The notes below the pieces were generated by a model, which saw only the letters and a list, made by a program, of their open reading frames with translations, did not search any database and had not been told where the DNA came from. The translations under genes were made by a program, and so were the position numbers. A stretch of DNA of 55,890 nucleotides from a virus. Taxonomy: Duplodnaviria; Heunggongvirae; Uroviricota; Caudoviricetes. The DNA is taken from IMG/VR virus record IMGVR_UViG_3300044719_000150; one strand, written 5' to 3'. Shown here piece after piece: positions 1 to 55,890 of this stretch (positions within the stretch are counted from its first letter, which is position 1; every line of letters starts with the position of its first letter).

Positions 1-131
1 CCGGCGTCGGTGCTGTTGAACGCCATGGCCCATGGGCCAGCGACGATGAAAACCAGCAGCACGACGACGAACGCGAGAATTCCGCATCCGACCTTGGCGG
101 CGTAGTTGTCGGAGTTCGAGTAAGAACTCAT
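1..131 (-). CDS. Membrane protein, N-terminal part only (runs off the window edge); possibly SPFH/band-7-like
   Basis: Manual translation MSSYSNSDNYAAKVGCGILAFVVVLLVFIVAGPWAMAFNSTDAG; GAGAGGGGGAG RBS upstream; one TM helix. Confidence 0.55.
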   Translation of the reverse strand, partial: MSSYSNSDNYAAKVGCGILAFVVVLLVFIVAGPWAMAFNSTDA

Positions 132-170
132 CTAACTCCCCCTCTCATTAGTTGGGTTTCCTCCTGCTCC

Positions 171-269
171 CCCAGGCGCAACCTACGTGGTCTTACGAGG
201 GGTTCATGGCCTGGGAAATCTAAGTGCGCGGCGGTTGAGGAGTAGGTTTCGTGCGCCTTTTGGCCGCGC
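171..269 (-). ncRNA. Two tigRNA-like guide units (226-269 and 171-215)
   Basis: Minus strand: GCGCGG-CCA-aaaggcgca-CG-aaac-CTA-ctcctcaac-CG-CCGCGC and CCCAGG-CCA-tgaacccct-CG-taaga-CCA-cgtaggttg-CG-CCTGGG; both closed by perfect 6-bp stems. Confidence 0.85.
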
Positions 270-274
270 GGGGA

Positions 275-286
275 CTAACGTATCAC
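275..286 (-). promoter_or_regulatory. Recurrent motif GTGATACGTTAG (extended -10-like, TGnTACGTT) upstream of guide units
   Basis: Exact motif, 5 nt upstream of unit 226-269; overlaps the TGA stop of 283-588. Confidence 0.7.
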
Positions 287-588
287 GGCTCCGGTTCGTC
301 GTCCAGCTCGGGTCGGATCTCACGCCAGAGAGTTCTGCGGGCATGACCCTTAGCCATGCCCATCAGCCCCTCCAAGAGCTGCTGCTGGAACATCAGGTTC
401 TCACGCAGCGCGGGCAGCACCACGGGGATCTTCTCCCACGGCACCATGAACGAGGTGGGCATGTCCTCGGGCAGCTCGGCGGGGTCTCCCTCGTATACGG
501 CCTCGTAGTCGTTTCCTTCGGTGCGCGCCTGCTCCAGCTCGCGAATGACGCGCTTGTAGTGTTCGATCGAGTCCACAAGGTCACCCAT
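283..588 (-). CDS. Hypothetical protein
   Basis: 101-aa ORF overlapping the end of the Thg1 gene, same strand. Confidence 0.7.
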   Translation of the reverse strand: MGDLVDSIEHYKRVIRELEQARTEGNDYEAVYEGDPAELPEDMPTSFMVPWEKIPVVLPALRENLMFQQQLLEGLMGMAKGHARRTLWREIRPELDDEPEP

Positions 589-1408
589 GGAACAGCTCCG
601 GCCGCCCCAGGTCCCGCAGAACCTCCGGCGGGAAGTACTCCCGCACCGCCGCGTCCACCGTGGACTGTGACGGACCGCCGAATGAGGGCATCTCCGGAAT
701 ACGCCCCACCAGCCAGTTGTCCGGCTGCGCCTCGAACAGCGGCGCGGCGTCGAAGCGCCAGTAGGAGCCGGTGTCCGTGTCCGTGCGGGTGCAGACCTGT
801 CCGTAGCGGGTCGAGCGCGGGTAGTCCTCGAAGATCACCTGGCGGTCGCGCGCCAGCATCGTGATCATCTGCTCGCGGTTCTTGCCGTACAACTCAGAGA
901 CCGAGAAGTGCGCCTGCGCCGCCATCGACACCGCGTTGCGGTACGCGTCGCGCTGGCGCCACACGAAGTAGTTCGCCACCTCCACCGGGTTCGGCAGGGC
1001 GAACACCCGCGCGTCGAACGCCAGGTAGTGCGGCAGGTCATGCAGCTGGCGCTGAATCGCCAGGGACACCGAGGCGATACCGGCGCTTACCGAGGCGATC
1101 TTCTGTGTCCGGCCACCGAACCACGGCTGCTGCGTGAACTCCTCATAGGCGCACACCAACACGCTGATCTCATCGGACTGCTGATAGGCCAGCACCGCAC
1201 CCTGCACCTCGCGGCACAGATCCTGCATCACGTGGCCCATCATCTCCACGAAGCGCATGTCGTACGGTTTGTCCGCCGTCCGCAGCAGGGAGTGCGCCGC
1301 GCGCACGTCCACCCGGACCACGAAGGGCAGGTAGCGCGTCAGGGTGCTGCCGGTCGCGGCCTCGTACGCCTTCATCCGGTCGCCGAGCGCGGTCCCGTCA
1401 CCAGCCAT
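581..1408 (-). CDS. thg1: tRNA-His guanylyltransferase / Thg1-like 3'-5' polymerase
   Basis: DRMKAYE, VVRVD-x-R-x-x-H, YQQSDEISV, FGGRTQKIAS, AFDARVF, NYFVWRQRDAYRNAVS match the Thg1 family; start reassigned to ATG 1408. Confidence 0.9.
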   Translation of the reverse strand: MAGDGTALGDRMKAYEAATGSTLTRYLPFVVRVDVRAAHSLLRTADKPYDMRFVEMMGHVMQDLCREVQGAVLAYQQSDEISVLVCAYEEFTQQPWFGGRTQKIASVSAGIASVSLAIQRQLHDLPHYLAFDARVFALPNPVEVANYFVWRQRDAYRNAVSMAAQAHFSVSELYGKNREQMITMLARDRQVIFEDYPRSTRYGQVCTRTDTDTGSYWRFDAAPLFEAQPDNWLVGRIPEMPSFGGPSQSTVDAAVREYFPPEVLRDLGRPELFHG

Positions 1409-2234
1409 AGGGCAGCACATCCTTCGAACCGGCCATGGTCCGCACGCGCGGCTTCTCACCCCGGTAGCGGATGAAGATCGAACCCGCCATGGTATTCGCG
1501 TCGATAACGCCGTCCCCATCCCTGATGGTGATGCCGCCAGACATCGTCTTGGCGATGACACCGCCGAAGGCCTGCTGGATCTTGATGCTGCCAGCCATGG
1601 TGTTCGCGTAGAGAGTCCCCAAGGACCGCTCCACATGTATCGATCCGGATTCGGTCACGGCACGGACAGACGCGGCGGTGGCGATACGCACGGAGCCGCT
1701 CACGATGTTGGCGGTCACATGCCCGAGGTCTCCCTGAGTTTCGAGGTAGCCCGACGAGCAGTCGAACTTCACTTCCGAGCCGCTTGGCACCAGTGCCGAG
1801 ATGACGTACTTGGGGGCGCGCACGCCGTTCACGGTGGTGACACCGTTCGTGGTCTGGATGCTGACACCGCCGCGACTGGTATAGTTGCCGTCCTCCCGCA
1901 GCCGCAGGATGAGGCGGTCGCCGTCCTGTCGCAACTCCATGGCTTCGAAAGCCGGGTGTCGCGCGTCCAGCGGCTCGCCTTCGATCGTGACGCGCACCGA
2001 GGCGCGGGGCACATCGTCGCCGACCACCACAAGCCCCGTCGCAAGCGTCGAGACGTCGAGCTTGATCGGGCCGGGGAAGTTGGCGGTCAGGACGCGCTCG
2101 TGGGACGACCCGCGCGGCGGCGCGTCTTCCGGCTCGGAGGGCCGGGCATCCTCGGGCTCCTGATGAGGACGAGCATCCTGTGGGCCGAGCGCCGCGCCGA
2201 TGAGCCCTTCGACGAGCTTCAGGAAATCGGTCAA
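1398..2234 (-). CDS. DUF4097-like beta-strand repeat protein
   Basis: Repeated T(M/E)(A/S)G(S/G)I motifs in the C-terminal half; TTG start with AAGGGGG RBS. Confidence 0.7.
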   Translation of the reverse strand: MTDFLKLVEGLIGAALGPQDARPHQEPEDARPSEPEDAPPRGSSHERVLTANFPGPIKLDVSTLATGLVVVGDDVPRASVRVTIEGEPLDARHPAFEAMELRQDGDRLILRLREDGNYTSRGGVSIQTTNGVTTVNGVRAPKYVISALVPSGSEVKFDCSSGYLETQGDLGHVTANIVSGSVRIATAASVRAVTESGSIHVERSLGTLYANTMAGSIKIQQAFGGVIAKTMSGGITIRDGDGVIDANTMAGSIFIRYRGEKPRVRTMAGSKDVLPYGW

Positions 2235-2255
2235 GTTAGCCCCCTTCTCGTTGGC

Positions 2256-2299
2256 GCACGGCGGACATGATCTGGCTTTCGACTTCTTTTTGGCCGCGC
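2256..2299 (-). ncRNA. tigRNA-like guide unit
   Basis: GCGCGG-CCA-aaaagaagt-CG-aaag-CCA-gatcatgtc-CG-CCGTGC; 6-bp stem with one G-U. Confidence 0.85.
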
Positions 2300-2306
2300 T
2301 GCGGGA

Positions 2307-2318
2307 CTAACGTAGCAC
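2307..2318 (-). promoter_or_regulatory. Recurrent motif GTGCTACGTTAG
   Basis: One mismatch to consensus; 7 nt upstream of unit 2256-2299. Confidence 0.7.
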
Positions 2319-2425
2319 GCGCATGACGAAGACCGCAACACCCTCCGCGAGAAAAGAGCGCGAACCACGTATCGTACACACCTGAAATAGCCTATCTTGA
2401 TTAAAGAACGACAACAGGAGGATAC

Positions 2426-2605
2426 GTGGAGAACGAGGAAGAGAAATTCGATCAGGTCATCACCCCGGCCATGCAGACCGCCATCTCCTCGCACGAGATG
2501 TTCAGCGCACTGGTCGCCGCCGGGTTTGCCAAGCATGAGGCGCTCCAGATCGTCATCGGCATGCTGACCGCCGGACCGCGCAACGGAGGTGGGGATGATG
2601 ACTGA
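2426..2605 (+). CDS. Small hypothetical protein (59 aa; not in the ORF track)
   Basis: GTG start after CAGGAGG; MENEEEKFDQVITPAMQTAISSHEMFSALVAAGFAKHEALQIVIGMLTAGPRNGGGDDD. Confidence 0.65.
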   Translation: MENEEEKFDQVITPAMQTAISSHEMFSALVAAGFAKHEALQIVIGMLTAGPRNGGGDDD

Positions 2606-2789
2606 CGAGCCGATCATCGCGTTCGGTGCGCCCTACCACGTGGACGACACCCGCGTGATGTTCTGCCAGCACGGCCAGCGCTGGTGCGGATGGGTGCGTA
2701 CGAGCAACAACGCCACCGACCACGAGCGCTACACCGAAGAGCGCAACAAGCACGAGAGGAACTGCAAGGGAGGGCTGATCCTGCTGTGA
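2598..2789 (+). CDS. Small hypothetical protein
   Basis: Overlaps the previous gene; its stop overlaps the next start (TGATG). Confidence 0.55.
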   Translation: MTDEPIIAFGAPYHVDDTRVMFCQHGQRWCGWVRTSNNATDHERYTEERNKHERNCKGGLILL

Positions 2790-3259
2790 TGCTCAACCAC
2801 CTGACCGAACTGGCCCGCGCCCGCGCATGGCTGCCGGAACCGGAGGAGCGCAGGCGCATCCGCATCGAAGCCGGGATGACCATCAAGGCCCTGGCGGACT
2901 ACATCGGCATCTCGGTGAGCGCGATGAACTCGCTGGAGCGCGCCGAGCACCCCAGCGACAAGCATCTGGTCAAGTATGTCACAGCGCTCAAGGCATTGGA
3001 CGGCCCGTCAAAGTCGCCCCAGCAGTCCGGTCTGACGCCCGAGGAGGTCACGGAGCTGCGCGGACGCTGGGAGGAGCACGCCTGCGGATCCTGCGGCGGC
3101 CTGCACACCACTGCTGTCAAGGCTCCCGGATCGTGCCCGCGTATCAAGCGGATCGCCTACGACGCCCAGGGCCGTATGCTCGAAGTCGAATACTGGCCGG
3201 AAGGTAAATGGCCGAAGGACGGCATCATCTGGCCCGACGAGCTGGTGGCAGAGGAGTAG
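2789..3259 (+). CDS. XRE-family HTH regulator with a C-terminal Cys/His-containing domain
   Basis: RRRIRIEAGMTIKALADYIGISVSAMNSLER is an HTH_3 pattern; followed by HACGSCGGLH...CPR. Confidence 0.8.
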   Translation: MLNHLTELARARAWLPEPEERRRIRIEAGMTIKALADYIGISVSAMNSLERAEHPSDKHLVKYVTALKALDGPSKSPQQSGLTPEEVTELRGRWEEHACGSCGGLHTTAVKAPGSCPRIKRIAYDAQGRMLEVEYWPEGKWPKDGIIWPDELVAEE

Positions 3260-3305
3260 CCCGGCGCGGTCTCGGCATGGAATTCGTGGGACATTGGGCG
3301 CCGGG
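3260..3305 (-). ncRNA. tigRNA-like guide unit, convergent with the HTH gene
   Basis: CCCGGCG-CCC-aatgtccca-CG-aatt-CCA-tgccgagac-CG-CGCCGGG; perfect 7-bp stem. Confidence 0.8.
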
Positions 3306-3310
3306 CGAGA

Positions 3311-3322
3311 ATAAAGTAGCAC
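3311..3322 (-). promoter_or_regulatory. Motif variant GTGCTACTTTAT (extended -10-like)
   Basis: TGnTAnnnT retained; 5 nt upstream of unit 3260-3305. Confidence 0.6.
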
Positions 3323-3329
3323 GGGCGAC

Positions 3330-3560
3330 GTGACATTGACGAATCATGGCGCTACGATAACCACGATGGGAGTATTGGCGATGGAAATCCCCCTGCGCGC
3401 CAAGTACCTTTCCGCCTCCGCGAAGAACACTCGCTCCACGTCGAGCACCTCCGGCGTGTCGAAAAAGAAGCGCAAGGGTGGCGCCGCCAAGGTCGCCCCG
3501 ACGCGTACTCGCGTGCTGGTCCTCGTGGACGGTCGCCGCAGGTCGTGGACCTGGCGCTGA
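3330..3560 (+). CDS. Small basic hypothetical protein (start uncertain)
   Basis: Lys-rich ORF; GTGACA-N17-TACGAT promoter-like sequence at about 3330-3358 suggests a later ATG start. Confidence 0.4.
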   Translation: MTLTNHGATITTMGVLAMEIPLRAKYLSASAKNTRSTSSTSGVSKKKRKGGAAKVAPTRTRVLVLVDGRRRSWTWR

Positions 3561-3563
3561 GCC

Positions 3564-3595
3564 AAGCGGCCCCTGCCCCCTTCCAGGGGCCGCTT
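3564..3595. terminator. 12-bp hairpin between convergent transcription units
   Basis: AAGCGGCCCCTG-N8-CAGGGGCCGCTT. Confidence 0.7.
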
Positions 3596-3600
3596 CCCTT

Positions 3601-3675
3601 CCGCGCGTCCGAAGTATGGGTGCCGGGAGCTGGATGGCGCGGCAGTTCATTGGGTTACGTGCGTGCCATGGCGCC
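3601..3675 (-). ncRNA. Two abutting tigRNA-like units (34-nt period) directly after the stop of 3675-4301
   Basis: GGCG-CCA-tggcacgca-CG-taac-CCA-atgaactgc-CG-cg-CCA-tccagctcc-CG-gcac-CCA-tacttcgga-CG-CGCGG. Confidence 0.85.
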
Positions 3676-4301
3676 TAGTCGCGAACCGCGTCAACGATTG
3701 CTCGGCCGACCCGCTCCCTGGTCTTCTCCTCGATCCCGTCGAGAAATGCCTCCATCTGGGGCATGCTGAATGTGAAGGACGGCTGGCTCTGACCCCAGAC
3801 GTTGCCAGTCTCAGCGTAGGTGCGTCGTTGATCCATGGGCTCCAGGTACTGGTTGAGCCTCGTGACGGCCTCGTTATAGCGTCGAGTGCGCGCGTTATCG
3901 ATCATCTTGGCTCGGTCGCGCTCGGCTTCCCGCTGCTCCCGGACCTCTCGCCATGGGCCCTTGAGAGGCGTCAGGCTGAACAGTAGGTCGAGCCGACCCA
4001 CTGTCCCGCCGGGAACTTTCCCGGTCGCCAGAACGGCGTCGAGGACGGCCTGCCGGTCTACTTGCTCCAGCTCCTCGCCGACGCCTCGCAGGACCAGGTA
4101 GCCGGTCTGCCGGGTGCCGCTGCTGAGGAAGCGGCTCTTCGCCTTGTATACGCGCACCTCTCGGCCGACGGCGATCTCGTATCGGCCGCCGTCGTGACGG
4201 CCGAAGGTCTGCGTCACGAGCTTTGTGGTGAGCAGGAGTGCCGCCTCGGAATAGGCGCCGAAGGCGTAGATACCGCCGGGCACCAGATCGTCTTTGCGCA
4301 A
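3675..4301 (-). CDS. Hypothetical protein
   Basis: 208-aa ORF, TTG start after AGAGGAG. Confidence 0.75.
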   Translation of the reverse strand: MRKDDLVPGGIYAFGAYSEAALLLTTKLVTQTFGRHDGGRYEIAVGREVRVYKAKSRFLSSGTRQTGYLVLRGVGEELEQVDRQAVLDAVLATGKVPGGTVGRLDLLFSLTPLKGPWREVREQREAERDRAKMIDNARTRRYNEAVTRLNQYLEPMDQRRTYAETGNVWGQSQPSFTFSMPQMEAFLDGIEEKTRERVGRAIVDAVRD

Positions 4302-4373
4302 AGTGATCTCCTCTCGGTCGGGGCTGTCACGGATACGTTAGTCCATGACTGGCGCAGTGTCAAGTGTGAAAAG

Positions 4374-4422
4374 CCCGGCGGCGCGGCCACCTTGGGTGAC
4401 GGATGCCTACGGAGCCGCCGGG
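4374..4422 (-). ncRNA. tigRNA-like unit with a degenerate first box, followed by TTTT; probably also terminates the RNA ligase transcript
   Basis: CCCGGCGG-ctcc-gtaggcatc-CG-tcac-CCA-aggtggccg-CG-CCGCCGGG-cTTTT. Confidence 0.65.
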
Positions 4423-4428
4423 ACGCTC

Positions 4429-5523
4429 TCACTCGTACTCGGTCGCGCCCTTGCGCTCCAGGTATGCGTCACTCACGAACTTCGCGATCATCCGGCCGCC
4501 GAGCACATCCGAGTACTGCTCGACCCACGGTCGCACCACGACGCCCTCGCGCAGCGTGCCAGGGTCGAGCCTGCTCTCCCGCTGGTTCGCCAGCCCCGCG
4601 ATCAAGTCGTAGTCGTACGGGCCCGTGTAGATGACCGGCGCAGTGGGAATACCGGCCGCCTTCGCGTCCTCCCATACGTCCAGCTGGTCGCGCCAGTATC
4701 GCCTGCCGTTCAGGCTCACAGCGATGTCGAACAGCACGTAGCCGAGCGTTTTGTCGCTGCTGGCGTCCGCGCCGTAGTGCAAGTCTTGCACGCCCTTGCC
4801 GTACACCTCGCCGAACAGGCCAATTGCGTCCACCTTCAGCTTGGCGCACAACTGCTGCGCGAACTCGAACAGCCTGTAACGGCGCACCGCGCGCCAGTAG
4901 ACGTTGCGCGTGTCCTCCTGGAGCGCCAGCGACTGTGCACCGACCCCCTTCGATGAGACGTACTCCCGCCCGTCGGCAGTCACCGTATAGAGGCAACACG
5001 TGCCGTGGATCTTCTCCGTGGCCGTCACCTGCATACCGGGCTGGAAGATCGTCGGGTAGCGCTTGATGTTCTCGATCTCGATCCAGCGCAGCAGGTCCGG
5101 CGCAGGCTCGACCTGACCGGCCATGCCGACCGGGATCGGCGGCACCCACTTGGTGATGCCAAGACGCTCGGCATAGTCCGCCTCGTGGCCCGGCGCGATG
5201 CTCGGGAAATTCTTGAACACGGCCCAGTCGATCGCTGCTGCCTTCGGGCGGCAGACGATGCCCTGCGACAACTCGCCGCGCAAGCGCACGGCCTTGACGC
5301 GGTTCTTATCCTTGCCCGCGAGCCTGCCGACCAGCCCCAGCTCCTCGATCAGCTCGGGCGGCAGGACGGCCTGCTCCGGGATGTAAAGCGCGTAGTCGCC
5401 CGTCTTGTAAACGCCCTTGCCGACGACGGCGCGGAACAGACCCACCTGGGCCAGCTCCAGCGCGTCCGCGTTGGGGTGCTCGAAGATCTCCAGGCGCTCG
5501 ATCGTGACCTTCAGGTCGCTCAA
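4429..5523 (-). CDS. RNA ligase, DRB0094/Rnl5 family
   Basis: N-terminal OB module HPNADALELAQV...YIPEQAVLP; motif I TEKIHGT; FGEVYG, EGVVV and AKFVSDAYL; TTG start at 5523 after AAAGGAGG. Confidence 0.9.
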   Translation of the reverse strand: MSDLKVTIERLEIFEHPNADALELAQVGLFRAVVGKGVYKTGDYALYIPEQAVLPPELIEELGLVGRLAGKDKNRVKAVRLRGELSQGIVCRPKAAAIDWAVFKNFPSIAPGHEADYAERLGITKWVPPIPVGMAGQVEPAPDLLRWIEIENIKRYPTIFQPGMQVTATEKIHGTCCLYTVTADGREYVSSKGVGAQSLALQEDTRNVYWRAVRRYRLFEFAQQLCAKLKVDAIGLFGEVYGKGVQDLHYGADASSDKTLGYVLFDIAVSLNGRRYWRDQLDVWEDAKAAGIPTAPVIYTGPYDYDLIAGLANQRESRLDPGTLREGVVVRPWVEQYSDVLGGRMIAKFVSDAYLERKGATEYE

Positions 5524-5692
5524 TTCGCCTCCTTTCGCGTCTCGGTGAGCAAGTGCTCTCCGAATTCCAGATGCACGCCGGTGGTACTGGACCAGGTCCG
5601 GGACCGCCATCGGCCGCATGCGCAACAACCCCATGAGCCGTGACGGCCAGAACGGTATAGCACTGGCTCGTGTTCGCTCATGCCAACTCCCC

Positions 5693-5734
5693 GTCGGCGT
5701 AGACATCTTGGATCTTGAGAAGTGAATGGCCGAC
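5693..5734 (-). ncRNA. tigRNA-like guide unit
   Basis: GTCGG-CCA-ttcacttct-CA-agat-CCA-agatgtcta-CG-CCGAC. Confidence 0.8.
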
Positions 5735-5738
5735 CGGA

Positions 5739-5750
5739 CTAACGTATCAC
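5739..5750 (-). promoter_or_regulatory. Recurrent motif GTGATACGTTAG
   Basis: Exact motif 4 nt upstream of unit 5693-5734 and about 20 nt before the divergent portal start. Confidence 0.7.
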
Positions 5751-5769
5751 AGAACGGGTGGGGGTGTCC

Positions 5770-8700
5770 ATGTCGAGTGAGGACGCCCGCAAGCTGCTCT
5801 CCAGCCTCAAGGCGATGAAGCCGAGCCAGGCGACCATCGGCTCCGGCTACGGCGTGCCAGGCGGCACCTACGCGCAGGGCATGTCCCCGCTGGTGGCCAA
5901 CTATGCCATGCCCGGCATGCCGTACGGCGAGCGCACCTACGGCACCGCGCTGCCGCGCGACCCGCGCGAGTTCCTCTCCGGCATGTTCTCCCCGCTCTCC
6001 CCGATCCAGCCGGTCGCCATCGACCAGCCGCGCCCCGGTTTCGAGCGGCCCGAGCCCCGCGACTTCGAATACCCGGTCTCCTGGAACATGCCGATCGGCA
6101 TTCCAGGTTCCGAGGGTCTGAAGCTCGCGAGTTTCGCGAACCTGCGCTCGATCGCGGACATCTACTCCGTCGCCCGCGCCTGCATCAAGCTTCGCATTCA
6201 GGAAATCCTCGGCCTGGAGTGGGACATCATTCCCACCAAGGACGCGGAAAAGAACATGCGCGGCGACGACGGAAAGCACAAGGATTTCCAGAAGCGCCGC
6301 GCTGAGGCGATGAAGTTCTGGCGCAACCCCGACCCGACATACGGCTCGTTCGAGTCCTGGCTCAGCGCGATCCTCGAAGACATCCTCGTCATCGACGCGC
6401 TTTCCCTGTACCTGCACCCCAGCAGGATGCGGGGCAAGGGCTTGCTGGGTTCGGACGTCGCGGCCGTCGAGATCATCGCGGGCGAGACCATCAGGCCCCT
6501 GCTGGACGTGTCCGGCGGACGGCCCAAGCCGCCCAACCCCGCCTACCAGCAGTACATGTACGGCGTTCCGCGCGCCGACCTGATGACGGTCATCGACCAC
6601 GAAGACCTGCCCGAGGGCATGTCCGAGTCGATGGTGGCCGAGTACCGGGGCGACCAGCTGCTCTACCTGCCATATTTCCGCCGCTCGTGGACGCCGTACG
6701 GCTACTCCCCCGTGGAGCAGGCCCTGATTCCGGCCATGATGGGAATCCAGCGGCAGAGCTGGCAGCTGGACACGTACTCCGAGGGCTCGGTGCCTGCGGT
6801 ATTCATCTCCGCCGGTGACACCAATGCCACTCCGAACCAGTTGCGCGAATTGCAGGACGCACTGAACGCAATGGCCGGAGACCCCGCCTGGAAGCACAAG
6901 ATCATCGTTCTTCCGGGCGGCTCGAAGATCGATCCGATGAAGCCCCAGGCTCTCGCGGACGCTTTCGACGAGATCATGATGACGCAGATGTGCATGGCGT
7001 TCGACGTGATGCCGATGGAACTCGGAATCTCACCGAAGGTCTCCACCTCGCAGTCCCCCGGCGCGGCCAACCAGATGGCTAAGGCCTCTGAGAAGGTCAA
7101 CCAGCGCAAGGCCCTTCGCCCCATGCTCAAGTGGTTGAAGGCAAGCGTCTTCGACTTCGTGATGCAGAAGGTCTGCAAGCAGCCCGACATGCAGTTTATG
7201 TGGGAAGGCCTGGAGGAGGGCGTCGATGAGGAGTCCCAGGTCGGCCTGCTGATCCAGGAGATCAGTTTCGGCCTGCGCTCCATCGACGAGGCGCGTATCC
7301 AGCGCGGCGAACAGCCGTGGGGCCTGCCCATGACGTCAGACCCCGTATATGCCACCCCCAACGGCCTGATGCCGATCGGCTCGATCGACCCGCAGACCGG
7401 CATGCCCGCCGCCCTCCAGCCGGAGGTCGCGCCGGGCTCCGCGCTACCGGGCGCGAACATGCCCAACGGCGCGCTGGCGGGCACCACGCCCAGCGGCAAC
7501 CCGTCCTCGGCGCGCACCGTCAAGCCGGGCAAGCCGAACCGGCTGCCGACCGCCTCCGTGCCGGGCCCCAAGGCCAAGCCGGTCGCGAACACGGCCCCCA
7601 GCCAGAAGCCGGTGGCCTCCGGACCGCGCGTCAGCCCCGCCCACACCTCGCAGGGCTCGTCCACCAAAAGCGAGAAGGTCAGCAAGGCGTCGGTGAACTA
7701 CCGCGAGGGCTCCCCGGCCCGCCATTGCGGAAACTGCTCCATGTACCGGCTCAACCCGCCGGACTTCGAATCGGGCGCCTGCACGCTGGTCGAGGGCATC
7801 ATCGAAGAGACGATGGTGTGCGACCGCTGGGCCCGCGAGTCCGGCCGCACCGCCAAGGGCATCGACACCAAGGCCGCGCTCAAGGAGCTGGACCTGGTCC
7901 GGCGCCAACTCAAGGCCGGTAGGTCCATCACTGAATGGCAGGTCAAGGATCTGCCGCAGCAGGTGATCGACGAACTGCGTGCCGACCTGCCCTACATGGA
8001 CCTGGCCGAGGCCGTCACGAAGGCCCGCGACAGCGTCTACAAGCTGGCCAAGGCCCGCGCCGGTCAGGGTACTGCGGACCGCGAGGCCGCGATCGGCCAT
8101 GTGCAGTCCCGCGTCGCCTCCGAGCTGCGCAGGCTGTGCGACGGCGTGGAGAACGGCAAGCTGTCCACCGCCGACTTCCTGGCGGGCGCCACGCAGGTGA
8201 TGCGTACCGGACTGCGCGCGGGCCTCCAGGCCGGTGCCAACGCCGCCGTGGACCAGATGCGCGCCGAGAAGCGCATGGCGCTGCGGTTCCAGGGCGAGAC
8301 CTGGCGCAACATCGTCAAGGACGATGGCGGGGAGTCGGACGGCTACAACGACGTGCTCGACTCGGGCACGCCGTATAGCGACTACCTCGACATGGTGGCC
8401 GGTCGCGAGGCCGAGCGCCAGTCCGGGTATCTCAGCGGCCTGCTTCAGGACATCCTGGCGGCCTTCGGGATGAAGGACTGGCTGGACAACCTCTCCAGCC
8501 GCCTCGACCTGTACGCCGCACAGGTGCGCTCCGCCTACGAGCAGGGTTACGGCACCACGTACGCGGCGATGAACCCTGACGGTGTGATCTACACCTGGTA
8601 CGTCACCTCGGACAAGCCGTGCAAGCTGTGCCTGAACCGCGACGGTCAGCAGTTCACCGAGGACCAGCTGCCGGGATTCCCCGGACAGGGCGGTTTCGGC

Positions 8701-9321
8701 GACGCCACCATTTCGGGTGCCGAATTGCACCTGTGCATGGGTGGCGTGAACTGCAAGTGCTATCTTTCAGCCACCACCGTCTCTGACGGAACCGGGGGCG
8801 GTGGTTTCTTCAAGGCGGCACGCGCCGCATTCTCCGCGAGCCTCAAGAGTGTTCTCGGGAAGGCCCACGCCGAGGAAATCACGCAGCACGACCACGGCTA
8901 TCACAGCCACCCGGACGAGACGCACCACGTCTATGCGTACCTAGCAAGGCACTACCCCGCCAAGGTGCTCGGATGGGTGAAGTCGGCACGCTGGAGCGGT
9001 CCTGTCGAGGTCAAGCTCAAGGACATCGACATGAAGCGCCGTCAGGGCGGTCGGCGTAATCCCGACAAGGTGCGCGCCATCGCCCACGGGATCGAGGACG
9101 GTCACAAGATCGATCCGATCGTGTTGGTGAAGGTTCCCGGCGAGAAGAAATACCAAATCGCCGACGGATGGCACCGCACGGCCGGTATCGAGGCGACCGG
9201 GCGCAAGAGCGCCATGGCATGGATCGGAGAAGTCGATGCGGGTTCTTCGTTCTCTGCCGAGGAAATGGGCGCGGCGAGCCTCAACTACCAGCGCTCCGGC
9301 CTCGACCACAATAATCATTGA
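5770..9321 (+). CDS. Portal protein fused to a Cys4 module, a MuF/minor-capsid domain and a C-terminal ParB-like domain
   Basis: Portal-like N-terminal half (YGYSPVEQA, YSEGSVP, FDVMPMELG, SIDEAR-x-x-x-G); CGNC...C...CDRW; YTW...CKLC...NCKC MuF pattern; DPIVLV...IADGWHR. Confidence 0.85.
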   Translation: MSSEDARKLLSSLKAMKPSQATIGSGYGVPGGTYAQGMSPLVANYAMPGMPYGERTYGTALPRDPREFLSGMFSPLSPIQPVAIDQPRPGFERPEPRDFEYPVSWNMPIGIPGSEGLKLASFANLRSIADIYSVARACIKLRIQEILGLEWDIIPTKDAEKNMRGDDGKHKDFQKRRAEAMKFWRNPDPTYGSFESWLSAILEDILVIDALSLYLHPSRMRGKGLLGSDVAAVEIIAGETIRPLLDVSGGRPKPPNPAYQQYMYGVPRADLMTVIDHEDLPEGMSESMVAEYRGDQLLYLPYFRRSWTPYGYSPVEQALIPAMMGIQRQSWQLDTYSEGSVPAVFISAGDTNATPNQLRELQDALNAMAGDPAWKHKIIVLPGGSKIDPMKPQALADAFDEIMMTQMCMAFDVMPMELGISPKVSTSQSPGAANQMAKASEKVNQRKALRPMLKWLKASVFDFVMQKVCKQPDMQFMWEGLEEGVDEESQVGLLIQEISFGLRSIDEARIQRGEQPWGLPMTSDPVYATPNGLMPIGSIDPQTGMPAALQPEVAPGSALPGANMPNGALAGTTPSGNPSSARTVKPGKPNRLPTASVPGPKAKPVANTAPSQKPVASGPRVSPAHTSQGSSTKSEKVSKASVNYREGSPARHCGNCSMYRLNPPDFESGACTLVEGIIEETMVCDRWARESGRTAKGIDTKAALKELDLVRRQLKAGRSITEWQVKDLPQQVIDELRADLPYMDLAEAVTKARDSVYKLAKARAGQGTADREAAIGHVQSRVASELRRLCDGVENGKLSTADFLAGATQVMRTGLRAGLQAGANAAVDQMRAEKRMALRFQGETWRNIVKDDGGESDGYNDVLDSGTPYSDYLDMVAGREAERQSGYLSGLLQDILAAFGMKDWLDNLSSRLDLYAAQVRSAYEQGYGTTYAAMNPDGVIYTWYVTSDKPCKLCLNRDGQQFTEDQLPGFPGQGGFGDATISGAELHLCMGGVNCKCYLSATTVSDGTGGGGFFKAARAAFSASLKSVLGKAHAEEITQHDHGYHSHPDETHHVYAYLARHYPAKVLGWVKSARWSGPVEVKLKDIDMKRRQGGRRNPDKVRAIAHGIEDGHKIDPIVLVKVPGEKKYQIADGWHRTAGIEATGRKSAMAWIGEVDAGSSFSAEEMGAASLNYQRSGLDHNNH

Positions 9322-9560
9322 TGGCTAAACCCTGGATGCGGCCCGCCCCGTGGCAGGCGTCTACGGATGTGATCGAGAAGATCCGCCGCTGCGCCATCTG
9401 CGGGGCCGACGCCGTGTGGTGCCTGGTCTCCGAGGACACGGCGTTCGCGTTCTGCGGCCCGTGCTGCTGCCGCTGGTCGCATCCACAGTCCGAGCGCATG
9501 GACGAGGACGACCCTTACCAGTCCTGTCCCGAGTGCTCGAAGGCTGAGATAACTCAATGA
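9318..9560 (+). CDS. Small Cys-rich protein
   Basis: CAIC, FCGPCCC and CPEC motifs; overlaps the portal stop. Confidence 0.55.
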   Translation: MMAKPWMRPAPWQASTDVIEKIRRCAICGADAVWCLVSEDTAFAFCGPCCCRWSHPQSERMDEDDPYQSCPECSKAEITQ

Positions 9561-9760
9561 ATATCTACAAGGTGACGTACGTGGAGATCGACGCGACCAC
9601 GACGTCCGCACAGCAGGTGGCCGTCGATTCGGTGGCCGCCGACGAGTACGAGGTCGGCAAGGACTTCGTGATCTTCATCGACGACAACCACAACACCGTC
9701 GCCTCGTACGCCGCCAAGCGCGTCGTTTCGATTCTCACCTCCGGCGCCCCGGCGTCGTGA
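9557..9760 (+). CDS. Hypothetical protein
   Basis: 67-aa ORF coupled to the previous gene (ATGA overlap). Confidence 0.7.
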   Translation: MNIYKVTYVEIDATTTSAQQVAVDSVAADEYEVGKDFVIFIDDNHNTVASYAAKRVVSILTSGAPAS

Positions 9761-9791
9761 ACCTATTCCCGACCGCCACCGGAGGAGATGT

Positions 9792-12455
9792 GTGGCTGTA
9801 ACCAACAAGGTCTATGCCTCGTTCCCGATCGTCAAGTCCGAGACGGACGCCGAGGGAAACCTGGTCGTCTACGGCAAGGCGACCTCGGGCATCGTGGACT
9901 CGGACCGCCAGATCATCGACCCCTCCTGGTCGGCAGGCGCCCTCAAGAAGTGGATGGACTCCGGCGCGAACCTGCGCGTCCAGCACCAGGCCCGGCGCGA
10001 TCCCGCCGGGAAGGGACTGGAAATCGAGGTCGATCGCGACGGCGACGGCGGCCACTGGCTCAAGGCTCTGGTTGTCGAGCCGGTCGCGCAGAAGCTCGTC
10101 CAGCACGGCGTGCTGCGCGCCTTCTCCGTCGGCATCTCGAACCCGGTGATCAACCGAGACATGACCGGCAAGGCGGCTGGCGGCATCATCACCGGCAACG
10201 ACGAGACCGAGATCTTCGAGGTCTCCCTGGTGGACCGGCCCGCCAACAAGGAGTGCGGCTTCACCCTGGCCAAGTCCGCCGGTGACGGCGATGACTGGGG
10301 AGACGTCGGCGACTTCGACGCCCTGCTGTTCGAGGCCGAGTCTGCGGCTCTTGCCAAGGGCGAGGCTGGCGCTTCCCCGGATTCCGACGACGACTCCACG
10401 GGCGACGACTTCGACGAGGGCGACGACGAGGATGACGACGAGGATGACGACGAGGACGCCAAAAAGGCGTACCGCGAGCGTCGCGCCGCCTGGAAGTCTG
10501 CTGAGCCGTCCCTGGCGAAGGCTGCCGGTCCCACCGAGTACCTCCAGGCTCGCGCTGCCTACCAGAAGTGGCTGGCCGAGGGCGAGGCCGAAGGTATCGC
10601 CGACGGCGCGTTCAACACCCCCGAGGGCATGGCCCAGTTCGTCGCCAAGCGCAAGTTCGACCGCAACGTGGGCGGCGGCGTGGACCGCGACAAGATCCCG
10701 GCCGAGGACTTTGCGGGCCCGAACCGCAGTTACCCGATCGTCACGCCGCAGGATGTCGCGGACGCGGCCGGTCTGATCGGCCACGCGGACAACCCGGACG
10801 CCGTTAAGGCGAAGATCATCTCGATCGCCAAGCGCAAGGGTGCCGCATTCGTCGCCAAGCTGCCCAAGGCCTGGAACGTCAAGGCCGCCGAGTTCGAGGA
10901 CGCGGTGGAGAAGGCCAAGAAGCCCGCGTTCGACGGCGCGGCCGAGCCGTTCGACGGCAAGGACAAGGACGGCGACGGTCAGGACGCTGACAAGCCGGTC
11001 AAGAAGCCGAAGAAGTCCACCAAGGCTGGCGGCAAGACCTGCCCCAAGTGCGGCAAGGTCTACCACGCGGACTCCAAGGTCAAGTTCTGCAAGAAGTGCG
11101 GCGCCAAGCTGCCCGGCGGTTCCATGAAGGAGGTTGACGTGAACGACCTGCTGGAGAAGGTCGCCAGCGGCGAGATCACGGCAGCCGAGGCCGCCGACCT
11201 GCTGGAGAAGGCCAAGCGCCCGCTCCCGGCCGACGCCAAGCCTGTGGGCGAGCACCGCGAGCCGGACGGCGAGCTGGTCGAGGGCCTGGAGCCGAAGGCC
11301 GGTCTGCCCACCGAGCCGGACCGCGTGCCGGACAAGCAGCCCTCTTCGATCCAGCTGTCCTACAGCGCCAAGCGGATGCACGACGTGTTCTGCTCCGCGT
11401 TCCACGAGGACGCCGTGCGTGCCGAGTACCCGTCGCTCAAGGGCTTCGGGGACGCCGCCGATGAGGCCTACTGGGGCCGCGAGCTGGCCAAGGCGACCGC
11501 CGACGGCGACGCCGTGGCCGCCGTGGAGCTGTCCGGCATGGTCTTCGCCGCCCAGCAGCTGAAGGCCGCCGACCCGGCCGCCGTCGCTGACGCCCGCGCC
11601 GAGATGCACAAGGCCTTCGCCGACCTGTATCCGAACACCGCGAAGCCGACGCCGACGGACATGTCTCCGGGCAAGTTCCAGCGCCCCTACCTGTCCGCCG
11701 GGCGTGCTCCGCTCCAGGCCACCGGCGCCTCCCCGCGCGTCCCGCCGAGCACGCACACCCCCGAGCCCAGTGACTTCCAGCGTGGCCTGATCACCTCCGG
11801 GCACCAGGCCAAGCCACCGGCCGCCAAGGGCGACGGCAACAACCCCAACGGTTACGACGCGCGCGGCTACTACGGCCCAGCGGCACGCGCAGCAGCGGCG
11901 AATTACATGAAGTCGCTGCACGACCGCCTGACGGTCTCCCAGCCCGACCTGTGCCCGATGGCGGCCTCCGCCTCGGCGATGCCGCCGGAGCTGGGCGCTG
12001 GCAGTGTGCCGCATCCCGCCACAATGCCGCAGACCTACTCGGCGCCGGGCGAAAAGTCGGCTAACGACACGAAGGCCATGCTCAAGGTCATCAAGAAGGT
12101 GGTCGAGAGCAACAAGAAGACCTATAAGGCGTTCGCCGAAAGGGACGAGACTACCGTCAAGGCCCTGAACGCCGAGATCGAGAAGCTGCGCGAGCAGCTC
12201 GACCAGCTGGGAAGCCAGCCAGATCCAGACCAGGCCCCAGTGCGGGGAGTGTCTCGGAAGTCGGCCGCCCCCGAAGCTGAGGTGGCTCCAGTGGAGCGCC
12301 GCAGCCTCGTGGACGAGGCACAGCAGCAGCTGATGAGTGAGCGGGAGCAGGAGATCGCCTACGCGACTCGCCTGATCAAGAGCGGCAACCCGGCCCTCCG
12401 CGCTCGCGGGGAAACGTGGCTGGAGAAGCTGATCGTCGCCCCCGCTGCCGAATAA
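9792..12455 (+). CDS. Prohead (capsid maturation) protease with a long scaffold-like multidomain extension
   Basis: VYGKAT, DSDRQII, RVQH, AFSVG and EVSLVDRPAN fit the HK97-type protease fold; acidic tract, zinc ribbon CPKC...CKKC and C-terminal coiled coil. Confidence 0.85.
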   Translation: MAVTNKVYASFPIVKSETDAEGNLVVYGKATSGIVDSDRQIIDPSWSAGALKKWMDSGANLRVQHQARRDPAGKGLEIEVDRDGDGGHWLKALVVEPVAQKLVQHGVLRAFSVGISNPVINRDMTGKAAGGIITGNDETEIFEVSLVDRPANKECGFTLAKSAGDGDDWGDVGDFDALLFEAESAALAKGEAGASPDSDDDSTGDDFDEGDDEDDDEDDDEDAKKAYRERRAAWKSAEPSLAKAAGPTEYLQARAAYQKWLAEGEAEGIADGAFNTPEGMAQFVAKRKFDRNVGGGVDRDKIPAEDFAGPNRSYPIVTPQDVADAAGLIGHADNPDAVKAKIISIAKRKGAAFVAKLPKAWNVKAAEFEDAVEKAKKPAFDGAAEPFDGKDKDGDGQDADKPVKKPKKSTKAGGKTCPKCGKVYHADSKVKFCKKCGAKLPGGSMKEVDVNDLLEKVASGEITAAEAADLLEKAKRPLPADAKPVGEHREPDGELVEGLEPKAGLPTEPDRVPDKQPSSIQLSYSAKRMHDVFCSAFHEDAVRAEYPSLKGFGDAADEAYWGRELAKATADGDAVAAVELSGMVFAAQQLKAADPAAVADARAEMHKAFADLYPNTAKPTPTDMSPGKFQRPYLSAGRAPLQATGASPRVPPSTHTPEPSDFQRGLITSGHQAKPPAAKGDGNNPNGYDARGYYGPAARAAAANYMKSLHDRLTVSQPDLCPMAASASAMPPELGAGSVPHPATMPQTYSAPGEKSANDTKAMLKVIKKVVESNKKTYKAFAERDETTVKALNAEIEKLREQLDQLGSQPDPDQAPVRGVSRKSAAPEAEVAPVERRSLVDEAQQQLMSEREQEIAYATRLIKSGNPALRARGETWLEKLIVAPAAE

Positions 12456-12466
12456 CGAAGCACTTC

Positions 12467-12497
12467 AAAGGGCGCCCCTGCCTCGGGGCGCCCTTTT
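12467..12497. terminator. Intrinsic terminator-like hairpin between protease and major capsid genes
   Basis: AAAGGGCGCCCC-tgcctc-GGGGCGCCCTTT-T. Confidence 0.75.
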
Positions 12498-12518
12498 CGT
12501 ATCCCCGTAAGGATGGGT

Positions 12519-14360
12519 ATGCCAGTCAATGAAGTCCTGCGTTCGCTGGGGGCGTCCCCGGACGAGCGCTGGGTCGCGTCGGACACCGACGCTGGCCGTT
12601 ACAGCTACGCCGCCGAGATGCTCGGCGAGAAGATGCCGACCCTGGTCAAGGGTGCTGGCTACGCGCGTCCGGGCGGCAACACGCCCCTGACGGACGACGA
12701 CCAGATCTTCAAGGCTTCGATGAAGGCCGAAAACGCCTTCCTCAAGTCCATGAAGGCGGGCATCGATGACCCCGAGGGTGTCATCAAGTCCCTGTCTCCC
12801 GAGTTCGCGGGACACTTCGGCGCGTTCCTCGCCGCGTCCCCGCAGAACCAGCAGATGGCCCGCGTCGTGGAGTCGCTCTCGTCTCAGATCTCTGAGATCG
12901 TCGGCAAGTCCGTGACCCTGACGAGCCCCCTGGGCAGCGGTTTCGTCCCGTTCAACCTCGTCAGCCCGTCGAGGCTCATCTACCCTGTATATTCACCTCT
13001 GAGGAACAAGCTGCCCCGTACCCAGGGTCAGGGTACTTCCTACCGCGCGAAGGTCATCACCGGCATCTCCGGCTCGCTGACCGGCCCGTCCGGCGGCAAG
13101 TTCCTCGACCTCGCCATCCCCGAGCTGGTGCAGGGCGGCGGCTCGTTCTCCAACTGGCCCCTGAACCTGCCTGGTGCGGGCGTTCAGGACGCTGTTGACC
13201 TGAACATTCCATACAAGTTCTTCGGCCAGTCCGAGAATCTCAGCTGGTTGGCACAGTTCTCCGGCCAGGGCTTCGAGGACATCTCCGCGCTGGCGAACCT
13301 GCTGCTCCTCCAGGAGTTCATGCTCAACGAGGAGGCGATGTTCCTGGAGGGCACGTCGGTCGCCTACACGGCCCCGACGAACCCGACGCTGACGGCGCGC
13401 TCCGCGAACACGGGTGAGACCGGCCTGTCCGGCGTCACCACGAACGTCTTCGTCAAGGTCACCGGCGTCAACTACTTCGGCGAGACGGTGGCGCAGGCCT
13501 CCGGCGCGTCGGTGGCCGCCACCAACGGCCAGGTCGTGGATGTCACGCTGGTGCCTTCCACCGGCATCACCGCGTACAACATCTACGTGACCACGGGCGC
13601 CTCCGCTGGTACGTACTACCTGATGGCGGCAGGCGTCGGCGGCCTGAACTTCACGCTCCAGGGCGCGCTGCCGGTCGCGGGCAACAACCCGCCCGTCTCC
13701 GACACCACGTCCTCCACGACGTACCGTCTTGAGGGTCTCATCCCGACCCTCTCTGGCCACTCGTCGGGTTCTTCGAACCCTTACCCGAGCAACTGGCAGG
13801 GCGGCTACGTCAACCAGTCGGTGGGCGACACGCTCAAGACGTCCGTGCTCAACAACGCCCTCCAGGCGCTGTGGGACGGCACCGGCGCTGGTATCAGCAC
13901 CTACGGCGCCTACCGAGCCGACCCTTCTGAGCTGATCGCCGAGGGCGGCGACGTCATGCGCCTGTCCAACGACATCGTGCAGGTCGGCGCGAACACCAAC
14001 TACCGGCTGTTCATCGACCAGGGCGAAGTCCCCGGCACGCGCCTGGGCGCAGCGGTCTCGGAGTTCCAGAACCCGATCACCCGCTCGGTCGTGCGTATCG
14101 TCGTGCACCCGTTCCTGACGCAGGGCACCGCCCTGCTGATGAGCTACACGCTGCCGATGGCCTGGTCCAACGTCAGCAACTGCTGGGAATTCAACACCGT
14201 GCAGGACTACCTCAGTATTTCGTGGCCAGTAATTGACGCCACGTTCAGGTATTCCATGTTCACGTTCGGCGCAATGGTAGCCAACGCGCCGCAGTACAGC
14301 GCTCTCCTTTCTGGTATTCAGAAGTCCGACCGCTCGGGCACCACGGGTACCTGGTCCTAA
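12519..14360 (+). CDS. Major capsid protein with an inserted beta-sandwich (FN3-like) domain
   Basis: Position after the protease; LRNKLPRTQGQG and C-terminal YLSISWP/MVANAP segments; internal APTNPTL...VKVTGVNYFGET...AYNIYV insertion; start ATG 12519 after AAGGA. Confidence 0.8.
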   Translation: MPVNEVLRSLGASPDERWVASDTDAGRYSYAAEMLGEKMPTLVKGAGYARPGGNTPLTDDDQIFKASMKAENAFLKSMKAGIDDPEGVIKSLSPEFAGHFGAFLAASPQNQQMARVVESLSSQISEIVGKSVTLTSPLGSGFVPFNLVSPSRLIYPVYSPLRNKLPRTQGQGTSYRAKVITGISGSLTGPSGGKFLDLAIPELVQGGGSFSNWPLNLPGAGVQDAVDLNIPYKFFGQSENLSWLAQFSGQGFEDISALANLLLLQEFMLNEEAMFLEGTSVAYTAPTNPTLTARSANTGETGLSGVTTNVFVKVTGVNYFGETVAQASGASVAATNGQVVDVTLVPSTGITAYNIYVTTGASAGTYYLMAAGVGGLNFTLQGALPVAGNNPPVSDTTSSTTYRLEGLIPTLSGHSSGSSNPYPSNWQGGYVNQSVGDTLKTSVLNNALQALWDGTGAGISTYGAYRADPSELIAEGGDVMRLSNDIVQVGANTNYRLFIDQGEVPGTRLGAAVSEFQNPITRSVVRIVVHPFLTQGTALLMSYTLPMAWSNVSNCWEFNTVQDYLSISWPVIDATFRYSMFTFGAMVANAPQYSALLSGIQKSDRSGTTGTWS

Positions 14361-14363
14361 CTG

Positions 14364-14403
14364 AATAAAGATAGGGGCTCGGGAATTACCCTGGGCCCCT
14401 ATC
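14364..14403. terminator. Hairpin between convergent capsid and LAGLIDADG genes
   Basis: GATAGGGGCTCGGG-aatta-CCC(T)GGGCCCCTATC; T-rich tail on the minus strand. Confidence 0.75.
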
Positions 14404-14411
14404 TCCGCAGG

Positions 14412-14963
14412 TCAGACCTCAAGCGGTGGCTTATTCAGCGCTTTAACGCGCTGATACATGGATTCCATTTCATCCATTATTTCCTGTGAGATCGAATAGC
14501 TCCGGCGTCGGCACGGTTTTCCCTCTTTAAGATATTCGACATACCCAGTATGACGCGTCCGAATCCCTGACCTTTTCTTCAGGGCCTCCAGTTCGACGCA
14601 AAGCTTCGCCTGCTCCTTTTTTAGGCGCAGATACGGCATGAGTGCAGTGAGTGCGGGAAGCGCACTCCTACCCCCAAACTCCATCGAGTAGAGAGCCCTC
14701 TTCGCTAGAGGGCCAAACACGCCTTCGGAGCGCATCTTGCCGTCGAAGAGGTCGGCGAACGTCTGCACGATGCCCCGATCGGTCATACGTAGTGCGATTC
14801 GCGACCCGTACTGCACTCCCCCGTCGGCACGACTTTGGCGCTGTATCCCGATATGACCTTCACCATCGATGATGCCAGCCATGTATGCGAGATCAAGTTC
14901 AGAGTACTCCACATCGCAAATAGTAGCACGAGCAGGGGCCTCTTTGATGCGGAAGGTCGGCAC
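14412..14963 (-). mobile_element. Free-standing LAGLIDADG homing endonuclease gene
   Basis: LAYMAGIIDGEGHI motif, ALTALMPYLRLKKEQA; opposite strand to the operon; visibly lower GC. Confidence 0.9.
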
Positions 14964-15034
14964 ATGAGCCCCACTTATGCCGCCCCGCCCGGTCTCACTC
15001 CTCGCGGCCGGGCGGGGTTCCCCGAAGGAGTTGT

Positions 15035-15307
15035 ATGCCAGCCGGTGGCCAGAGCTACTCCGTGACCTCCGCTACCCCGGTCCTGCTCGCCTCCGCGCCG
15101 CCCAGCTCTTTTCAGGGCCCGGTCGGCTCGGCAGTGATCACCAACGGCGCTGGCGGCGCCGTACAGCTGAGCGGTCCAGGTGTCACGAGTTCCACGGGTT
15201 ACCCCCTCGCGGCTTCGACCACGATCACCGTGACCCTTTATCCCGGCGACGCGATCTACGCGGTCGCCGCCTCCACGACCTCGACGGTCAGCGTCCTCCA
15301 GACCTGA
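15035..15307 (+). CDS. Small beta-rich virion-region protein
   Basis: 90 aa, Ser/Thr/Gly-rich, after AAGGAG RBS. Confidence 0.7.
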   Translation: MPAGGQSYSVTSATPVLLASAPPSSFQGPVGSAVITNGAGGAVQLSGPGVTSSTGYPLAASTTITVTLYPGDAIYAVAASTTSTVSVLQT

Positions 15308-15320
15308 GTAGGAGCTGCTT

Positions 15321-15617
15321 GTGACCCGCGTCCAGCTGCCGCCCAACTGCTACGGCATCGAAGGTCCCAGCGGCCAGAAGTACTCCGCGAAGCCCGGCGG
15401 GACGATCGACGTCCCGCAGCACGTGGCCGACCGGATCAAGAACTCTTCCGCAGGTGCCTCGGGCATCTTGCGCGGCGGCGAGCTGCTGGCGCTGGGCACG
15501 AAGCGCGGGCGGTGGTGCGACGCCTGTAGCCGCTGGTGGCAGGCGTGGAGCATGCAGTGTCCGCGCTGCGGTGAACCCACCCAGGCGGAATTCCAATCCA
15601 ATGAGGTGGATAAATGA
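15321..15617 (+). CDS. Hypothetical protein with a C-terminal zinc ribbon
   Basis: WCDAC...QCPRCG; GTAGGAG RBS. Confidence 0.7.
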   Translation: MTRVQLPPNCYGIEGPSGQKYSAKPGGTIDVPQHVADRIKNSSAGASGILRGGELLALGTKRGRWCDACSRWWQAWSMQCPRCGEPTQAEFQSNEVDK

Positions 15618-16081
15618 CTGTTTACGCCCCGACGGGCACTTCCTCGATCAACGTCAGCCTCGGCTGCGGCAACGCGCACGCCCCCGAGCGCGAACTGGGC
15701 CCCGGCGAGCACTTCTCGGTGTCGTGCCCAGCCTGCGAGCCGCACATCCTGGCCACGAAGACCGGCTGGTCCTCGGATCTGAGCAGCGTGGCCCTGACGC
15801 CGGACGAGCGCGCCGCCTATGAGGCGCAGGAGAAGGTCGGCCAGCGCGCCCAGGCCATCGCGGCGCGCGCTCTGGCGGAGCGCCTGGGCGACGTCATGCG
15901 CGGCGCGGACACGGCCCCGCCCGCCCCGGTGGACCCGGTGCAGGATGTGATCGCGAAGCTGTCCGCCCTCAACAACGACCAGCTCGCAGCCTTGCGCGCC
16001 GTCTTCACGGCGGACCAGGCGGCGGGCGCGGCGGAAAGCGCCAAGCGCGGCCCCGGCCGCCCGAAGAAGAGCGCTGAGTAA
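15614..16081 (+). CDS. Hypothetical protein with a KRGPGRPKK AT-hook-like tail
   Basis: 155-aa ORF in the operon; CxxC motif. Confidence 0.7.
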   Translation: MTVYAPTGTSSINVSLGCGNAHAPERELGPGEHFSVSCPACEPHILATKTGWSSDLSSVALTPDERAAYEAQEKVGQRAQAIAARALAERLGDVMRGADTAPPAPVDPVQDVIAKLSALNNDQLAALRAVFTADQAAGAAESAKRGPGRPKKSAE

Positions 16082-16089
16082 GGAGTCTG

Positions 16090-16263
16090 ATGGGCCGCCC
16101 ATCTAACCGTTGTCGGCGGTGCGGGGGCCCTCAGCGCGGTCGCGCCGGACGCGTGTCGGACGTGTGGGCCTACTGCGCCACCTGCGGCGACGGGATCTGC
16201 GTCAGGCACACCGTCGCCCGTGACGGCCAGTACGTCTGCACCAAGTGCGCGCGGGAGGGATGA
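16090..16263 (+). CDS. Small Cys-rich protein (57 aa; not in the ORF track)
   Basis: MGRPSNRCRRCGG...YCATCGDGICVRH...YVCTKCAREG after AAGGAG. Confidence 0.6.
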   Translation: MGRPSNRCRRCGGPQRGRAGRVSDVWAYCATCGDGICVRHTVARDGQYVCTKCAREG

Positions 16264-16269
16264 TCATCA

Positions 16270-17238
16270 ATGCCCGTGTATTCCCCCCAGGGCTATGCTC
16301 TCGCCGGTCCCGGCTCGCCCTATGTCACCCCAGCGATGCTCACCGCGTCCGCCACGGGTGTCTCCTGGTCGAGCATCGGCTCCCCGGCCTCCGTGCGTCC
16401 CACCTCCGCTGAGCAGCTCGCGGAACAGATGAACATCTGCCGCCGCGCCTCTGCGATGGCGGACTCGGCGACCAATACCGTGCTGCGCGCCACCGTGGAC
16501 ACCGAGCAGCTCACAGGCCCCGGCGACTTCCGCTTCCAGCTCCAGAATAGCACCGGGCGGGCCAGGCTCCTGATGTCCCGCTCTCCCATCACGGCGGTGC
16601 TCGGGGGGCAGTACACTCCCGCGTCGGCATTCCCGCCAACCTGGACGCAGTTGCCCGCCTCCGCGTTCCGGATCGAGCGGCCCGTCATCGGTTCGTTCGG
16701 GTCCACGGCGCCCTCCGGCTCGGGCGACGGCGGCCAGTCACTGCTGCTCCAGCCGGGATACGCGAGCTGGCTTTTCGGGCGCAACAGTGTTGACCTTCAG
16801 GTGACATATGTCAACGGCTGGCCACATGGAACGCTGATCGCCCCCGCTGTGGTCGGCAGCACCTCGGTCCAGATAGATGACTGCACTGGCTGGGGACCGC
16901 CTGCGGGCGCGACCACGGGCGCCCTCGGCACTATCTACGACCTGGGGTCCGAGGAGGCTGTACTAGTGACCGCAGCATCGGCAACTCAGGGCCCTGGTAC
17001 GTTGACGCTAAGCGCCCCTCTCCAGTTCTCTCACGGCTACGGCGTGATGGTCTCGACGATGCCGGGCACGATCCAGCAGGCGACAATCCTGTTCGCGGTC
17101 TCCCAGGCCCTGGTGCGCGGTTCGACCGCGACGACGGTCCAGGCGGTGCCAGGTTCCAGCGTCGGCCCCGGCGCTTCGCCGAAGGACTTCGAGGACGCGG
17201 CCAAGCACATGCTGTCCCCGTACCGCAGGGTCATCTAA
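16270..17238 (+). CDS. Head-tail connector/adaptor-like protein
   Basis: Position; YVTPAML start, VTYVNGW, C-terminal IQQATIL...AKHMLSPYRRV. Confidence 0.7.
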   Translation: MPVYSPQGYALAGPGSPYVTPAMLTASATGVSWSSIGSPASVRPTSAEQLAEQMNICRRASAMADSATNTVLRATVDTEQLTGPGDFRFQLQNSTGRARLLMSRSPITAVLGGQYTPASAFPPTWTQLPASAFRIERPVIGSFGSTAPSGSGDGGQSLLLQPGYASWLFGRNSVDLQVTYVNGWPHGTLIAPAVVGSTSVQIDDCTGWGPPAGATTGALGTIYDLGSEEAVLVTAASATQGPGTLTLSAPLQFSHGYGVMVSTMPGTIQQATILFAVSQALVRGSTATTVQAVPGSSVGPGASPKDFEDAAKHMLSPYRRVI

Positions 17239-17248
17239 GGGGGCCGAT

Positions 17249-17752
17249 ATGCCGTTGGTGTCGATGCAGACCTACTGCCGCGATCTTCTCGACGGCACCG
17301 CGATGCCGCTGGGCCTGGCTCCCATGAAGGCCTACATCACCCCGCCCAACCCCGGCGTCGCGGAGCAGCCCACGCTGTACATCTGGGACGCGGAGGGCGA
17401 GGAGCGGCGCGAGAGCATGCCGCGCGCCAAGCCGAACTTGCTGTCTACCGGTGCGTTCAAGTTCCTCGAACATAAGATCGAAATGTACGTCACGATGGTG
17501 GACTACGCCGACGACGTGCAGGTGGACAGCAACTTTCCGGCGTGCATCGATGCGGTGCTCGCTGTGCTGCGCAACACGCAGATGCCGGTGCTCAACCGCG
17601 TGGACCCGGTCACTGGCGGCGTCTCGGACGTCACGATGATCGGCGAGCGGATGCGTTGGCGCCAGGGCGTGCCGCGCTCCCTGAACGACCAGCGCATGCT
17701 CTGGTACGTCTGCTGGCTCCAGGTCGATCTAGTGGAGAAGATCCAGGCCTAG
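17249..17752 (+). CDS. Neck / tail-terminator-like protein
   Basis: Position in the neck module; 167 aa. Confidence 0.55.
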   Translation: MPLVSMQTYCRDLLDGTAMPLGLAPMKAYITPPNPGVAEQPTLYIWDAEGEERRESMPRAKPNLLSTGAFKFLEHKIEMYVTMVDYADDVQVDSNFPACIDAVLAVLRNTQMPVLNRVDPVTGGVSDVTMIGERMRWRQGVPRSLNDQRMLWYVCWLQVDLVEKIQA

Positions 17753-17850
17753 CCGGGGCGGCGGAACATTGGGCGTCGCATGCGATATGGCCCCGGCCGG
17801 AGCCTGATGCCGGGCGCGGCTAGTAAGAGTCTCGGACGATCATTGGCCCG
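17752..17850 (-). ncRNA. Two tigRNA-like units antisense to the virion operon (17811-17850 degenerate; 17752-17797 canonical)
   Basis: CGGG-CCA-atgatcgtc-CG-agac-TCT-tactagccg-CG-CCCG and GCCGGGG-CCA-tatcgcatg-CG-acgc-CCA-atgttccgc-CG-CCCCGGC. Confidence 0.85.
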
Positions 17851-17856
17851 TCCCGC

Positions 17857-17868
17857 ATAACGTATCAC
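17857..17868 (-). promoter_or_regulatory. Recurrent motif GTGATACGTTAT
   Basis: One mismatch to consensus; 6 nt upstream of unit 17811-17850. Confidence 0.7.
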
Positions 17869-17886
17869 ATCTTCCGGAGGTGCGCC

Positions 17887-18357
17887 ATGGCCGGACTCTT
17901 CAGCTTCATTCACGACGAGAGCGAGCTGCGCGGCCTTGGCTCCGAGTTCAAGTGGATCACCGAGGCCACCATGCGCGCCGAGCTGATCAAGGGCCCCGTC
18001 CTGCGGGAACTCCAGCGCGAGACGCCGGTCGCCAAGAAGCCGATCAAGGGGCACGAGCCCGGCTTCCTGCGCGACAACATCCGGGGCGAAGTCATCTCGG
18101 GCGCGGGCGCGGTCGGGGTGCGCTATAGCACGGACGTTGACTACGCGAGCATTGTCGTGGACGGCAGCGGGCCGCACGAGATCACCCCGCGCAACGCCCG
18201 CTACCTGCACTGGGTCGATGAGAACACCGGCGAGGACGTCTTCCGCTCCCGCGTCTGGCACCCCGGCACGCAGCCCAACGACTTCCCCGGCCGCACGGCC
18301 GACCGCGTTATGCCGCTGGTGGAATCCGCCTTCGGCACCGTATTCGAAAGGTTCTGA
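17887..18357 (+). CDS. HK97 gp10-like neck protein
   Basis: TPV...GFLRDNI, DYASIVVDGSGPHEITP...VWHPGTQPNDF. Confidence 0.8.
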   Translation: MAGLFSFIHDESELRGLGSEFKWITEATMRAELIKGPVLRELQRETPVAKKPIKGHEPGFLRDNIRGEVISGAGAVGVRYSTDVDYASIVVDGSGPHEITPRNARYLHWVDENTGEDVFRSRVWHPGTQPNDFPGRTADRVMPLVESAFGTVFERF

Positions 18358-18358
18358 T

Positions 18359-18676
18359 ATGCCGACCGCCCAGCGCAAGAACGCTGATGCCGACGCTCCG
18401 GCCGACGCCGCGCCCGTGGCCGACGCGCCAGCGCCCGTGGAGGAGGCCGCCGCTGAGTCCGCTGCGGCCGAAGCCCCACAGGCCGAAGCGCAGCCGCCGC
18501 ACCCGGATGACCTCTGGCAGCACGACGAGCGGGTGGAGCTGATCTTCACCGGCGAGAGCGGCACCATCATCTTCCCGATGGCCGCGCTGACCAACGGCCA
18601 GACGGTCCCCGTACCGAAGACGCTGGTGGAGAGCTACCTGCGCACCAGGCTTTTCACGACGCCCGACCAGGCGTAA
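18359..18676 (+). CDS. Hypothetical protein with an Ala/Pro/Asp-rich N-terminus
   Basis: ATG at 18359, directly after the gp10-like stop. Confidence 0.65.
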   Translation: MPTAQRKNADADAPADAAPVADAPAPVEEAAAESAAAEAPQAEAQPPHPDDLWQHDERVELIFTGESGTIIFPMAALTNGQTVPVPKTLVESYLRTRLFTTPDQA

Positions 18677-18703
18677 TCATCCCTTTAACACGCCTGGAGG
18701 TGT

Positions 18704-20143
18704 GTGCCGAACCCTGTCGTCGAGCGCTGGGGCTCGCTGTCTGCCACCGGTGTCGCCCGCGAGGCGGCGTTCGGTACGCCCCTGACGCCAACTTCTTTCA
18801 TCCCCTGCACCGGCAACGAGCTTCAGCTCGACGTCGGCCTGTTCTCCCCGCACGTCATGTTCGGCCAGAAGGATCTCAACACCTTCCCGCTGTACGGCCA
18901 GTACAAGATGTCCGGCAGCATCACCGCACCGGCCTGGCCGACCAACGGCGCGACGCTGATCTCCGCCTCGATCGGCCCTGACGCCTCAGTCGGTTACGGC
19001 GTGGCGGCCCCGACGCCCGTGACCAACACGGCCACGACGCTCAACGGCGGCGTGAGCGCGGGCGCGACGACGATCACCGTGGCTTCCGGCACCGGCTTCG
19101 CCATCGGCCAGCAGATCGCCATCGACACCGGCGGTCTACTGGAGATCCGCAAGATCTCCAACGTGGTCACCACCACGATCACCCTGGCCGACCCGCTGAC
19201 GTTCGCGCACGCCACGGGCGTGGCCGTGGTCACCGGGGCCCCGACGACGACGCTGAACGGCGCCACCTCCGCCAACGCCACCACGGTCATCGTGACCTCG
19301 GCGACCGGCATCAGCATCAACACGATCATCCAGATCGACGTCAACTCCCCGACGGGTTCGACGACCTCGGAGATCCGCAAGGTCACCGCGATCTCCACCA
19401 ACACGCTGACGCTTGACGTGGCCCTGACGTACGCCCATGCCAACGCGGCCAACGTGTGGATCGTGGCGGCCCCGTACTTTCACAACATCCAGCAGGCCAA
19501 CACCCTCGGCTCGCTGACCGTGGAGAAGGATCTGGGCTCCTACGAGTCGCTCCAGTTCGCGGGCTGCCGCGTCAACAAGCTGGGCGTCTCCATGGCGACG
19601 ACCAATACCGAGGGCACGCTCACGGCTGACCTGATGGCCAAATCCGTGGCAGTCCTCACGACGGGCGCGATCAGTCCGATCTCAATCGTCAACGAGTCCC
19701 CGTGGGTGTTCGCGGAGTCCACGGTCACCCTGTTCGGCCAGGCCGTGACGCAGGCGATCAGCGTAGAGCTGTCGATCGAGAACGGTGTCAAGGACACCTA
19801 CACGATGAACAGCTCGCACAACCCGCAGTTCCTCACGCCGGTCACCCGCGCGATCAGCGGCAAGATCGACGTGGTCTTCACTTCGTTCGACGACGCCACC
19901 TGGGGCTACTACAACCAGATGGTCGCCGGGACCAGCGGTTCGCTGCTGACCACTTTCGTGCACCCGTCCTCGGGCGGCACGATGACCTTCTACATGCCGA
20001 AGGTCGTGCTCGCCAAGACGCCGGACTCGGTGAAGATGGAAGACATCATCACCACCTCGCTGGAGTTCACGGCGTTCCTGAACATCCCGACGCTCCAGAC
20101 GATCAGCGCGTACATCCTCAACACGTCGTACCTCGCAGTGTAG
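18704..20143 (+). CDS. Major tail (tube) protein with two inserted beta modules
   Basis: GVAREAAFGTP start, SLTVEK, GCRVNKL and ISGKIDVVF tube-type motifs; tandem TTLNG...EIRK...AHA repeats. Confidence 0.85.
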   Translation: MPNPVVERWGSLSATGVAREAAFGTPLTPTSFIPCTGNELQLDVGLFSPHVMFGQKDLNTFPLYGQYKMSGSITAPAWPTNGATLISASIGPDASVGYGVAAPTPVTNTATTLNGGVSAGATTITVASGTGFAIGQQIAIDTGGLLEIRKISNVVTTTITLADPLTFAHATGVAVVTGAPTTTLNGATSANATTVIVTSATGISINTIIQIDVNSPTGSTTSEIRKVTAISTNTLTLDVALTYAHANAANVWIVAAPYFHNIQQANTLGSLTVEKDLGSYESLQFAGCRVNKLGVSMATTNTEGTLTADLMAKSVAVLTTGAISPISIVNESPWVFAESTVTLFGQAVTQAISVELSIENGVKDTYTMNSSHNPQFLTPVTRAISGKIDVVFTSFDDATWGYYNQMVAGTSGSLLTTFVHPSSGGTMTFYMPKVVLAKTPDSVKMEDIITTSLEFTAFLNIPTLQTISAYILNTSYLAV

Positions 20144-20173
20144 GTTGTCTGAGCATCCCCATACGATATAAGC

Positions 20174-20761
20174 ATGAGTACATCATGTAGTGTTGATGAC
20201 TGCGGGAAAGTGGTCTTTGCGCGCGGCTGGTGCCAGGGCCACTACACCCGCTGGTTGAAGTATGGGGACGTTCAATCCGGCCTCAAGCTGACCTCGAAGA
20301 TTCGCGGTGACGCCGAGGCGCGCTTCTTTCAGAAGGTCGTCAAGACTGGACCGGTGCCAGCACAACGGCCCGAGCTTGGTGCCTGTTGGCTATGGAGGGG
20401 CGCTTCCATGACCGGCTATGGGCGCCTGAAGATTGATAACGAATACAGGTTGGCCCATCGCCTGTCCTACGAATGGTTCTGTGGGCCCATTGGAGAAGGT
20501 CTGACGATCGACCACCTCTGTCGTGTCACGCTCTGCGTCAATCCAGCGCATCTGGAAGCAGTCTCCGCTGGAGAGAATACGCGCCGCGCCGCACAAGCGA
20601 GAACTGCGTGCAAGAATGGGCATGAATATACCGAAGACAATGTCCGTACGTGGTCGCGTGGCAAGAGGGTCGCGAGGGTCTGTCGAAAATGCAGAACTGA
20701 GCGTGCACAAAGGAACCGTGACCTGCTACTTGAAGCGATAGCAAGAGAGGGTAAGGATTAG
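20174..20761 (+). mobile_element. HNH homing endonuclease gene (HNH_3 type) between tail tube and chaperone genes
   Basis: CWLWRG...GYGRL...AHRLSY...IDHLCRVTLCVNPAHLEAVSAGEN; visibly lower GC. Confidence 0.9.
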
Positions 20762-21208
20762 ATGGACGTAAGCCCGTACGAGGGCACCGTCGAGGTGCCG
20801 GTCGGCAACGGCGGCGTGGTCATCATGCGCGAGCGCATCCCCGGAGGCGAGCGCGAGGCGGCCGACAAGGTGCGTACCCGCGTGCGCTCCAACGCCAAGG
20901 CGGCGCAGAAGGACGGTAAGATCGCGGCCGAGGACATCTCCGTGGAGACGGAGATCGACGAGGCCGCCTACCACCTGGCGCTGCTGTGCTCGTTCGTCGT
21001 CAGCTGGAACCTGACGCGCCACGGCATGCCGATCCCGCTCTCTCCGCCAGAGGCGAAGGCCGAGTCCATCAAGGGCCTGCCGGACCCTATCTACACTCCG
21101 CTGGTCAAGAAGGCCCTGGAGCTGGTGGAGGCGGCGACCCGCACGACCGAGGAACAGTCCCAGTTTCGCGGCGGCGGCGCTGACGGCGGCCCGTACGGGC
21201 TCCACTAA
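20762..21208 (+). CDS. Tail assembly chaperone (G-like)
   Basis: Position before the tape measure gene; 148 aa. Confidence 0.75.
   Translation: MDVSPYEGTVEVPVGNGGVVIMRERIPGGEREAADKVRTRVRSNAKAAQKDGKIAAEDISVETEIDEAAYHLALLCSFVVSWNLTRHGMPIPLSPPEAKAESIKGLPDPIYTPLVKKALELVEAATRTTEEQSQFRGGGADGGPYGLH
21161..21170 (+). other. Candidate +1 ribosomal frameshift site CAG-TTT-CGC
   Basis: A TTT to TTC slip enters the +1 frame, which is open to 21458. Confidence 0.55.
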
Positions 21209-21458
21209 CAACCCTTTCGTGGCACGTGTCTGGCTTCGCCGGGCGTTCTGGAAGAATTTCGGCCAGAACCTCGACGAAGCCTGGCGCACGTGGCCGGAGC
21301 AGGAGTTCCACGACGCGCTCAGCGTCCTGAACGCCGAGGCTGCCACCAGTAAGTCCGGCTCCGGCGGGTCGGCCAGCATCCCCTCGGAGACCACGCAGGC
21401 GAATTTCGACGCCCTGCCGCGCCAGCCGCGCGAAACACCTCCTGAACCGGAGTCCTAA
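21165..21458 (+). CDS. Tail chaperone C-terminal extension (T-like), probably made as a GT fusion
   Basis: +1 frame FAAAALTAARTGSTNNPFVARVWLRRAFWKNF...; no clear RBS before GTG 21219. Confidence 0.6.
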   Translation, partial: FAAAALTAARTGSTNNPFVARVWLRRAFWKNFGQNLDEAWRTWPEQEFHDALSVLNAEAATSKSGSGGSASIPSETTQANFDALPRQPRETPPEPES

Positions 21459-21470
21459 TACAGGGGGTGT

Positions 21471-24400
21471 GTGAGCGACAAGGTCACGCGGGTCCTGCTG
21501 GAAATCATGGCCATCGACAAGGCCACCACGGTCCTCAAGACCATGATGAACTCGCTCCAGGGCTGGGCCGACACGATGAACGGCGTCGGGGCGAAGACGG
21601 AGCTGACCTCCGAGGAACTGGAAATCGCGCAGGTCCGGCTCCAGGGCGCCTCGGACGCGCAGACGGCCGCGCTGGAGGCTCAGGCAGCCGCCCTGGGCAA
21701 GCTTGAGGCGGCGCAGGCCACCGTGGCCGAGCAGCAGGCCGCCGAGATCGCGTACATCCAGGAGGCTACCCTCGCCCGACAGGAGGCCGCTGCCGCGAAC
21801 GCGGCGGATGCCGCAGACCTGCTGGAGTACGCCGCCGCTGCCGAAAAGGCCGCCGCGCAGACCGCCATCGCCGTCAAGGCCTCCGTGGACGAGCAGGTCG
21901 CCGCCTACGACAAGCTGATGGCAGCCGACGCCCTGGTGGCCAAGCGCTCCCAGCAGGTCGCCGACGCCCAGATCGCTGCTGGCGAGGAGGGCGCGGCTGC
22001 CACCTCTGCCGGTCTCGGCAAGGTCGGCCCGATCATGCTGGCCGCCGGTGCCGCCGCCGCCTTCCTCGCGGTGAAGACCACGAAGATGGCGGCCGACTTC
22101 CAGACCTCGATCGTGAAGCTGGTCACCTCCGCCGGTGAGTCCAAGTCTGCGATGGACCTGGTCAGCGCGGGCGTTCTGAATGTCAGTAGCCAGACCGGCA
22201 TTTCCGCCGAGGAGCTGGCCAAGGCGCTTTACTTCGTGGACTCCGCTGGCATCCACGCCGCCGACTCCATCAAGGTGCTGACGGCTGCCGCGAAGGGCGC
22301 GCGCGATGAGCAGGCCGACACCGCCACTGTCACCAACGCCCTCACGACGATCCTGAAGAACTACAACCTGTCGGCCGACCAGTCCACCACGGTCATGAAC
22401 GAGATGATCCAGGCGATCTCTCTCGGCAAGATGAACCTCCAGGACTTCGCTGCTTCGCTCTCCTCGGTCCTGCCGATCGCCGCCGCGAACAACATCAGTT
22501 TCCAGCAGGTCGGCGCGGCGCTGGCGACGATGACGGCGAAGGGCATGTCGGCGCAGCAGGCCGCCGACAACCTCGCCTTCTCGATCCGCGCGTTGCAGAA
22601 GCCGAACGGTGTGGCGATCACCGAGTTGGGCCAGCTGGGCCTGTCGGCGACGCAGGTGCAGAAGTCCCTGGGTACGGGACCGGACGGCCTGAGCAACACC
22701 CTCAACCTGCTGAGCGAGACAGTCCTGAAGAAGATGGGCCCGTCGGGCACGCTGCTGCTGAGCGTGTTCAACCAGTCGAAGGACATCGCGCTCAAGGCGA
22801 AGATGATGTTCGACGCCATGCCGCCGAGCCTCCAGAAGCTGGCCAGCTCGCTGGAGAACGGGACGATCAGCGCCCACCAGTGGGCGCTGGCGATCCGCAA
22901 CCTCAGCGGGTCCGACCAGAAGGTGATGCAGCAGTTCGCCACGATGTTCGAAAGCTCGCAGGCTTTCGCCAACCAGGTGACGAGCAAGGCGACCCCGGCA
23001 ACGCAGACCTACGCCACCGCCATGTCGAACCTGATGGGCGGCGCGGCAGGCCTCAACACCGCCCTGATGCTGGTCAGCAAGCAGGGTGTAGGCGACTTCA
23101 CCACCAATGTCCAGAAGATGGACGCGGTGGCGGGCCGGGCGAATAAGGAAGTTGACGGCTGGGCCGAGGTTCAGGGCACCTTCAACCAGAAGATGTCGGA
23201 GGCCAAGCAGAGCCTGATCAACACGGGCATCGCCATTGGCCAGGTGCTGCTGCCATACGCCACGAAGTTCCTGGATCTTATCATGGAGATCCTCACGCCC
23301 ATCGGGCAGTGGATCTCCGCGCACAAGCAGCTGATCGCCACGATCCTCGCCATCGCTGGCCCCTTCCTGATGGCGCTCGGCATCTTCATGACGCTCACGA
23401 AGATCATGGGACTGGCCCACGCGGCGGTGCTCGCCTTCAAGGCGGCATTGGTCATCCTTGAAGACACGGACCCGATCATCTTGGCCTTGACTGCCGTGAT
23501 CATGACCGTCTTCCTGATGGTCAAGTACTGGAAGCAGATCAAGGAAGCCATCGAATTCGCCTGGAATTGGATCAAGGCCCACGCGGGCGAGACGGCGGCT
23601 GCCCTCACCCTGCTGCTCGGCCCCATGGGACTCATCCTGGGCGCGGCGCTGGAGATCTACACGCATTGGCGGCAGGTCAGCGCGTTCTTCAGCAAGATGT
23701 GGAAAGACATTTCCACGGACACGAAGGCTGCCTGGGGCGCGATCCAGGGCGCGCTGGAAAAAGCGTGGAACTGGATGACCGGCGCGTGGAATTCCACCGG
23801 CGGAAAGCTCGTCACCGACATCGCCCGCGACTGGGAGAAGGTCTCTGGCGCGGTTAGCAAGGAATGGGACCGGATTTACGGCGACCTGTCGCAGATCTGG
23901 AACGAGCTGGTCACCCTGTGGAATGACACAGGCGGAAGGCTCGTATCCCTCGTCTCTGATAACTGGGATGCCATTAAGATCGCCACCGACGAGGTGTGGA
24001 ATCCCATCTGGAAGCTCCTCAAGGGAGTTTTCGACATCATCACCGGAAACACGCGCCTATTCCTGAGTTTTATGACGACGGGATTCCGCGTCGCCTGGGA
24101 TGTCATCAGGGGAGTGACGAACCTTTTCTGGGACTGGTTCACCGGGTACCTGAAGGCTGGCTGGGATTACGTGTCCGGCCTTTTCCGGGGCGCCTGGGAT
24201 ATCATCGAGGGCCTGTTCAAGGGCATGTGGGACGCGGCGACCACCACCGCGAAAGTGGCCTGGGATATCATTACCGGTGTCATCAACACGGCCCTAGACT
24301 TCATTAAGGGAATACTCCAGGTATTCATCGACCTGGTTACCGGCAAATGGGGCAAGATGTGGAGCGACGCCCAAAAGGTGTTCTCCACCGTCTGGAACGA

Positions 24401-25079
24401 TATCGGCGATACCGCGAACAAGATCCTCAACAAGATCACCGGCTTCTTCACCAAGGCCGCCGGTGATATATCCAGTGGATTCATCAGCGGCATCGAATCC
24501 ATTGTCTCCGGAGCCGGAAAAGCCCTGGGCGACATCTGGAACACCGTCACGGGGTTCTTCAGCGACGCCATCCACTGGCTGGAGCAGGCGGGCAAGGATC
24601 TCATCCAGGGCCTGATCAACGGTATCGAGAACTGGGCCAGCAACCTGTGGGACACCCTTGGCAACCTCGCCAGCGGAATCCTCGGGAAAATCGGCAACTT
24701 CCTGGGCCTCGGCTCGCCGTCGCGCATCACGCACCAGTACGGCATCTACCTGGTCGAGGGGCTCGTCAACGGCATCAACGCCTCGGCGGGCAAAGCCGCG
24801 AACGCGGCGCGCGGCCTTGCGCTGGGCGTCCTTGCGGGCACGCGGGGCACGCTGGGCAACATCACCCTGGCCTCGGCCGGAGTGGGTTCGGGCGGCCTGT
24901 TCGCGGGGTCCGCAGCAGGCTCCTCGGGCCGTGCTGCCACCAATGTGACGCTGGACCTCCGGGGTGCCCAGATCGCCGGTCCACAGTCGGTCAGGTGGAT
25001 CACCGATCAGATCGACAAGAACTTCGTCCAGAAGGTCGTCCCGACCGCCGGGGTCACCTTGCGGCGCACTGGGGGGTGA
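21471..25079 (+). CDS. Tape measure protein
   Basis: 1202 aa, Ala-rich and helical; TP901-like core; periodic Trp repeats. Confidence 0.95.
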   Translation: MSDKVTRVLLEIMAIDKATTVLKTMMNSLQGWADTMNGVGAKTELTSEELEIAQVRLQGASDAQTAALEAQAAALGKLEAAQATVAEQQAAEIAYIQEATLARQEAAAANAADAADLLEYAAAAEKAAAQTAIAVKASVDEQVAAYDKLMAADALVAKRSQQVADAQIAAGEEGAAATSAGLGKVGPIMLAAGAAAAFLAVKTTKMAADFQTSIVKLVTSAGESKSAMDLVSAGVLNVSSQTGISAEELAKALYFVDSAGIHAADSIKVLTAAAKGARDEQADTATVTNALTTILKNYNLSADQSTTVMNEMIQAISLGKMNLQDFAASLSSVLPIAAANNISFQQVGAALATMTAKGMSAQQAADNLAFSIRALQKPNGVAITELGQLGLSATQVQKSLGTGPDGLSNTLNLLSETVLKKMGPSGTLLLSVFNQSKDIALKAKMMFDAMPPSLQKLASSLENGTISAHQWALAIRNLSGSDQKVMQQFATMFESSQAFANQVTSKATPATQTYATAMSNLMGGAAGLNTALMLVSKQGVGDFTTNVQKMDAVAGRANKEVDGWAEVQGTFNQKMSEAKQSLINTGIAIGQVLLPYATKFLDLIMEILTPIGQWISAHKQLIATILAIAGPFLMALGIFMTLTKIMGLAHAAVLAFKAALVILEDTDPIILALTAVIMTVFLMVKYWKQIKEAIEFAWNWIKAHAGETAAALTLLLGPMGLILGAALEIYTHWRQVSAFFSKMWKDISTDTKAAWGAIQGALEKAWNWMTGAWNSTGGKLVTDIARDWEKVSGAVSKEWDRIYGDLSQIWNELVTLWNDTGGRLVSLVSDNWDAIKIATDEVWNPIWKLLKGVFDIITGNTRLFLSFMTTGFRVAWDVIRGVTNLFWDWFTGYLKAGWDYVSGLFRGAWDIIEGLFKGMWDAATTTAKVAWDIITGVINTALDFIKGILQVFIDLVTGKWGKMWSDAQKVFSTVWNDIGDTANKILNKITGFFTKAAGDISSGFISGIESIVSGAGKALGDIWNTVTGFFSDAIHWLEQAGKDLIQGLINGIENWASNLWDTLGNLASGILGKIGNFLGLGSPSRITHQYGIYLVEGLVNGINASAGKAANAARGLALGVLAGTRGTLGNITLASAGVGSGGLFAGSAAGSSGRAATNVTLDLRGAQIAGPQSVRWITDQIDKNFVQKVVPTAGVTLRRTGG

Positions 25080-25082
25080 GCC

Positions 25083-26474
25083 GTGTCCACGTCTCTTCAG
25101 CTCTTGATCAACGGTACAGACTATACGCAGTACCTTGAGCAGGGGACGTGGACCATCACCCAGCAGTACACCCGGCAGGGCGACACGGCGACGTTCTACC
25201 TTGCGGACGAGTTCCAGAACGAGCCGAACACCCCGCCCCTGCCGAATGTCTACGTTCCGGCGATGGCCACGGTCACTTTCACCGACCTGGGCTTGAACCA
25301 GGTGCTGTTCGCTGGCCTGGCCACCGCCCCGGAGGTCCAGTTCGAGGGTCCGAACAGGCTGTACTGGACGATCCAGTGCACCGACTGGACCTACTTCGCC
25401 GACCACGGGCTGATCACCGGCGACTTCGTGAATTTCACGGTGGACCAGATCGTGCTGATGCTGGTCGCGCAGGCCAACTGCGGGATCAATGCCGCCAAGG
25501 CGTCCAGCGGCGGGTTCGTGCAGCCCGGACCCGTCATCCCGCGCATCCAGTTCGTCTACAGCACCCTGAGCAACGCGCTGGTCAGCCTGATCTCGGTGGC
25601 CAGCACGTACACTTCCTGGGGCTGGTATGTGGACGAGAGCAGGAACCTGCATTTCGCCCCCCTGACAGACGTGGTGAACACCGGCGTCACGTTCACCTAC
25701 GACATCACCAAGAGTCCGGGAAACACGCTGGGCCACTACGACGCGGAGAATTTCTCCTACACCTGGGATGGCACACAGCTGCGCAACCGCGCGGTGGTGC
25801 GCGGGGCTTCGTTCTCCACGCTCCAGACCGACACCTGGTACGGCGACGGCGTCACCACCCAGTGGGCTATCTCCCAGGTCCCCGACACCTCCCGCGTCTC
25901 CAGCGCCACCCTGACCATCGCGGGCACGAAGACCGGCGTCTCCATCCAGTCCGGAACGAGCGCCACCACGCCCTTCGTGATCGTGCAGAACAACATCGGT
26001 GCCTGGTTCCTGGTGGTCAACGCGGGCGTCGGCAGTATCCCGACCACCGGCCAGGCGGTCGTGCTCAAGTATTACTACACGGCGCCGATTATCACGCAGG
26101 TGGACAATATCCCCAGCGAGGCGCTGTATTCCTCGCTGCCGAACCACGGCGTGTTCGCCACGTATATCTTGGACATCAACCTCAAGACGCTCGCCTCGGC
26201 GCAGCAGCGCGGACAGGCCGAGGTCTATTCCTTCGGCCTGCCGGAGGAGCGCGTTCAGTTCCAGAGCACTGAGACGTTCACCGGGCACGTGCGCGCGGGG
26301 CAGATCATCACCTGGGTCAGCGATGTCACGCCGAACTCCAGCAATAGCGGCAATCCGGGGATCAGCGACACCTTCCTGATTATCCAGAACACCATCGCCT
26401 CAAGCCAGCACGGCTGGTACTACCGCACATACAACATCACCGCAGCGCGCACCAGCCTTTCCGTGGGCATCTAG
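25083..26474 (+). CDS. Tail tip / baseplate hub-like protein
   Basis: Immediately after the tape measure gene; WGWYVDESRNLHF motif. Confidence 0.7.
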   Translation: MSTSLQLLINGTDYTQYLEQGTWTITQQYTRQGDTATFYLADEFQNEPNTPPLPNVYVPAMATVTFTDLGLNQVLFAGLATAPEVQFEGPNRLYWTIQCTDWTYFADHGLITGDFVNFTVDQIVLMLVAQANCGINAAKASSGGFVQPGPVIPRIQFVYSTLSNALVSLISVASTYTSWGWYVDESRNLHFAPLTDVVNTGVTFTYDITKSPGNTLGHYDAENFSYTWDGTQLRNRAVVRGASFSTLQTDTWYGDGVTTQWAISQVPDTSRVSSATLTIAGTKTGVSIQSGTSATTPFVIVQNNIGAWFLVVNAGVGSIPTTGQAVVLKYYYTAPIITQVDNIPSEALYSSLPNHGVFATYILDINLKTLASAQQRGQAEVYSFGLPEERVQFQSTETFTGHVRAGQIITWVSDVTPNSSNSGNPGISDTFLIIQNTIASSQHGWYYRTYNITAARTSLSVGI

Positions 26475-26483
26475 GAGCGGGGC

Positions 26484-27476
26484 ATGCCGGGCCGCAACTA
26501 CACCTTGCAGGATCTCTTCGCCAATATCGCGGGCTCGATCAACGCGAACGTGGACACCTCGACGCAATTCGAGGTGGTTGACAACTTCGTCAACGACAGC
26601 GAGATCCTGATCCTCAACGAGAGCGCCTCGCCGCCCTCGTTCACCACCTCCACGAACTACCCGGTCCTGATCGACGCGGAGTATCCTATAGCGTATTGGC
26701 GGCTGGCGGAGAGCGCGGGCGGCGTCGCCTTCGACTCGAACCAGGGCCTTTATTCCATCTACCCGCGCATCAACTCCTCGTCGATGACGGGCGTCACACA
26801 GGGCGCAGGCAGCTTCCTGTCCCACTCGAAGGCCGCCCAGTTCACCGCCTCCACCAGCGCGATCGTCTTCCCGAACGGCAGCTCGATCCAGATCACCGGC
26901 GACCTGACGGTGGAGTTCTGGGCGTTCTTCACCTCTTTCAGCACCAGCGGCACCGCATACGGCCTGGTGACCAAGGACGGCGCCAGCTTCGGCACCGGCG
27001 AATACGGCGTCTACCTGTTCAACAACTCCGGCACAGGGCAGATCAGGTACGCGCAGAACGGCGGCATGGCCACGCTCACCGCCGGTTCGCTGAGCCTGAA
27101 CACCTGGTACCACGTGGCGGTGGTGCGCGACGGTACCGCGAAGACCGTGACGATCTACATCAACGGCACCTCGGCCGGTTCCGGCTCGTACGCCACAGCG
27201 CCGACCGGCACGACGAACAGCGTCGTGCTCGGCAACAACTCGACCTCGGCGGTCGCCGCCACGCCGATGTCCCTGACCGAGGTCGCCCTCTACGCCAAGC
27301 CACTGTCCTCTTCGCAGGCCTCCTCGCACCATTCCTGGGGTGCCGCGACGGACGCGCTGGCGACGGCCTACGGGGGCCTGTCCTCGCTCTACGGCACGTT
27401 CCCCTATCCGTCCCTCACGCACCCCACGACGACCAGCTATGGCGCGGCGCTGTGGGGCACCGCGACGTGGAAGTAG
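26484..27476 (+). CDS. Minor tail protein with a LamG/concanavalin-A-like domain
   Basis: PIAYWRLAE, LTVEFW, LNTWYHVAVV, TIYING and EVALY LamG motifs. Confidence 0.85.
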   Translation: MPGRNYTLQDLFANIAGSINANVDTSTQFEVVDNFVNDSEILILNESASPPSFTTSTNYPVLIDAEYPIAYWRLAESAGGVAFDSNQGLYSIYPRINSSSMTGVTQGAGSFLSHSKAAQFTASTSAIVFPNGSSIQITGDLTVEFWAFFTSFSTSGTAYGLVTKDGASFGTGEYGVYLFNNSGTGQIRYAQNGGMATLTAGSLSLNTWYHVAVVRDGTAKTVTIYINGTSAGSGSYATAPTGTTNSVVLGNNSTSAVAATPMSLTEVALYAKPLSSSQASSHHSWGAATDALATAYGGLSSLYGTFPYPSLTHPTTTSYGAALWGTATWK

Positions 27477-27481
27477 GTGCC

Positions 27482-28243
27482 ATGGGCCTCGCGCTGGACG
27501 ACGGATTCGGGATCAAGGGCAGGCTCTCGCTGGAACTGCGCAGCGCCGAGACCGATCTCGTGGTGGCGCGCCGCAGCGCGGACAACCTGATCGTGACCAC
27601 GGGCCTCAACTCCCTGGCGACCGCCCTGAACTGGGCCTTCGTCCAGAACTACAACGCCGGTTGGGGTTCCCCGTTCTCCTCCTCTTCAGGCAATCTCGGG
27701 GATGTGTACGGGGCAGTGGGCACGGGCACGAGCACGCCCTCGGCGGGGCAGACCGCCCTGGACAGCGAGGTGGGGCGCGCCCTGCTGACCACGGGCACGA
27801 ATTCGAGCACCGTCCTGACCTACCAGTTCTTTTTCGGGACCACCAGCGCCAACGGCGTGATCACCGAGGCCGGGGTGTTCACCTCCGCGTCCTCGGTCCA
27901 GACGACGCTGACCGCCGGGCTGAACCAGTCGCAGGTCTACACCTCCCTGACGGTCGCCGCGCTGCCCGCAGCGATCCCCAGCGGGGCGACGCTGACGGTC
28001 AACTACGGGGGCGCGCAGGTCTCGGGCGTCACCCAGCAGGTGTCCACGACGGCCCCGGCCTCTTTCGGGGCGACCACCATCTCGGTGTCCTCATTCGCCG
28101 CGTCGGCATCCTTCCCGTCGGGCACGGTCGTGGCCTACAACACCGGCACGCTGCTGGACCGGGCCCTGATCTCACCCTCGGTGACGAAGACCGCCGCGCA
28201 GACCGCGACGCTGAACCTGTCGCTCACCCTCCAGTCGGGCTGA
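27482..28243 (+). CDS. Minor tail / baseplate-type protein
   Basis: NLIVTTG...AVGTGT...TALDSEVGR...ANGVITEAGVF...KT motif; start reassigned to ATG 27482. Confidence 0.75.
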   Translation: MGLALDDGFGIKGRLSLELRSAETDLVVARRSADNLIVTTGLNSLATALNWAFVQNYNAGWGSPFSSSSGNLGDVYGAVGTGTSTPSAGQTALDSEVGRALLTTGTNSSTVLTYQFFFGTTSANGVITEAGVFTSASSVQTTLTAGLNQSQVYTSLTVAALPAAIPSGATLTVNYGGAQVSGVTQQVSTTAPASFGATTISVSSFAASASFPSGTVVAYNTGTLLDRALISPSVTKTAAQTATLNLSLTLQSG

Positions 28244-28245
28244 AC

Positions 28246-28291
28246 CCGGCGGCGCGGGCGCGTTGAGTTTCGCTTCAGTTTTGGCCACCGG
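28246..28291 (-). ncRNA. tigRNA-like unit antisense to the virion operon
   Basis: CCGGTGG-CCA-aaactgaag-CG-aaac-TCA-acgcgcccg-CG-CCGCCGG; 7-bp stem. Confidence 0.8.
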
Positions 28292-28297
28292 CAATGC

Positions 28298-28309
28298 ATA
28301 ACGTATCAC
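28298..28309 (-). promoter_or_regulatory. Recurrent motif GTGATACGTTAT
   Basis: One mismatch to consensus; 6 nt upstream of unit 28246-28291. Confidence 0.7.
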
Positions 28310-28323
28310 ACGCGAGGAGATCC

Positions 28324-28599
28324 ATGGAAGCCGCAGTCCCTCCCTACAGGGCCGACGCCAACGCCGCCGCGCAGTCCGTCGGTGAGCTGTACCTGTATGT
28401 CAAGCAGCTGACCACTCGCATCGGTGAGATCGCCGATCAGGCCAACCGCGTCGATGACGTGCGCCTGGAGCTGGAGAAGCGCGTGGAGCAGCTCACGACC
28501 GAGCTGGCCGAGGCCCGCAAGCACAACGACGACCTGCGCACCCGCATCGACGAACTGCTCGCCCGCGAGGACGACGCGGACTGCGACTGCTGCCGCTAA
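28324..28599 (+). CDS. Coiled-coil protein
   Basis: ATG after GAGGAG; heptad-rich. Confidence 0.7.
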   Translation: MEAAVPPYRADANAAAQSVGELYLYVKQLTTRIGEIADQANRVDDVRLELEKRVEQLTTELAEARKHNDDLRTRIDELLAREDDADCDCCR

Positions 28600-28610
28600 G
28601 GAGCTGAGCC

Positions 28611-29399
28611 ATGGCGCTGTATACGGTCAACACGGCGTCCGTGGTCAACGCCGCCGACATCAACCAGTTCACCAACCTGCTCAACGGCACCACGAGCGGC
28701 ACCAGCGTCGTGGTCAGCTCCCGCATTCGCGCGCAGATGACCGGCGCCGCCACCGGCTCCGGGGGCTTGGCCGGTCAGACCTCCCTGGCCGCCCCTTCCT
28801 CCGGAACATATGTCACCGGCGACATCGTGGTGGACGGCGGCTTCGGAACGACGTGGGTGTGCACCTCGGGGGGCTCGCCCGGCTCGTGGTCGGCCAACCC
28901 CACGCAGATCTCCACGCAGACCCTGGGGTCGAACGCCGCCTCAGTGACCTTCTCCTCGATCCCCGCGTTCAACCACATCAGTGTCGTGTGGAAGGCGCGC
29001 TCTTCGGCCGCAGTCCTCGCCGAACAGCTGTACCTGCGCTTCAACGGCGACTCGGCGGCCCACTACTTCTGGGAGAAGGTCGAGGGCAACAACGCCACCC
29101 TCACCTCGGGAAGCTCCGGCGGCGCGGTCGCCTTCGTCCAGATGGGCACCATCACCGGAGCCAGCGGCACCGCGAACTGCTTCGGGAGCGGAAACTTCAC
29201 GGTCGCCTACTTCAACGACACCACGAATTTCTCCAGCGTCCAAGGCACCGCGTGCACTTTGGTCAGCTCCTCGAACCTGTACAACGGCACATACTCTGGA
29301 CTTTATAATCAGGCTACGAGCATCACGAGCCTGACCCTGTTCGCCGCCACCGGCAACCTGGTGACCGGCTCGCGCTTCTCCCTCTACGGCTGGATGTGA
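28611..29399 (+). CDS. Putative receptor-binding / tail-tip protein, paralog 1
   Basis: Shared MALYTVN...D(I/L/V)NQ..NLL.G N-terminus. Confidence 0.75.
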   Translation: MALYTVNTASVVNAADINQFTNLLNGTTSGTSVVVSSRIRAQMTGAATGSGGLAGQTSLAAPSSGTYVTGDIVVDGGFGTTWVCTSGGSPGSWSANPTQISTQTLGSNAASVTFSSIPAFNHISVVWKARSSAAVLAEQLYLRFNGDSAAHYFWEKVEGNNATLTSGSSGGAVAFVQMGTITGASGTANCFGSGNFTVAYFNDTTNFSSVQGTACTLVSSSNLYNGTYSGLYNQATSITSLTLFAATGNLVTGSRFSLYGWM

Positions 29400-29402
29400 T
29401 CC

Positions 29403-30356
29403 GTGGCGCTCACCCTGATCAGCGAGGGCGCCACCAGCAACGCCACCGACCTCAACCAGGTCGTCAACCTGCTCAACGGCACCACGACGAACACCCAGGT
29501 GACCGTCAACGGCCCCATCGCCGCGCAGATGACCGGCACCACCGCTGCGATGCGGTACGTGGGCGGCATCGCCCCCCCGCTGGACTTCACGCTCTTCGGC
29601 GACCAAACCTACACTGACGGCCTCGGGGACACGTTCTACGCGCCCATCCAGATCCCTCTCACCTACGGCTCCGCGACAGCGGCCACGGCCTCGGCCGGTG
29701 GGTCCACGAACGGCTCATACTACGGCGCGACAGACATGGCGTGGGCGCCTGGAGGCCCGATCGCCATCGGTTCCACGGCCCCCACCTCGCAGCCGTGGAT
29801 GCAGGCCTCGGCGATGCCGCTGGGCACAGCGTCCATCGGCCAGAACACGCCCATGACCGTGGGCACCGGCGGCTACGTGTGCCGCGCGCACCAGAGCGGC
29901 GCCGTCACCGTGAACAGCAACACCTCCCTGGTGGGTACCGACACGGTGGACTACGACCCGCGTGGCATGTACCGGCCGTCCGCGTACGGCCCCGGCGGCG
30001 CGATCACCATCCCATTCCCCGGCGTCTGGGCCTTCGTCGCCTCCCTGCACGGCGCCGAGAACCAGGTGATCGACGAGTGGCAGGTGGTCAGTACCGCAGG
30101 GCCGACCCTCGCGCTGAGCGCCACGACGTTCCCGTGCCCCGACACCCCGAACAACGCCGCCGCGCCCTACACCGGCAGCTCGGTCACGGGGTTCATCATC
30201 CTCGGCTTCGGCTACAGCGCGGGCACCTCGCCCATGAACCCGAACACCGCGCCCGTCCAGCTCGCCTTCCGGGTGCCCAACACCCCACCCAACACCTACG
30301 CCCTGGACACCTCCGGTCCCGACCGGACTTATATCGCCGTCTGGCTCGTGGGTTAG
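29403..30356 (+). CDS. Putative receptor-binding / tail-tip protein, paralog 2
   Basis: MALTLISEGATSNATDLNQVVNLLNG. Confidence 0.75.
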   Translation: MALTLISEGATSNATDLNQVVNLLNGTTTNTQVTVNGPIAAQMTGTTAAMRYVGGIAPPLDFTLFGDQTYTDGLGDTFYAPIQIPLTYGSATAATASAGGSTNGSYYGATDMAWAPGGPIAIGSTAPTSQPWMQASAMPLGTASIGQNTPMTVGTGGYVCRAHQSGAVTVNSNTSLVGTDTVDYDPRGMYRPSAYGPGGAITIPFPGVWAFVASLHGAENQVIDEWQVVSTAGPTLALSATTFPCPDTPNNAAAPYTGSSVTGFIILGFGYSAGTSPMNPNTAPVQLAFRVPNTPPNTYALDTSGPDRTYIAVWLVG

Positions 30357-30365
30357 GGGGCTCCC

Positions 30366-31166
30366 GTGGCGCTCTACACCGTCAATACGGGGCAGGCCAC
30401 CGCAGCGGCCGACCTCAACCAGGCCATCAACCTCCTGTCCGGCGCGTCCTCGCCGCTCAGCAGTTCCATGGCGGTCTCCAACCGTGTACGCGCGCAGCTG
30501 ACAGGCGCCACCGCGACGTCCGGCCTGGCGGGCTCCACCTCCGGCGGCGCACCCACCTCCGGCACGTTCGCCCTCGGCGACCTGGTGCTCGACACCGGCT
30601 ACGACTGCCTGTGGGTGTGCACCTCCGCCGGAACGCCCGGCTCGTGGAAGCGCATCGGCGGCCAGACGTGGCTCGGGGTCGCCCTCATCCCCACCGGGTT
30701 CACGTATCCGAGCGGGCCGCTGGACCCGGCGACCGGCAATCCGCTCTTCCCCGCCCCCCCGGCGATCACCCAGACATTCTTCGCGCGCTCCGGGCGCGCC
30801 GGTTTCGACGTCATCCAGTTCGGCTACGAGATCCCCTTCAACTACCCGTACGCGCTGCCGGGCTATTCCCAGTCGGCGTACGGCTTCGTCATCCCCATGG
30901 CCGGGACCTACCTGGTGCGCGTGGTGCTCAACCCGGCGGGCCCCACCACGTCCACCGACCTGGGCCTGATGGTCCTCAAGAACGGCGCGGTGTTCCAATA
31001 TGGCACCGAATTCGCCTCGCGGGGCAATCCCGTCCACTACGTGTGCGCGATCGTGCCGTGCGCGGCGGGCGACCTCATCCAGGCCGCAGCCTATGCCGAA
31101 GGCCTGTATTCGCCCACGTCGAGCCAGTTCACCAGCGATATATTCGTGCTCTGGATCGGAAACTAG
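30366..31166 (+). CDS. Putative receptor-binding / tail-tip protein, paralog 3
   Basis: MALYTVNTGQATAAADLNQAINLLSG; GAPTSG...WVCTSAGTPGSW. Confidence 0.75.
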   Translation: MALYTVNTGQATAAADLNQAINLLSGASSPLSSSMAVSNRVRAQLTGATATSGLAGSTSGGAPTSGTFALGDLVLDTGYDCLWVCTSAGTPGSWKRIGGQTWLGVALIPTGFTYPSGPLDPATGNPLFPAPPAITQTFFARSGRAGFDVIQFGYEIPFNYPYALPGYSQSAYGFVIPMAGTYLVRVVLNPAGPTTSTDLGLMVLKNGAVFQYGTEFASRGNPVHYVCAIVPCAAGDLIQAAAYAEGLYSPTSSQFTSDIFVLWIGN

Positions 31167-31174
31167 GGGCGGCC

Positions 31175-31882
31175 ATGGCTCTCTATACCGTGTCTAACGG
31201 CAACACCATGAACGCCCTGGACGTCAACCAGGTCGTCAATTTGCTCACGGGCCTGGACAACGCCACGCAGGTGACCGTCTCCAATGCGATCCAATCGGTG
31301 ACCCCCGGCTGCCCCGCGCCGTCGCGCTACGTCGGGGGCACCACCTCGGGTGCCCCCACCTCGGGAAGCTTCCTCGCGGGCGATATGGTCATCGCACAGG
31401 ACGGCTTCTTGTGGATCTGCGCCGTGGCGGGAACGCCGGGAACCTGGTACCGCCAGGGAACCGGCGACTATCACGCCACCGCGACGCAGACCGTCGCGCA
31501 GACCCTCACTTCACGCTCCTCCCAGACGGGTTTCGACGTGCTGAACCTCAACAGCGCGGTCAGCGACCCCCATGGCATGTTCTCCGCCGCGAACCACCGC
31601 TTCACCATCCCCTTCTCCGGGGGCACCTGGCTGCTGACCGGCACGGCCGGAACGCTCCTGGCCAGCACGACGTTCTCCCAGGCGGCCATCATCACCAAGA
31701 ACGGCTCCGCGATCTCGCGGGGCAGCGAGCTGAAGGTCGTCAACGGCGGCTCAAGCGTCGTCTACGACCTTCAGCAGTTCAACTCGGGAGACCTGATCCA
31801 GCTCGCGATGTACGCCGAGGCCGCCGCCGCCGTGAACACCGGCGCCGGGCGCGTGGTGCTCTCCCTCTCCCTGATCGCCTAG
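31175..31882 (+). CDS. Putative receptor-binding / tail-tip protein, paralog 4 (C1q/TNF-like head)
   Basis: MALYTVSNGNTMNALDVNQVVNLLTG; FSAANHRFTIPFSGGTWL; start reassigned to 31175. Confidence 0.75.
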   Translation: MALYTVSNGNTMNALDVNQVVNLLTGLDNATQVTVSNAIQSVTPGCPAPSRYVGGTTSGAPTSGSFLAGDMVIAQDGFLWICAVAGTPGTWYRQGTGDYHATATQTVAQTLTSRSSQTGFDVLNLNSAVSDPHGMFSAANHRFTIPFSGGTWLLTGTAGTLLASTTFSQAAIITKNGSAISRGSELKVVNGGSSVVYDLQQFNSGDLIQLAMYAEAAAAVNTGAGRVVLSLSLIA

Positions 31883-31969
31883 GAGCGTCTATGTCCGCAC
31901 CGCGCGCCATTGCCCGGAGGGGGTCGGCGCCTCGCGCCCGTGGTGGCCTTGACTGGAGTGAGGTCCGTC

Positions 31970-32338
31970 GTGTCTGAAGATCCGGGTGTTGTCTTCTCCG
32001 TCAAGGAGCTGATCGGGCGCCTCGACGGAAAACTCGACACCACCGCGAACCTGCTGGCGGGCAAACTGGACTCGATTGGCACGGCGCTGGCGGGAAAGGC
32101 GGACCGCAGCGATTTGAACCAGCTGGGCGACCGCGTGGGCCGCGTAGAGGAGACGGTCGCGAACCTGCACCAGCGCGAGCTGGAGCGCGAGGCCGCCCGC
32201 CGGGCCAAGGAGAAGGCGACCGTCCAGGTCGAGACGAAGCACCAGGATCATCACCGCTTCGCCATCACCCTGGTCATCGCCATTATCTCCGCCCTCGCCG
32301 CCGTCGCGATGGCAGCTGTCGCCGTACTGGGACATTAG
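31970..32338 (+). CDS. Lysis-cassette membrane protein (coiled coil plus C-terminal TM helix)
   Basis: FAITLVIAIISALAAVAMAAVAVLGH TM; upstream of the lysin. Confidence 0.65.
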   Translation: MSEDPGVVFSVKELIGRLDGKLDTTANLLAGKLDSIGTALAGKADRSDLNQLGDRVGRVEETVANLHQRELEREAARRAKEKATVQVETKHQDHHRFAITLVIAIISALAAVAMAAVAVLGH

Positions 32339-32341
32339 GGG

Positions 32342-32734
32342 GTGGATATGCAGGAGCATCCCGCCGTCGCGCACCCCAGCGCCCGGCTCAAGCCGTCGGT
32401 GGGCTGGAATGCGTGGCTGGCGGACAATTTGGTCAAAGTGTTCGGCGCGATATGGACAGTCTGGATCTGCATGACGGTCCTGCTCGCCGTGCTGCTCTTT
32501 CCCAAGGGCGTCCAGTCGGTGGTCTTCTACCTATCCTCCGGCTGGATCCAGCTCTGGGCGCTTCCGCTGATCAACTACACCCAGAACAAGGCCGACGCCC
32601 TGCGCTCCGCGAAGGCGGACGTTGACCACCAGGCGCTGACCCACATGGCGACCGCACTCGACGAGGCGACCGCGCTGGTCTCCAGCCTGCATGCCCGGCT
32701 CGACGCCATGGAGCGCAAAGGAGGCTCCGCATGA
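32342..32734 (+). CDS. Holin-like / DUF1003-like membrane protein
   Basis: Two hydrophobic segments; overlaps the lysin start. Confidence 0.6.
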   Translation: MDMQEHPAVAHPSARLKPSVGWNAWLADNLVKVFGAIWTVWICMTVLLAVLLFPKGVQSVVFYLSSGWIQLWALPLINYTQNKADALRSAKADVDHQALTHMATALDEATALVSSLHARLDAMERKGGSA

Positions 32735-33567
32735 CCCGGATCCTCTACGACGGCATCAACACCGACGCGCACCTGATCCCCGCGAACGCGCAAATGGTCG
32801 CAGGGTACGTAGACGGCCTGTACGCATGGTCGGATGCCGACTGGGCGCGGTTCCCCAACGCCGTCAAGATCCGCATCGCGGTATTCGCCGACACCAACGA
32901 CGGCCACGTGCTGGACTGCGAGCCGGGCAACAACACCCCGGCCGAGTCCGTGGACTGGGTCCTGATGCGCCGCAAGGCCGGAGTAGAACCCACTGTATAT
33001 TGCGGCCGCAACACCTGGTGGCCGCAGATCCGCGCCGCTTTCGCTGCGCGCGCCGTCCCCGAACCGCACTACTGGGTCGCGGACTACAGCACCGGCCAGC
33101 AGATCCCCTCCGGCGCCATCGCGCTCCAGTACGCGGATATGGGCTCTTACGACCTGTCCGTGGTCGCCGACTACTGGCCCGGCGTGGACCCTGCGCCGAC
33201 GCCCGCACCCCTTCAGGAGGACCCTGTGGCTTACCTGCTAGACGTCCAGCCCGACCCCAATAACAAGAGCGTGAACCAGGGCATCTGGCGCCTGGAGGGC
33301 AATCTGCTCTTCCATGTGCTGCCCGATGCCATCGCAACCTTCCGCAGCTGGGGCGACAAGGAGGGGCCGATCAGTTTCGGCCAGTTCGAGACGATCAAGG
33401 CGGCTATCGCCGCGATGAACCCGGCGGTATCCGTCACCGTGGATGGCACGCAGCTGGCCGCCGCAGTCAAGGCCGCCCTGTCCGACGCCGGGCTGCTGGC
33501 CGCCCAGGGCGCCGCCATCGCGCACGCCGAGGCGGTCCAAGAGCACAACGACACCCCCGCGAACTGA
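32731..33567 (+). CDS. Endolysin, GH25-like muramidase
   Basis: AGYVDG, VLDCEPG, PTVYC, YWVADY, ALQY and YDLSVV motifs; ends the virion operon. Confidence 0.8.
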   Translation: MTRILYDGINTDAHLIPANAQMVAGYVDGLYAWSDADWARFPNAVKIRIAVFADTNDGHVLDCEPGNNTPAESVDWVLMRRKAGVEPTVYCGRNTWWPQIRAAFAARAVPEPHYWVADYSTGQQIPSGAIALQYADMGSYDLSVVADYWPGVDPAPTPAPLQEDPVAYLLDVQPDPNNKSVNQGIWRLEGNLLFHVLPDAIATFRSWGDKEGPISFGQFETIKAAIAAMNPAVSVTVDGTQLAAAVKAALSDAGLLAAQGAAIAHAEAVQEHNDTPAN

Positions 33568-33572
33568 GAGTC

Positions 33573-33602
33573 GAGCCCCGGTTCCGACCGGGGCTCTTTT
33601 TT
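33573..33602 (+). terminator. Intrinsic terminator after the lysin gene
   Basis: GAGCCCCGG-ttccga-CCGGGGCTC-TTTTTT. Confidence 0.9.
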
Positions 33603-33673
33603 CATGCCTTGACACTTGACGAAGTAATATGGCACTCTTGCAGGGCATCATCCCGAACAGCAAGGAGGTATGC

Positions 33674-34006
33674 GTGAAGCCCGAGATGGACCCGAAGTAC
33701 TGCCCTGATGCCGACGACATCGCCAGAGTCCTGATTCTCGCGGGGCACATGCCCTACCGGGAGGATCAAGACTGTTTCGGCGGCTTCGTCACCTATGGCG
33801 TCCACGACTGGATCAGCGTGTACCACCGACCGTCGAACCCCAGCGACTATCCCCCGGGCACCGAGGACGACCTGAAGATCACCGCCTATGCCCGCGCCCT
33901 CAAGGCCGTGGGCTATCTCATTCAGCCGCGCTGGTCCTATGTTAAGGACGGCAAGGACGGGGTAGAGCGGATCGAGCACAGCCTGATTGTGCGACTGCGG
34001 GATTAA
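33674..34006 (+). CDS. Hypothetical protein
   Basis: GTG start after AAGGAGG. Confidence 0.65.
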   Translation: MKPEMDPKYCPDADDIARVLILAGHMPYREDQDCFGGFVTYGVHDWISVYHRPSNPSDYPPGTEDDLKITAYARALKAVGYLIQPRWSYVKDGKDGVERIEHSLIVRLRD

Positions 34007-34010
34007 CCCC

Positions 34011-34048
34011 CGGCGGCGGCGCCCGTCAGCTCTGAGGCGCCGCCGCCG
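34011..34048. terminator. 13-bp hairpin between convergent genes
   Basis: CGGCGGCGGCGCC-N12-GGCGCCGCCGCCG. Confidence 0.65.
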
Positions 34049-34125
34049 CCCGGCCCTCACGACAGGGAGGAAAGGCCGGGAAGCGCGCGGGGTCCTGCGT
34101 CATCTCCCGCCCGCGCGCCGGAGAT

Positions 34126-34737
34126 CTAGAGCTGCGCGAGGGCGTCCAACCGCTCCAGGGCGCGCAGCACACGGCCACTCACATTGTCCACACCCTCGAT
34201 GGGGCTGAAGGCCGCCAGGTAATCCTGCCACACGGCCTGCGTGTGGTACTCCGTGATGCGCCGCAGCTTGCGCGCGAACCTGGTGTGCCGGATGAAGACC
34301 TCGGTGCGCAGGTGGGACACCTTGGCGCGGGCCAGCCGATAGCTGAACGCCATGGCACGGTCCCAGCCGTTGAGCCACTGGCGCCAGATCGCGTCGTGCC
34401 GGGCGTTGACGGACTCGTGGCCGTTGAGCATCGGCAGCCAGTGCAGGCTGCGCGGCATCTCGGTGGGGCTGACCGGCCGCAGGTTGTGCACCGGCTGGAT
34501 GGTGATGCGGGGGATGAAGCGCCGCCGGAGTCGCACTGGGGGGATCTTGGGCGCCGGGACAGGCGTGAGCGCTCGGCGGGGATGCCTGGGCGCAGGGTCG
34601 GGGTCGAGCGCCTCGAAGAGGCCGGTGACCTCTTCGTCCAGCTCGGCCAGCACGCTGCGGGCGCGGCCGGTGGTGCGGGGGGCTGGGCGCAGCTCGTTCA
34701 GGGGGTTCGCGCGCTCCAACATCGTTGTGGTGCCCAT
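34126..34737 (-). CDS. Hypothetical protein
   Basis: 203-aa ORF after GAGAGG RBS. Confidence 0.65.
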   Translation of the reverse strand: MGTTTMLERANPLNELRPAPRTTGRARSVLAELDEEVTGLFEALDPDPAPRHPRRALTPVPAPKIPPVRLRRRFIPRITIQPVHNLRPVSPTEMPRSLHWLPMLNGHESVNARHDAIWRQWLNGWDRAMAFSYRLARAKVSHLRTEVFIRHTRFARKLRRITEYHTQAVWQDYLAAFSPIEGVDNVSGRVLRALERLDALAQL

Positions 34738-34802
34738 CTACCTCTCCCTCTCGTCGTGCCCAACGCCTCCCGGCGACAGGACCTTACATCTTACAGGCTA
34801 CG

Positions 34803-35180
34803 CTAGTCTTCGTCTAGGCCTTCGGTCCTACGTTGCGCCCGCTGGGCCGCCTCGTCGTCGATGCACAGCGTCGCCACCCAGTAGCCGACCTGAACCAAAG
34901 TACCGGGCCTGCCGCAGAACTCGCAGATCGTGTACGACTCCTGCTCGTACCTGCGCACCACCTCATGCGCCGCCTGATTACCGGCGATGTAGAGCCGCAG
35001 ACCGCCGAACTTCGTTTTGACCTGGCGCGCCTCATAGGTGGGGCACACGGTCAGTAGCTCGGCGTGAGCGCGGGCCACCAGATCGCCCCAGCCGGGGCAG
35101 TATTCCTGGGGCAGGTCAGGGATCTGCTTCGGCCCCAGTCCGTGCCTGGGCAGGCCGGGGATCTCCTCTTGCTCGTTCAC
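34803..35180 (-). CDS. Conserved phage hypothetical protein (QVKxKFGGLR...CExCGxPG)
   Basis: Motif seen in the translation; GTG start after GGGAGG. Confidence 0.75.
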   Translation of the reverse strand: MNEQEEIPGLPRHGLGPKQIPDLPQEYCPGWGDLVARAHAELLTVCPTYEARQVKTKFGGLRLYIAGNQAAHEVVRRYEQESYTICEFCGRPGTLVQVGYWVATLCIDDEAAQRAQRRTEGLDED

Positions 35181-35193
35181 TGATCCTCCCGTG

Positions 35194-35352
35194 TTGCGGC
35201 GGTCTTGCTCTGGTTGTCGAGTGTGGGATGGCCGCAGCGGGGTCATCGTGGTCCTGCGTACGTATTATGGCTGCGGCGCGGTTATCCTGACCCTCATGAG
35301 CGGTATGGCCACAGCGTAAGATCCTTGGGATGCGGTGCGGGACTGGCTGCGG
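35194..35352 (-). ncRNA. Four-unit tigRNA-like (TIGR-type) array, 38-39 nt period
   Basis: ccgcag-CCA-gtcccgcac-CG-catc-CCA-aggatctta-CG-ctgtgg-CCA-taccgctca-TG-aggg-TCA-ggataaccg-CG-ccgcag-CCA-taatacgta-CG-cagga-CCA-cgatgaccc-CG-ctgcgg-CCA-tcccacact-CG-acaa-CCA-gagcaagac-CG-ccgcaa. Confidence 0.92.
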
Positions 35353-35364
35353 CTAACGTATCAC
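35353..35364 (-). promoter_or_regulatory. Recurrent motif GTGATACGTTAG abutting the four-unit array
   Basis: Exact motif; overlaps the TGA stop of 35361-35720. Confidence 0.7.
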
Positions 35365-35720
35365 AGAGTCAGTCCGCCCTGCTCCTTTTTCGGGGCTTCG
35401 ATGTCGAACAGCCCGCCGCCGAACTCCGACCGCCGCGCCTCAATCCTCGGCTTCGCCTCCATGTGCGCCTTGCGGCACGGCTGGCACAGGCCCTTGAGGT
35501 TCGCGTACGACCAGTTGGTGTCGTTGTAGTCCAGGTGCACGATCTCCAGCTTGACCCGCAGGCCGTCGCGCAGAGGATGCCCGTGAGGCTCGACGGCCCG
35601 GCAGCGGTCTTTGTGCTGCCCGCAGCCGCCGAGACACTCACAGCGCCGCTTGGCGCGATCAGCCACGATCTCCATCGTGATCCGGCCTTTGTCCGGGGGG
35701 ATCGCCGGTCGCCTCGCCAC
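35361..35720 (-). CDS. Small HNH-like zinc-binding endonuclease
   Basis: RAKRRCEC...C...LEIVHLDYNDTNWSYANLKGLCQPC; GTG start after GGAGGAG. Confidence 0.7.
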   Translation of the reverse strand: MARRPAIPPDKGRITMEIVADRAKRRCECLGGCGQHKDRCRAVEPHGHPLRDGLRVKLEIVHLDYNDTNWSYANLKGLCQPCRKAHMEAKPRIEARRSEFGGGLFDIEAPKKEQGGLTL

Positions 35721-36075
35721 GCTCTTGCTCCTCCGCTTGCCGTGCTGCCCGCTCCAGCAGTTCGACGACTTCCTCGGCCGTGCGCCCTGGAGTGTCGTTG
35801 AAAGCGTACAGGGTTTCAAAGCCTGGCAGCAGGCCGTTGACGAACACCCGCGCCATATCGGCGAGATCCATGCCTTCCGGAGTGTCGCCGATGCCGACCG
35901 GCGAGCCGGTGGTCGCGAGATTGATCGCGCCGACCGCGCACAGGCACGCGCCAGGAATCGCGTTGCCGCCGTCGTCGTACAACGTCCAGTCCTTCTGGAT
36001 GAAGCCGCGCACACGGATCAGCTCAGCCGCCCGCCAGAGCGCTTCCGGCAGAGTGCTGGCCAGCGCGTCAAGCAT
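35659..36075 (-). CDS. DUF6197-like actinophage protein
   Basis: AAELIRVRGFIQ...CAVGAI...FNDTPGRTAEEVVELLERAA. Confidence 0.7.
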   Translation of the reverse strand: MLDALASTLPEALWRAAELIRVRGFIQKDWTLYDDGGNAIPGACLCAVGAINLATTGSPVGIGDTPEGMDLADMARVFVNGLLPGFETLYAFNDTPGRTAEEVVELLERAARQAEEQERGEATGDPPGQRPDHDGDRG

Positions 36076-36955
36076 TGCGCTCCTCGTGCAGGCGCTTGCC
36101 CTCCAGCCACAGGTCGCGCAGGATCTCCTTGCTCATCTTGCGCATCGCGCGGGCGTGCTGGTGTCCGGCCGACAGTGGCGAACCGGCGAGGGCGGGCTTG
36201 CCGGAGGGGCCGCAGCGCTTGCAGTCCATCCGGTGCACGCCGTCCGCGTACTTGGCGCGGGTCTCGTCGTAGATGCGCCGATAGGGCGAGCAGTCGCAGC
36301 CGGACTGGTGCTTGACCGTCCCATCCTCCTGCTTGCAGCCCTTCTCCAACTGCTTGAGGCAAGCCTCCGCGATGAGGTAGACGCGCATCTTCGCGGCGTC
36401 ATTCCAGTTGGACTTGACGCCCTTGCGCCGGTGCGGGGCGATGCCGAGGTCGCCGGGCGGCAGGCCCTGTTCGCGCGGCACGACCTCCAGCGTCGCCGGA
36501 TCGATGCGCCACACGCCGTAGCCGCAGAAGCTCCACAGCTCGGAGACCAGGCGCGGCCGGTTGAAGATCGGATGCCAGTACGGGTCGCCGATCGCGGCGA
36601 GCAGCCGACCGCCCTGCTTGAGGCCGATGCCCTTGGTCTTCTTCACCCAGGGGCCGAGCGGATGCTGCTTGACGCCCTGCTCCAGGGATTTGACCGCGAG
36701 CGTCTCGGCCTCGCGCAGGGTGGCGACGATCTCCACGAGGCGCGCGACGGCCGGATGGCCCTCGTCCAGCCCGAACCCGCGCATCTCCCCGTCCTCGTCG
36801 GGCTCGGTGCGGGTGAACTGGCGCAGCCGGTTCTCGGTGGCGATGCGCAACTTCTCTAGGTCGGTCAGGGTGTCCGCGTGGACGGCGAGCATCGCGTCCT
36901 CGGGCCTTCGCGGGACAGGCTGGACAACGACAGGTTCCATGGTGGCTGTGGTCAT
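36068..36955 (-). CDS. tasA: TasA-like Nop-domain protein (IS110/Nop56-58 related) with no RuvC or HNH nuclease domain
   Basis: Coiled coil (LEKLRIATENRL), then KGIG...GRLLAAIGDP, LWSFCGYG, RRKGVKSNWN, YRRIYDETRAKY and HARAMRKMSKEILRDLW, resembling the IS110 C-terminal half; no N-terminal DEDD domain; CCA-N9-CG array directly upstream. Confidence 0.85.
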   Translation of the reverse strand: MTTATMEPVVVQPVPRRPEDAMLAVHADTLTDLEKLRIATENRLRQFTRTEPDEDGEMRGFGLDEGHPAVARLVEIVATLREAETLAVKSLEQGVKQHPLGPWVKKTKGIGLKQGGRLLAAIGDPYWHPIFNRPRLVSELWSFCGYGVWRIDPATLEVVPREQGLPPGDLGIAPHRRKGVKSNWNDAAKMRVYLIAEACLKQLEKGCKQEDGTVKHQSGCDCSPYRRIYDETRAKYADGVHRMDCKRCGPSGKPALAGSPLSAGHQHARAMRKMSKEILRDLWLEGKRLHEERNA

Positions 36956-36976
36956 GGGGTGCTCCCTTCGGTGAGT

Positions 36977-37084
36977 GCGGCGTTACGGCAATGGGTGGCG
37001 CTAGGCAGTGGCCGCGTGTGCTGAGTGGGCTCTGAAGCGGGTTTGGCGGCTGATGTCTGGTCTTGCGAAGGAGGTATGGCCGCG
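36977..37084 (-). ncRNA. Three-unit compact TIGR-type array directly upstream of the TasA-like gene
   Basis: cgcgg-CCA-tacctcctt-CG-caaga-CCA-gacatcagc-CG-CCA-aacccgctt-CA-gagc-CCA-ctcagcaca-CG-cgg-CCA-ctgcctag-CG-ccac-CCA-ttgccgtaa-CG-ccgc; 33-35 nt period. Confidence 0.85.
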
Positions 37085-37086
37085 CT

Positions 37087-37617
37087 CTAGAGTTCTTCGG
37101 GCACGCCCGTCGAGCCGTCGGGAAGCGTGCCGAGCAGGGTGCGCAGCGTCTCGACACTCAGGGCGCCGACGACCTCGCGGCCCTCCAGGATCAGGTTGTC
37201 GCGCAGGCGCTCGTAGCGCTCGGCCTTGCCGATGAAGCGCGCGGCGCGGGCCCGCAAGTCCTTGGCCATGTGCTCCAGGTCGTCCCGCGTGCAGTCCGCG
37301 AGGCGCTTGTGCCCGGCGACGGTCATGACACGGTCTTCCAGGACTTGCCGCCACCACTCGGTGATGCCGGTGACCTTCGCGGAGCGAGTGAGCACCTGCT
37401 GTGCCGACGGGGGCGTGGTGAACGCGCGCTCGGCCGCCATGCGCTGGCGCACGTAGCCGGGCAGAATCGAGACCAGGACTTCCCGCCACTGGTTGGCAGG
37501 AAGGTCATCGACGATGCAGCGGGCGATCTCGTCCGGATCGCTCAGGTCGGTCTCGCTCAGGATGCGCCGGACGCGGCCAGCGAGGTCCATGGGGCGCACG
37601 GGTTCTTCAATTAGCAC
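37087..37617 (-). CDS. Hypothetical protein; candidate TasA partner
   Basis: 176 aa; SAKVTGI...WRQVLEDRV...KRLADCTRDDL; its stop abuts the array. Confidence 0.7.
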   Translation of the reverse strand: MLIEEPVRPMDLAGRVRRILSETDLSDPDEIARCIVDDLPANQWREVLVSILPGYVRQRMAAERAFTTPPSAQQVLTRSAKVTGITEWWRQVLEDRVMTVAGHKRLADCTRDDLEHMAKDLRARAARFIGKAERYERLRDNLILEGREVVGALSVETLRTLLGTLPDGSTGVPEEL

Positions 37618-37685
37618 AGTAAGTGACTCCTCCCTGGTTGCCTACGGTTAACGTACCATGGACAGCCAGGGAGGCGCAACATACG

Positions 37686-37982
37686 TTAGTCCCCGACGAC
37701 GGCGAGGATGTCGTACGGGTTGAGCAGCCGATACTTCTCCCCGCCGCGCTCGATCTCCTGGCCGACGCTGCGGTTGATCAGAACCGTCTGGCCGACCTGC
37801 ACCTCCGGCTTGACCAGCGCGCCGCCGTCCGTGATGCGGCCCGGCCCGGTCGCCACCACGCGCACCTCGGCCAGCGGGGCGACGCTCTGCGGCACAATCA
37901 GGCCGCCGACCTTGTGCTCCGCCTCGTTGACCGGCGCCAGCGTCAGGATGCGCTCTCCACACGGAGCGATGTCAATCGTCAT
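37686..37982 (-). CDS. groES: GroES/Cpn10-like co-chaperonin
   Basis: PCGERIL...GGLIVP...VVATGPG...EVQVGQTVL...GQEI...KYRLL...DILAVV. Confidence 0.9.
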   Translation of the reverse strand: MTIDIAPCGERILTLAPVNEAEHKVGGLIVPQSVAPLAEVRVVATGPGRITDGGALVKPEVQVGQTVLINRSVGQEIERGGEKYRLLNPYDILAVVGD

Positions 37983-38038
37983 GCTCTCCCTCTCGTTGAA
38001 CCGCGCAGGGCCGTCGCGGGTGGACCCTGCGCGGGGAT

Positions 38039-38368
38039 CTATTTCTTCAGCGCGACGAGAATAACCTCAGCCAGCGCGACGGCGCGCATGTCAGCGGCGA
38101 TCTCCTTGGCGTCCAGCGCCAACTCCCGCAGGTACTCGGCCAGCAGCCGGGCGAACCCCGGCGACCACGCAGCGATCCACAAGACGCGTGAGGCGTCCGT
38201 CTCGGCAACCCAGGTGTCGTCACCAGCGATCACCTCGAATTCGTCGTACTGGATCTTCTGGGGTCGCCACGGCGCGGGCGGCAGCTCATCGGCCCAAGAG
38301 TCGATCAGGTCGGCTGCCGCCTCCAGCGTCTCGGACGGCGTCAGCTCGACCTCCAATTCGTCGGTCAC
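38039..38368 (-). CDS. Hypothetical protein
   Basis: GTG start overlapping the Lsr2 stop. Confidence 0.65.
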   Translation of the reverse strand: MTDELEVELTPSETLEAAADLIDSWADELPPAPWRPQKIQYDEFEVIAGDDTWVAETDASRVLWIAAWSPGFARLLAEYLRELALDAKEIAADMRAVALAEVILVALKK

Positions 38369-38691
38369 TTCTGCGCCGCCAGATACCAGTCTTCCACCTG
38401 CTTGGAGATCGGGCCGCGAGCGGGCACCTCCACCCCCTGCTCGGCCGCCCACTCACGCACCAGGCCGGGGACGGCGCGCGGCTGGCGCACCCGCCGCCGC
38501 CGGGGCGGCTGGACGCGGGCCACATCCTGCGCGGCCTCTATGTAGGGGCTGAGCGCCGCGAAGAGTTCCTCCTGGTGCTCGGGGCACAGATCGAGGAAGT
38601 AGCGCTCTCCGCCGATGGAAAACTCCACTGGCGCGCCTGGATTGGTCTTGTCGCGGTCGCACACGCGTTTCGTCATCATTCTCTGGGACAT
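38365..38691 (-). CDS. lsr2: Lsr2-like nucleoid-associated / silencer protein
   Basis: VEFSIGGERYFLDLC...EEL..AL.PYIEAA and VREWAAEQGVEVPARGPIS. Confidence 0.9.
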   Translation of the reverse strand: MSQRMMTKRVCDRDKTNPGAPVEFSIGGERYFLDLCPEHQEELFAALSPYIEAAQDVARVQPPRRRRVRQPRAVPGLVREWAAEQGVEVPARGPISKQVEDWYLAAQK

Positions 38692-38706
38692 GTCGCATCC
38701 TTTACA

Positions 38707-38916
38707 TCAGGCCGATTCTTCCTCGCCGCACAGGTGCGCGTAATCGTGGTCGAGGTGGCGCCCGGCCTGCCGGACGCAGTACCAGTCCGACACCTGGTCT
38801 GAGATGTGCTCGCCGAAACGGATCCCGGCCATGATGGCGGCGCCGATGAAGAAGGCGGCCACCGCCATGGCGAGCCCGCCGCCCAGAACGTATTGCGCGA
38901 AGTGTACGACACCCAT
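38707..38916 (-). CDS. Small membrane protein
   Basis: One TM helix. Confidence 0.6.
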   Translation of the reverse strand: MGVVHFAQYVLGGGLAMAVAAFFIGAAIMAGIRFGEHISDQVSDWYCVRQAGRHLDHDYAHLCGEEESA

Positions 38917-38971
38917 ACCTTAGCCTCCCTGGTTACGCCCGTCCATAGTAGGGGTCCGGAGGCTAACGGAG

Positions 38972-39373
38972 CTAATCCTCTGGCGGCGTTGGACTGTACT
39001 GTCCATCTCTGGTGAGATGGACGAATCCCCGCGCGTAGATCTTCACCGGCTCCCGCGCCGGATCGCCACTGGCGTACAACAGGAAGCCGTCCCGGTATGC
39101 CTGGAGGCGGTAGATCTCCACGCCGCGCAGATGGCAGGCGTCGCACAGCATGACCAGGTTCGACGGCTCGTTGATCGCCGGATCACTGGTGCCACCCATG
39201 CGCCGGGGCTTGCGGTGGTGGATCTGGAGGCCGCCCTCGGCCCCACACCCACAGCGTTCGCAGGTATATCTACACCTCTGGATGACCAGGTCGCGCACAG
39301 GGGCCGAAGGCCCGGTGTCCCGAGGGGTCCGGGCCTTCGAAGTGCGGTTCAACGGCTTGCGCTTGCGCTTCAC
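38972..39373 (-). CDS. HNH endonuclease
   Basis: CERCG...QIHHRKPRRMGG...NLVMLCDACH; GTG start at 39373. Confidence 0.85.
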   Translation of the reverse strand: MKRKRKPLNRTSKARTPRDTGPSAPVRDLVIQRCRYTCERCGCGAEGGLQIHHRKPRRMGGTSDPAINEPSNLVMLCDACHLRGVEIYRLQAYRDGFLLYASGDPAREPVKIYARGFVHLTRDGQYSPTPPED

Positions 39374-39777
39374 GCCGCAGGCAATCCTTCGGCCAGCCGC
39401 GTCTGAGCCAGAAGCGCGTGATACTCGTCGGCATGCCGCTCCCGCAGCATCCGATCGGCGTTGCGGGCCGCGCGCGCCGTCGCGCTGCGCACCTCCGCCA
39501 CGGCCGGGTCCTGGAGGTGTCCACGCACCCTCTGGGACTCGTTCTTGAGGTAGTCCTCGCCCTCGCTGACCAGGCGCTCCTGGCGCCGCTTGCGCGAGAA
39601 ACTCTTGTGGCACTCTTTGCACCAGCTCATGCGCCGACGCTCGGTGTCGGGGGCGTCTCGCCGCTTCTTGCCGAGGTAGAAGTCGGTCAGGAGCTTGACC
39701 TCGTGGCACCGGGTGCATTTCTTGAGGCCCGGCGCGACGGGTGGGGCATCTTCGTCTTCGGTTGTTCTCACAGGCAT
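39370..39777 (-). CDS. Zinc-finger protein
   Basis: KKCTRCHEVKLLTDFY...SWCKECH. Confidence 0.7.
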   Translation of the reverse strand: MPVRTTEDEDAPPVAPGLKKCTRCHEVKLLTDFYLGKKRRDAPDTERRRMSWCKECHKSFSRKRRQERLVSEGEDYLKNESQRVRGHLQDPAVAEVRSATARAARNADRMLRERHADEYHALLAQTRLAEGLPAA

Positions 39778-39856
39778 ACTCCTTACCGTGGTGCTCGCAT
39801 TAGCGTATCACGAACGATCTTGCGACGCCATACGAGCCACAGAAGGGGAGGGACGC

Positions 39857-41155
39857 TTACGTTCTATCCCGTGCCATGTCAGAGAAACATGCCCGATGCC
39901 CCCGGAACGCAGCCGTGGTGATGCCGGTGCGTCCGTCGCGCTGCTTCGCCAAGATCAAATCTATCTCGCCCGGCCGCTCGTTCTCGTCGCGCGTCTCGGG
40001 CCGGTCCAGCAGGATCGTGCAGTCGGCCGCCTGGCCGATCTTGTCCGAGCCGCCGAAGTCCTCCACCCTGGGCACGCCGCCCGCGCGCTGCGTCGAGTTG
40101 CGATTGAGCTGGGCCAGCGCCAGGACGTGCAGGTTCTGAGAGCGTGCCAGCTGCTTGAGCCCATAGGCATTGTAGCCGACCGCCTCCTCCTCCCGGCGCG
40201 CCCAGCCCGGCCACGACAGCAGCTGATGAAAGTCGATCACCACGAAGCCGGGGCCGCCACGGAACAGGTCCCGCGAGATCGCGGTGATCTCGGCCAGGCC
40301 CACCTGGTCTTCGATGATCGTCAGCGGCGCCTGCTCCAGGGCGTCGTACGCCTGCTGGATCGCCCACTTGTCCCGCTCGTTCATCGGACACTTCAGCGGC
40401 TGTGTCAGCTTGTCCAGGTCCACCTCGGCGTAGCCGGAGATGAGCCTGCGGGTCACCTGCGTCGCGCCCATCTCCATGGTGAACAAGACGGTCGGGAACT
40501 TGTTCTTGATCGTGTTCTCGCGGATGAACATCGACGCGCCCAGCGACTTGCCGTGCGCTGGTCGGCCGCCGATAACGTGGAGCTGGCCCTCGCCAATGCC
40601 CTGATAGAACTCGTCCAGGGACTTCAGTCCGCTGCGCATGACCACCGGATCGGAGGGGTTGGCCACCTCCTCCAGCACCTGCGCCAGCGCATCTGAGAGC
40701 GTCGTTCCGCGCGAGCGCCGCGCATCGCGCACGCCTTCCAGCTCGCCGTACGCCTGGTCCAGCATCTTTTCCAGGTCGTCAAGGACGGTTTCCTGGCCCA
40801 TCTGCCGGATGCGCAGCGCCGCCGCCTGGAACCGCCGCAGCCGCGCCATGGCGGCCACTTGGCGCGCGTACACGACCGCTGAGCCGACGTACTCGCCCGC
40901 GAGGCCGTGGATGACTACCGCCCCGCCGACCTTCTGGAGGTCGCCGGAAGCCAGCAGCGAGGAGCAGAGGCTGATCGCGTCCACCCGCTCGCCCCGCAGG
41001 TACATCTCCACGATGCGGGCGAAGATCGTCTCGTAGGGGGGCTTGTAGAAGTCCGCCGCCTTGACCTCCTGGAGCGCCTCGCCGATCTCGCGCGAGGTGG
41101 AGATCATCGCGGCGAGCGTCGCCCGCTCCGCGCCCTCGTCCCAGGCCGGTTCCAT
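39857..41155 (-). CDS. dnaB: DnaB-like replicative helicase
   Basis: AERATLAAMI...DFY..PYETIF; GGRPAHGKS Walker A; FTMEM, VVIDFHQL, LAQLNR, IGQAAD and AKQRDGRTG. Confidence 0.95.
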   Translation of the reverse strand: MEPAWDEGAERATLAAMISTSREIGEALQEVKAADFYKPPYETIFARIVEMYLRGERVDAISLCSSLLASGDLQKVGGAVVIHGLAGEYVGSAVVYARQVAAMARLRRFQAAALRIRQMGQETVLDDLEKMLDQAYGELEGVRDARRSRGTTLSDALAQVLEEVANPSDPVVMRSGLKSLDEFYQGIGEGQLHVIGGRPAHGKSLGASMFIRENTIKNKFPTVLFTMEMGATQVTRRLISGYAEVDLDKLTQPLKCPMNERDKWAIQQAYDALEQAPLTIIEDQVGLAEITAISRDLFRGGPGFVVIDFHQLLSWPGWARREEEAVGYNAYGLKQLARSQNLHVLALAQLNRNSTQRAGGVPRVEDFGGSDKIGQAADCTILLDRPETRDENERPGEIDLILAKQRDGRTGITTAAFRGHRACFSDMARDRT

Positions 41156-41160
41156 GTCCC

Positions 41161-41541
41161 TCAAGCGGTCAACTCCGGTCGGCCGCCCGCGCCGCGCTCG
41201 ATCTTCCCGCTGGCCACCAGTTCCGCCAGCTCGCGGGTCCGGCGCATGTGCAGCTCCCCGAACGGCTCGTTGTCCAGTTCGGGCCACACCTGCTCGGGGA
41301 TCAGCGAACCGTAGGCGCGCCGCCGGGCCTCGCGGATCTCCTTGACGCCCTGCACGATGTGCCCGGCCTCCATCCACTCGCCGGGGTGCTCCCGCAGGTA
41401 CTCCACGACCACGGCCCTGGCGTCCGTGAAGTCCGTGTCGGCGAGGATGAGCTGCCAGGATTCGACCTGCTCCCTGCTGAATTTCATCTGCTTGACATCG
41501 CCGATGATGGTGGTCAGCACCGACGTCTCGGTCAGGTTCAC
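41161..41541 (-). CDS. Putative helicase loader / replication accessory protein
   Basis: Between initiator and DnaB; ESWQLIL...DARAVV...GHIV pattern. Confidence 0.6.
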   Translation of the reverse strand: MNLTETSVLTTIIGDVKQMKFSREQVESWQLILADTDFTDARAVVVEYLREHPGEWMEAGHIVQGVKEIREARRRAYGSLIPEQVWPELDNEPFGELHMRRTRELAELVASGKIERGAGGRPELTA

Positions 41542-42737
41542 GCGATCTCCCTTCTCACGATCTCACCCGGAATCGTCGCCCGCGCGGTGATGCGTGCCCA
41601 CGGGTCCTCCGCCGCCCCCGGAGTCGGCGTGCCGTACTCCTTTTCGGCGAAGTAGGCGACGAGGGAGCGGTTGTGCGCGGAGCGCTCCTCGGCCTTGCTC
41701 AGTGCCGCAGGGCGGTGCTGCTCGTTCCACTCCCGCAGCGCCTGTGCCCGCAGCTTGTCGTACTGCTTGCGGAACGTCGGCATCGAATGGATATTCCCAG
41801 CCCAGAAATCATCCTGCTGGCTCCATTCCAGAAGTCTCATCGCCTTTTCGAAGGTAATGCGCTCCTTGTTGGGGCCGGTGCGGTCGTTGTCGAGCAGGAG
41901 CCTTGCGGCGTCGCGCCATTTCTTGGTGATGGTGGGTTCGCGGTTTCCGTTTTCCACCACCTTCTCGGCGAGGCGCTGGCACAGCCGCTCGACATCCTCG
42001 CGGACCGGCTCGGCGATCTTAGCAGTGTCCTGCTGCTCGTCGTCAAGCACTCCGACGATGATCGTGACCGAGGGGGCGTCGGGGGCGTCGGGGGCGTCGC
42101 GCAGCGGCGGCTCCGACGAAAAAGAAGAACTAAGCCCAGTGTGTACGTGAGTAAAAGAACTACCTGTACCTGTACCTAGGGGGTCTCCGATACCCTCCCG
42201 AGAGGGTTTCGCCTCCATCTCATATTCTGATACATCGCAGGTCATGCCCCGCAGAAGCTCTTCGCGCACCTGCTGGACGCGGAGAGTGACCTGGGTCCTC
42301 ACGGAAGGTCCGCCCTTGGGCGAGGGGTCGTTCTTCAGCTCGCCGAGCGGCAGCCGGTCAAGCTCGTGCAGCAGCGCCCGGCGCAGCTTGCCGGACTCGA
42401 TCTCCACCACAGCGGGCGCCATGGAGGCGACGATCAGCGGCTGCTTCCACACGCCCGAGTTGCGCACATAGGTGCGGATCAGCAATTCGTCGGTGTCGTA
42501 GTCCACGACGATGAAGCGGGCGATCTCCAATTCCGCCAGCTGCTTTTCCAGGTCGTGCTTTTCGAGGTTGATGGCCTTGTTGGCCCATTTCTTCAGGTTG
42601 ATATCCGTGTAGCCGACCTTGCTCAGGCTCGGCTGGGAGAGCAGGAAGAAATAGAGCCGCTGCGCTTCGACCGTCAGGGAGAGGAAGTCCTTGTCCGACC
42701 AGACAGAGGTCATGATCGCGGCGTACGTGTGGCTCAT
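41538..42737 (-). CDS. Phage replication initiator
   Basis: N-terminal IMTSVWSDKDFLSLT...RLYFFLLSQ wHTH; C-terminal WRDAARLLLD...DDFWAGNIHSMPTFRKQYDKLR. Confidence 0.85.
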   Translation of the reverse strand: MSHTYAAIMTSVWSDKDFLSLTVEAQRLYFFLLSQPSLSKVGYTDINLKKWANKAINLEKHDLEKQLAELEIARFIVVDYDTDELLIRTYVRNSGVWKQPLIVASMAPAVVEIESGKLRRALLHELDRLPLGELKNDPSPKGGPSVRTQVTLRVQQVREELLRGMTCDVSEYEMEAKPSREGIGDPLGTGTGSSFTHVHTGLSSSFSSEPPLRDAPDAPDAPSVTIIVGVLDDEQQDTAKIAEPVREDVERLCQRLAEKVVENGNREPTITKKWRDAARLLLDNDRTGPNKERITFEKAMRLLEWSQQDDFWAGNIHSMPTFRKQYDKLRAQALREWNEQHRPAALSKAEERSAHNRSLVAYFAEKEYGTPTPGAAEDPWARITARATIPGEIVRREIA

Positions 42738-42934
42738 CGCGCCACCGCCGGGGAGCCGCTGCCGATCGCTACTTGCACCGTGGGCATGCTTACGCTAAGC
42801 TCCTCGCATATTGAAGTGAACGGAGCGCGCCCTGACATCCGGCTAAAGATGGGGCGCGCTCCGTGCTGCCTGCCCGCTATCGTACGCGGGCCGAGGCCGT
42901 CTCGCAACGGCCGAACGGCAATCAACCACTTGCG

Positions 42935-43375
42935 CTAAAGCGCGCTGATGGCACTGTCGAACTCCTGGATCTGCGCGAGAAGATTAAGGCATTGCGACGC
43001 CGTGTTCGCGAGCAGCAGCATCGCCCTTTCGATCTCGCTTTCGCATGATCCGCGAAAGTGTGTCATGTAGCTCTCGCTCCACTCTTGCGATCCGTCCAGC
43101 ACGGCGCCGACGTACCCATAGGCGAAGTGTTCGGCGCTGCCCGGCTCGAAGCCGTGCGGACTGAGGGGCTGGCCGCCGATTTCGCGGTAGTACATGGTGA
43201 TCGGGGTTGCCAGCGCGCCGAGAATCTTGAAGATGTACTCGCGCCCGTGGCGCCGGATCTCAGCGGCGACACTGCTGGCCATCTCGGGGAAGCGGTGCCG
43301 GGTGAAGACGATCAACCGGACGGCGTGTTCCTGCGCGTCTGGAGCCTGGGCCAGCACGCGGGTAGGCAGGGTCAA
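42935..43375 (-). CDS. Hypothetical protein
   Basis: TTG start after AAGGAGG. Confidence 0.6.
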   Translation of the reverse strand: MTLPTRVLAQAPDAQEHAVRLIVFTRHRFPEMASSVAAEIRRHGREYIFKILGALATPITMYYREIGGQPLSPHGFEPGSAEHFAYGYVGAVLDGSQEWSESYMTHFRGSCESEIERAMLLLANTASQCLNLLAQIQEFDSAISAL

Positions 43376-43469
43376 GGGGAACCTCCTTAAGGATCGCTGC
43401 GGTGGGGCCACCGTATATGCGCTCTGTGGCGGCGTCAATCAAAAGAGGGATTGCGGTCCAGATGCACAC

Positions 43470-43481
43470 GTGATACGTTAG
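43470..43481 (+). promoter_or_regulatory. Recurrent motif GTGATACGTTAG in the divergent intergenic region
   Basis: Exact motif between the leftward replication operon and rightward 43515. Confidence 0.65.
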
Positions 43482-43514
43482 TCCCATCAGCCAGCCACTG
43501 CGAGGAGGTCTGAC

Positions 43515-43730
43515 GTGAGCAAGAAGTACGAACTGTCGATCACCGGCCCCGACGCCGAGCCCGAAGTGCCCGGCATGCCGGAGGTGATGGAGATCAGCAA
43601 CGGGACCACGGCGTGTAACACGTACGTGCGCCTCGGGCAGCGCGGCAACGACGTCACCCTCAAGGCGCCGAACGGCCACAAGATCCGCTACGCGACCACG
43701 CCGGACCCCTGGGGCCAGCCCCTCGGCTAA
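43515..43730 (+). CDS. Small hypothetical protein
   Basis: GTG start after GAGGAGG; its stop lies inside a motif copy. Confidence 0.65.
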   Translation: MSKKYELSITGPDAEPEVPGMPEVMEISNGTTACNTYVRLGQRGNDVTLKAPNGHKIRYATTPDPWGQPLG

Positions 43731-43738
43731 CGTATCAC
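43727..43738 (+). promoter_or_regulatory. Motif copy CTAACGTATCAC (inverse orientation) abutting a guide array
   Basis: Exact match; TAACGT is also a TAnnnT hexamer. Confidence 0.55.
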
Positions 43739-43893
43739 CGGCGGCCAGGTTCTACTCGTCAGCCATTCCTCCTTCGCCGCCGAAGCACGACCACCGCCAG
43801 CCAGTTGCAGTGCGCAAGCCCAGTGATCGAACGCTGGCGATCCAAATCACACCGGCCACTTCGGTAGCGACACCCAAGATGAACCCGCCGGTG
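43739..43893 (+). ncRNA. Three-unit stem-closed tigRNA-like array (about 55-nt period)
   Basis: CGGCGG-CCA-ggttctact-CG-tcag-CCA-ttcctcctt-CG-CCGCCG; CGCCAG-CCA-gttgcagtg-CG-caagc-CCA-gtgatcgaa-CG-CTGGCG; CACCGG-CCA-cttcggtag-CG-acac-CCA-agatgaacc-CG-CCGGTG. Confidence 0.92.
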
Positions 43894-43934
43894 CGCAGCA
43901 CGCCCAAGAAACCCGATACCAAGGAGGCATACAC

Positions 43935-44642
43935 ATGCTCGAATCCGTTCAGAAGTACTTCGACGCCAAGGAAGCGGCTGAGGCCGAGCACACCAAGGCG
44001 ATTGGGGTCGCCGACACCGAGTACAACGCGACCGACCGGAGCGGCCCCAATCGCCGTATGCGCGCCCAGCGCCACAGTGTGGCGGGCACGCGCCGCGAGC
44101 TGGCCTTCGCCCAGGCGTGGCTGGACCTGCTCGACGCCGACGACCCGCTCGTCAGGTACATCGCCGCCAACTTCGACGGCTACAAGAGCTATGCGGACAT
44201 CGTCCTGCGCGAGCTGCCCGCCAACCTGTCGCGGCTGCGTCAGATCCGGCACGAGCAGGGCTGGTGCGGCGACTACAGCAGCTACCTGAACGAGGCGGTA
44301 CGCCTGGGTCTGATCGAGGACGACATGACCCCGCAGCGCCGTGCGCTGGACGACTGGGTCGTGCGCAACGTCGGCAGCGGCTACACGGAGCAGGCGACGC
44401 AGCTCGTGGACGCGATCATCGAGTCCGAGGCGATCCCGGCGCTGGACGTGGCCGCCGTACAGCAGGAGCAGCTGGCCCGCGTGGACGAGGCCTGGGGTCA
44501 CATCCGGGAGGTGGCCCCCGAGATGATCAACCGGGATGCCGCCGAGCACCTGTTCCGCCAGGCGGCGCGCACGATCATCCTCGGCGACGGCGCGCTGTTC
44601 GCGGACGCGGTCGCCGACCCGGAGCCGGTCGAGGCCGAGTAG
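43935..44642 (+). CDS. Hypothetical protein
   Basis: 235 aa after AAGGAGG. Confidence 0.75.
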   Translation: MLESVQKYFDAKEAAEAEHTKAIGVADTEYNATDRSGPNRRMRAQRHSVAGTRRELAFAQAWLDLLDADDPLVRYIAANFDGYKSYADIVLRELPANLSRLRQIRHEQGWCGDYSSYLNEAVRLGLIEDDMTPQRRALDDWVVRNVGSGYTEQATQLVDAIIESEAIPALDVAAVQQEQLARVDEAWGHIREVAPEMINRDAAEHLFRQAARTIILGDGALFADAVADPEPVEAE

Positions 44643-44653
44643 CACCCGAGCTT

Positions 44654-44750
44654 CACCGGCTACACGACCGAGGGGGCCCAACCCCCTTTCGCCGGTGGCC
44701 AGATGTTGGCGGCTAATCAGTCGGCGTGATCCAAACCTCGACCGCCGCCG
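44654..44750 (+). ncRNA. Two tigRNA-like units with CTA as the first box
   Basis: CACCGG-CTA-cacgaccga-GG-gggc-CCA-acccccttt-CG-CCGGTG and TGGCGG-CTA-atcagtcgg-CG-tgat-CCA-aacctcgac-CG-CCGCCG. Confidence 0.8.
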
Positions 44751-44865
44751 CGCCGTAAGCCCCGAGGAGTCCACCACGCCTCGGGGCTATACGGCTGTCG
44801 GTGTTCCGTGCTTGAATTGCTCCTGCGTACCCGCGCTGCGGCGCCACATCGCAAGGAGTATGTGC

Positions 44866-45864
44866 ATGACCGAACAGCAGGCCACTGACCTGCGCGCCCA
44901 GCTGGCGAAGCTGCGCGAGCCTTTCGCCCCGGCGAACGTCGCCCACCTGCCGAAGGTGTGGTGCAAGGACTGCCGTGAAGCGCCGAGCAAGGTGTGCTCC
45001 AAGCACCGCAAGCGCACCTGCCAGCACTGCGGCAACAACATCACCGAGGCGCACGCAGACCTCGACTACGTCGGCCACGCGGAGGTCACCAGCCGCCTGC
45101 TGTCGGTCGATCCCCAGTGGACCTGGGAGCCCCTCGCGCTCGACGAGAAGGGCCTGCCGCTCTTCGACGAGTACAAGGGCCTGTGGATGAAGCTCACGAT
45201 CTGCGGGGTCTCACGTATCGGCTACGGCACTGCCGAGTGGCCGAGGTATAAGGACCCTGGCAATATTATCAAGGAGATCATCGGCGACGCCATCCGCAAC
45301 GCCGCGCAGCGCTTCGGCGTGGCCCTGGACCTGTGGGCTAAGACGGACCTGAGCGCGGACCGTGCGCAGTTCGTGGCGGAGACCCTGAACGAGACGTTCA
45401 ACGCGCCGATGGAGCAGCCCGCCGACAAGCCAGCGGTGCGCTACCTCGACGCTGATGGGCGCGAGCGCGTGGACCTGCTCTCCCAGCGCATCGGGCTGAA
45501 GTCGAAGGCTGAGACGATGTACGTCGCCAGCATCCTGATCGGCCGCGCGGTGGGCTCCCTGGCCGAGGTGAAGGCCGAGGAGGGCGCCGACCTACTGGCC
45601 GAGCTGGACGAGATCGGCGACGCGGACCGCTCGCTGGATGAGCTGGCGCGGCGCCTGGCCGAGCGTTCCCAGCCGGTGCCGAACGAAGTTCTTGTCAAGG
45701 GCTTGCGCAACCAGGTCCAGACCGCATCCTCCCCGGCCGTGCTGCGCGCCGTGGTGGAGCAGGTGCGCGACGAGCTGGAGCGCTTCCACCTGCCGTGGTC
45801 CGACTACAACCTCCTGATGGCGATGGCCCAGAAGCGCCTGGCGGAACTCAAGGTAGCGCCGTGA
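44866..45864 (+). CDS. Rad52/Sak-like single-strand annealing protein with an inserted Cys-rich module
   Basis: LREPF...LDYVGHAEVTSRLLSVDPQWTWEP...LWMKLTICGVSRIGYG...KEIIGDAIRNAAQRFGVALDLW. Confidence 0.85.
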   Translation: MTEQQATDLRAQLAKLREPFAPANVAHLPKVWCKDCREAPSKVCSKHRKRTCQHCGNNITEAHADLDYVGHAEVTSRLLSVDPQWTWEPLALDEKGLPLFDEYKGLWMKLTICGVSRIGYGTAEWPRYKDPGNIIKEIIGDAIRNAAQRFGVALDLWAKTDLSADRAQFVAETLNETFNAPMEQPADKPAVRYLDADGRERVDLLSQRIGLKSKAETMYVASILIGRAVGSLAEVKAEEGADLLAELDEIGDADRSLDELARRLAERSQPVPNEVLVKGLRNQVQTASSPAVLRAVVEQVRDELERFHLPWSDYNLLMAMAQKRLAELKVAP

Positions 45865-46385
45865 GCCTCCAGGACGCCGCCGCGCGAGTAGCGATCCTCA
45901 CGGCCCTGCGGGACGCCATCGCCGACGAGCTGACCGGCGCGAAGGACGAGCTGGCCGCCGGTCTCGGGGCACTGCATAAGGAGTTCGGCACGGACCGCGT
46001 CTCGGCGCAGATCCCGGACGGCGCGAAGGTCGGCACGATCACCTGGATCTCGCCCGGCACGCGCTTCCGGGTGAAGGACGAGGCGGCGTTCGCGGAGTGG
46101 GTGCTGGCAAACCACCCGACCGAGGTGCGTACCGTGCTCCAAGTCCGACCGGTATGGCAGACCGTTTACCTCAAGGACGGACTGGTTGCTCAGGGCGCTG
46201 ACGCAGTAGACCGGGAGACCGGCGAGGTGGTGCCCGGCGTGGAGGCGTTCGAGAGCGCACCGTACCCACGGCTGAATTTCTCGACCGCCGGACGCGGCGA
46301 CATCGCCCAGGCGTGGCGCAGCGGTAAGATTACGACCCGTTTCCTGGCGGTGCTGCCGCCGAGCCCCACCGAAGGAGAGCACTGA
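45861..46385 (+). CDS. Hypothetical recombination-module protein
   Basis: GTG start overlapping the annealase stop; between annealase and SSB. Confidence 0.7.
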   Translation: MSLQDAAARVAILTALRDAIADELTGAKDELAAGLGALHKEFGTDRVSAQIPDGAKVGTITWISPGTRFRVKDEAAFAEWVLANHPTEVRTVLQVRPVWQTVYLKDGLVAQGADAVDRETGEVVPGVEAFESAPYPRLNFSTAGRGDIAQAWRSGKITTRFLAVLPPSPTEGEH

Positions 46386-46386
46386 C

Positions 46387-46839
46387 ATGGCGGGCGACAC
46401 GTCCATCACGCTTGAGGGCAGCCTGACGAGGGATCCAGAGGTCTCATTCGGCAAGTCCGGCAAGGCGTGGACACGCTTCGCCGTCGCCGTCAACTCGCGC
46501 CGCAAGACACAGGACGGCAAGTGGGAGGATGGCGAGGCCGCGTTCTGGGAGTGCTCCGCGTTCGGTCCGATCGCCGAGAACATCGCCGAGAGCCTGCACA
46601 AGGGCGACCGGGTGATTGTAGTGGGCACACTGCGTCCGGACGTTTACAAAGACAAGGAGGGCAACGACAGGCGCTCGATCAAGGTGATCGTCAGCAACGC
46701 CGGTCCTTCCCTCCTGTTCGCCACGGCCACCGTCGCCAAGACACAGCGGGGGGGCGGGCAGCAGGCCCAGGGCGGGCAGCAGACCGGCTACGGCGACGAT
46801 CCCTGGACTGCGGCCTACGACGACACCCCGCCCTTCTGA
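46387..46839 (+). CDS. ssb: Single-stranded DNA-binding protein
   Basis: ITLEGSLTRDPE...FAVAVN...FWECSAF...AENIAESLHKGDRVIVVG; acidic C-terminal DDTPPF. Confidence 0.95.
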   Translation: MAGDTSITLEGSLTRDPEVSFGKSGKAWTRFAVAVNSRRKTQDGKWEDGEAAFWECSAFGPIAENIAESLHKGDRVIVVGTLRPDVYKDKEGNDRRSIKVIVSNAGPSLLFATATVAKTQRGGGQQAQGGQQTGYGDDPWTAAYDDTPPF

Positions 46840-47384
46840 GCGGGCGGCATCGTGCGGGGAGGCGGGAGCGCTGGCGCGAGTTTGCGCGCCAGCTCCCGCG
46901 CCTCATCCAAGCGGCTATAGCGGACCAGGTGCACGAGCCGCGCCATGGCGGCGAAGGTGGCGCGCGGGAGCACCACCGATTCGTCGTCGGCCAGGTCTGT
47001 CGGCAGCCAGCCGCGCCGGTACAGCGCCACGGCCAGCTCTGAGCGGTTGGCCACTCCCAGCCGGACCAGCGCGTTCCTCAGATGCGTTTTGACCGTGTGC
47101 TCCGAAATGCCCAGCTCTTCGGATATCCGCAGGTTGCTGTGGCCTTGGGTGACCAGGAGAGCCACGTCCCACTCGCGCTCGGTCAGCGGGCACGAGCGGG
47201 GGCGCTCCAGGACGGCGCGCGTATGCTCCCGCATCTCGCGCCGGACCGCCCTGCCCCCGCGCATCGCGGAGAGCTTGTCGAGATAAGCCTCGCGCATGGG
47301 TTCGCATTGGGGGCAGATGGCCTGATGGAGGGACTGGTGCCTGCGCAGACCGTCGATGGTGCCGCAGCTCTCGTGGCTTTTCAT
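46815..47384 (-). CDS. LuxR-family HTH regulator with an N-terminal Cys/His motif
   Basis: PLTEREWDVALLVTQGHSNLRISEELGISEHTVKTHLRNALVRLG; CGT...RH...CPQC; no receiver domain. Confidence 0.85.
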   Translation of the reverse strand: MKSHESCGTIDGLRRHQSLHQAICPQCEPMREAYLDKLSAMRGGRAVRREMREHTRAVLERPRSCPLTEREWDVALLVTQGHSNLRISEELGISEHTVKTHLRNALVRLGVANRSELAVALYRRGWLPTDLADDESVVLPRATFAAMARLVHLVRYSRLDEARELARKLAPALPPPRTMPPAQKGGVSS

Positions 47385-47842
47385 GCCCTCTTCCGGGGGT
47401 AGTTGTGTGCGGCGAGCGCCTTGAGGACATCCTCTTCGCGCCACAGGGTTCCCATGCGCAGCGTGTCGGCGCGTTGCAGCTCAGGCCACAGGTTGGCGAC
47501 GAAGTGGACGTTCCCGCTGGAGATCTTGGCTAATTGCGCGAAGTGCTGTACTCCGATGAGGGGCCCCTGGTAGCCGTACTCCCAGTCCTCCACATCGGGA
47601 GCGGTTTCGGGCACACGCAGCGCGCGCGAGGTCCCCCGGAGGGCGGGCAGCACGTCCCGCAAGAACCAGTAGGGGCGCCGCTCGCCGGACATCAGGAAGC
47701 CCTGGGGGGCGGGCAGTGTCTTGCGTAGGTCATGGCTGACGTATTGCTTGTGCCAGCCCCCGATGTCGGCGATCTCGGAGATGCCCGCATAGAGGCCGCG
47801 CCAAGCGCGTTCGGGGTTGGGAAAACCGGAAGGCACATTCAC
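47381..47842 (-). CDS. Protein with two AlpA/excisionase-like HTH repeats
   Basis: GISEIAD...PYW and IGVQHFAQ...LWREEDV duplicated pattern. Confidence 0.55.
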   Translation of the reverse strand: MNVPSGFPNPERAWRGLYAGISEIADIGGWHKQYVSHDLRKTLPAPQGFLMSGERRPYWFLRDVLPALRGTSRALRVPETAPDVEDWEYGYQGPLIGVQHFAQLAKISSGNVHFVANLWPELQRADTLRMGTLWREEDVLKALAAHNYPRKRA

Positions 47843-47919
47843 TCCTCTCTTGACGAAAGATTATCTGGCGCCGCCGGGCAAGCACAAGCGCCCGGCCGTG
47901 GGGACCAGGCGCTCGGCTC

Positions 47920-47965
47920 GCGGCGGCGTGCACCCGTTGGGTAACGCATTCACTTGGGCCGCCGC
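47920..47965 (-). ncRNA. tigRNA-like guide unit
   Basis: GCGGCGG-CCC-aagtgaatg-CG-ttac-CCA-acgggtgca-CG-CCGCCGC. Confidence 0.8.
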
Positions 47966-47969
47966 AGAC

Positions 47970-48125
47970 CTAGGACCACCAGGACCAGTCGGTCCAGTCG
48001 GTACCCGTGCTCTCGCTGTCGCAGGCCAGGACAACCCCCGCGACAAGTGACCCGAATAGCGCGATGTCCAGCAAGATCCACCACCCATGCGGGTGCGTCA
48101 TCATGTGAATGATGTGGACGATCAT
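47970..48125 (-). CDS. Small membrane protein (51 aa; not in the ORF track)
   Basis: MIVHIIHMMTHPHGWWILLDIALFGSLVAGVVLACDSESTGTDWTDWSWWS. Confidence 0.5.
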   Translation of the reverse strand: MIVHIIHMMTHPHGWWILLDIALFGSLVAGVVLACDSESTGTDWTDWSWWS

Positions 48126-48165
48126 TGGACGCGGCCACCCCAGAAGCTGATCGAGGCCCAGGTCA

Positions 48166-48357
48166 TCAGTCGCCCTTGCTCCACATCTCCACCAGCGCGT
48201 CGTAGATCTGCCCGGTGAGGGTCACGGCGCCGAGAAGGCCCCAGAACGCGAGATCGCTCGCCTTGTGGGTGGGGATGACGAAGTAGGCGAACAGGCCCGG
48301 CCCGGCCACCGCCAGAATCAGCGCGAGCAACCACGCCATGAAACGTCCAAAGGTCAT
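48166..48357 (-). CDS. Small two-TM membrane protein
   Basis: MTFGRFMAWLLALILAVAG...; overlaps the upstream stop. Confidence 0.6.
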   Translation of the reverse strand: MTFGRFMAWLLALILAVAGPGLFAYFVIPTHKASDLAFWGLLGAVTLTGQIYDALVEMWSKGD

Positions 48358-48587
48358 CAGTCGTCCTCCTTGATCTCGAAGTTGATGACGAACACCCGGC
48401 CACCGAAAGAGTCGAAGTGGTACCGGCGGGCGTCGTATGCCGCGTTGTGCGCGCCTTGGCTGGTGTCGTGAACGTGGCACTCGGAGCTGTCGCCGCCGAG
48501 CAGATATCTCGTGGCGCGCTCTTGCGCCTCATCCAGGTCGCTCGCGGTGACATAGAGCGTCGCACGCCGCGACTCGCTTATCCGCAT
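48357..48587 (-). CDS. Hypothetical protein
   Basis: C-terminal part of ORF 48357-48722. Confidence 0.55.
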   Translation of the reverse strand: MRISESRRATLYVTASDLDEAQERATRYLLGGDSSECHVHDTSQGAHNAAYDARRYHFDSFGGRVFVINFEIKEDD

Positions 48588-48591
48588 GCCG

Positions 48592-48894
48592 TCACCACTC
48601 ATCCGGGTCGTAGCGTCGCAGCCGCTCAAGCAGCTGCTTGCGCGCCAGGTCCACCGTGTCGCCATAGGCGGTCCACTCTGGCGCGAACTTCGGCGCACGG
48701 GCAGCCCATCGTTCGCGGTCACCGTGCATCTCGGGCCACGCCTCCGAGCCGCCGATCGCTTCCAGGATCACCAGCACGTCAACGCCGAGGTCGATCAAGG
48801 CGCCGATCCGGTCGGTCTTGTAGAGGATCTGCTCGCGCTCACTGATAATCGGCTTGGCGAGCTGCCCCAGCAGCTTCTCCTCGTACTCGCTCAC
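48592..48894 (-). CDS. Hypothetical protein
   Basis: GTG start after AAAGGAGGG. Confidence 0.6.
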   Translation of the reverse strand: MSEYEEKLLGQLAKPIISEREQILYKTDRIGALIDLGVDVLVILEAIGGSEAWPEMHGDRERWAARAPKFAPEWTAYGDTVDLARKQLLERLRRYDPDEW

Positions 48895-49307
48895 TGCCAG
48901 CCCTCCTTTCCCTCGGTCACTGTGCTCAGGAACTCCACGATCTTTTCGTCCGCCATCAACTCGGCGACACGCTGGCGCTCGCGCAGGACGTAGTGCTCCT
49001 GCCATGCCGCCAGGCCTGGCCCCATGGGAACTGCATAGGCGTTGCGTCGCCCGTTGGCCAGTGACGAGCGCATCCGCTCCAGGGCCATGCGAGGGTTGCC
49101 GCCGTCGCGAATGCCCTCCCGGAGGTGCGTCCAGATCCGCAGTGCCTCACGGGCTCGCACGAAGGCAGCCAGGTCGAGTTCGCTGATCTTGTGGTCGTGC
49201 AGGATCGCCTCGGCCGCGAAGCGCCCGGCCCTGGCCCGGCGCACCTCGGCGTTGCCGACCATGTGCGTGATGTAAAGATCGACGTCGCGGTCGGTCAGCT
49301 CGGCCAT
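48891..49307 (-). CDS. Hypothetical protein
   Basis: ATG at 49307; stop overlaps the next start. Confidence 0.6.
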   Translation of the reverse strand: MAELTDRDVDLYITHMVGNAEVRRARAGRFAAEAILHDHKISELDLAAFVRAREALRIWTHLREGIRDGGNPRMALERMRSSLANGRRNAYAVPMGPGLAAWQEHYVLRERQRVAELMADEKIVEFLSTVTEGKEGWQ

Positions 49308-49309
49308 GT

Positions 49310-49639
49310 CTAGACCTCGACCGTGATGGTGCCCGCGCCGCGCCGGGCCTCGATCTCGCGGACCCAGGCCTGATAGCCGCCTCCCCAGGCGAAGGCCGAG
49401 CCGGTGACGCTGAGGGCGTTCTTGCCGCGCTCCCACGGGGTGTCGCCGGGCCAGCTCGCACTGGTGAGGTTCGGGTGCTTGGTGGCCAGCTGGCCGAGGA
49501 TGCAGAAGTCGCAGTCCCAGAGGTCCAGCCGTTCGACGTTGATCATGTCGGCCCAGCCGGGCGCGGCCTCGTCGAGGAATGTGGCGGCTTCGGGGATCTG
49601 GTCAGCGGTGAAGTGGTGGTCGTGACTTTCGAAAGGCAT
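49310..49639 (-). CDS. Hypothetical protein (LD...PGW...CILGQL family), paralog A
   Basis: AATFLDEAAPGWADMINVERLDLWDCDFCILGQL; AAAGGAGG RBS. Confidence 0.75.
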   Translation of the reverse strand: MPFESHDHHFTADQIPEAATFLDEAAPGWADMINVERLDLWDCDFCILGQLATKHPNLTSASWPGDTPWERGKNALSVTGSAFAWGGGYQAWVREIEARRGAGTITVEV

Positions 49640-49666
49640 GGCGACCTCCTTTGATCGGGGACAGTG

Positions 49667-49713
49667 CGAGCGGCGAGGCCACTCTGGATTTCGCTCGGTG
49701 GAATGGCCGCTCG
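49667..49713 (-). ncRNA. tigRNA-like guide unit (10-nt first spacer)
   Basis: CGAGCGG-CCA-ttccaccgag-CG-aaat-CCA-gagtggcct-CG-CCGCTCG. Confidence 0.8.
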
Positions 49714-49722
49714 GTACGAGGA

Positions 49723-49734
49723 TTAACGTAGCAC
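49723..49734 (-). promoter_or_regulatory. Recurrent motif GTGCTACGTTAA
   Basis: 9 nt upstream of unit 49667-49713. Confidence 0.65.
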
Positions 49735-49738
49735 GGCA

Positions 49739-50161
49739 CTATTCCTCCGTCAAGGAGCCCCCGAAGGGCCGTCCGCCGCGCGCACCGCCACGCAACACCA
49801 CCTCGTTGAACCATGCGCCATCCAGGAGGTTCACGCGCCGCTCGCGGCCCACCTGCGCCCACACCGGGCCGTCGAAACCGTATTCATACATCTGCTTAGC
49901 CGTCGGCCAGGCGCCGAAGATGAACATCGCGGCGCCGTGGTAGCTGTCTAGCGACGCCGCCGCCAGCTTCGGGTGCATGATGGTGAGCATGTACTGCCTC
50001 ACCCGCCGGTCGCGCTGCGTCAGCTGGGCGAGAATGCAGTTGCGGCTGTCATCCATGTCGATGCAGGCGGCCCTGATGTATCGTTCCCAGCCGGGCAGGC
50101 GTAGGTCCAGCAGGTCGGCACCGCGATTGGCGCGGGCCACGGTCGAGGTCGCGTGGGGCAT
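49739..50161 (-). CDS. Hypothetical protein, paralog B of 49310-49639
   Basis: GADLLDLRLPGWERYIRAACIDMDDSRNCILAQL; start after GAGAGGAG. Confidence 0.7.
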   Translation of the reverse strand: MPHATSTVARANRGADLLDLRLPGWERYIRAACIDMDDSRNCILAQLTQRDRRVRQYMLTIMHPKLAAASLDSYHGAAMFIFGAWPTAKQMYEYGFDGPVWAQVGRERRVNLLDGAWFNEVVLRGGARGGRPFGGSLTEE

Positions 50162-50249
50162 GGTTCTCCTCTCGTCGGGGTAGGGTTGCACTAACGTATC
50201 CCGTGCGCTATGTTTGCGGCAATCCGCACTCACAGGGAGGAGACAACAC

Positions 50250-51233
50250 TTGTCTGCTTTTACCAAAGAACCCGGAGCACCCGCCGTAAGCGGCATCTCC
50301 ATCGCCGAATTGCTGGAGCGGGACGGCGTCGATGTCAATCGCGACATCGCCCAGGCGTGGCTGAATACATACAACAAGCAGAATCGGGACCTCAAGCCCG
50401 CGCGCCTGGCCCGCTACACCCGCGACATGGCCAACGACCGCTGGCTGCCCGAGGGCGAACCGATCCGCTTCGACGAGGACGGCCGTCTAGCCGACGGCCA
50501 GCACCGGCTCGAAGCCCTCATCCGCGCTTCCATCCAGCGCGAGCAGCGCGGGGTCTCCGGACCGGAGTGGAGCTTGAAGTTCCTGGTCCTGACCGACCTG
50601 CCCCGCGAGACGCGCCTGGTCAGCGGCACCGGCGCGCCCAAGACGCTCCAGGACGCGGCGCTGATCTCCGGCAACGTGCGCTACGCCAACAACGTGGTGC
50701 CCATCGGCAACCGCGTCTACAACTGGCTCAAGGCGCAGAACCCGGTGCCGACTGGCGGGAACCGGATCACCCTGACCGAGCTGGAGTTCGCCGACTTCTA
50801 TGCCGAGCACATGGGCGAGATCAACCGGGCGGCATACTGGGGCGGCCACCTCAAGCAGCGCATCAAGCTGCCCGCGCTCGCCGGGGGCTTCGCGTACTTC
50901 CTGATCTACGAGGCCAGCGAGGAGCACCATGCGCGCACCGACGTCGATGTGCCCGCCCTGTTCTTCTCGGCTCTGGCCACCGGCGCGGAACTGATCGAGC
51001 GGCATCCGGCCAAGACGCTGCGCGAGACGATCGCCACCCGGCGCGACAACGGAACCCTGAAGACCGACATCGCGCTGGCGCTCACCCTGCGCGCCTGGAA
51101 CGCATTCGCCGAGGAGCGGCTCTACGGGTCGGCAATCCTGCCTGCCGCGTCGGTGACCAGCGCCAACCTGGTCCTGCCGAAGGCGCCCAACCGTAACTGG
51201 AGCGGCGCGATCTACAGCCCGACGCGGCACTAG
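50250..51233 (+). CDS. ParB-like (DGQHR) domain protein
   Basis: KQNRDL...RYTRDMANDRW...EPIRFDEDGRLADGQHRLEAL; TTG start after GGGAGG. Confidence 0.75.
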   Translation: MSAFTKEPGAPAVSGISIAELLERDGVDVNRDIAQAWLNTYNKQNRDLKPARLARYTRDMANDRWLPEGEPIRFDEDGRLADGQHRLEALIRASIQREQRGVSGPEWSLKFLVLTDLPRETRLVSGTGAPKTLQDAALISGNVRYANNVVPIGNRVYNWLKAQNPVPTGGNRITLTELEFADFYAEHMGEINRAAYWGGHLKQRIKLPALAGGFAYFLIYEASEEHHARTDVDVPALFFSALATGAELIERHPAKTLRETIATRRDNGTLKTDIALALTLRAWNAFAEERLYGSAILPAASVTSANLVLPKAPNRNWSGAIYSPTRH

Positions 51234-51243
51234 CCGCTAGGAT

Positions 51244-51341
51244 GGTGGACGCCGTGGCGCAGCCTGGGCGTGACGGGTTGAGCTACCCGTCAGGGTTTCG
51301 CGGGCAAGTTCCCTGCCCCCAGGCTGCGCCACCGGCTCACC
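51244..51341 (+). ncRNA. Predicted three-way-junction structured RNA
   Basis: 15-bp stem GTGGCGCAGCCTGGG (51254-68) / CCCAGGCTGCGCCAC (51318-32) enclosing hairpins TGACGGGT/ACCCGTCA and GGGCA/TGCCC. Confidence 0.6.
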
Positions 51342-51344
51342 GGA

Positions 51345-51447
51345 CCACGTGGCTGGACCGGATGTCCAGTGGTAACTGGGCTACCCGGTAGGCACAGCCC
51401 CACTATTCGTACGGGGCGCTAAGCGGGTTCGATTCCCGCTGCGTGGA
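51345..51447 (+). ncRNA. tRNA-like RNA (acceptor stem plus canonical T-arm; non-canonical D and anticodon regions)
   Basis: CCACGTG/TGCGTGG 7-bp acceptor plus discriminator A; GCGGG-TTCGATT-CCCGC T-arm; three internal hairpins; no encoded CCA. Confidence 0.6.
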
Positions 51448-51472
51448 CTTGTCAACGCATGAATGAAAGGAG

Positions 51473-51703
51473 GTGCATTTCTTGGCACTGGCATATATTG
51501 CTTGGGTGACCGGCATGGTCCTGACCATGAAGTGGCTGGTGAACAATGTTTACCGGGATGATCTGGAGGGCCTAGCCCGGCGCCTGCTCGTGGTCATGAT
51601 GTACGCCATGGCCATCCTGTTCCCGCTCACCTGGGCCTGGGTCGCCGCCGCGCGCACCCCGCGCCTGATCCGGCGTCTGCGCCCTTACCAGCGCAGGCAC
51701 TAA
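51473..51703 (+). CDS. Small two-TM membrane protein
   Basis: GTG start after AAAGGAG; hydrophobic segments. Confidence 0.65.
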   Translation: MHFLALAYIAWVTGMVLTMKWLVNNVYRDDLEGLARRLLVVMMYAMAILFPLTWAWVAAARTPRLIRRLRPYQRRH

Positions 51704-51716
51704 CGTAGCCTGATAA

Positions 51717-51763
51717 GCTGCGGCCATTTCACCATCGAAAGCCCAGACTCTGCACGCCGCAGC
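51717..51763 (+). ncRNA. tigRNA-like guide unit
   Basis: GCTGCGG-CCA-tttcaccat-CG-aaagc-CCA-gactctgca-CG-CCGCAGC; motif copy CTAACGTAGCCT at 51700-51711. Confidence 0.88.
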
Positions 51764-51778
51764 CAAGGAGAAACGAAG

Positions 51779-51967
51779 ATGACCGCCGGTGCAGTAATGC
51801 AGAACGTCCCGGATGGGATCACTCCGGAACAGTACATCAGGATCATGGCACTCCTGTCGGCGATCACGCGTTCGGCGATCGATGGCACTCTGACGGACGC
51901 CATGGTGATCCGCAAGGCTGAGATGTACCGCGAGTACATCGAAGAGGGTCCGAGGCGCGATCGATGA
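51779..51967 (+). CDS. Small hypothetical protein
   Basis: ATG after AAGGAG. Confidence 0.65.
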   Translation: MTAGAVMQNVPDGITPEQYIRIMALLSAITRSAIDGTLTDAMVIRKAEMYREYIEEGPRRDR

Positions 51968-52485
51968 GCCCCGTCTCACCTGGGGCGCTGCGACGCGTCC
52001 CGCTGGGCCAGCGTTTCAAGCTCCAGAACGGCGAGCCGTTCCGCATCCTGGTGACCGGCTACCGGCTGTGGCGCTGGCCGCAGGTGATCCACGACGCCCT
52101 CACGGAGGTCGCGCTCGGCATCCCGATCGACCAGCTGGTGCTGGTGCACGGTCGCGGCGACCCGTACGCGCCCGGCTTCGACGATAAAGGCAAGCCTGTG
52201 GCGCGCATGGTGCGCTGGCGCGACGCCTATGCCTACGATGGTGTGTTGTGGGGCGCCGACTGGATCGCCCACCGGTACGCGGAAGAGCACCACTGGGCCA
52301 GTGAGCCGCATCCGGCGGACTGGGGCAAGTTCGGCCTTTCCGCCGGGCCGCGCCGCAACGGGGAGATGGTGCAGCGCGGCGCGGACATGTGCCTCGGCTT
52401 CCCCTGTGGCGAGTCGAAGGGCACGCGGGGGACGCTGCGCATGGCGGTGGCCGCACGCATTCCGATCAGAACATACGAGGGTTGA
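51964..52485 (+). CDS. SLOG-superfamily (DUF2493/YspA-like) protein
   Basis: RILVTG.R, LVHG, GADWIA, ADWGKFGLSAGPRRNGEM, FP...SKGT. Confidence 0.85.
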   Translation: MSPVSPGALRRVPLGQRFKLQNGEPFRILVTGYRLWRWPQVIHDALTEVALGIPIDQLVLVHGRGDPYAPGFDDKGKPVARMVRWRDAYAYDGVLWGADWIAHRYAEEHHWASEPHPADWGKFGLSAGPRRNGEMVQRGADMCLGFPCGESKGTRGTLRMAVAARIPIRTYEG

Positions 52486-52486
52486 C

Positions 52487-52714
52487 ATGAAATTGACAGA
52501 CTGGCGGGGCAAGCCGATCGAGAAGGGCGCTGCGGTGCTCTACCGCTCCAGCAGCGACTGCCTGGCCTGGAAGCTCGGCGTCGTCGAGGACACCACGGAC
52601 GGCAGGTTGGTGATCCGCTGGGCCGAGGAGGAGAGCCCGAACATGCGCCAGCCGGTCGGCAGGAACATCAGCCCGGAAAGGGTGACAGTATGGCCGCAGC
52701 CTACGAACAGCTGA
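52487..52714 (+). CDS. Small SH3-like hypothetical protein
   Basis: MKLTDWRGKPIEKGAAVLY...GVV. Confidence 0.65.
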   Translation: MKLTDWRGKPIEKGAAVLYRSSSDCLAWKLGVVEDTTDGRLVIRWAEEESPNMRQPVGRNISPERVTVWPQPTNS

Positions 52715-53382
52715 AGAACTACACGCAGTACGACATCCCTGAGACGCTCAAGCACAAGCGCTTCTACCTGCCGCAGGACATCGGCACCGCCGACTACCCG
52801 ATCCAGGGCAAGGTGGACCGCAAGAACCGTCGCACCCTGCGCACGCTGTGGGATGACGAGCGGCATGGCCCGCTGTACCTGCGCAGCCAGCTGATGCGCT
52901 ACAAGCGGTGGGTGAAGACCGTACGCAAGTACGAGGCGGACCCGCGCGACTTCCAGCGCGCCTGGCGGTACCTGAACGAGCACCCGATCTTCTACCGGTT
53001 CCGCGAGTGGGTCATCACCGACGAGGCGCCGCTGACCGAGATCCTCCAGGAGCGCAACCTGGAGCACGAGCGCGGCTTCGACCGGATCGAGTTCGCGGTC
53101 AGCCGGTGGTGCGAGCGCGGGCACAACTGCGAGAAGCGCAAGGAGATCGCGGACTGCGGCCACCGCAAGACGACCGTCGCGTGGATGGAAGCGGGCGAAT
53201 GGACATGGCCTGCCGACAAGGACCCGGAGCACCCCTACGAACCCCGGCCCGGCAAGCACGCCTATCACGACTACCGGCTCGACGTCTACGGCACCACCTA
53301 CGAGGCCTGCGCCCTCCAGCTCGCGTACCGCGTCTGGAAGCTCTACGGCAACGACCGCAGGGCCTGCCACGAGAACCGGTAA
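52690..53382 (+). CDS. Hypothetical protein
   Basis: 230-aa ORF in the operon. Confidence 0.7.
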   Translation: MAAAYEQLKNYTQYDIPETLKHKRFYLPQDIGTADYPIQGKVDRKNRRTLRTLWDDERHGPLYLRSQLMRYKRWVKTVRKYEADPRDFQRAWRYLNEHPIFYRFREWVITDEAPLTEILQERNLEHERGFDRIEFAVSRWCERGHNCEKRKEIADCGHRKTTVAWMEAGEWTWPADKDPEHPYEPRPGKHAYHDYRLDVYGTTYEACALQLAYRVWKLYGNDRRACHENR

Positions 53383-53384
53383 CC

Positions 53385-55890: not shown

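What the first reader, a model, noticed from the sequence alone, without database searches (positions are those of the whole stretch)
275..51711. A 12-bp motif, CTAACGTATCAC/GTGATACGTTAG, recurs about 15 times at gene boundaries and marks guide loci
Copies are at 275, 2307, 3311, 4330, 5739, 17857, 28298, 35353, 37678, 39800, 43470, 43727, 49723, 50191 and 51700 (0-3 mismatches). Read as GTG(A/C)TACGTTA it is an extended -10 (TGnTAnnnT), 0-9 nt upstream of guide units at eight loci. At 43727 and 51700 the inverse orientation (TAACGT, also TAnnnT) precedes the guides. Five copies overlap stop codons (283, 35361, 37686, 43730, 51703). It could be a bidirectional -35-independent promoter, an operator for a phage HTH protein (2789, 46815, 47381 or 55260), or both.
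Basis: partly seen in the sequence, partly recalled or inferred. Interest (0 to 1): 0.7.

Follow-up and report, generated by a model that had tools for sequence, protein, structure and literature searches.

The report
Two-way phage promoter starting guide RNAs
A short DNA signal repeated at about 20 gene boundaries of a soil-bacterium virus is the core of its promoters, works in either direction, and appears to switch on both ordinary genes and scattered single guide RNAs of a TIGR-Tas system, starting them at or near their first base.

Summary
The motif is real: 12 copies within 2 mismatches against 1.2 expected, all non-coding, kept at the same junctions in seven related phage contigs. The window is part of an actinophage with a nuclease-less TasA and stem-loop TIGR guides dispersed over about 16 loci.

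The core (TACGTTA/TAACGTA) is a housekeeping-sigma -10 box readable on both strands. A -35 box lies 17-18 bp upstream in both orientations, the extended-10 TG follows the direction of the cargo, and 16 of 19 divergent junctions carry a copy. '-35-independent' is therefore only partly right.

Ten window guide loci begin directly behind a copy. Across the clade the guide stem most often starts at the predicted +1, and the CUU processing mark of other stem-loop systems is largely absent. This suggests guides made as primary transcripts, a question left open in 2026; the statistical support is modest.

Several positions stay fixed whichever way transcription runs, so a phage regulator probably also binds the site (inferred, about 50%; protein unidentified). 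The scan had already reported this motif as a promoter core elsewhere in this genome; the guide link and the direction tests are added here.

The parts
275..286 (-). Motif copy; overlaps TGA of gene 283-588; -10 TACGTT pointing into guides 226-269 and 171-215
171..269 (-). Two stem-loop TIGR guide units (226-269, 171-215)
2307..2318 (.). Motif copy at a divergent junction; on - strand TTGCGG-18-TACGTT (-35 at 2333-2338)
2254..2302 (-). Guide unit; predicted +1 at 2302
3311..3322 (-). Variant copy (GTGC TACTTT) pointing antisense into guide 3259-3306
3259..3306 (-). Antisense stand-alone guide; stem starts exactly at predicted +1
4330..4363 (-). Promoter TTGACA-17-TAACGT for gene 3675-4301, built on the motif copy at 4330
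5739..5750 (.). Exact copy at the divergent junction between RNA ligase gene (-) and portal gene (+)
5693..5734 (-). Guide unit; 5-bp core stem starts at predicted +1; spacers differ in the close relative L455 while motif and stem are unchanged
17857..17868 (.). Copy inside the virion operon; GTG reading points antisense into two guides
17752..17850 (-). Two guides antisense to the virion operon (17811-17850, 17752-17797)
28298..28309 (.). Copy inside the virion operon; motif plus a guide-like unit with different spacers kept in five phages
28246..28291 (-). Antisense stand-alone guide
34795..34808 (-).
35353..35364 (-). Exact copy overlapping TGA at 35361, ahead of a four-unit array; predicted +1 falls inside the first stem (exception)
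35196..35352 (-). Four-unit guide array
36068..36955 (-). tasA, 295 aa, Nop-domain protein without a nuclease domain
   Evidence: phmmer to TaTasR 9MTY E=1.1e-7, matching only residues 148-296 of that protein; relatives in Actinomycetota prophages
36977..37083 (-). Compact guide array in front of tasA; no adjacent motif, about 600 nt downstream of the tandem copies
37645..37689 (-). Two inverted copies about 33 bp apart (cores 37649 and 37682), one on the groES stop, the other TTGCGC-18-TACGTT; likely tandem promoters of the tasA operon; second copy flipped in L122
39800..39811 (-). Copy (GTGA TACGCT) after dnaB, ahead of gene 39370-39771; no guide
42787..42800 (.). Missed copy (TACGCTA) upstream of the replication initiator gene
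43470..43481 (.). Exact copy at a divergent junction; on + strand TTGCGG-17-TACGTT; no guide
43727..43738 (+). Exact copy on the TAA at 43730; -10 TAACGT ahead of three guides
43739..43892 (+). Three guide units; first stem starts at -1 of the predicted start
49723..49753 (-). Promoter TTGACG-17-TACGTT with TG extension
49668..49712 (-). Guide unit
50186..50222 (.). Copy at a divergent junction: -10 of TTGCCG-18-TACGTT on - strand, and in the spacer of TTGCAC-17-TATGTT on + strand
51700..51711 (+). Copy on the TAA at 51703 ahead of a guide
51717..51763 (+). Guide unit
53384..53448 (+). Variant core TACCATA followed by a guide (53404-53448)
46815..47444 (-). Candidate reader: LuxR/GerE-type HTH protein with an N-terminal Cys/His cluster, present in G002, L122 and L123
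   Evidence: binding untested
47381..47842 (-). Candidate reader: HTH-like protein present in G002 and L122
   Evidence: binding untested
2786..3259 (+). Candidate reader: XRE-type HTH protein, 65% identical in G002
   Evidence: binding untested

Best explanation
The motif is this phage clade's standard promoter core. TACGTTA and its complement TAACGTA both read TAnnnT, so host RNA polymerase with the housekeeping sigma factor can use it as a -10 box on either strand, with starts 18 bp apart. Direction and strength are set by add-ons: TG in front of TACGTT and/or a -35 box 17-18 bp upstream. One copy can serve two divergent operons. The phage has placed single stem-loop TIGR guides directly behind many copies, so transcription starts at or just before the 5' base of the guide stem and the 5' end needs little or no processing. 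tasA itself lies downstream of two copies, so protein and guides would be expressed together. Shown from sequence: enrichment, position, -35 register in both orientations, direction-dependent TG, guide adjacency. Inferred: actual transcription, that both directions fire at one site, and the guide 5' ends. Inferred more weakly (about 50%): a phage-encoded DNA-binding regulator also reads the roughly 12-bp site across the -10 and switches these promoters together.
For: 93 of 94 core sites in 7 phage sequences are non-coding; 16 of 19 divergent junctions carry a copy against 2 of 22 convergent ones; both orientations are about equally common in front of genes. A -35-type hexamer lies at spacer 17-18 in 19/114 (TACGTT) and 8/114 (TAACGT) sites, against at most 3 at any other spacer. 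TG is present in 26/36 sites whose cargo lies on the TACGTT side and 6/36 whose cargo lies only on the other side (p=4e-6). One orthologous promoter has its copy flipped in L122 with the -35 retained. Forty motif-guide pairs were found, against 16 of 2400 random positions; the stem start is most often exactly +1 (10 of 40; 14 at +1/+2 against 8.2 by permutation, p=0.015). CTT at the stem base: 2/47 clade guides against 123/427 in other TasA loci. For a second reader: G at -2 and C at +9 are kept on the unused side (25/36 and 26/36); 30/47 TTG-17/18-TAnnnT sites in the clade use this hexamer family against 20/148 in other TasA loci; the 12-mer occurs once in 43 Mb of five actinobacterial genomes and 36 times in 0.24 Mb of the clade.
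Against: No transcript or binding data. The stem-start signal is modest: wider windows give p=0.08-0.10, stem length does not correlate significantly with offset, and orthologous sites are not independent. At the array behind the tasA operon the predicted start falls inside the first stem (35360, L122, L124). About six window guide loci have no adjacent copy, so these must be cut from longer RNAs, and guides in 5' leaders still need a 3' cut. Three leaderless genes in G002 fit a second -10 register five bases further on. No site shows a -35 box on both sides. No integrase was found in G001 or G002, which removes the usual reason for a genome-wide repressor. The true host is unknown, so the host-genome control is indirect.
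Confidence: 0.65

Rival explanations
1. Promoter only, no second reader: every copy is selected to work in both directions (sense cargo plus antisense RNA), superimposing TGN-TANNNT on one strand and SRN-TANNNT on the other, and copies are alike because the phage duplicated one successful promoter.
For: The reverse-strand flank often fits the mycobacterial SRN extension (53 of 96 sites with cargo; PMC3898074). Bidirectional promoters are common on mobile DNA (PMC10268837). No integrase, sigma region 2 or WhiB was found in G001 or G002.
Against: SRN does not follow cargo direction (22/36 against 21/36). The housekeeping sigma does not need a fixed ACG centre, yet 80 of 147 non-coding TAnnnTA sites have it. 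The motif is also kept where it is not the -10 of the best-fitting promoter (spacer of TTGCAC-17-TATGTT at 50191).
Confidence: 0.3
2. Phage-specific promoter: a phage-encoded sigma factor, sigma adaptor or activator changes polymerase specificity to this sequence, so it is inactive in uninfected cells.
For: Clade-specific, rare in five actinobacterial genomes. Protein 46815-47444 has weak hits to sigma region 4 and WhiB-like profiles. Most copies lack a recognisable -35.
Against: Canonical TTGACA/TTGACG boxes at 17 bp and a direction-dependent TG are host-sigma features. No sigma region 2 or WhiB gene in the sequences searched, though these are incomplete. This grades into the best explanation if the second reader is an activator.
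Confidence: 0.12
3. Stoperator- or SAS-like site: a repressor road-block or translation-linked signal and not a promoter.
For: Asymmetric 12-13 bp repeat in short gaps, often on stop codons, as for cluster A stoperators.
Against: Stoperators are oriented with transcription (PMC4351075); this motif is not (37 against 33). It marks divergent and not convergent junctions, has -35 boxes in register, and has no fixed distance to start codons.
Confidence: 0.04
4. Part of the TIGR machinery: a guide insertion or processing signal, or the target of a guide.
For: 15 of 47 strong clade guides have it within 40 nt.
Against: 0 of 427 guides from other TasA loci have it. Most copies have no guide. No guide matches the motif or any other site in the window at <=3 mismatches, or motif sites in relatives at <=2.
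Confidence: 0.04

Closest known systems
Bidirectional bacterial promoters from -10 symmetry, 18-bp class (Warman et al. 2021, as described in PMC10268837 and PMC12825309)
   Same: One -10 region readable on both strands, positions -7 and -11 reciprocal, predicted starts 18 bp apart; extra elements bias the direction.
   Different: One fixed sequence is reused at 20-45 sites per genome in a phage clade, with fixed centre and flanks, and its cargo includes guide RNAs.
Actinobacterial SigA/HrdB promoters (TANNNT, TGN or SRN extension, TGAC -35; PMC3898074, PMC6742748)
   Same: TAnnnT, TG extension, TTG(A/C)C hexamer at 17-18 bp, purine at predicted +1 in 27 of 40 guide cases.
   Different: Far more uniform than host promoters or those of other TasA-bearing actinophage loci; used in both orientations.
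Stem-loop TIGR-TasA systems (PlTasA, BlTasA, MbTasA; PMC12045711; bioRxiv 10.64898/2026.09.09.750476)
   Same: Solo Nop-domain TasA; stem, CCA, 9 nt, CG, short loop, CCA, 9 nt, CG, stem.
   Different: Described guides lie in arrays beside or inside tas and are cut at a CUU at the stem base. Here they are dispersed over the genome, mostly single, mostly lack CUU, and sit directly behind a promoter core.
Actinophage genome-wide repeats: cluster A stoperators, cluster K SAS, cluster O 17-bp repeats (PMC4351075, PMC3203893)
   Same: Short repeat at many gene boundaries of an actinophage, probably protein-bound.
   Different: Not oriented with transcription, not tied to start codons, not palindromic, almost never in coding DNA, and itself a -10 box.
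Phage P1 C1 operators and Streptomyces phage phiC31 promoter repeats (from memory, not checked here)
   Same: Genome-wide asymmetric site overlapping many phage promoters.
   Different: Here the site coincides with the -10 hexamer on both strands; the regulator is unidentified and no integrase was found.

Membership tests
Bidirectional promoter, 18-bp class | -10 hexamer (T-12, A-11, T-7) on both strands with -7/-11 reciprocal | tested here: met
   TACGTT and TAACGT share TAnnnTA
Bidirectional promoter, 18-bp class | Cargo in both directions from one site | tested here: met
   16/19 divergent junctions, nearly all with a single copy; 24 sites with cargo on both sides
Bidirectional promoter, 18-bp class | Two mapped TSSs 18 bp apart | not testable with these tools
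   Needs TSS mapping; some G002 sites fit 23 bp instead
SigA/HrdB-type promoter | -35 hexamer at 17-18 bp and/or TG extension | tested here: met
   19/114 and 8/114 at spacer 17-18; TG follows direction
SigA/HrdB-type promoter | Transcription by host holoenzyme without phage proteins | not testable with these tools
   Needs reporter or in vitro assay
Cluster A stoperator | Single orientation relative to transcription | tested here: not met
   37 against 33 sites
Cluster K start-associated sequence | Fixed position just upstream of start codons | tested here: not met
   Distances from 17 to more than 100 nt, both directions
Phage repressor operator | Sequence fixed beyond polymerase needs and phage-specific | tested here: met
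Phage repressor operator | Temperate lifestyle or identified cognate repressor | tested here: inconclusive
   No integrase in G001/G002; four HTH-type candidates, none assignable
Stem-loop TIGR-TasA | Nop-domain Tas protein without nuclease | tested here: met
   E=1.1e-7 to 9MTY, C-terminal part only
Stem-loop TIGR-TasA | Two 8-12 nt spacers between box C (CCA/CTA) and box D (CG/TG), closed by a stem | tested here: met
   18 strong units against 0-1 in shuffles
Stem-loop TIGR-TasA | [quoted passage not shown] | tested here: not met
   2/47 against 123/427, p=8e-5; common but not universal in the family
Stem-loop TIGR-TasA | Guides bound by TasA and directing DNA binding | not testable with these tools
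   No convincing target in the sequences held

The most novel reading that the evidence does not exclude
This clade runs its TIGR-TasA system as individually promoted guide genes: each guide is a primary transcript whose 5' end is set by the promoter in place of CUU processing, new guides are added by hitch-hiking on the spare direction of existing two-way phage promoters (including antisense inside the virion operon), and one phage regulator binding across the -10 switches genes, tasA and guides together.
Probability: 0.3. Interest if true: 0.8.

Novelty: new variant of a known kind. Interest (0 to 1): 0.57.

Why it matters
The 2026 TIGRFinder preprint says that sequence alone cannot tell whether tigRNAs have their own promoters, and that stem-loop guides lack the known processing site in the protein. 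This clade gives exact, testable predictions (promoter, +1 base and guide 5' end) for about 40 guides. It also shows how an RNA-guided system can spread through a genome: any two-way promoter has a spare direction that can carry a 45-nt guide. A 12-bp two-way promoter core, and its regulator if there is one, would be a compact tool for actinomycetes. The promoter itself is a variant of a known kind, and nothing is shown experimentally.

Tried and rejected
Rfam: no match. No whole genome was held. Guide self-targets in the window and cross-targets in 1.9 Mb of relatives: nothing better than scattered 2-mismatch hits, and the motif is not a target. The motif as a general TIGR signal was rejected: absent before all 427 guides of other TasA loci. 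Collection scans with motif patterns gave mostly chance hits in unrelated contigs, adding only G002/G003 and L455. A host regulon box is not supported in five genomes. Sigma region 2, WhiB, and tyrosine and serine integrases were not found in G001 or G002; these are fragments. A second register (TA-nnn-T starting at the last TA) fits three leaderless G002 genes but would start transcription inside many guides and has no matching -35 peak, so it was rejected as the general register. An A at +23 in the logo is explained by box C and ribosome-binding sites. Free-energy folds of guides are unremarkable (z from 0.4 to -1.8). The built-in promoter scan misses these sites because it demands TATAAT-like hexamers. 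A literature search for the hexamers found no description. Warman 2021 itself was not held and is cited through two later papers. No cultured phage is a close relative.
Full report
1. Observation. All fifteen coordinates hold: five exact copies of CTAACGTATCAC, four with one mismatch, three with two, three with three. Twelve matches within two mismatches compare with 1.17 expected. The three-mismatch cut-off alone is chance-level (25 against 17.6), but the core TAACGTA occurs 14 times against 0.7. All 16 core sites are non-coding in a window that is about 87% coding. The five stop-codon overlaps are right and a sixth (34803) was missed, along with further copies at 37649 and 42791 and several variants.

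2. Setting. The window is part of a 66% G+C tailed phage with portal, replication initiator, DnaB, Lsr2 and GroES genes. The scan index places it in a genome of about 120 kb with 41 tRNAs (unchecked); the relative G002 has at least 36 tRNA genes. Gene 36068-36955 (-) encodes a TasA: it matches the Nop part of TaTasR (9MTY, E=1.1e-7) and has no nuclease domain, and its named relatives lie almost all in Actinomycetota genomes. The 'guides' are stem-loop TIGR units (stem, CCA, 9 nt, CG, 4-5 nt, CCA, 9 nt, CG, stem): 18 strong units against 0-1 in shuffles, matching the published box definitions. They are spread over about 16 loci.

3. Conservation. Five syntenic phages with TasA at 62-75% identity (L001/G001, L121-L124), the 91-kb G002 and the close relative L455 keep the motif at the same junctions. 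At 5739, L455 has the same motif and stem but different spacers. At the antisense site 28298 five phages keep the motif followed by a guide-like unit with unrelated spacers. In the 98 more distant TasA loci the motif never precedes a guide (0 of 427), and the core was not enriched in those loci I inspected. It is a clade feature, not a TIGR feature.

4. It is a -10 box, in both orientations. In seven sequences 93 of 94 cores are non-coding. Sixteen of 19 divergent junctions carry a copy against 2 of 22 convergent ones (p about 3e-6, which was run with 21). The two orientations are about equally frequent between co-directional genes (37 and 33). A -35-type hexamer (TTGAC, TTGCC, TTGCG, TTGCA) lies 17-18 bp before TACGTT at 19 of 114 sites and before TAACGT at 8 of 114, against at most 3 at any other spacer. 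Examples are TTGACG-17-TACGTT at 49723 and TTGACA-17-TAACGT at 4330. The TG of the extended -10 follows the cargo: 26 of 36 sites with cargo only on the TACGTT side, 6 of 36 with cargo only on the other (p=4e-6). At the promoter after groES five phages use TTG-17/18-TACGTT while L122 has the element flipped, TTGCCT-18-TAACGT. These are features of actinobacterial housekeeping promoters (PMC3898074, PMC6742748), and the geometry is the 18-bp bidirectional class (PMC10268837, PMC12825309).

5. Relation to guides. Forty motif-guide pairs were found in eight sequences, whereas 16 of 2400 random positions are followed by such a unit. Taking +1 as the seventh base after the hexamer, the stem most often begins exactly there (10 of 40; 14 at +1 or +2 against 8.2 by permutation, p=0.015), and +1 is a purine in 27. 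This is suggestive only: wider windows give p=0.08-0.10, sites are partly orthologous, and at the array behind the tasA operon the predicted start falls inside the first stem. The need for a promoter is clearest at 3311, 17857 and 28298, where guides lie antisense between co-directional genes with no other transcript on that strand. Clade guides rarely have CTT at the stem base (2 of 47) compared with other TasA loci (123 of 427; p=8e-5). CUU is the proposed processing mark, and the same preprint leaves open whether guides have their own promoters. About six window loci have no adjacent copy and leader-embedded guides still need a 3' cut, so processing is reduced, not abolished. The tasA operon lies behind two tandem copies (cores 37649 and 37682).

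6. Is there a second reader? Host sigma needs only T, A and T of the hexamer, yet 80 of 147 non-coding TAnnnTA sites have the ACG centre. In an unbiased list of TTG-17/18-TAnnnT sites, 30 of 47 in the clade use this hexamer family against 20 of 148 in other TasA loci. G at -2 and C at +9 are kept on the side without cargo (25 of 36, 26 of 36; p below 1e-5 against 33% background). The motif is also kept where it sits in another register: in the spacer of TTGCAC-17-TATGTT at 50191, and five bases before the -10 of three leaderless G002 genes. The 12-mer GMTACGTTADKC occurs once in five actinobacterial genomes and 36 times in the clade. A phage protein binding across the -10 is the simplest account, but selection for real two-way use plus duplication of one promoter is a live alternative. 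No integrase, sigma region 2 or WhiB was found in two incomplete relatives. Of the candidates, the LuxR-type 46815-47444 is present in three relatives; nothing links it to the site.

7. Rejected. Stoperator (orientation is not fixed), start-associated sequence (distance is not fixed), guide target or TIGR signal, and a guide at 4330 (it overlaps a -35 box and a terminator-like hairpin).

8. Verdict. A real, clade-wide, two-way promoter core: a new variant of a known kind. An earlier scan report on another part of this genome reached the same promoter reading (e1-1876761); that agreement is not independent evidence. What this window adds is the directional tests and the placement of single TIGR guides at the predicted start site, which makes an open question about stem-loop guide biogenesis testable. 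Promoter function about 0.85, guides as primary transcripts about 0.6, second reader about 0.5. Interest 0.57.

Noticed in passing
L131:9988-10865 (G002 66888-67765, - strand): The related phage contig encodes ribosomal proteins L13 and S9 in tandem (Pfam E=9e-45 and 1e-43) directly behind an exact motif copy at 67790.
   Followed up: partly
phage records H6-H30: TasA homologues at about 50% identity occur in 83 cultured Mycobacterium phage records such as Bethlehem, annotated as hypothetical protein or transposase; a tractable laboratory system for TIGR-TasA.
   Followed up: no
window 20158-20761: An HNH endonuclease gene inserted in the tail operon has TACGAT, six bases and then ATG: a leaderless promoter in the same register as the motif.
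   Followed up: partly
window 14412-14963 (-): An insertion of different composition after the capsid gene, with an ORF antisense to the virion operon, possibly a second homing endonuclease.
   Followed up: no
window 4369-4422 (-): A hairpin followed by TTTT ending the RNA ligase gene; its loop resembles a degenerate guide read from the other strand.
   Followed up: partly
L137-L234 (many loci): Many actinobacterial TasA loci carry stem-loop guides inside the tasA reading frame, often just after the conserved ELWAYCG segment, in line with the 2026 preprint.
   Followed up: no
L129:9600-18600 (G002 tRNA cluster): Guide units and motif copies are interleaved with 36 tRNA genes.
   Followed up: no
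window 581-1408 and 4429-5523: Thg1-like tRNA-His guanylyltransferase and RNA ligase genes, each in a motif-led unit behind a guide; a tRNA repair or maturation theme.
   Followed up: no
L130 (G002 42900-50250): Five near-identical TTGACG-17-TA(A/G)CGT promoters with a shared spacer start head a block of small co-directional genes, like promoter cassettes of a variable region.
   Followed up: partly

What the first reader, a model, noticed from the sequence alone, without database searches (positions are those of the whole stretch)
17752..28309. Promoter-plus-guide cassettes inserted antisense inside the virion operon
At 17752-17868 and 28246-28309 a GTGATACGTTAT motif and one or two guide units face leftward between rightward structural genes, each starting at the upstream gene's stop codon. 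The 3260-3322 cassette is likewise convergent with the HTH gene. Inference: these are self-contained expression units that could be active before late transcription, could interfere with late transcription, or could be modular cassettes that spread between intergenic sites.
Basis: partly seen in the sequence, partly recalled or inferred. Interest (0 to 1): 0.75.

Follow-up and report, generated by a model that had tools for sequence, protein, structure and literature searches.

The report
Solo guide-RNA genes inside virion operon
Two short gaps between a phage's head and tail genes each hold one or two small guide-RNA genes of the recently described TIGR-TasA type, pointing backwards. Each sits flush against its own copy of the phage's standard promoter core, a layout not reported for this system, and no RNA data were available to confirm transcription.

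Summary
The 12-mer GTGATACGTTAT is exact at 17857-17868 and 28298-28309. It has 13 copies with at most 2 mismatches, against 0.76 expected. Directly left of each copy, on the minus strand, lie stem-CCA-N9-CG-N4-CCA-N9-CG-stem units: 17751-17798 (canonical), 17809-17852 (degenerate) and 28245-28292. They fill the gap down to the upstream gene's stop codon.

The units have the stem-loop tigRNA architecture. A nuclease-free TasA gene (36068-36955) matches the TasR structure 9MTY.

Across 26 copies the motif reads GTGnTACGTTA. That is an extended -10 (TGnTAnnnT) facing the guides, and it predicts starts at 17852 and 28292, the first base of each closing stem. The core TAACGTA is symmetric, so rightward firing into the next virion gene is also plausible.

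Related phages (62-93% protein identity) keep both cassettes. Promoter and scaffold are conserved, while spacers match only at chance level. One relative has an extra cassette at another junction. Relatives at about 50% identity have none.

No RNA data were available and no target was found. This is a new variant of a known kind. The scan has also noted scattered TIGR arrays in another phage (e1-5415013).

The parts
17249..17752 (+). Upstream virion gene at junction 1 (167 aa, no family). Its stop TAG at 17750-17752 overlaps the guide's 3' stem arm.
   Evidence: GC3 0.91. Homologues occur in syntenic phage contigs.
17751..17798 (-). Distal, canonical guide unit: stem GGCCGGGG, CCA, spacer TATCGCATG, CG, ACGC, CCA, spacer ATGTTCCGC, CG, stem CCCCGGCT.
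   Evidence: Model R1 gives 42.3 bits. The flush stem is 8 bp. The lowest-energy fold closes it with 9 pairs. Orthologues exist in L001, L007, L008 and L065.
17809..17852 (-). Proximal, degenerate guide unit: GACGGG, CCA, ATGATCGTC, CG, AGAC, TCT, TACTAGCCG, CG, CCCGGC. The predicted leftward start at 17852 is its first base.
   Evidence: Read from the sequence. The L001 orthologue has CCT as second box and a 6-bp stem. The element is absent from L007, L008 and L066.
17857..17868 (-). Promoter core GTGATACGTTAT. Leftward it gives TG at -15/-14 and the hexamer TACGTT. Rightward it gives the hexamer TAACGT at 17858-17863.
   Evidence: conservation over 26 sites.
17887..18357 (+). Downstream virion gene, tail completion/Neck1-like. 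Its Shine-Dalgarno GGAGG and ATG lie 18 nt right of the motif.
   Evidence: PHROG 5, E 3.6e-6; sequence.
27479..28243 (+). Upstream virion gene at junction 2, tail-fibre-like, stop TGA at 28241-28243. Only the end coordinate is firm.
   Evidence: GC3 0.93 in this frame. PHROG 4176/5417 match on ORF 26696-28243.
28245..28292 (-). Guide unit: GCCGGTGG, CCA, AAACTGAAG, CG, AAAC, TCA, ACGCGCCCG, CG, CCGCCGGG. The predicted leftward start is 28292 plus or minus 1, its first base.
   Evidence: Model R1 gives 23.3 bits, E 0.024. The fold closes it with 8 pairs. Orthologues in L004 and L012 have CCA in both boxes.
28298..28309 (-). Promoter core GTGATACGTTAT.
28324..28599 (+). Downstream virion gene (91 aa, coiled-coil-like). 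Its Shine-Dalgarno GAGGAG and ATG lie 14 nt right of the motif.
3259..3322 (-). It is convergent with the HTH gene 2684-3259 and lies downstream of minus-strand gene 3344-3565.
5690..5750 (-). Unit 5690-5737 plus motif 5739-5750 in the divergent region between minus-strand gene 4429-5681 and the portal gene 5758. The unit sits in the 5' leader of the leftward gene.
36068..36955 (-). tasA: nuclease-free Tas protein, 295 aa, the presumed partner of all guides. A three-unit array lies directly upstream (36973-37086), and a motif-type promoter site lies at 37649.
   Evidence: phmmer against PDB 9MTY (TasR), E 1.1e-7. More than 2057 homologues. Array, motif site.

Best explanation
Each cassette is a solitary stem-loop tigRNA gene, a guide for the phage's nuclease-free TasA. 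At junction 1 there are two in tandem. The gene lies tail-to-tail against the upstream virion gene and is transcribed leftward from its own copy of the phage's standard promoter core.

That core, GTGnTACGTTA, is an extended -10 element (TGnTAnnnT). RNA polymerase would start 7 nt past the hexamer, at 17852 and 28292. These are the first bases of the guides' closing stems, so the 5' end would need no processing.

The RNA is then bound by TasA (36068-36955). Published TasA proteins bind DNA matching the two 9-nt spacers and block transcription.

Because the core TAACGTA is a symmetric -10, the same site probably also starts some rightward transcription into the next virion gene.

The module of promoter, short spacer and scaffold is heritable and can be copied to new junctions, while the spacers are replaced far faster than their surroundings.

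Shown here: the anatomy, the strand, the conservation and the presence/absence pattern. Inferred: transcription, TasA loading and the function of the guides.
For: Guide identity and strand
- The units match the published stem-loop tigRNA plan: a stem, then box C CCA, a 9-nt spacer and box D, twice over (PMC12045711).
- Twelve strict units with flush stems occur, against 0.01 expected.
- Stem pairs covary: 94.9% of cells pair, against 27-56% when the partner is slid.
- In four phages the array next to tasA reads CCA-to-CG on the tasA strand: the window, L003, L012 and Bethlehem.
- TasA matches the TasR structure 9MTY at E 1e-7.

Promoter
- Across 26 motif copies TG is invariant, the next base varies (A, G or C), TACG-T/c-TA is invariant, and a weak TTG sits 17 nt upstream.
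- The same face drives protein genes with a Shine-Dalgarno and start codon at 39777, 43515 and 50161.
- The hexamer-to-stem distance is 6-8 nt in 9 of 15 cassettes.
- The tasA operon itself has a motif-type site at 37649.
- All four unit loci without an upstream same-strand gene carry the motif. All six loci without a motif follow a same-strand gene.

Conservation
- Junction 1 keeps its cassette in L001, L007, L008, L065 and L066, with 1, 2 or 3 units.
- Junction 2 keeps its cassette in L004 and L012. All are antisense to the virion genes.
- Scaffold identity is 0.6-1.0, while spacer identity is 0.29-0.32.
- Between the window and L001 the flanks are 84-91% identical, but the spacers plus linker of the distal unit match at only 9 of 22 positions.

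Modularity
- G001 has an extra cassette after the minor-tail gene (L007 4376-4440), where the window has a 30-nt gap.
- That cassette's promoter, spacer and stem align almost base for base with the junction-1 cassette of another lineage.
- Relatives at about 50% identity (L010, L067, L068) have 10-14-nt gaps at junction 1.
- L010 has no motif and no unit in 20 kb of virion genes.
Against:
- The two-hexamer sigma-70 scan finds no promoter on either strand.
- No terminator follows the units.
- The hexamer-to-stem distance ranges from 1 to 11 nt. At 35354 the predicted start falls inside the first stem.
- Plus-strand units at 43737 and 51716 follow the opposite face of the motif (TAACGT), so the motif-to-guide orientation is not fixed.
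- Box D is CG, not the published UG.
- The 28245 unit and the proximal junction-1 unit have degenerate second boxes. The L066 orthologue has lost its stem.
- Thermodynamic stability is no better than in shuffles.
- No target was found.
Confidence: 0.6

Rival explanations
1. The motif at these junctions is kept as a rightward internal promoter that boosts the downstream virion genes. The guides behind it are passengers: transcribed weakly as a by-product of promoter symmetry, or not at all.
For: - The rightward hexamer TAACGT lies 24 nt (junction 1) and 20 nt (junction 2) before the downstream ATG, with a Shine-Dalgarno sequence in between.
- At 5740 the motif is the only promoter-like element before the portal gene, and at 50192 it has genes on both sides.
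- -7T and -11A pair reciprocally, as in described bidirectional promoters (PMC10268837).
Against: - The rightward face lacks TG, while the invariant TG serves the leftward face.
- Relatives without cassettes join the same two genes with a 10-14-nt gap. L010 has no motif in 20 kb of virion genes, so no internal promoter is needed there.
- Inside the virion operon the motif never occurs without a guide.
- Guide scaffolds are conserved while spacers turn over, which passengers would not show.
Confidence: 0.15
2. The 11-15-bp motif is mainly the binding site of a phage DNA-binding regulator, an operator or stoperator-like site. The guides are transcribed by some other route.
For: - More positions are conserved than a -10 needs: CG in the middle and often GTCC beyond the core.
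- Of the 15 sites with at most 2 mismatches to the 11-mer core, 13 share one absolute orientation whatever the gene direction, which promoter logic alone does not explain.
Against: - The conservation pattern (TG, a variable base, then TAnnnT) is that of an extended -10.
- Orientation does not follow the direction of transcription, as stoperators do.
- No other leftward promoter candidate exists in these 80-134-nt gaps.
- A regulator site and a promoter are not mutually exclusive.
Confidence: 0.1
3. The units at these junctions are non-functional: decaying relics, or DNA-level palindromic repeats that merely resemble guides.
For: - Second boxes are degenerate (TCA, TCT).
- The L066 copy has no stem.
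- No target was found.
- Folding energy is not significant.
Against: - Position, strand, boxes and pairing are kept across lineages whose flanking genes differ by 9-26% in DNA.
- Stems covary.
- Orthologues of the 28245 unit have both CCA boxes.
- Unit number changes while the promoter stays fixed.
Confidence: 0.08

Closest known systems
Stem-loop TIGR-TasA systems (PlTasA, Faure et al. 2025, PMC12045711; BlTasA and MbTasA, Xu et al. 2026 preprint, 10.64898/2026.09.09.750476)
   Same: A nuclease-free Tas protein. Guides of about 45 nt carry two 9-nt spacers, each between box C (CCA) and box D, closed by a variable palindromic stem. The system is phage-borne. Published TasA represses transcription at matched DNA.
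   Different: - Published guides lie in arrays beside or inside tas. These are single or double units 8-19 kb from tasA, on the strand opposite the surrounding genes.
- Each has a recognisable promoter flush with the stem.
- Box D is CG, not UG.
- No CUU is seen at the stem base of these two cassettes.
TasA-like gp71 locus of Mycobacterium phage Bethlehem and about 80 other cluster A mycobacteriophages (annotated 'transposase' or hypothetical)
   Same: The protein is about 50% identical. The units have the same architecture and are detected by the same model.
   Different: In Bethlehem all three detectable units form one array directly upstream of the gene, on its strand. None lies elsewhere in the 52-kb genome and none in the virion genes.
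Solo (orphan) vrRNAs of VIPR systems in Enterobacteriaceae phages and satellites (Lopez et al. 2026 preprint, 10.64898/2026.10.15.759431)
   Same: Stand-alone guide-RNA genes lie away from the effector gene in phage genomes, used in competition between mobile elements.
   Different: It is an unrelated effector with a different guide code (GGY/NN repeats). The comparison is conceptual only, and nothing here shows competition.
Bidirectional promoters from -10 symmetry (Warman/Grainger; Middlemiss et al. 2023, PMC10268837)
   Same: TAACGTA carries a TAnnnT hexamer on both strands, with -7T and -11A reciprocally paired. This predicts starts 18 bp apart: 17852/17870 and 28293/28311.
   Different: Here one face has an invariant TG extension and drives a structured guide RNA. 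The core is conserved over 11 bp at many sites in one phage.
Archaeal box C/D sRNA genes (general knowledge, not tested here)
   Same: Small dual-guide RNAs bound by a Nop-domain protein. They are scattered singly through the genome and are often wedged between, or overlap the ends of, protein genes.
   Different: They guide RNA methylation with fibrillarin and L7Ae through K-turns. The boxes and the partner proteins differ.

Membership tests
Stem-loop TIGR-Tas system | Tas protein with the Nop-type guide-binding domain; for TasA, no nuclease domain | tested here: met
   36068-36955(-) matches the TasR structure 9MTY at E 1.1e-7 and TasH weakly. It has 295 aa, with only 77 residues before the matched domain, and no Pfam nuclease domain. 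Pfam's Nop model itself does not hit.
Stem-loop TIGR-Tas system | Guide unit with two 8-12-nt spacers, each with box C (CCA) on the 5' side and box D (UG) on the 3' side, closed by a palindromic stem | tested here: met
   Box D is CG in nearly all units, with TG in two. The second box C is degenerate in 28245 (TCA) and 17809 (TCT).
Stem-loop TIGR-Tas system | Units arranged in tandem arrays beside or inside the tas gene | tested here: not met
   The two cassettes hold 2 units and 1 unit, about 18.2 kb and 7.8 kb from tasA, on the strand opposite their neighbours. The phage does also have an array next to tasA (36973-37086).
Stem-loop TIGR-Tas system | Units transcribed, processed and bound by Tas | not testable with these tools
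Stem-loop TIGR-Tas system | DNA target matching spacer A on one strand and spacer B on the other, 0-2 bp apart | tested here: inconclusive
   No match with 0-1 mismatch was found in the window or in about 120 kb of related phage DNA, and counts with up to 3 mismatches equal those of shuffled spacers. There were no exact matches in IMG/VR. The 49 matches in genome contigs equal the chance expectation and are scattered across phyla. The target geometry was derived by me from the paper's cleavage rules.
Stem-loop TIGR-Tas system | CUU processing motif at the stem base (Xu et al. 2026 preprint) | tested here: not met
   No CUU adjoins the stems of the junction-1 or junction-2 units (sequences). 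A promoter-defined 5' end would make 5' processing unnecessary.
Extended -10 promoter | TG at -15/-14, any base at -13, TAnnnT at -12 to -7 | tested here: met
   Over 26 sites: T in 24, G in 26, then a variable base, then TACG(T/C)T with its defining T, A and final T invariant. Activity was not tested.
Bidirectional promoter by -10 symmetry | Hexamers on both strands with -7T and -11A reciprocally paired; divergent starts 18 bp apart | tested here: inconclusive
   The sequence condition is met by TAACGTA. Genes lie on both sides at 5740, 43470 and 50192. Start sites could not be tested.
Stoperator-type repressor sites (cluster A mycobacteriophages; general knowledge) | Asymmetric 13-bp sites in intergenic DNA, oriented with the direction of transcription | tested here: not met
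   The motif keeps one absolute orientation in both rightward and leftward gene blocks.

The most novel reading that the evidence does not exclude
The cassette is a portable 'guide gene': promoter core, a 5-7-nt spacer and a fixed scaffold, able to be copied into new intergenic sites. Its two 9-nt spacers are rewritten by a dedicated or recombination-based process much faster than the neighbouring DNA mutates. Orthologous cassettes would then be a natural record of how TIGR systems acquire new spacers, which the field calls an open problem. Backward placement in the late operon could also act as a timer: guides are made early, and the leftward promoters are silenced by oncoming late transcription.
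Probability: 0.2. Interest if true: 0.8.

Novelty: new variant of a known kind. Interest (0 to 1): 0.6.

Why it matters
Published TIGR-Tas work searches for guides only around tas genes. The 2026 preprint states that sequence alone cannot tell whether guides are cut from long precursors or made from their own promoters.

Here the layout nearly forces the second answer. The guides lie 8-19 kb from tasA, antisense within a 28-kb one-way operon, each flush against a promoter core that predicts a start at the stem base. That gives a directly testable case of promoter-defined tigRNAs. It also shows that surveys limited to tas neighbourhoods undercount guides.

Orthologous cassettes have conserved scaffolds, spacers that match only at chance level, and varying unit numbers. 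They offer material for the open question of how TIGR spacers arise and turn over.

TasA homologues with the same guide architecture occur in about 80 cultured mycobacteriophages, which gives a laboratory system for comparison.

Tried and rejected
1. Self-targeting. Spacer pairs of 24 units were searched in the window in both possible geometries, with gaps of 0-2 and up to 3 mismatches. The only hit was a unit's overlap with itself; shuffled spacers gave 5.6 hits.
2. Targets in relatives. 37 hits against 26 plus or minus 6 for shuffles, none with 0-1 mismatch.
3. Exact targets of the 17759 and 28253 guides in IMG/VR: none.
4. The 17759 guide in 185,579 species genomes: 49 hits, which is the chance expectation. 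They are scattered across phyla and show no enrichment in actinobacteria.
5. Spacers resembling the promoter core, so that guides would aim at promoters: 2 spacers with at least 7 of 9 matches, against 1.7 expected. Rejected.
6. The two-hexamer sigma-70 scan and the terminator scan found nothing useful.
7. Folding energies: z-scores from -1.2 to +1.0, not informative.
8. Rfam: no family in the window.
9. Megablast of the virion region against cultured phages: no match.
10. Not available: the whole genome, sequencing runs and searches of records behind encoding-contig loci.
11. A scan with the protein at 28611-29399 found no relatives. The metagenome scan returned only the contig already in hand.


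Full report
**What is there**

The window is 65% G+C phage DNA. A rightward virion operon runs from the portal gene at 5758 to about 34006. It includes a head protease/capsid-like gene, a tail-completion gene, a minor tail gene, the tape measure gene and a tail-fibre-like gene.

Genes in this block are tightly packed, apart from a few gaps. Two of those gaps are the finding:
- 17753-17886, 134 nt
- 28244-28323, 80 nt

The window has 13 copies with at most 2 mismatches, against 0.76 expected.

**The 'guide units' are real and lie on the minus strand**

- A strict search for CCA-N9-CG-N4/5-CCA-N9-CG finds 18 sites, 12 of them closed by a flush stem of at least 5 bp. Simulated sequence gives 1.0 sites and 0.01 with stems.
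- Thirteen such units align into the plan stem-G-CCA-N9-CG-nAAG-CCA-N9-CG-C-stem. Stem pairs covary: 94.9% of cells pair, against 27-56% when the partner is slid. I chose these units partly for their stems, so that figure is inflated.
- A covariance model built from them scores 17751-17798 at 42.3 bits and 28245-28292 at 23.3 bits, on the minus strand only.
- The second unit at junction 1 (17809-17852) has one good half and a degenerate second box (TCT). The model misses it, but its orthologue in a relative is a recognisable unit.
- The units fill the space exactly between the upstream stop codon and the motif.

**They are tigRNA-type guides**

- The plan matches the published stem-loop tigRNA: box C CCA, a 9-nt spacer and box D, twice over, closed by a variable palindrome (PMC12045711).
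- Gene 36068-36955(-) matches the TasR structure 9MTY at E 1e-7. It is too short to hold a nuclease domain.
- A three-unit array lies directly upstream of that gene, on its strand.
- In three other phages the array next to the tasA homologue also reads CCA-to-CG on the gene's strand. This fixes the functional strand of the two cassettes as the minus strand, antisense to the virion genes.

**The motif as a promoter**

Across 26 copies in the window and its relatives the motif reads G-T-G-n-T-A-C-G-T/c-T-A. TG is invariant, the next base is free and TACGTT is fixed. This is the extended -10 pattern, TGnTAnnnT, facing the guides. A weak TTG lies at a 17-nt spacing in gene-driving copies.

The same face precedes a Shine-Dalgarno sequence and start codon of protein genes at 39777, 43515 and 50161. 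A motif-type site at 37649 heads the tasA operon.

With the start taken 7 nt past the hexamer, it falls at 17852 and at 28293. The adjacent purine at 28292 is the more likely start. These are the first bases of the closing stems GACGGG and GCCGGTGG. The hexamer-to-stem distance is 6-8 nt in 9 of 15 cassettes.

No other source of leftward transcription exists within the one-way operon. All four unit loci without an upstream same-strand gene carry the motif, and all six loci without a motif follow a same-strand gene. This is consistent with the model but not significant (about 0.1 by hypergeometric count).

**Caveat: the core is symmetric**

TAACGTA carries TAnnnT on both strands, with -7T and -11A reciprocally paired. 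This is the commonest bidirectional promoter layout (PMC10268837).

- At 5740 the motif separates a leftward gene (4429-5681, with a guide in its leader) from the portal gene.
- At 50192 and 43470 it also has genes on both sides.
- Plus-strand guides at 43737 and 51716 follow the TAACGT face.

The two cassettes may therefore also fire rightward, toward a Shine-Dalgarno sequence and ATG 14-18 nt beyond the motif.

Two points argue against this being their reason for existing. Relatives without cassettes join the same genes with 10-14 nt. One such relative has no motif in 20 kb of virion genes.

**Comparative evidence**

Junction 1 keeps an antisense cassette in five related contigs, where the upstream protein is 75-93% identical:
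- one unit in L007, L008 and L066
- two units in L001
- three units in L065

Junction 2 keeps its cassette in L004 and L012.

The promoter core is invariant or nearly so, and the stems pair. Scaffold segments are 0.6-1.0 identical, while the spacers are 0.29-0.32 identical, which is chance level. Between the window and L001 the flanking genes are 84-91% identical in DNA. The spacers plus linker of the distal unit match at only 9 of 22 positions, although both stem arms are identical.

One relative (G001) has an extra cassette after the minor-tail gene, where the window has a 30-nt gap. Its promoter, spacer and stem align almost base for base with the junction-1 cassette of a different lineage.

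The module therefore behaves as a unit that is kept, multiplied and placed at new junctions, while its spacers are replaced.

**Contrast with canonical layouts**

- Mycobacterium phage Bethlehem has a TasA homologue at about 50% identity. All its detectable units form one array beside the gene, with none elsewhere.
- Another phage contig of about 111 kb has units upstream of and inside tasA, and none in the next 10 kb.

Scattered, promoter-equipped guides are thus a trait of this lineage rather than of the family. The scan has noted scattered dual-repeat arrays in another phage (e1-5415013, not checked by me).

**What remains unknown**

- No RNA data could be consulted.
- No target was found in the window, in relatives, in IMG/VR or in species genomes.
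- Timing relative to late genes, and any interference with late transcripts, are untested.
- Of the 15 sites with at most 2 mismatches to the 11-mer core, 13 share one absolute orientation regardless of gene direction, which is unexplained.

**Verdict**

This is a new variant of a known kind. My confidence in the leftward promoter-plus-guide reading is 0.6.

Noticed in passing
window, all motif sites (276 to 51701): Of the 15 sites with at most 2 mismatches to the 11-mer core, 13 read TAACGTATCAC on the plus strand, in both rightward and leftward gene blocks. Relatives show the same bias. Neither promoter logic nor stoperator logic explains a fixed absolute orientation.
   Followed up: partly
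window 37630-37700; L003 about 5190-5260; L012 about 9110-9180: A motif-type site is flanked by the inverted repeat CCTCCCTGG / CCAGGGAGG, with a second, opposite motif copy about 22 nt upstream. The layout is conserved in three phages. The downstream arm contains the Shine-Dalgarno sequence, so a hairpin could hide it.
   Followed up: no
window 51716-51764 and 53402-53450: Two plus-strand guides 1.7 kb apart have similar spacers (A matches at 6 of 9, B at 7 of 9) and the same linker, so they look like recent duplicates.
   Followed up: no
window 37047-37079 and 43745-43776: Spacers TACCTCCTT and TTCCTCCTT resemble the anti-Shine-Dalgarno sequence. They would pair with the AAGGAGG of ribosome-binding sites on DNA.
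   Followed up: no
window 5690-5737: A guide unit sits in the 5' leader of minus-strand gene 4429-5681. Its 3' stem arm overlaps that gene's Shine-Dalgarno sequence (GGGGAG).
   Followed up: partly
window 20174-20761: An ORF with low third-position G+C (0.62, against about 0.9 in its neighbours) and a Cys-rich N-terminus lies inside the virion operon. Relatives carry HNH_3 genes at other places in the same region (L008 5380-6087, L066 1412-2077), so it may be a variable homing-endonuclease insertion.
   Followed up: no
window 12464-12512: A G+C-rich hairpin followed by a run of T, resembling an intrinsic terminator, lies between the 887-aa head gene and the next gene, next to a weak motif copy.
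   Followed up: no
window 16082-16269; L065 2212-2397; L009 8709-8896: A gap of about 188 nt in the virion operon keeps its length even in relatives at about 50% identity that lack cassettes. Its content was not examined.
   Followed up: no
L063 15995-16894 (Mycobacterium phage Bethlehem gp71 and upstream): About 80 cultured cluster A mycobacteriophages encode a TasA homologue annotated 'transposase' or hypothetical. In Bethlehem it has an unannotated three-unit guide array in the 335-nt gap upstream.
   Followed up: partly
L064 1083-1697: A phage contig of about 111 kb has guide units inside its tasA coding sequence, as the 2026 preprint describes for other systems.
   Followed up: no

Follow-up and report, generated by a model that had tools for sequence, protein, structure and literature searches.

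How can individual guides be released from an RNA array in which neighbouring units have a stem arm in common? TIGR-Tas systems, published in 2025, use guides made of two short spacers, each with a CCA box C and a UG or CG box D, that are closed by terminal pairing (Faure et al. 2025, PMC12045711); in the stem-loop systems studied so far, the guide hairpin stays intact and is cut out in the linkers at a CUU motif. The locus described here, found in a window of 55,890 nucleotides (the whole stretch of DNA analysed, IMG/VR record IMGVR_UViG_3300044719_000150, Caudoviricetes), has neither linkers nor such a motif. That it is a TIGR array is very probable. The overall best explanation, given a probability of roughly 0.5, is that of a compact stem-loop-class TIGR array in an actinobacterial phage, providing guides for TasA and matured by dividing each edge between the two units that it joins.

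Architecture of the shared-edge array

Read on the minus strand (Table 1), the array is composed of four units of the form edge(6)-CCA-N9-YG-loop(4-5)-YCA-N9-CG-edge(6), that is, two 9-nt spacers per unit, each with its box C and box D. The GTGATACGTTAG motif comes first, followed by ccgcag (e0), unit 1, ctgtgg (e1), unit 2, ccgcag (e2), unit 3, ctgcgg (e3), unit 4 and ccgcaa (e4), with edge-to-edge periods of 38, 38, 39 and 38 nt; the downstream gene has its ribosome-binding site, GGGAGG, 3 nt past e4. Neighbouring edges pair over 6, 6, 6 and 5 bp when G-U pairs are allowed, and inclusion of the adjacent box nucleotides (G of the box D before the edge, C of the box C after it) brings the stems to 7 bp. 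The original prediction had described these five edges, the complementarity of each edge to both neighbours and a promoter-like motif abutting the first one, and the minus-strand reading agrees with it exactly in all of these respects.

Since the linkers are squeezed to zero, each 6-nt edge serves two units, closing one as its 3' arm and opening its successor as the 5' arm; the alternation of two complementary edge forms is a requirement once this state is reached. Chance is an unlikely source of the pairing: two random hexamers of the window's composition pair over at least 5 bp with p = 0.009, for four such pairings in succession the probability falls to about 6e-9, and all four stems survive in only 4 of the 120 possible orderings of the five edges. 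Across the whole window, 20 units with a stem of at least 4 bp are found, against 2.6 in shuffled sequence. When each unit is folded alone its terminal stem forms, at -13 to -16 kcal/mol, which is the flank complementarity characteristic of stem-loop guides. The box C' of unit 2 is TCA, a form outside the TIGRFinder list that is nevertheless recurrent in this phage. No CUU occurs at any edge of the array, and the linkers that would carry it in stem-loop systems have a length of zero. As for dual-repeat features, the loops lack conservation, the edges are conserved but in two complementary forms, and the units measure 38-39 nt.

The possibility that the array is coding sequence was considered and rejected: the 147-aa open reading frame that begins inside unit 3 is an upstream extension of the downstream gene, which in its relatives starts at the GTG at 35180.

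Table 1. Features of the shared-edge array, its surroundings and the other guide arrays of the window.
Feature	Position	Strand	Remarks
Shared-edge array	35194-35352	-	Four units, five edges
GTGATACGTTAG motif	35353-35364	-	Adjoins e0 directly; resembles an extended -10 promoter (TGnTAnnnT); putative promoter
Edge e0, ccgcag	35347-35352	-	5' arm of unit 1
Unit 1 core	35315-35346	-	CCA, 9-nt spacer A, CG, loop catc, CCA, 9-nt spacer B, CG
Edge e1, ctgtgg	35309-35314	-	3' arm of unit 1 and 5' arm of unit 2
Unit 2 core	35277-35308	-	CCA-N9-TG-aggg-TCA-N9-CG
Edge e2, ccgcag	35271-35276	-	3' arm of unit 2 and 5' arm of unit 3
Unit 3 core	35238-35270	-	CCA-N9-CG-cagga-CCA-N9-CG
Edge e3, ctgcgg	35232-35237	-	3' arm of unit 3 and 5' arm of unit 4
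Unit 4 core	35200-35231	-	CCA-N9-CG-acaa-CCA-N9-CG
Edge e4, ccgcaa	35194-35199	-	3' arm of unit 4; pairs at 5 of 6 positions
Downstream gene	34803-35180	-	125 aa from a GTG start; without family match; has the array as its 5' leader; relatives start at the equivalent position
Upstream gene, small HNH endonuclease	35361-35675	-	104 aa; phrog_1571, E = 4.8e-14; stop codon overlaps the GTGATACGTTAG motif
tasA	36068-36955	-	295 aa; nuclease-less Tas (Nop/IS110-type RNA-binding), presumed guide partner; phmmer, AF2 model, Foldseek
Compact three-unit array	36975-37086	-	Directly upstream of tasA; inter-unit edges of 0 and 3 nt
Second array, three units	43739-43893	+	Private 6-bp stems; 10-12-nt linkers
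Two-unit compressed array	3601-3675	-	Units parted only by cg (2-nt edge)
GTGATACGTTAG sites	275, 2307, 4330, 5739, 17857, 28298, 35353, 39800, 43470, 43727, 49723, 50191		

The Tas protein and the class of the system

The tasA gene lies 0.7 kb upstream of the array on the same strand. A phmmer search of PDB sequences with its product retrieves TaTasR (9MTY, E = 1.1e-7) in three collinear segments, and the alignment to SpTasH, although weak (E = 0.097), is consistent with the one to TaTasR. In a Foldseek search with the AF2 model, built from 42 homologues (mean pLDDT 88.9), 9MTY again ranks first (E = 1e-7, 24% identity over 269 columns), followed by eight TasH chains with E < 2e-5, the IS621 bridge-RNA recombinases and archaeal Nop5. 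The model has two long N-terminal helices (residues 18-48 and 68-97), and the protein thus combines the coiled coil and the Nop-type fold of the family. It has no Pfam match and no RuvC or HNH region; in the absence of a nuclease domain it is classed as TasA. The original prediction of a TIGR-type guide array with a TasA nearby is borne out by these matches to TasR and TasH.

Only 6 residues follow the helix aligned with SpTasH residue 280, which leaves the protein without a counterpart of the Y289/H296 loop with which dual-repeat Tas proteins are equipped. Absence of this Y/H processing loop is a published hallmark of stem-loop-class Tas proteins, and the system is placed in the stem-loop class on this ground. 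It had been predicted to be intermediate between the dual-repeat and stem-loop types; the layout does mix traits, the contiguous units and conserved edges being dual-repeat-like and the paired edges and variable loops stem-loop-like, but the protein assigns the system to one class and a true intermediate type is not what it represents. Structures of stem-loop TasA proteins and a repressor function have been reported in 2026 preprints (Xu et al. 10.64898/2026.09.09.750476; PlTasA structures 10.64898/2026.08.11.744272), and by analogy the phage protein should bind DNA under RNA guidance and act as a non-cutting repressor.

A Cys/His-rich insertion spans TasA residues ~199-250, with H241, C245 and C248 invariant among the 42 homologues and C199 nearly so; it may be a zinc-binding element absent from TaTasR. 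In terms of nomenclature, PHROGs labels the TasA family "transposase". Homologues with about 50% identity occur in 91 phage records, mostly of Mycobacterium phages, and tasA relatives are also present in prophage regions of Streptomyces, Kitasatospora, Actinomadura, Mycobacterium and other actinobacteria. Among the phage homologues is gp71 of Mycobacterium phage Bethlehem (NC_009878.1, locus L004), annotated as a transposase or DNA-binding protein; three guide units with private stems occupy the 335-nt gap upstream of it, and the gp71 gene is found in 83 Mycobacterium phage records, these phages being cultivable. The region 33000-38000 itself gave no megablast match in the phage collection, the neighbours of tasA, like tasA, gave no match in Pfam, and no Rfam family matched anywhere in the window.

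Three array designs in one phage

Besides the 6-nt shared edges described above, the window contains arrays of two other designs. The array at 43739-43893 has private stems, all perfectly complementary (cggcgg/ccgccg, cgccag/ctggcg and caccgg/ccggtg), and its linkers lack CUU; it constitutes a natural internal control for the shared-edge array. At the opposite extreme, edges of 0-3 nt are found in the arrays at 36975-37086, where a box D is followed immediately by the box C of the next unit, and at 3601-3675.

Competition between neighbouring stems

When the 184-nt array is folded with ViennaRNA, the stems of units 1, 2, 3 and 4 form with probabilities of 0.88, 0.12, 0.01 and 0.98. When the registers are forced, {1,4} comes to -52.6, {2,4} to -51.3 and {1,3} to -49.7 kcal/mol, a spread within 3 kcal/mol. 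In prefixes of growing length stem 1 forms first and stem 3 next, and the complete array prefers stems 1 and 4. Inclusion of the upstream coding sequence in the RNA leads to register {2,4}, and in an RNA that ends before the ribosome-binding site stem 1 (0.98) is accompanied by stem 4 (0.68) or stem 3 (0.30). The naked precursor thus holds at most two full stems at once, in registers that are nearly equal in energy and among which the transcript ends choose; because these ends re-sort the registers, the array behaves as a frustrated system with no built-in winner. The precursor is no more stable than shuffled sequence (z = -0.13), a value that makes overall stability uninformative either way. 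Since e0 and e2 have the same sequence, e1 can slide its pairing from one to the other without losing a base pair, in the manner of branch migration.

The conflict concerns the full stems. For a single guide it is enough that the right half of the edge before it, as 5' arm, pairs with the left half of the edge after it. The inner 3-bp pairings (cag/ctg, tgg/ccg, cag/ctg and cgg/ccg) hold in all four units, so that all units can be closed simultaneously by 3 bp plus the box C/D pair. The original prediction that adjacent units cannot both form their terminal stems is thereby correct for the full stems, which compete for the edge between them; short closures can coexist if the edge is split 3+3. 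It had further deduced that units 1+3 or 2+4 must be obtained, or else that maturation is stem-free; this outcome is not forced, because each edge can be split in this way with every unit keeping a 3-bp helix, a state that arrays with edges of 0-4 nt in this phage and its relatives suggest to be tolerated.

Covariation of the terminal helix and recurrence of the layout

A set of 56 units from the window and nine related loci was used to examine covariation. The seven flanking pairs are paired in 92% of cases, against 57% in shuffles, and double-sided changes number 120 against 32; shifting the partner columns abolishes the signal. The filter by which units were collected demanded the inner four pairs and left the outer three free, and among the 56 units these unselected outer pairs still form in 44-48. 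The terminal helix is under selection as a structure.

The shared-edge layout is real biology, recurring with edges of 3, 4, 6 and 10 nt. Three relatives have an array of this kind at the corresponding intergenic position. In L001 (TasA 75% identical) the syntenic array retains ccgcag/ctgtgg/ccgcag and has the edges ctggcag/ccgcag/ctgtgg/ccgcag around three units, with spacers wholly different from those of the phage and some degenerate boxes. In L002 (TasA 64% identical) the edges are ccgc/gcgg/ccg/cgg with periods of 36 and 35 nt, and in L003 (TasA 62% identical) the units of the array, which lies upstream of tasA, follow one another every 35 nt with 3-nt edges alternating between cgg and ccg and have closures of 4 bp only. 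A more distant IMG/VR phage (L029, IMGVR_UViG_3300036861_000853) carries at least 6 units with a 42-nt period at 4669-4910, its 10-nt edges alternating between tgRccggcgg and ccgccggtca to give mutually exclusive stems of 10-11 bp; the G and A variants of the edge both pair with the same U. This last array is the most extreme case of the layout. A survey of 59 loci, comprising 464 units and 184 adjacent pairs, found overlapping stems in only 16 pairs from 5 loci, and L001, missed by the strict scan, makes a sixth; the usual design across these loci is one of private 9-12-bp stems with short linkers.

Could the alternation be a historical by-product, a two-unit module having been duplicated and its edges kept as a sequence read by TasA? 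Complementarity of the outer halves of the edges is mathematically identical to a period of two in half-edges, and duplication of such a module would also yield this period. However, units of the same parity are little alike (spacer identities of 0/9 and 1/9 for U1/U3, 5/9 and 3/9 for U2/U4), the alternation recurs independently on unrelated edge sequences of each of the four lengths, G-U/A-U variants keep the pairing (ctgtgg and ctgcgg here, tgGcc and tgAcc in L029) and the stems of private-stem units covary strongly, all of which makes this origin very unlikely. Identities slightly above random, of 6/9 between the B spacers of U2 and U3 and 5/9 between the A spacers of U2 and U4, are in its favour and could be a trace of unit duplication.

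A promoter-like motif at the first edge

The GTGATACGTTAG motif occurs 12 times in the window against 1.3 expected (Table 1). In eight cases a guide unit follows on the same strand, at a distance of 6-16 nt for seven copies and of 45 nt for the eighth; three others precede genes, and the copy at 43727 adjoins the 43739 array in opposite orientation. Several of the copies that precede units are located in gaps between oppositely oriented structural genes, some of the units being antisense, and units in such gaps need a promoter of their own. The motif looks like a dedicated guide promoter of the extended -10 type; a simple scan for sigma-70 promoters and terminators around the array found nothing.

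As a rule of thumb, transcription starts about 7 nt after the -10 hexamer. The stems of solitary units start 6-11 nt past the hexamer and e0 only 2 nt past it, the first edges of L001 and L002 being similarly near; with this spacing, a transcript from GTGATACGTTAG would lack most of e0. Such a naked, e0-truncated RNA would be biased to stems 2 and 4, which form with probability 1.00 when the folded sequence starts at the last bases of e0. TIGR arrays are reported to begin with a truncated edge, which fits the loss of e0 (Faure et al. 2025, PMC12045711).

These observations lend themselves to an explanation in which the transcript start sets the register: the motif would be the array's promoter, transcripts starting inside e0 would have units 2 and 4 as hairpins, read-through from the tasA-HNH operon would include e0 and permit other registers, and promoter use would pick the guide set. 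The abundance and placement of the motif and its nearness to e0 all argue for this explanation. It is improbable nonetheless, as the start site comes from the rule of thumb, the sigma-70 scan found no promoter at the array, the motif could equally be an operator and has one copy facing the wrong way beside the 43739 array, and an RNA that ends before the ribosome-binding site changes register again. Equally doubtful is the related idea that the alternating edges form an RNA register switch through which promoter choice or the level of TasA selects odd or even guides; if it were true, one 160-nt locus would yield two alternative guide sets at different infection stages, and cutting of the array would uncouple or unmask the ribosome-binding site of the downstream gene.

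Routes to maturation

The route preferred here, tentatively and at slightly less than even odds, supposes that a TasA dimer would load on every unit of a putative array transcript through the box C/D and C'/D' pairs, with each edge shared out roughly 3+3 among the flanking units; a cut within the edge by a host RNase would then free four guides of ~38 nt, each closed by ~3 bp plus the box C/D pair and akin to dual-repeat tigRNAs. One argument for it comes from arrays of the same clade with edges of 0-4 nt, some of them beside tasA, which keep intact boxes and 9-nt spacers and suggest that long stems are dispensable and that this TasA clade tolerates short closures. In dual-repeat tigRNAs, a closure of about 2 bp suffices once the guide is bound by protein (Faure et al. 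2025, PMC12045711).

Several observations speak against division of the edges. It needs no complementarity of their outer halves, yet the edges are complementary from end to end, over 6 nt in this array and over 10 nt in L029, an argument for full stems at some stage; the solitary units of the phage have stems of 6-9 bp; and the array lacks a linker or a CUU at the stem base.

Full stems are the basis of the main competing explanation, a possible but rather unlikely one, in which each transcript adopts one register and matures only the units that are hairpinned in it (1+3, 2+4 or 1+4), those in between serving as disposable linkers; all four guides would then be present in the population of transcripts, with at most two from any one RNA. 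This would account for pairing over the entire 6-7 nt in this array and the entire 10-11 nt in L029, for an edge length that equals the stem length of the solitary units, and for the hairpins that published stem-loop tigRNAs keep intact; the near-equal energies of the registers and the succession of stem 1 and stem 3 in growing prefixes are also in line with it. On the other hand, half of the guides would be wasted in every transcript; all four units retain intact boxes and distinct spacers; unit 3 is almost never stemmed at equilibrium in the isolated array; and the scheme is unworkable for the same-clade arrays with 0-4-nt edges. On balance, the evidence leans towards division of the edges rather than alternative registers. 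Cutting of alternate stems by RNase III, which would free every unit, was also considered; plausible for the 10-11-bp stems of L029, it is unlikely for stems of 7 bp and 4 bp.

Targets and the downstream gene

Targets within the phage were sought as spacer A, a gap of 0-8 nt and the reverse complement of spacer B, or the opposite order, with at most 3 mismatches; the 48 matches, against ~44 for shuffled spacers, reveal no self-targets. A search of IMG/VR for exact target patterns of units 1 and 2 gave one viral contig each, of 51-54% GC and unrelated to the phage; one match each is the chance expectation, so these are not counted as targets.

In the minimum free energy fold, the CCCC that ends spacer B of unit 3 pairs with the GGGAGG of the downstream gene, outside stem 4 (35185-35245, minus strand). 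Processing of the array might thus affect translation of that gene.

Relation to known systems and significance

The closest known systems are of the stem-loop TIGR-TasA type. They include PlTasA, which comes from a gut contig of Peromyscus leucopus (PMC12045711), as well as BlTasA and others (10.64898/2026.09.09.750476), and the phage system shares with them the two 9-nt spacers with CCA as box C and YG as box D, flanks that pair into a terminal stem, a variable loop between the spacers, a nuclease-less TasA without the Y/H loop and guides placed flexibly around and away from tasA. In contrast to them, the phage array has no linkers and no CUU at the stem base, its stems are only 6-7 bp long, each arm between units is common to two of them, and two complementary, repeat-like edge forms alternate.

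Dual-repeat arrays (FpTasA, TaTasR and SpTasH; PMC12045711) resemble it in their contiguous, linker-free units, in a conserved short edge common to neighbours, in a unit length near 36 nt (38-39 nt in the phage, 35-36 nt in L002 and L003) and probably in a truncated first edge. They differ in having one edge repeat and one conserved loop repeat where the phage array has two complementary edges and non-conserved loops, and in Tas proteins that cut the edge with a Y/H dyad, which the phage TasA lacks. In archaeal box C/D sRNAs with Nop5, too, the RNA has two guide segments, C/D and C'/D' boxes and a closing terminal stem, and its protein partner has a Nop fold; by comparison, the phage array has tandem units and an expected DNA target and is without K-turn/L7Ae or fibrillarin partners.

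Overlapping stems of adjacent units do appear in the accessible part of the 2026 TIGRFinder preprint, in the legend of Extended Data Fig. 2f, as a counting rule only; the general phenomenon is the same, but complete edge sharing, strict alternation, edge conservation and the folding conflict do not figure in that text, which never mentions mycobacteria or actinobacteria. The type of system is published, and overlap of stems has been seen before.

Stem-loop guides are a class whose published Tas proteins are without the processing site known from dual-repeat systems and in which the CUU of the linkers is so far the sole clue to maturation. An array that is free of linkers and CUU and that shares its arms constitutes a natural minimal substrate for this process, since maturation must here proceed by a cut within a helix arm, by alternative folding or by stemless closure driven by the protein. 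As three array styles coexist in one phage, they can be compared with a single TasA. The answer would bear on the packing density that synthetic TIGR arrays for multiplexing can reach, and on whether the folding register tunes guide output.

What the first reader, a model, noticed from the sequence alone, without database searches (positions are those of the whole stretch)
36068..37084. TasA-like gene with a compact three-unit array immediately upstream
The array fills the gap between the stop of 37087-37617 and the tasA RBS, so guides and protein are probably co-transcribed. Its units are the most compressed and degenerate (33-35 nt period, one 8-nt spacer, one CA box). The protein has two Cys-rich inserts (C-x6-C...H-x3-CDC and H-x3-CKRC) that I do not expect in a minimal Nop domain; they could bind metal or a partner.
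Basis: partly seen in the sequence, partly recalled or inferred. Interest (0 to 1): 0.75.

Follow-up and report, generated by a model that had tools for sequence, protein, structure and literature searches.

The report
Phage TasA gene with compressed guide array
This phage gene encodes a nuclease-free RNA-guided DNA-binding protein (TasA) preceded by three tightly packed guide-RNA units; the system type was published in 2025, but here the guides have almost no stems, the protein has probable metal-binding cysteine clusters, and an unknown partner gene always lies upstream.

Summary
ORF 36068-36955(-) is a 295-aa solo Nop-domain protein. A profile of it hits TaTasR (PDB 9MTY, E 1.8e-21) and TasH. 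Its high-confidence model matches TasR and TasH first, then IS621 and Nop5. It has no nuclease domain.

The 131-nt gap upstream holds three in-phase CCA-N9-CG-N4/5-CCA-N9-CG units. U1 is perfect but has no closing arm. U2 has a CA box. U3 has an 8-nt spacer. Junctions are 0 to 3 nt. Such a chain is expected 0.01 times per window.

Five close relatives carry arrays at the same place with other spacers, and about 70 more distant phage loci do too, including cultured Mycobacterium phage Bethlehem.

New here:
- The upstream ORF 37087-37617(-) (PHROG 4604, no known fold) sits directly before tasA in 78 of 80 loci, and the link holds in reverse.
- H241-x3-C245-x2-C248 is family-wide. The C207...H216...C220-x-C222 insert occurs in 14 of 79 homologues.

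No target was found. Expression could not be tested.

This is a stem-loop TIGR-TasA system with a compressed array. This scan has found TIGR-TasA on other DNA before and has already noted a partner gene.

The parts
37681..37692 (-). Phage promoter-core motif GGACTAACGTAT, the nearest candidate promoter for the operon partner gene - array - tasA
   Evidence: Exact match. 12 copies in the window against 0.96 expected. No further copy, sigma-70-like site or terminator down to tasA.
37087..37617 (-). Conserved partner gene (176 aa, PHROG 4604, unknown function and fold)
   Evidence: phrog_4604 E 1.3e-21. Homologous to Bethlehem gp72. An HMM of it hits the ORF just upstream of tasA in 78 of 80 loci. 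It is the only family besides TasA shared by more than 9 of 62 non-redundant loci. No Pfam, PDB sequence or fold match.
37080..37086 (-). Flank AGCGCGG after the stop codon; the opening arm of U1 (GCGCGG is also the arm of the units at 2256 and 226)
37047..37079 (-). Guide unit U1: CCA tacctcctt CG caaga CCA gacatcagc CG. Boxes are perfect. It has no 3' arm of its own and abuts U2 with 0 nt between them.
   Evidence: Strict pattern hit. Covariance model 12.4 bits, local match.
37015..37046 (-). Guide unit U2: CCA aacccgctt CA gagc CCA ctcagcaca CG. Its 4-bp closing helix is borrowed from the end of U1 and from the CGG edge plus the first C of U3.
   Evidence: Covariance model 22.3 bits. The fold forms this helix.
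37012..37014 (-). 3-nt edge CGG shared by U2 and U3
   Evidence: In relative L006 such edges alternate CGG and CCG through seven units.
36981..37011 (-). Guide unit U3: CCA ctgcctag CG ccac CCA ttgccgtaa CG (8-nt spacer A). Spacer B resembles spacers in L004 and L003.
   Evidence: Covariance model 16.9 bits.
36977..36980 (-). Closing arm CCGC of U3. It also pairs with the flank before U1.
36962..36969 (-). Ribosome-binding site GAAGGGAG of tasA
   Evidence: read directly from the sequence.
36068..36955 (-). tasA: 295-aa solo Nop-domain TIGR-associated protein without a nuclease domain
36665..36904 (-). Coiled-coil region (residues 18-97, two long helices), the dimerisation scaffold in solved Tas proteins
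   Evidence: Model helices 18-48 and 68-97. The role is inferred from 9MTY and the PlTasA description (PMC12045711; bioRxiv 10.64898/2026.08.11.744272).
36290..36361 (-). Cys/His cluster C199-x7-C207...H216-x3-C220-x-C222. C199 is widely conserved; the rest is a clade-specific insert.
36212..36235 (-). H241-x3-C245-x2-C248 knuckle-like element, invariant in 45 close homologues
   Evidence: TaTasR has no counterpart in the alignment.

Best explanation
This is a TIGR-TasA system of the stem-loop class, in a clade carried by phages of high-GC actinobacteria.

One operon reads: promoter motif at 37681-37692, partner gene, three guide units, tasA. The primary transcript carries the three dual-spacer units in the 5' leader of tasA.

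Inferred steps. [quoted passage not shown] The units are trimmed into guides of roughly 33-40 nt. Each ribonucleoprotein binds double-stranded DNA in which spacer A pairs with one strand and spacer B with the other. Having no nuclease, TasA should block transcription or replication at the target, as shown for other TasA proteins.

The same protein presumably also serves the roughly 23 long-stemmed units scattered through the window.

The array here is a compressed form. Neighbouring units share 0-3-nt edges, so their closing helices (3-5 bp with the box C:D pair) exclude each other. They resemble the short terminal pairing of dual-repeat guides more than a stem-loop.

The Cys/His clusters most likely bind zinc and stiffen peripheral hairpins near the guide. 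The conserved partner protein most likely acts in the same pathway, for example in guide maturation or loading, or as an effector.
For: Shown here:
- Homology of the protein to solved Tas proteins by sequence and fold.
- No nuclease domain.
- Three units with the correct boxes, far above chance as a chain.
- Arrays at the same place between the same two genes in L001 and L003-L006. Boxes and edges are conserved. Spacers are only 24-49% identical, while third codon positions of tasA are 61-67% identical.
- Arrays between the partner gene and tasA in most of 73 viral loci and in Bethlehem.
- No promoter or terminator inside the operon.
- The partner is linked to TasA in 78 of 80 loci, and in 3 of 3 informative reverse samples.
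- H241/C245/C248 are invariant in close homologues.

From the literature:
- TasA binds DNA by guide and represses transcription (bioRxiv 10.64898/2026.09.09.750476; PMC12045711).
Against: - No expression or processing data exist for this locus.
- U1 and U3 score at noise level with a model trained on the long-stem units, so one or more units may not mature.
- No target was found for any of 26 guides in the window. The 307 guides of the family had no more near-matches in the DNA held than decoys.
- Zinc binding and the partner's role are inferences only.
Confidence: 0.8

Rival explanations
1. The three units are decaying relics that no longer yield working guides. They now serve mainly in cis, as TasA-binding or RNase-processing sites in the tasA leader. 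These would set tasA translation (autoregulation) or uncouple it from the upstream gene.
For: These are the lowest-scoring units of the window (12-22 bits against 23-44). There is a zero-length junction between U1 and U2, a CA box and an 8-nt spacer. The position in the tasA leader is kept in nearly all relatives, which would also fit a cis role.
Against: Close relatives keep three units (seven in L006) with perfect boxes while the spacers change faster than silent sites. That is what selection on guides would give, not selection on a fixed binding site. A CA box also occurs in a well-stemmed unit at 5698. Dual-repeat guides work with only about 2 terminal pairs (PMC12045711).
Confidence: 0.15
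2. The guides act on RNA rather than DNA, in the manner of box C/D ribonucleoproteins. For example they might pair with ribosome-binding sites, since spacer A of U1 is complementary to AAGGAGGTA.
For: The Nop domain is shared with box C/D proteins. A few spacers are complementary to Shine-Dalgarno-like sequences.
Against: Across 267 non-redundant units, CCTCC (5) is no commoner than GGAGG (3), and spacer composition is near background. No fibrillarin or L7Ae partner is evident. Tested TasA proteins bind double-stranded DNA (bioRxiv 10.64898/2026.09.09.750476 and 10.64898/2026.08.11.744272).
Confidence: 0.03
3. The gene is a fragment of an IS110-family transposase, and the upstream RNA is a degenerate bridge RNA.
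For: PHROG 4285 and several GenBank records call the family 'transposase'. IS621 is a structural match.
Against: There is no DEDD/RuvC domain in the protein or in the upstream ORF. TasR and TasH match better than IS621. The gene sits at a fixed syntenic place in many phages with tandem dual-spacer units, not one bridge RNA.
Confidence: 0.02

Closest known systems
Stem-loop TIGR-TasA systems (PlTasA from a Peromyscus leucopus gut contig, BlTasA of Bifidobacterium longum, MbTasA; Faure et al. 2025, PMC12045711; Xu et al. 2026, bioRxiv 10.64898/2026.09.09.750476; Guan et al. 2026, bioRxiv 10.64898/2026.08.11.744272)
   Same: A solo Nop-domain protein with a coiled coil and no nuclease. [quoted passage not shown] The array lies upstream of tas. 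Relatives also carry units inside the tas coding sequence, as in BlTasA. The expected action is RNA-guided DNA binding and repression.
   Different: At this array the flanking stems are 0-4 bp and are shared between neighbours, whereas the published finder requires palindromes of at least 5 bp. The protein has Cys/His clusters, and neither 'zinc' (PMC12045711) nor 'cysteine' (bioRxiv 10.64898/2026.09.09.750476) turned up in the term searches I ran. A conserved PHROG 4604 partner gene is not mentioned in those papers. Guide units are also scattered singly across the genome, each with its own promoter motif.
Dual-repeat TIGR arrays (TaTasR, PDB 9MTY; FpTasA; SpTasH)
   Same: A period of about 35 nt, with short edges and a 4-5-nt loop segment alternating with two 9-nt spacers. 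Relative L006 is a regular 8-nt edge / 9-nt loop repeat array. TaTasR is the best sequence and fold match in the PDB.
   Different: The protein belongs to a family whose other members use long stems. The edges alternate between two complementary forms (CGG and CCG) instead of being one repeat. Box D is CG, not UG. The window's own array is irregular.
IS110/IS621 bridge-RNA recombinases (PDB 8WT6, 8WT9)
   Same: A shared Nop-like RNA-binding domain and the two-part guide logic.
   Different: There is no DEDD/RuvC catalytic domain, no element ends, and tandem small units instead of one bridge RNA.
Archaeal box C/D sRNP protein Nop5 (PDB 3ID5, 3PLA)
   Same: The Nop fold, and guides bracketed by box C/D-like motifs.
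   Different: Only a weak structural match (E 0.3 or worse). No K-turn, L7Ae or fibrillarin partners are seen.

Membership tests
TIGR-Tas (Tas protein family) | Nop-domain protein homologous to characterised Tas proteins | tested here: met
   A profile of 45 homologues hits TaTasR 9MTY at E 1.8e-21 and TasH at 8e-9. Foldseek top hits are 9MTY (E 2e-8) and TasH.
TasA subtype | No HNH or RuvC nuclease domain fused to the Nop domain | tested here: met
   295 aa, with residues 1-17 disordered and the coiled coil from residue 18. No Pfam domain. The upstream ORF is a separate, mainly helical protein with one beta hairpin and no Pfam hit.
TIGR array (any class) | [quoted passage not shown] | tested here: met
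   Three in-phase units using CCA and CG/CA. A chain like this is expected 0.01 times per window. It is conserved in relatives.
Stem-loop TIGR array | Palindromic arms of at least 5 bp flanking each spacer pair (the TIGRFinder rule) | tested here: not met
   At this array the arms are 2, 4 and 4 bp and are shared. The rule is met by most other units of the window (5-9 bp) and by relatives (8-14 bp).
Dual-repeat TIGR array | Two distinct alternating 8-12-nt repeats (edge and loop) with constant spacing | tested here: inconclusive
   Relative L006 fits: edge CG-CGG/CCG-CCA and loop CG-N4-CCA at a 35-nt period. The window's array has junctions of 0 and 3 nt and loops of 5, 4 and 4 nt.
TIGR-Tas | The array is transcribed and processed into unit-length guides bound by Tas | not testable with these tools
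TIGR-Tas | Guide-dependent binding of double-stranded DNA through both spacers | not testable with these tools
   This needs biochemistry. Target searches by computer found nothing above decoys.
IS110 transposase | N-terminal DEDD/RuvC-like catalytic domain | tested here: not met
   Absent from the protein and from the upstream ORF.

The most novel reading that the evidence does not exclude
The PHROG 4604 protein encoded just upstream is the missing auxiliary factor of stem-loop TIGR-TasA systems, acting in guide maturation or loading, or in spacer turnover. The compressed array with shared edges is a natural intermediate that shows how stem-loop arrays collapse into dual-repeat arrays. One TasA, with zinc-stiffened hairpins, would then use both guide forms.
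Probability: 0.25. Interest if true: 0.75.

Novelty: new variant of a known kind. Interest (0 to 1): 0.5.

Why it matters
[quoted passage not shown] How stem-loop guides are cut out, whether auxiliary proteins take part, how spacers change, and what the natural targets are all remain open (discussion of bioRxiv 10.64898/2026.09.09.750476).

This locus offers three handles on those questions:
- An array whose units cannot all form their stems at once. Mapping the RNA ends would show what the maturation machinery really needs.
- A partner gene tied to tasA across the whole actinophage clade.
- Probable metal sites in the Nop domain.

The same module sits in cultured Mycobacterium smegmatis phages such as Bethlehem (gp72 - four units - gp71). 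There the genes are annotated as hypothetical protein, transposase or DNA-binding protein. These questions can therefore be tested in a native, tractable host.

Tried and rejected
- Direct and tandem repeat finders saw nothing in the gap. The units share only 2-3-nt boxes, so pattern scans were needed.
- Self-targets. For 26 guides of the window and both possible arrangements (A+rc(B), rc(A)+B), the best matches in the window had at least 4 of 18 mismatches, apart from one 3-mismatch overlap of a unit with its own array sequence. Bethlehem's four guides gave the same result over bases 1-50196 of its 52,250-bp genome.
- The two 18-mers of guide U1 have no exact match in the viral contig collection.
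- 307 guides of the family had 9+9 near-matches in all held DNA, against 5-12 per arrangement for decoys. This gave no signal.
- The idea that spacers aim at ribosome-binding sites is not supported.
- A complex prediction of TasA with the partner protein gave no verdict. It is not evidence either way.
- For the partner protein, Pfam, PDB sequence search, Foldseek and the wide structural search gave nothing above noise.
It was replaced by a profile search plus four context look-ups.
- The covariance model trained on long-stem units does not single out U1 or U3.

Full report
**What is at the coordinates**

The minus strand carries a 295-aa ORF (36068-36955) preceded by a 131-nt gap after the stop codon of a 176-aa ORF (37087-37617).

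Generic repeat finders report nothing in the gap. Read with the unit grammar seen elsewhere in the window, the gap resolves completely:
- Flank AGCGCGG.
- U1, 37079-37047: CCA-N9-CG-N5-CCA-N9-CG.
- U2, 37046-37015, directly abutting U1: CCA-N9-CA-N4-CCA-N9-CG.
- A 3-nt edge, CGG.
- U3, 37011-36981: CCA-N8-CG-N4-CCA-N9-CG.
- Closing arm CCGC.
- After 7 more nt, the ribosome-binding site GAAGGGAG, followed 6 nt later by the ATG.

**Is it more than chance?**

- The strict pattern occurs 18 times in the window against 1.2-1.4 in Markov shuffles.
- Units with at most one defect and at least a 4-bp stem occur 22 times against 0.89.
- A chain of three units joined by at most 3 nt occurs once, here, against 0.01 per shuffled window.

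I trained a covariance model on 14 other units of the window. It recovers held-out units at 23-31 bits. It gives U2 22.3 bits (window-wide E 0.09), U3 16.9 and U1 12.4. So these are the weakest units of the genome, and taken singly U1 and U3 would not stand out.

The strongest evidence is comparative. The five closest relatives (62-75% protein identity) came from soil and other metagenome contigs. All have the same gene order, and an array begins 1-7 nt after the upstream stop codon and ends just before the tasA ribosome-binding site:
- L003, L004 and L005 have three units.
- L001 has three or four.
- L006 has seven.

Boxes and edges are conserved. Spacers at the same ordinal position are only 24-49% identical, while third codon positions of tasA are 61-67% identical. 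Spacers therefore turn over while the frame of boxes is kept. One spacer (TTGCCG-like) recurs in the window, L004 and L003.

**The protein**

- Pfam finds nothing. PHROG 4285, labelled 'transposase', matches at 2.9e-90.
- A profile of 45 homologues hits only Tas proteins in the PDB: TaTasR (9MTY) at E 1.8e-21 and TasH at 8e-9. 9MTY is the TasR complex of Faure et al..
- The AlphaFold2 model is confident (pLDDT 90.3). It shows 17 disordered residues, two long coiled-coil helices and then the C-terminal domain.
- Foldseek ranks TasR and TasH first, then the IS621 and ISCro4 recombinases, then Nop5.

There is no nuclease domain, and the upstream ORF is not one either. By architecture the protein is a TasA.

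**The cysteine clusters**

H241, C245 and C248 are invariant in 45 close homologues, and C199 is at least 90% conserved. Across 79 family members:
- H-x3-C-x2-C is present in 66.
- The four-residue pattern C199/H241/C245/C248 is present in 46.
- 12 lack the segment.

TaTasR has no counterpart of this segment in the profile alignment. Mycobacterium phage Bethlehem gp71 has it.

The second element, C207...H216-x3-C220-x-C222, is an insert of variable length found in 14 of 79. These include four proteins that lack the first element.

Both look like small zinc knuckles on peripheral hairpins. PlTasA is reported to carry accessory hairpins around the guide-binding region (bioRxiv 10.64898/2026.08.11.744272). 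Metal binding remains an inference, because I could not read model coordinates.

**The wider family**

tblastn finds the protein in 91 cultured phage genomes, 83 of them Mycobacterium phages. In Bethlehem, the 335-nt gap between gp72 and gp71 holds four perfect units with 8-12-bp stems. They are the only such units found in the bases 1-50196 examined.

In 73 IMG/VR loci, arrays of 2-11 units lie between the upstream gene and tasA in most cases. Stems are mostly 8-14 bp and the period is about 58 nt. Units often also lie inside tasA about 360-520 nt from its start, and downstream of it. Units inside the gene match what was reported for BlTasA (bioRxiv 10.64898/2026.09.09.750476).

The box pair CCA/CG is among those the published finder uses for stem-loop arrays. 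So the system is a member of the published stem-loop TIGR-TasA kind.

**What differs here**

In the window's clade the array before tasA is compressed to a period of about 35 nt. The 3-nt edges alternate CGG and CCG (a perfect series in L006). Each edge is therefore the closing arm of one unit and the opening arm of the next, and neighbouring units cannot fold at once.

In form this approaches a dual-repeat array, although the protein family otherwise uses long stems. The same window also has long-stem units elsewhere. In the window one edge has been lost altogether, at the U1-U2 junction.

By the thresholds in the published methods none of these three units would be retained. Those thresholds are:
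- a stem of at least 5 bp for perfect motifs;
- at least 8 bp with a box variant;
- at least 13 bp with an 8-nt spacer;
- gaps of 4-5 bp in the dual-repeat pipeline.

That conclusion is my inference from the text, not a run of the tool.

**The partner gene**

The upstream ORF (PHROG 4604) is 26% identical to Bethlehem gp72 (E 2e-12).

- An HMM of it finds an ORF on the same strand directly upstream of tasA in 78 of 80 loci. One exception is truncated.
- Among 62 loci that are non-redundant at 80% TasA identity, this is the only family besides TasA found in more than 9 loci: 58 by BLAST clustering.
- The family has 2,792 representatives at 50% identity.
- I sampled four of these. The three with enough sequence have tasA just downstream with units between. 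The fourth is an 830-nt contig that ends inside a unit-bearing stretch.

The protein has no Pfam, PDB or fold match. It is predicted as a helical N-terminal part, a beta hairpin and a long helix.

The TIGR papers I read mention only a ParB-like partner of dual-repeat TasA. They state that auxiliary factors for stem-loop guide maturation are unknown. Earlier reports of this scan had already noted a conserved partner gene at other TasA loci. I confirmed it independently here.

**Transcription**

The phage's promoter-core motif lies at 37681-37692, upstream of the partner gene. No further copy, sigma-70-like site or terminator lies between it and tasA, and the gap has no free space. Co-transcription of partner gene, guides and tasA is therefore the likeliest arrangement. 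It is still an inference. By contrast, the four-unit array at 35194-35352 has its own motif.

**Targets**

No guide of the window matches the window. No Bethlehem guide matches the 50,196 bases of Bethlehem examined. The U1 composite 18-mers are absent from the viral collection. Family guides have no excess of near-matches over decoys in the DNA held. Spacer composition is near background, with no bias towards ribosome-binding sites. The natural targets remain unknown, as for most TIGR systems.

**Verdict**

This is a TIGR-TasA locus of a published kind with a variant, compressed array, probable metal-binding elements and an obligatory unknown partner gene. Interest is moderate. The kind is known and the scan has met it before. 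The locus and its cultured mycobacteriophage relatives do make open questions on guide maturation and native function testable.

Noticed in passing
L007:3160-3494 (Mycobacterium phage Bethlehem, NC_009878.1 about 46703-47037): The gap between gp72 and gp71 of this cultured cluster A phage holds four perfect CCA-N9-CG dual-spacer units with 8-12-bp stems. gp71 homologues are annotated as transposase, hypothetical protein or DNA-binding protein in 83 Mycobacterium phage records.
   Followed up: partly
L012, L014-L016, L021, L024, L041-L049 and others, about 360-520 nt into tasA: Many relatives carry one to three guide units in frame inside tasA, at the variable wedge-like loop. That loop is short (34 residues) and unit-free in the window's protein.
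   Followed up: partly
window 36981-36994(-); L004:2896-2909; L003:2959-2972: One spacer is nearly conserved between relatives (TTGCCGTAA, TTGCCGAAC, TTACCGAAC), although it sits in different units of the arrays. This hints at a shared target or a recent common origin.
   Followed up: no
window 35361-35690(-) and 35659-36075(-): tasA is followed by a DUF6197 gene whose start overlaps the tasA stop. Relatives have one to three tandem DUF6197 copies. Next comes a small HNH endonuclease gene (PHROG 1571) that ends just before the promoter motif of the four-unit array at 35194-35352.
   Followed up: no
window 54448-54480(+), 20417-20459(-), 4376-4420(-): Further candidate units. One has a 12-bp stem but CAT in place of box C. 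One lies at 20417 with 49% G+C (22 bits with the covariance model). One lies at 4376 (25 bits).
   Followed up: no
267 non-redundant units from the window and loci L001-L081: The first spacer position is A or T in about 63% of units and C in only 15%, in both spacers. The 4-nt loop nearly always ends in C (ACAC, ATAC, ATGC, ACGC, AAAC).
   Followed up: no
window 37686-37982(-) and loci L001-L006: A Cpn10 (GroES-like) gene lies just upstream of the operon. Further upstream the five related contigs carry an Lsr2-like gene, and DnaB where the fetched locus reaches that far.
   Followed up: no

Follow-up and report, generated by a model that had tools for sequence, protein, structure and literature searches.

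Three probable stem-loop tigRNA genes in an intergenic gap of a phage genome, 6.8 kb from a TasA-type gene

Units of TIGR loci carry two short boxes, of which box C reads CCA and box D UG (Faure et al., 2025; PMC12045711). For stem-loop TIGR arrays, variable palindromic stems and a likeness to snoRNAs have been described (PMC12045711; bioRxiv 10.64898/2026.09.09.750476), and the published nuclease-free TasA proteins comprise PlTasA from a Peromyscus leucopus gut contig, BlTasA and a Minisyncoccota TasA (PMC12045711; bioRxiv 10.64898/2026.09.09.750476; 10.64898/2026.08.11.744272). TasA proteins act as RNA-guided transcriptional repressors, and a CUU motif at the stem base, which is frequent but not strictly defining, marks the processing site of the guide (Xu et al., 2026; bioRxiv 10.64898/2026.09.09.750476). 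[quoted passage not shown] Dual-repeat TIGR arrays such as those of TaTasR (PDB 9mty) and SpTasH (PDB 9w04) are built from conserved edge and loop repeats, yield a tigRNA of constant length (36 nt) and are accompanied by a partner protein with a nuclease domain. Published surveys of TIGR loci examined up to 10 kb around tas.

In the phage genome analysed here (the window, that is the whole stretch of 55,890 nucleotides of virus record IMGVR_UViG_3300044719_000150), a 204-nt gap between a 71-aa gene and a 235-aa gene holds three head-to-tail units on the plus strand, all with the layout of a 6-nt arm, CCA, 9 nt, CG, 4-5 nt, CCA, 9 nt, CG and the complementary arm. These three units are very probably stem-loop tigRNA genes that form a satellite array of a phage TIGR-TasA system. 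Variable palindromic stems, a CCA box C and a resemblance to box C/D RNAs have all been published before, and the array adds a further example, not a new kind. The presumed partner gene and the features of the region are the following.

36068-36955, minus strand: tasA, encoding a 295-aa, nuclease-free Tas protein (P0001), the presumed guide partner
43472-43484, plus strand: perfect copy of the motif GATACGTTAGTCC, upstream of the 71-aa gene
43515-43730, plus strand: 71-aa gene directly upstream of the array, conserved in the related loci L001, L002 and L019
43724-43736, minus strand: inverse copy of the 13-bp promoter-core motif, overlapping the stop codon of the 71-aa gene
43739-43782, plus strand: probable tigRNA unit 1, with arms CGGCGG/CCGCCG, box C CCA, spacer A GGTTCTACT, CG, the loop TCAG, the second CCA, spacer B TTCCTCCTT and box D CG (35.6 bits)
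43783-43794, plus strand: linker between units 1 and 2, 12 nt, A/C-rich, unconserved
43795-43839, plus strand: probable tigRNA unit 2, with arms CGCCAG/CTGGCG, spacers GTTGCAGTG and GTGATCGAA and a 5-nt loop (35.7 bits)
43840-43849, plus strand: linker between units 2 and 3, 10 nt, unconserved
43850-43893, plus strand: probable tigRNA unit 3, with arms CACCGG/CCGGTG and spacers CTTCGGTAG and AGATGAACC (39.6 bits)
43935-44642, plus strand: 235-aa gene of unknown family, with guide units on both flanks, absent from the related loci L005 and L019
44654-44697, plus strand: probable tigRNA unit 4, with arms CACCGG/CCGGTG as in unit 3 and the variant boxes CTA and GG (18 bits)
44707-44750, plus strand: probable tigRNA unit 5, with arms TGGCGG/CCGCCG including one G-U pair and box CTA (25.1 bits)
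44759-44787, plus strand: G+C-rich hairpin after the last unit, read from the sequence as probably a terminator

The three pairs of arms are exactly those of the original prediction, which had placed them directly next to the boxes with unconserved linkers in between, and all of this held: units 1, 2 and 3 each form six of six Watson-Crick arm pairs, an invariant CCA abuts every 5' arm and a CG every 3' arm, and the linkers of 12 and 10 nt have no common motif. The stems stop at 6 bp, to which the boxes themselves can add one C:G pair. The array shares with published stem-loop TIGR arrays the two 9-nt spacers, each with a CCA on its 5' side and a two-base box D on its 3' side, the linkers between units, and variable complementary arms in which conservation is limited to the box-adjacent bases; it shares with published TasA systems a phage-borne, nuclease-free Tas protein with a coiled coil and a Nop-like domain. 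On the other hand, box D is CG here and UG there, the stem is short with 6 bp, and the array is separated from tasA by 6.8 kb, being encoded on the other strand as part of a different operon. Furthermore, about 17 guide loci, of which the array is one, are spread over the window, many of them after the phage's own promoter-core motif. CTT, the DNA form of the published CUU motif, directly precedes one of the 26 window units (the unit at 44654) and none of the three in the array.

With the dual-repeat arrays of TaTasR and SpTasH the units have the tandem-spacer logic, the CCA, the 9-nt spacers and the protein fold in common, whereas the arms vary here and the protein has no nuclease domain. A conserved edge repeat of the dual-repeat type is absent from the array, as the three units carry three different arms and the linkers are unconserved. 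Arrays adjacent to tas are organized more compactly, with a period of 35-38 nt (window positions 36975-37085 and 35194-35352, minus strand; L019:9723-9976), and neighbouring units share an edge (CG-CCGCC-A or CG-CGGCC-A), which is at once the 3' arm of the preceding and the 5' arm of the following unit; L019 holds seven such shared-edge units. By its sequence arrangement, this compact form falls between the dual-repeat and the stem-loop type of array. In many relatives (L023-L089, about position 4350-4530 of each locus) guide units lie on the coding strand inside the tas coding sequence, as published for BlTasA (Xu et al., 2026; bioRxiv 10.64898/2026.09.09.750476), and the tasA of the window is without an intragenic unit. 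The bridge RNAs of IS110/IS621 elements are also comparable in having two guide segments and a partner with a related RNA-binding domain (Foldseek E about 1e-3), yet there one two-loop RNA per element accompanies an active RuvC-Tnp recombinase, while here many small units occur and a catalytic domain is lacking.

The presumed partner protein P0001 matches PHROG family phrog_4285 (PHROG 4285), labelled 'transposase', with 3e-90, and a Pfam search gave no match at E = 0.1. A profile built from 40 homologues of P0001 matches TaTasR (PDB 9mty, entitled 'Structure of TIGR-TasR in complex with tigRNA and target DNA') at 5e-21 and TasH at 6e-9. When the AlphaFold model of P0001 (pLDDT 89) was compared with known structures by Foldseek, TasR and TasH took ranks 1-11 with TM values of 0.55-0.61, followed by the IS621 recombinase; archaeal Nop5 was matched weakly at ranks 23, 27 and 45 with a probability of about 0.5. 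The N-terminus of the model consists of two long helices, and a beta-rich, RuvC- or HNH-like domain is not present. The profile match to TasR, the TasR/TasH-like modelled fold and the missing RuvC or HNH domain together assign P0001, at the level of sequence and model, to the nuclease-free TasA type. The link between Tas and the Nop domain that the original prediction had drawn is thus matched by a nuclease-free Tas protein of Nop fold encoded 6.8 kb away. The P0001 family, with 1337 matches, is present in prophages across Actinomycetota.

Within the window, a scan which required the boxes and left the stem free returned 23 matches compared with 3.19 in 100 Markov shuffles, and matches with at least five of six flank pairs numbered 15 compared with 0.12 in the shuffles, 12 of them being fully paired. 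When 17 window units are aligned, 97% of the stem cells pair, five of the six pairs change on both sides, and pairing falls to 28-61% when the 3' arm is slid by 1-3 columns; CCA and CG form invariant or nearly invariant columns. The two box-adjacent stem pairs are almost fixed as G-C, so that covariation is confined to the outer four pairs. Two variable stretches of 9 nt are present in each of the 26 window units. The folding energy of the 179-nt stretch, on the other hand, is no better than that of shuffles (z = -0.06), nor would a better one be expected of 6-bp stems around a guide region of 32 unpaired nt; the evidence for the stems thus comes from comparison, not from thermodynamics. As the stems contain five G-U and five A-C combinations and thus do not discriminate between the strands, the strand call is based on the order of the boxes and the orientation of the motifs.

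Covariation in homologous loci, scored with a covariance model, had been proposed as the check on the stems, and the outcome is positive both in 54 viral loci and in the orthologous slots considered below. From 68 viral loci encoding the TasA family that were fetched, the 54 non-redundant ones were searched with a covariance model built from the window units, which gave 154 matches, all 154 on the tas strand, with 99.4% of stem cells paired. Since a covariance model rewards pairing, the box-only scan was repeated on the 54 loci and returned 286 matches on the tas strand versus 17 on the other strand. All six flank pairs form in 231 of these 286 matches, compared with at most six matches when the 3' flank is slid, and the 231 fully paired matches comprise 120 distinct arm sequences. 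As the boxes alone defined the matches, this result is free of stem ascertainment and provides strong evidence at the sequence level that selection acts on the pairing of the arms, not on a particular sequence. In the 54 relatives, nearly all units located up to 4 kb from tas have the same orientation as this gene.

The gene order around the array is kept in four relatives (L001, L002, L005 and L019), in which the slot contains 0, 3, 3 or 5 units. In L001, whose TasA is 75% identical, the slot behind the small gene likewise contains units, two with arms TGGCGG/CCGCCA and CGCCAG/CTGGCG and a third that starts with ACCGG at the contig end. The slot of L005 holds three and that of L019 five units as continuous arrays, both closed by G+C-rich hairpins, and in L002, which has no units, the small gene leads directly into the downstream gene's ribosome-binding site. 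The arms of unit 2 recur in the second unit of L001 and of L005, those of unit 3 in L019 unit 4 and in the window unit at 44654. Across the matched units of L001, L005 and L019, stem bases are alike at 123 of 132 positions (93%) and spacer bases at 38 of 198 (19%, about random), a comparison that is partly circular as the matching of L019 units used arm identity in part; the strictly positional comparison of the window with L001 gives 22 of 24 stem bases and 8 of 36 spacer bases. Changes in the arms are compensatory: a C-G pair of unit 1 is U-A in L001, and CGCCAG/CTGGCG of unit 2 reads CGCCGA/TCGGCG in L019 (its unit 3), two pairs having changed on both sides. That the stems mark a selected RNA structure, as originally proposed, is borne out by different arms with matched pairing, by the covariation in 54 loci and by these compensatory changes. 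Among cultured phages, blastn returned no match to the region, and 13 metagenome loci found via the downstream single-strand annealing protein (43-57% identity) carry no units.

At four-fold synonymous sites, tasA of the window and of L001 is 61% identical compared with 45% expected from composition; spacers diverging at the synonymous rate should be about 48% identical by position, and the observed value is at or below random (p ~ 0.001, 36 sites). In this small sample the turnover of spacers seems to exceed that of neutral sites, with the arms of the units staying fixed. A possible, though rather doubtful, reading is that spacers would be renewed within position-specific scaffolds that are themselves preserved, or that the guides would be under strong diversifying selection; it is drawn from the arms being kept at 93% and the spacers at 19% between phages with 62-75% identical TasA, from the variable unit number and from the gene located between units with identical arms. 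The latter two units (43850-43893 and 44654-44697) flank the 235-aa gene with unrelated spacers, and relatives of this gene were not found in viral contigs. The identical arms on both flanks and the continuous array devoid of the gene in L005 and L019 suggest an insertion of the 235-aa gene into the array, or its loss, at the CACCGG/CCGGTG unit. A further gene of the window (581-1636, minus strand) encodes a Thg1-like tRNA-His guanylyltransferase (PF04446, 9e-22; phrog_4717, 6e-62).

Units of the same design number about 26 across the 56-kb window (171-53448, both strands), up to 35 kb from tasA. The original prediction had counted about 28; by the definition used in this analysis there are 26. 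All 26 are intergenic and many directly follow a promoter-core motif; some are oriented antisense inside the block of structural genes (17753-17852 and 28247-28290). The 13-bp motif GATACGTTAGTCC has 19 matches with up to three mismatches in the window compared with 6.9 expected, and its sites include the following.

272-284, 2304-2316, 4332-4344, 5736-5748, 17854-17866, 28295-28307 and 35350-35362: GATACGTTAGTCC motif sites, first part of the window
37680-37692, 43472-43484, 43724-43736, 49720-49732, 50188-50200 and 51697-51709: GATACGTTAGTCC motif sites, rest of the window

At no fewer than eight loci a guide unit of the same orientation follows the motif directly. The motif can be read as an extended -10 element (TGnTACGTT), with a predicted start at about the first stem base. 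By its sequence and position, the perfect copy at 43472-43484 is likely the promoter of a transcript through the array. The inverse copy, read on the plus strand, presents TAACGT, a -10-like hexamer of the form TANNNT, 5 nt before unit 1, which is a second candidate promoter.

DNA targets were sought for the guides in two geometries, in which either spacer B or spacer A is reverse-complemented and A always comes first; gaps of 0-2 and no more than three mismatches of 18 were allowed, and both geometries were included because the published accounts conflict ("cut 3' to" versus "cleaved 5' to"). In the window, this search returned only trivial overlaps with the units themselves, and on both strands of 18 related loci (282 kb) it returned 17 matches, 16 with three mismatches and one with two, compared with about 15 by chance. 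Guides of the prophage relative L091, compared with the complete Actinomadura chromosome in which it resides (four in one geometry, one in the other, a small sample), gave no match at 2-3 mismatches. The 9-mers of single spacers are rarer elsewhere in the window than random window 9-mers (30 versus 82.5 +/- 15.7). A reading of this deficit as self-avoidance of the spacers was rejected, as the spacers are AT-richer than the genome (GC 50-55% versus 66%). The spacers TTCCTCCTT (43765-43773) and TACCTCCTT (37068-37076, minus strand) are complementary to the strong Shine-Dalgarno sequence AAGGAGG, which for two of 52 spacers may be chance.

The likeness to archaeal box C/D sRNAs, with which the units had originally been compared, extends to the order of the elements (terminal stem, C, guide, D', C', guide, D) and to a partner with a related Nop fold that weakly matches Nop5, and does not extend to the motifs themselves. 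Neither RUGAUGA nor CUGA occurs in the three units, a chance CTGA is present in one of the 26 window units, a K-turn is missing, there is no Rfam match even at E = 10, and the guides have 9 nt and, by homology, would target DNA. It is thus extremely improbable that the units are true box C/D sRNA-type guides, which would direct RNA 2'-O-methylation via a Nop5/fibrillarin/L7Ae-like complex, and they are instead assigned to the tigRNAs; P0001 also is far nearer to the DNA-acting TasR and TasH than to Nop5, and published TasR does not act on RNA substrates. Equally structured elements could in principle function at the DNA level, as inverted repeats bound by a protein or used in recombination, or as miniature mobile palindromes spreading through intergenic gaps, and dispersal over intergenic gaps on both strands, the slot number of 0, 3, 3 or 5 among relatives and the gene between units with identical arms would agree with this. 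However, a sequence-specific DNA-binding protein would need conserved arms, whereas 120 different ones occur, the units are strongly asymmetric relative to tas (286 versus 17) and follow promoter motifs in a fixed orientation, and their conserved parts are exactly the published RNA boxes, which makes such DNA elements very improbable.

The location between two co-oriented genes, with a terminator-like hairpin at 44759-44787 behind the last unit, is also what ordinary intercistronic hairpins (attenuators, terminators or mRNA stabilizers with no guide function) would show. A 6-bp stem with a 32-nt loop and without a U-tract is no terminator, though, CCA and CG boxes with exact 9-nt spacing are conserved across 54 loci, and L002 has the same gene pair without the array, which is thus not needed for the operon; a role as plain hairpins is therefore very unlikely. 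That the units are decaying relics derived from tigRNAs which TasA no longer uses is distinctly unlikely: the distance from tasA and the opposite strand, the spacers unconserved between relatives and the lack of a detected target would be in line with decay, but all three units keep six of six stem pairs, both CCA, both CG and exact 9-nt spacers. Moreover, orthologous stems are 93% conserved with compensatory changes next to randomized spacers, and stems kept while spacers are randomized indicate purifying selection on the scaffold.

For the three units as tigRNA genes, expression, processing, dimer binding, DNA targeting and repression are deduced from the published homologues. The array would be transcribed on the plus strand, either by read-through from the promoter motif at 43472 or from a start at TAACGT next to unit 1. 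The 6-nt arms of each unit would form the stem, extended by one more pair between the C of CCA and the G of CG, and the closed stem would present the two 9-nt spacers in a region of roughly 32 nt. As the arms would need only complementarity and would not be read by sequence, they can differ between units and covary. A TasA dimer would bind both box C/D pairs, that of the stem and that of the internal loop, and the linkers would be trimmed by host RNases. At an 18-bp DNA site, each of the two spacers would then pair with a different strand, and the outcome would be binding, most likely transcriptional repression, and no cleavage.

A TasA homologue approximately 50% identical to P0001 is encoded by Cluster A1 mycobacteriophages, which are cultured on Mycobacterium smegmatis; 83 Mycobacterium phage records match, with the homologues annotated as 'transposase' or hypothetical. 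In Mycobacterium phage Bethlehem (NC_009878.1; L021:5223-5519), a 335-nt gap upstream of the homologue, gp71, contains at least 4-5 stem-loop dual-spacer units with stems of 8-11 bp and CTT at several stem bases. Cluster A1 phages of M. smegmatis thus offer a tractable system in which the function of the TasA family can be tested.

For the phage analysed here, the hairpins are very probably guide-RNA genes tied to a partner protein, and not incidental palindromes, and they add an actinophage example in which a guide array is located in another operon, away from tasA. Guide cassettes driven by their own promoters, if this is what the motif upstream of many units provides, bear on a question left open by Xu et al. 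(2026; bioRxiv 10.64898/2026.09.09.750476). Stems that are kept, spacers that are replaced and units that are gained or lost constitute a small data set on the evolution of stem-loop TIGR arrays, which bears on how spacers are acquired. The guides could serve to silence the host, rival elements or the phage's own genes.
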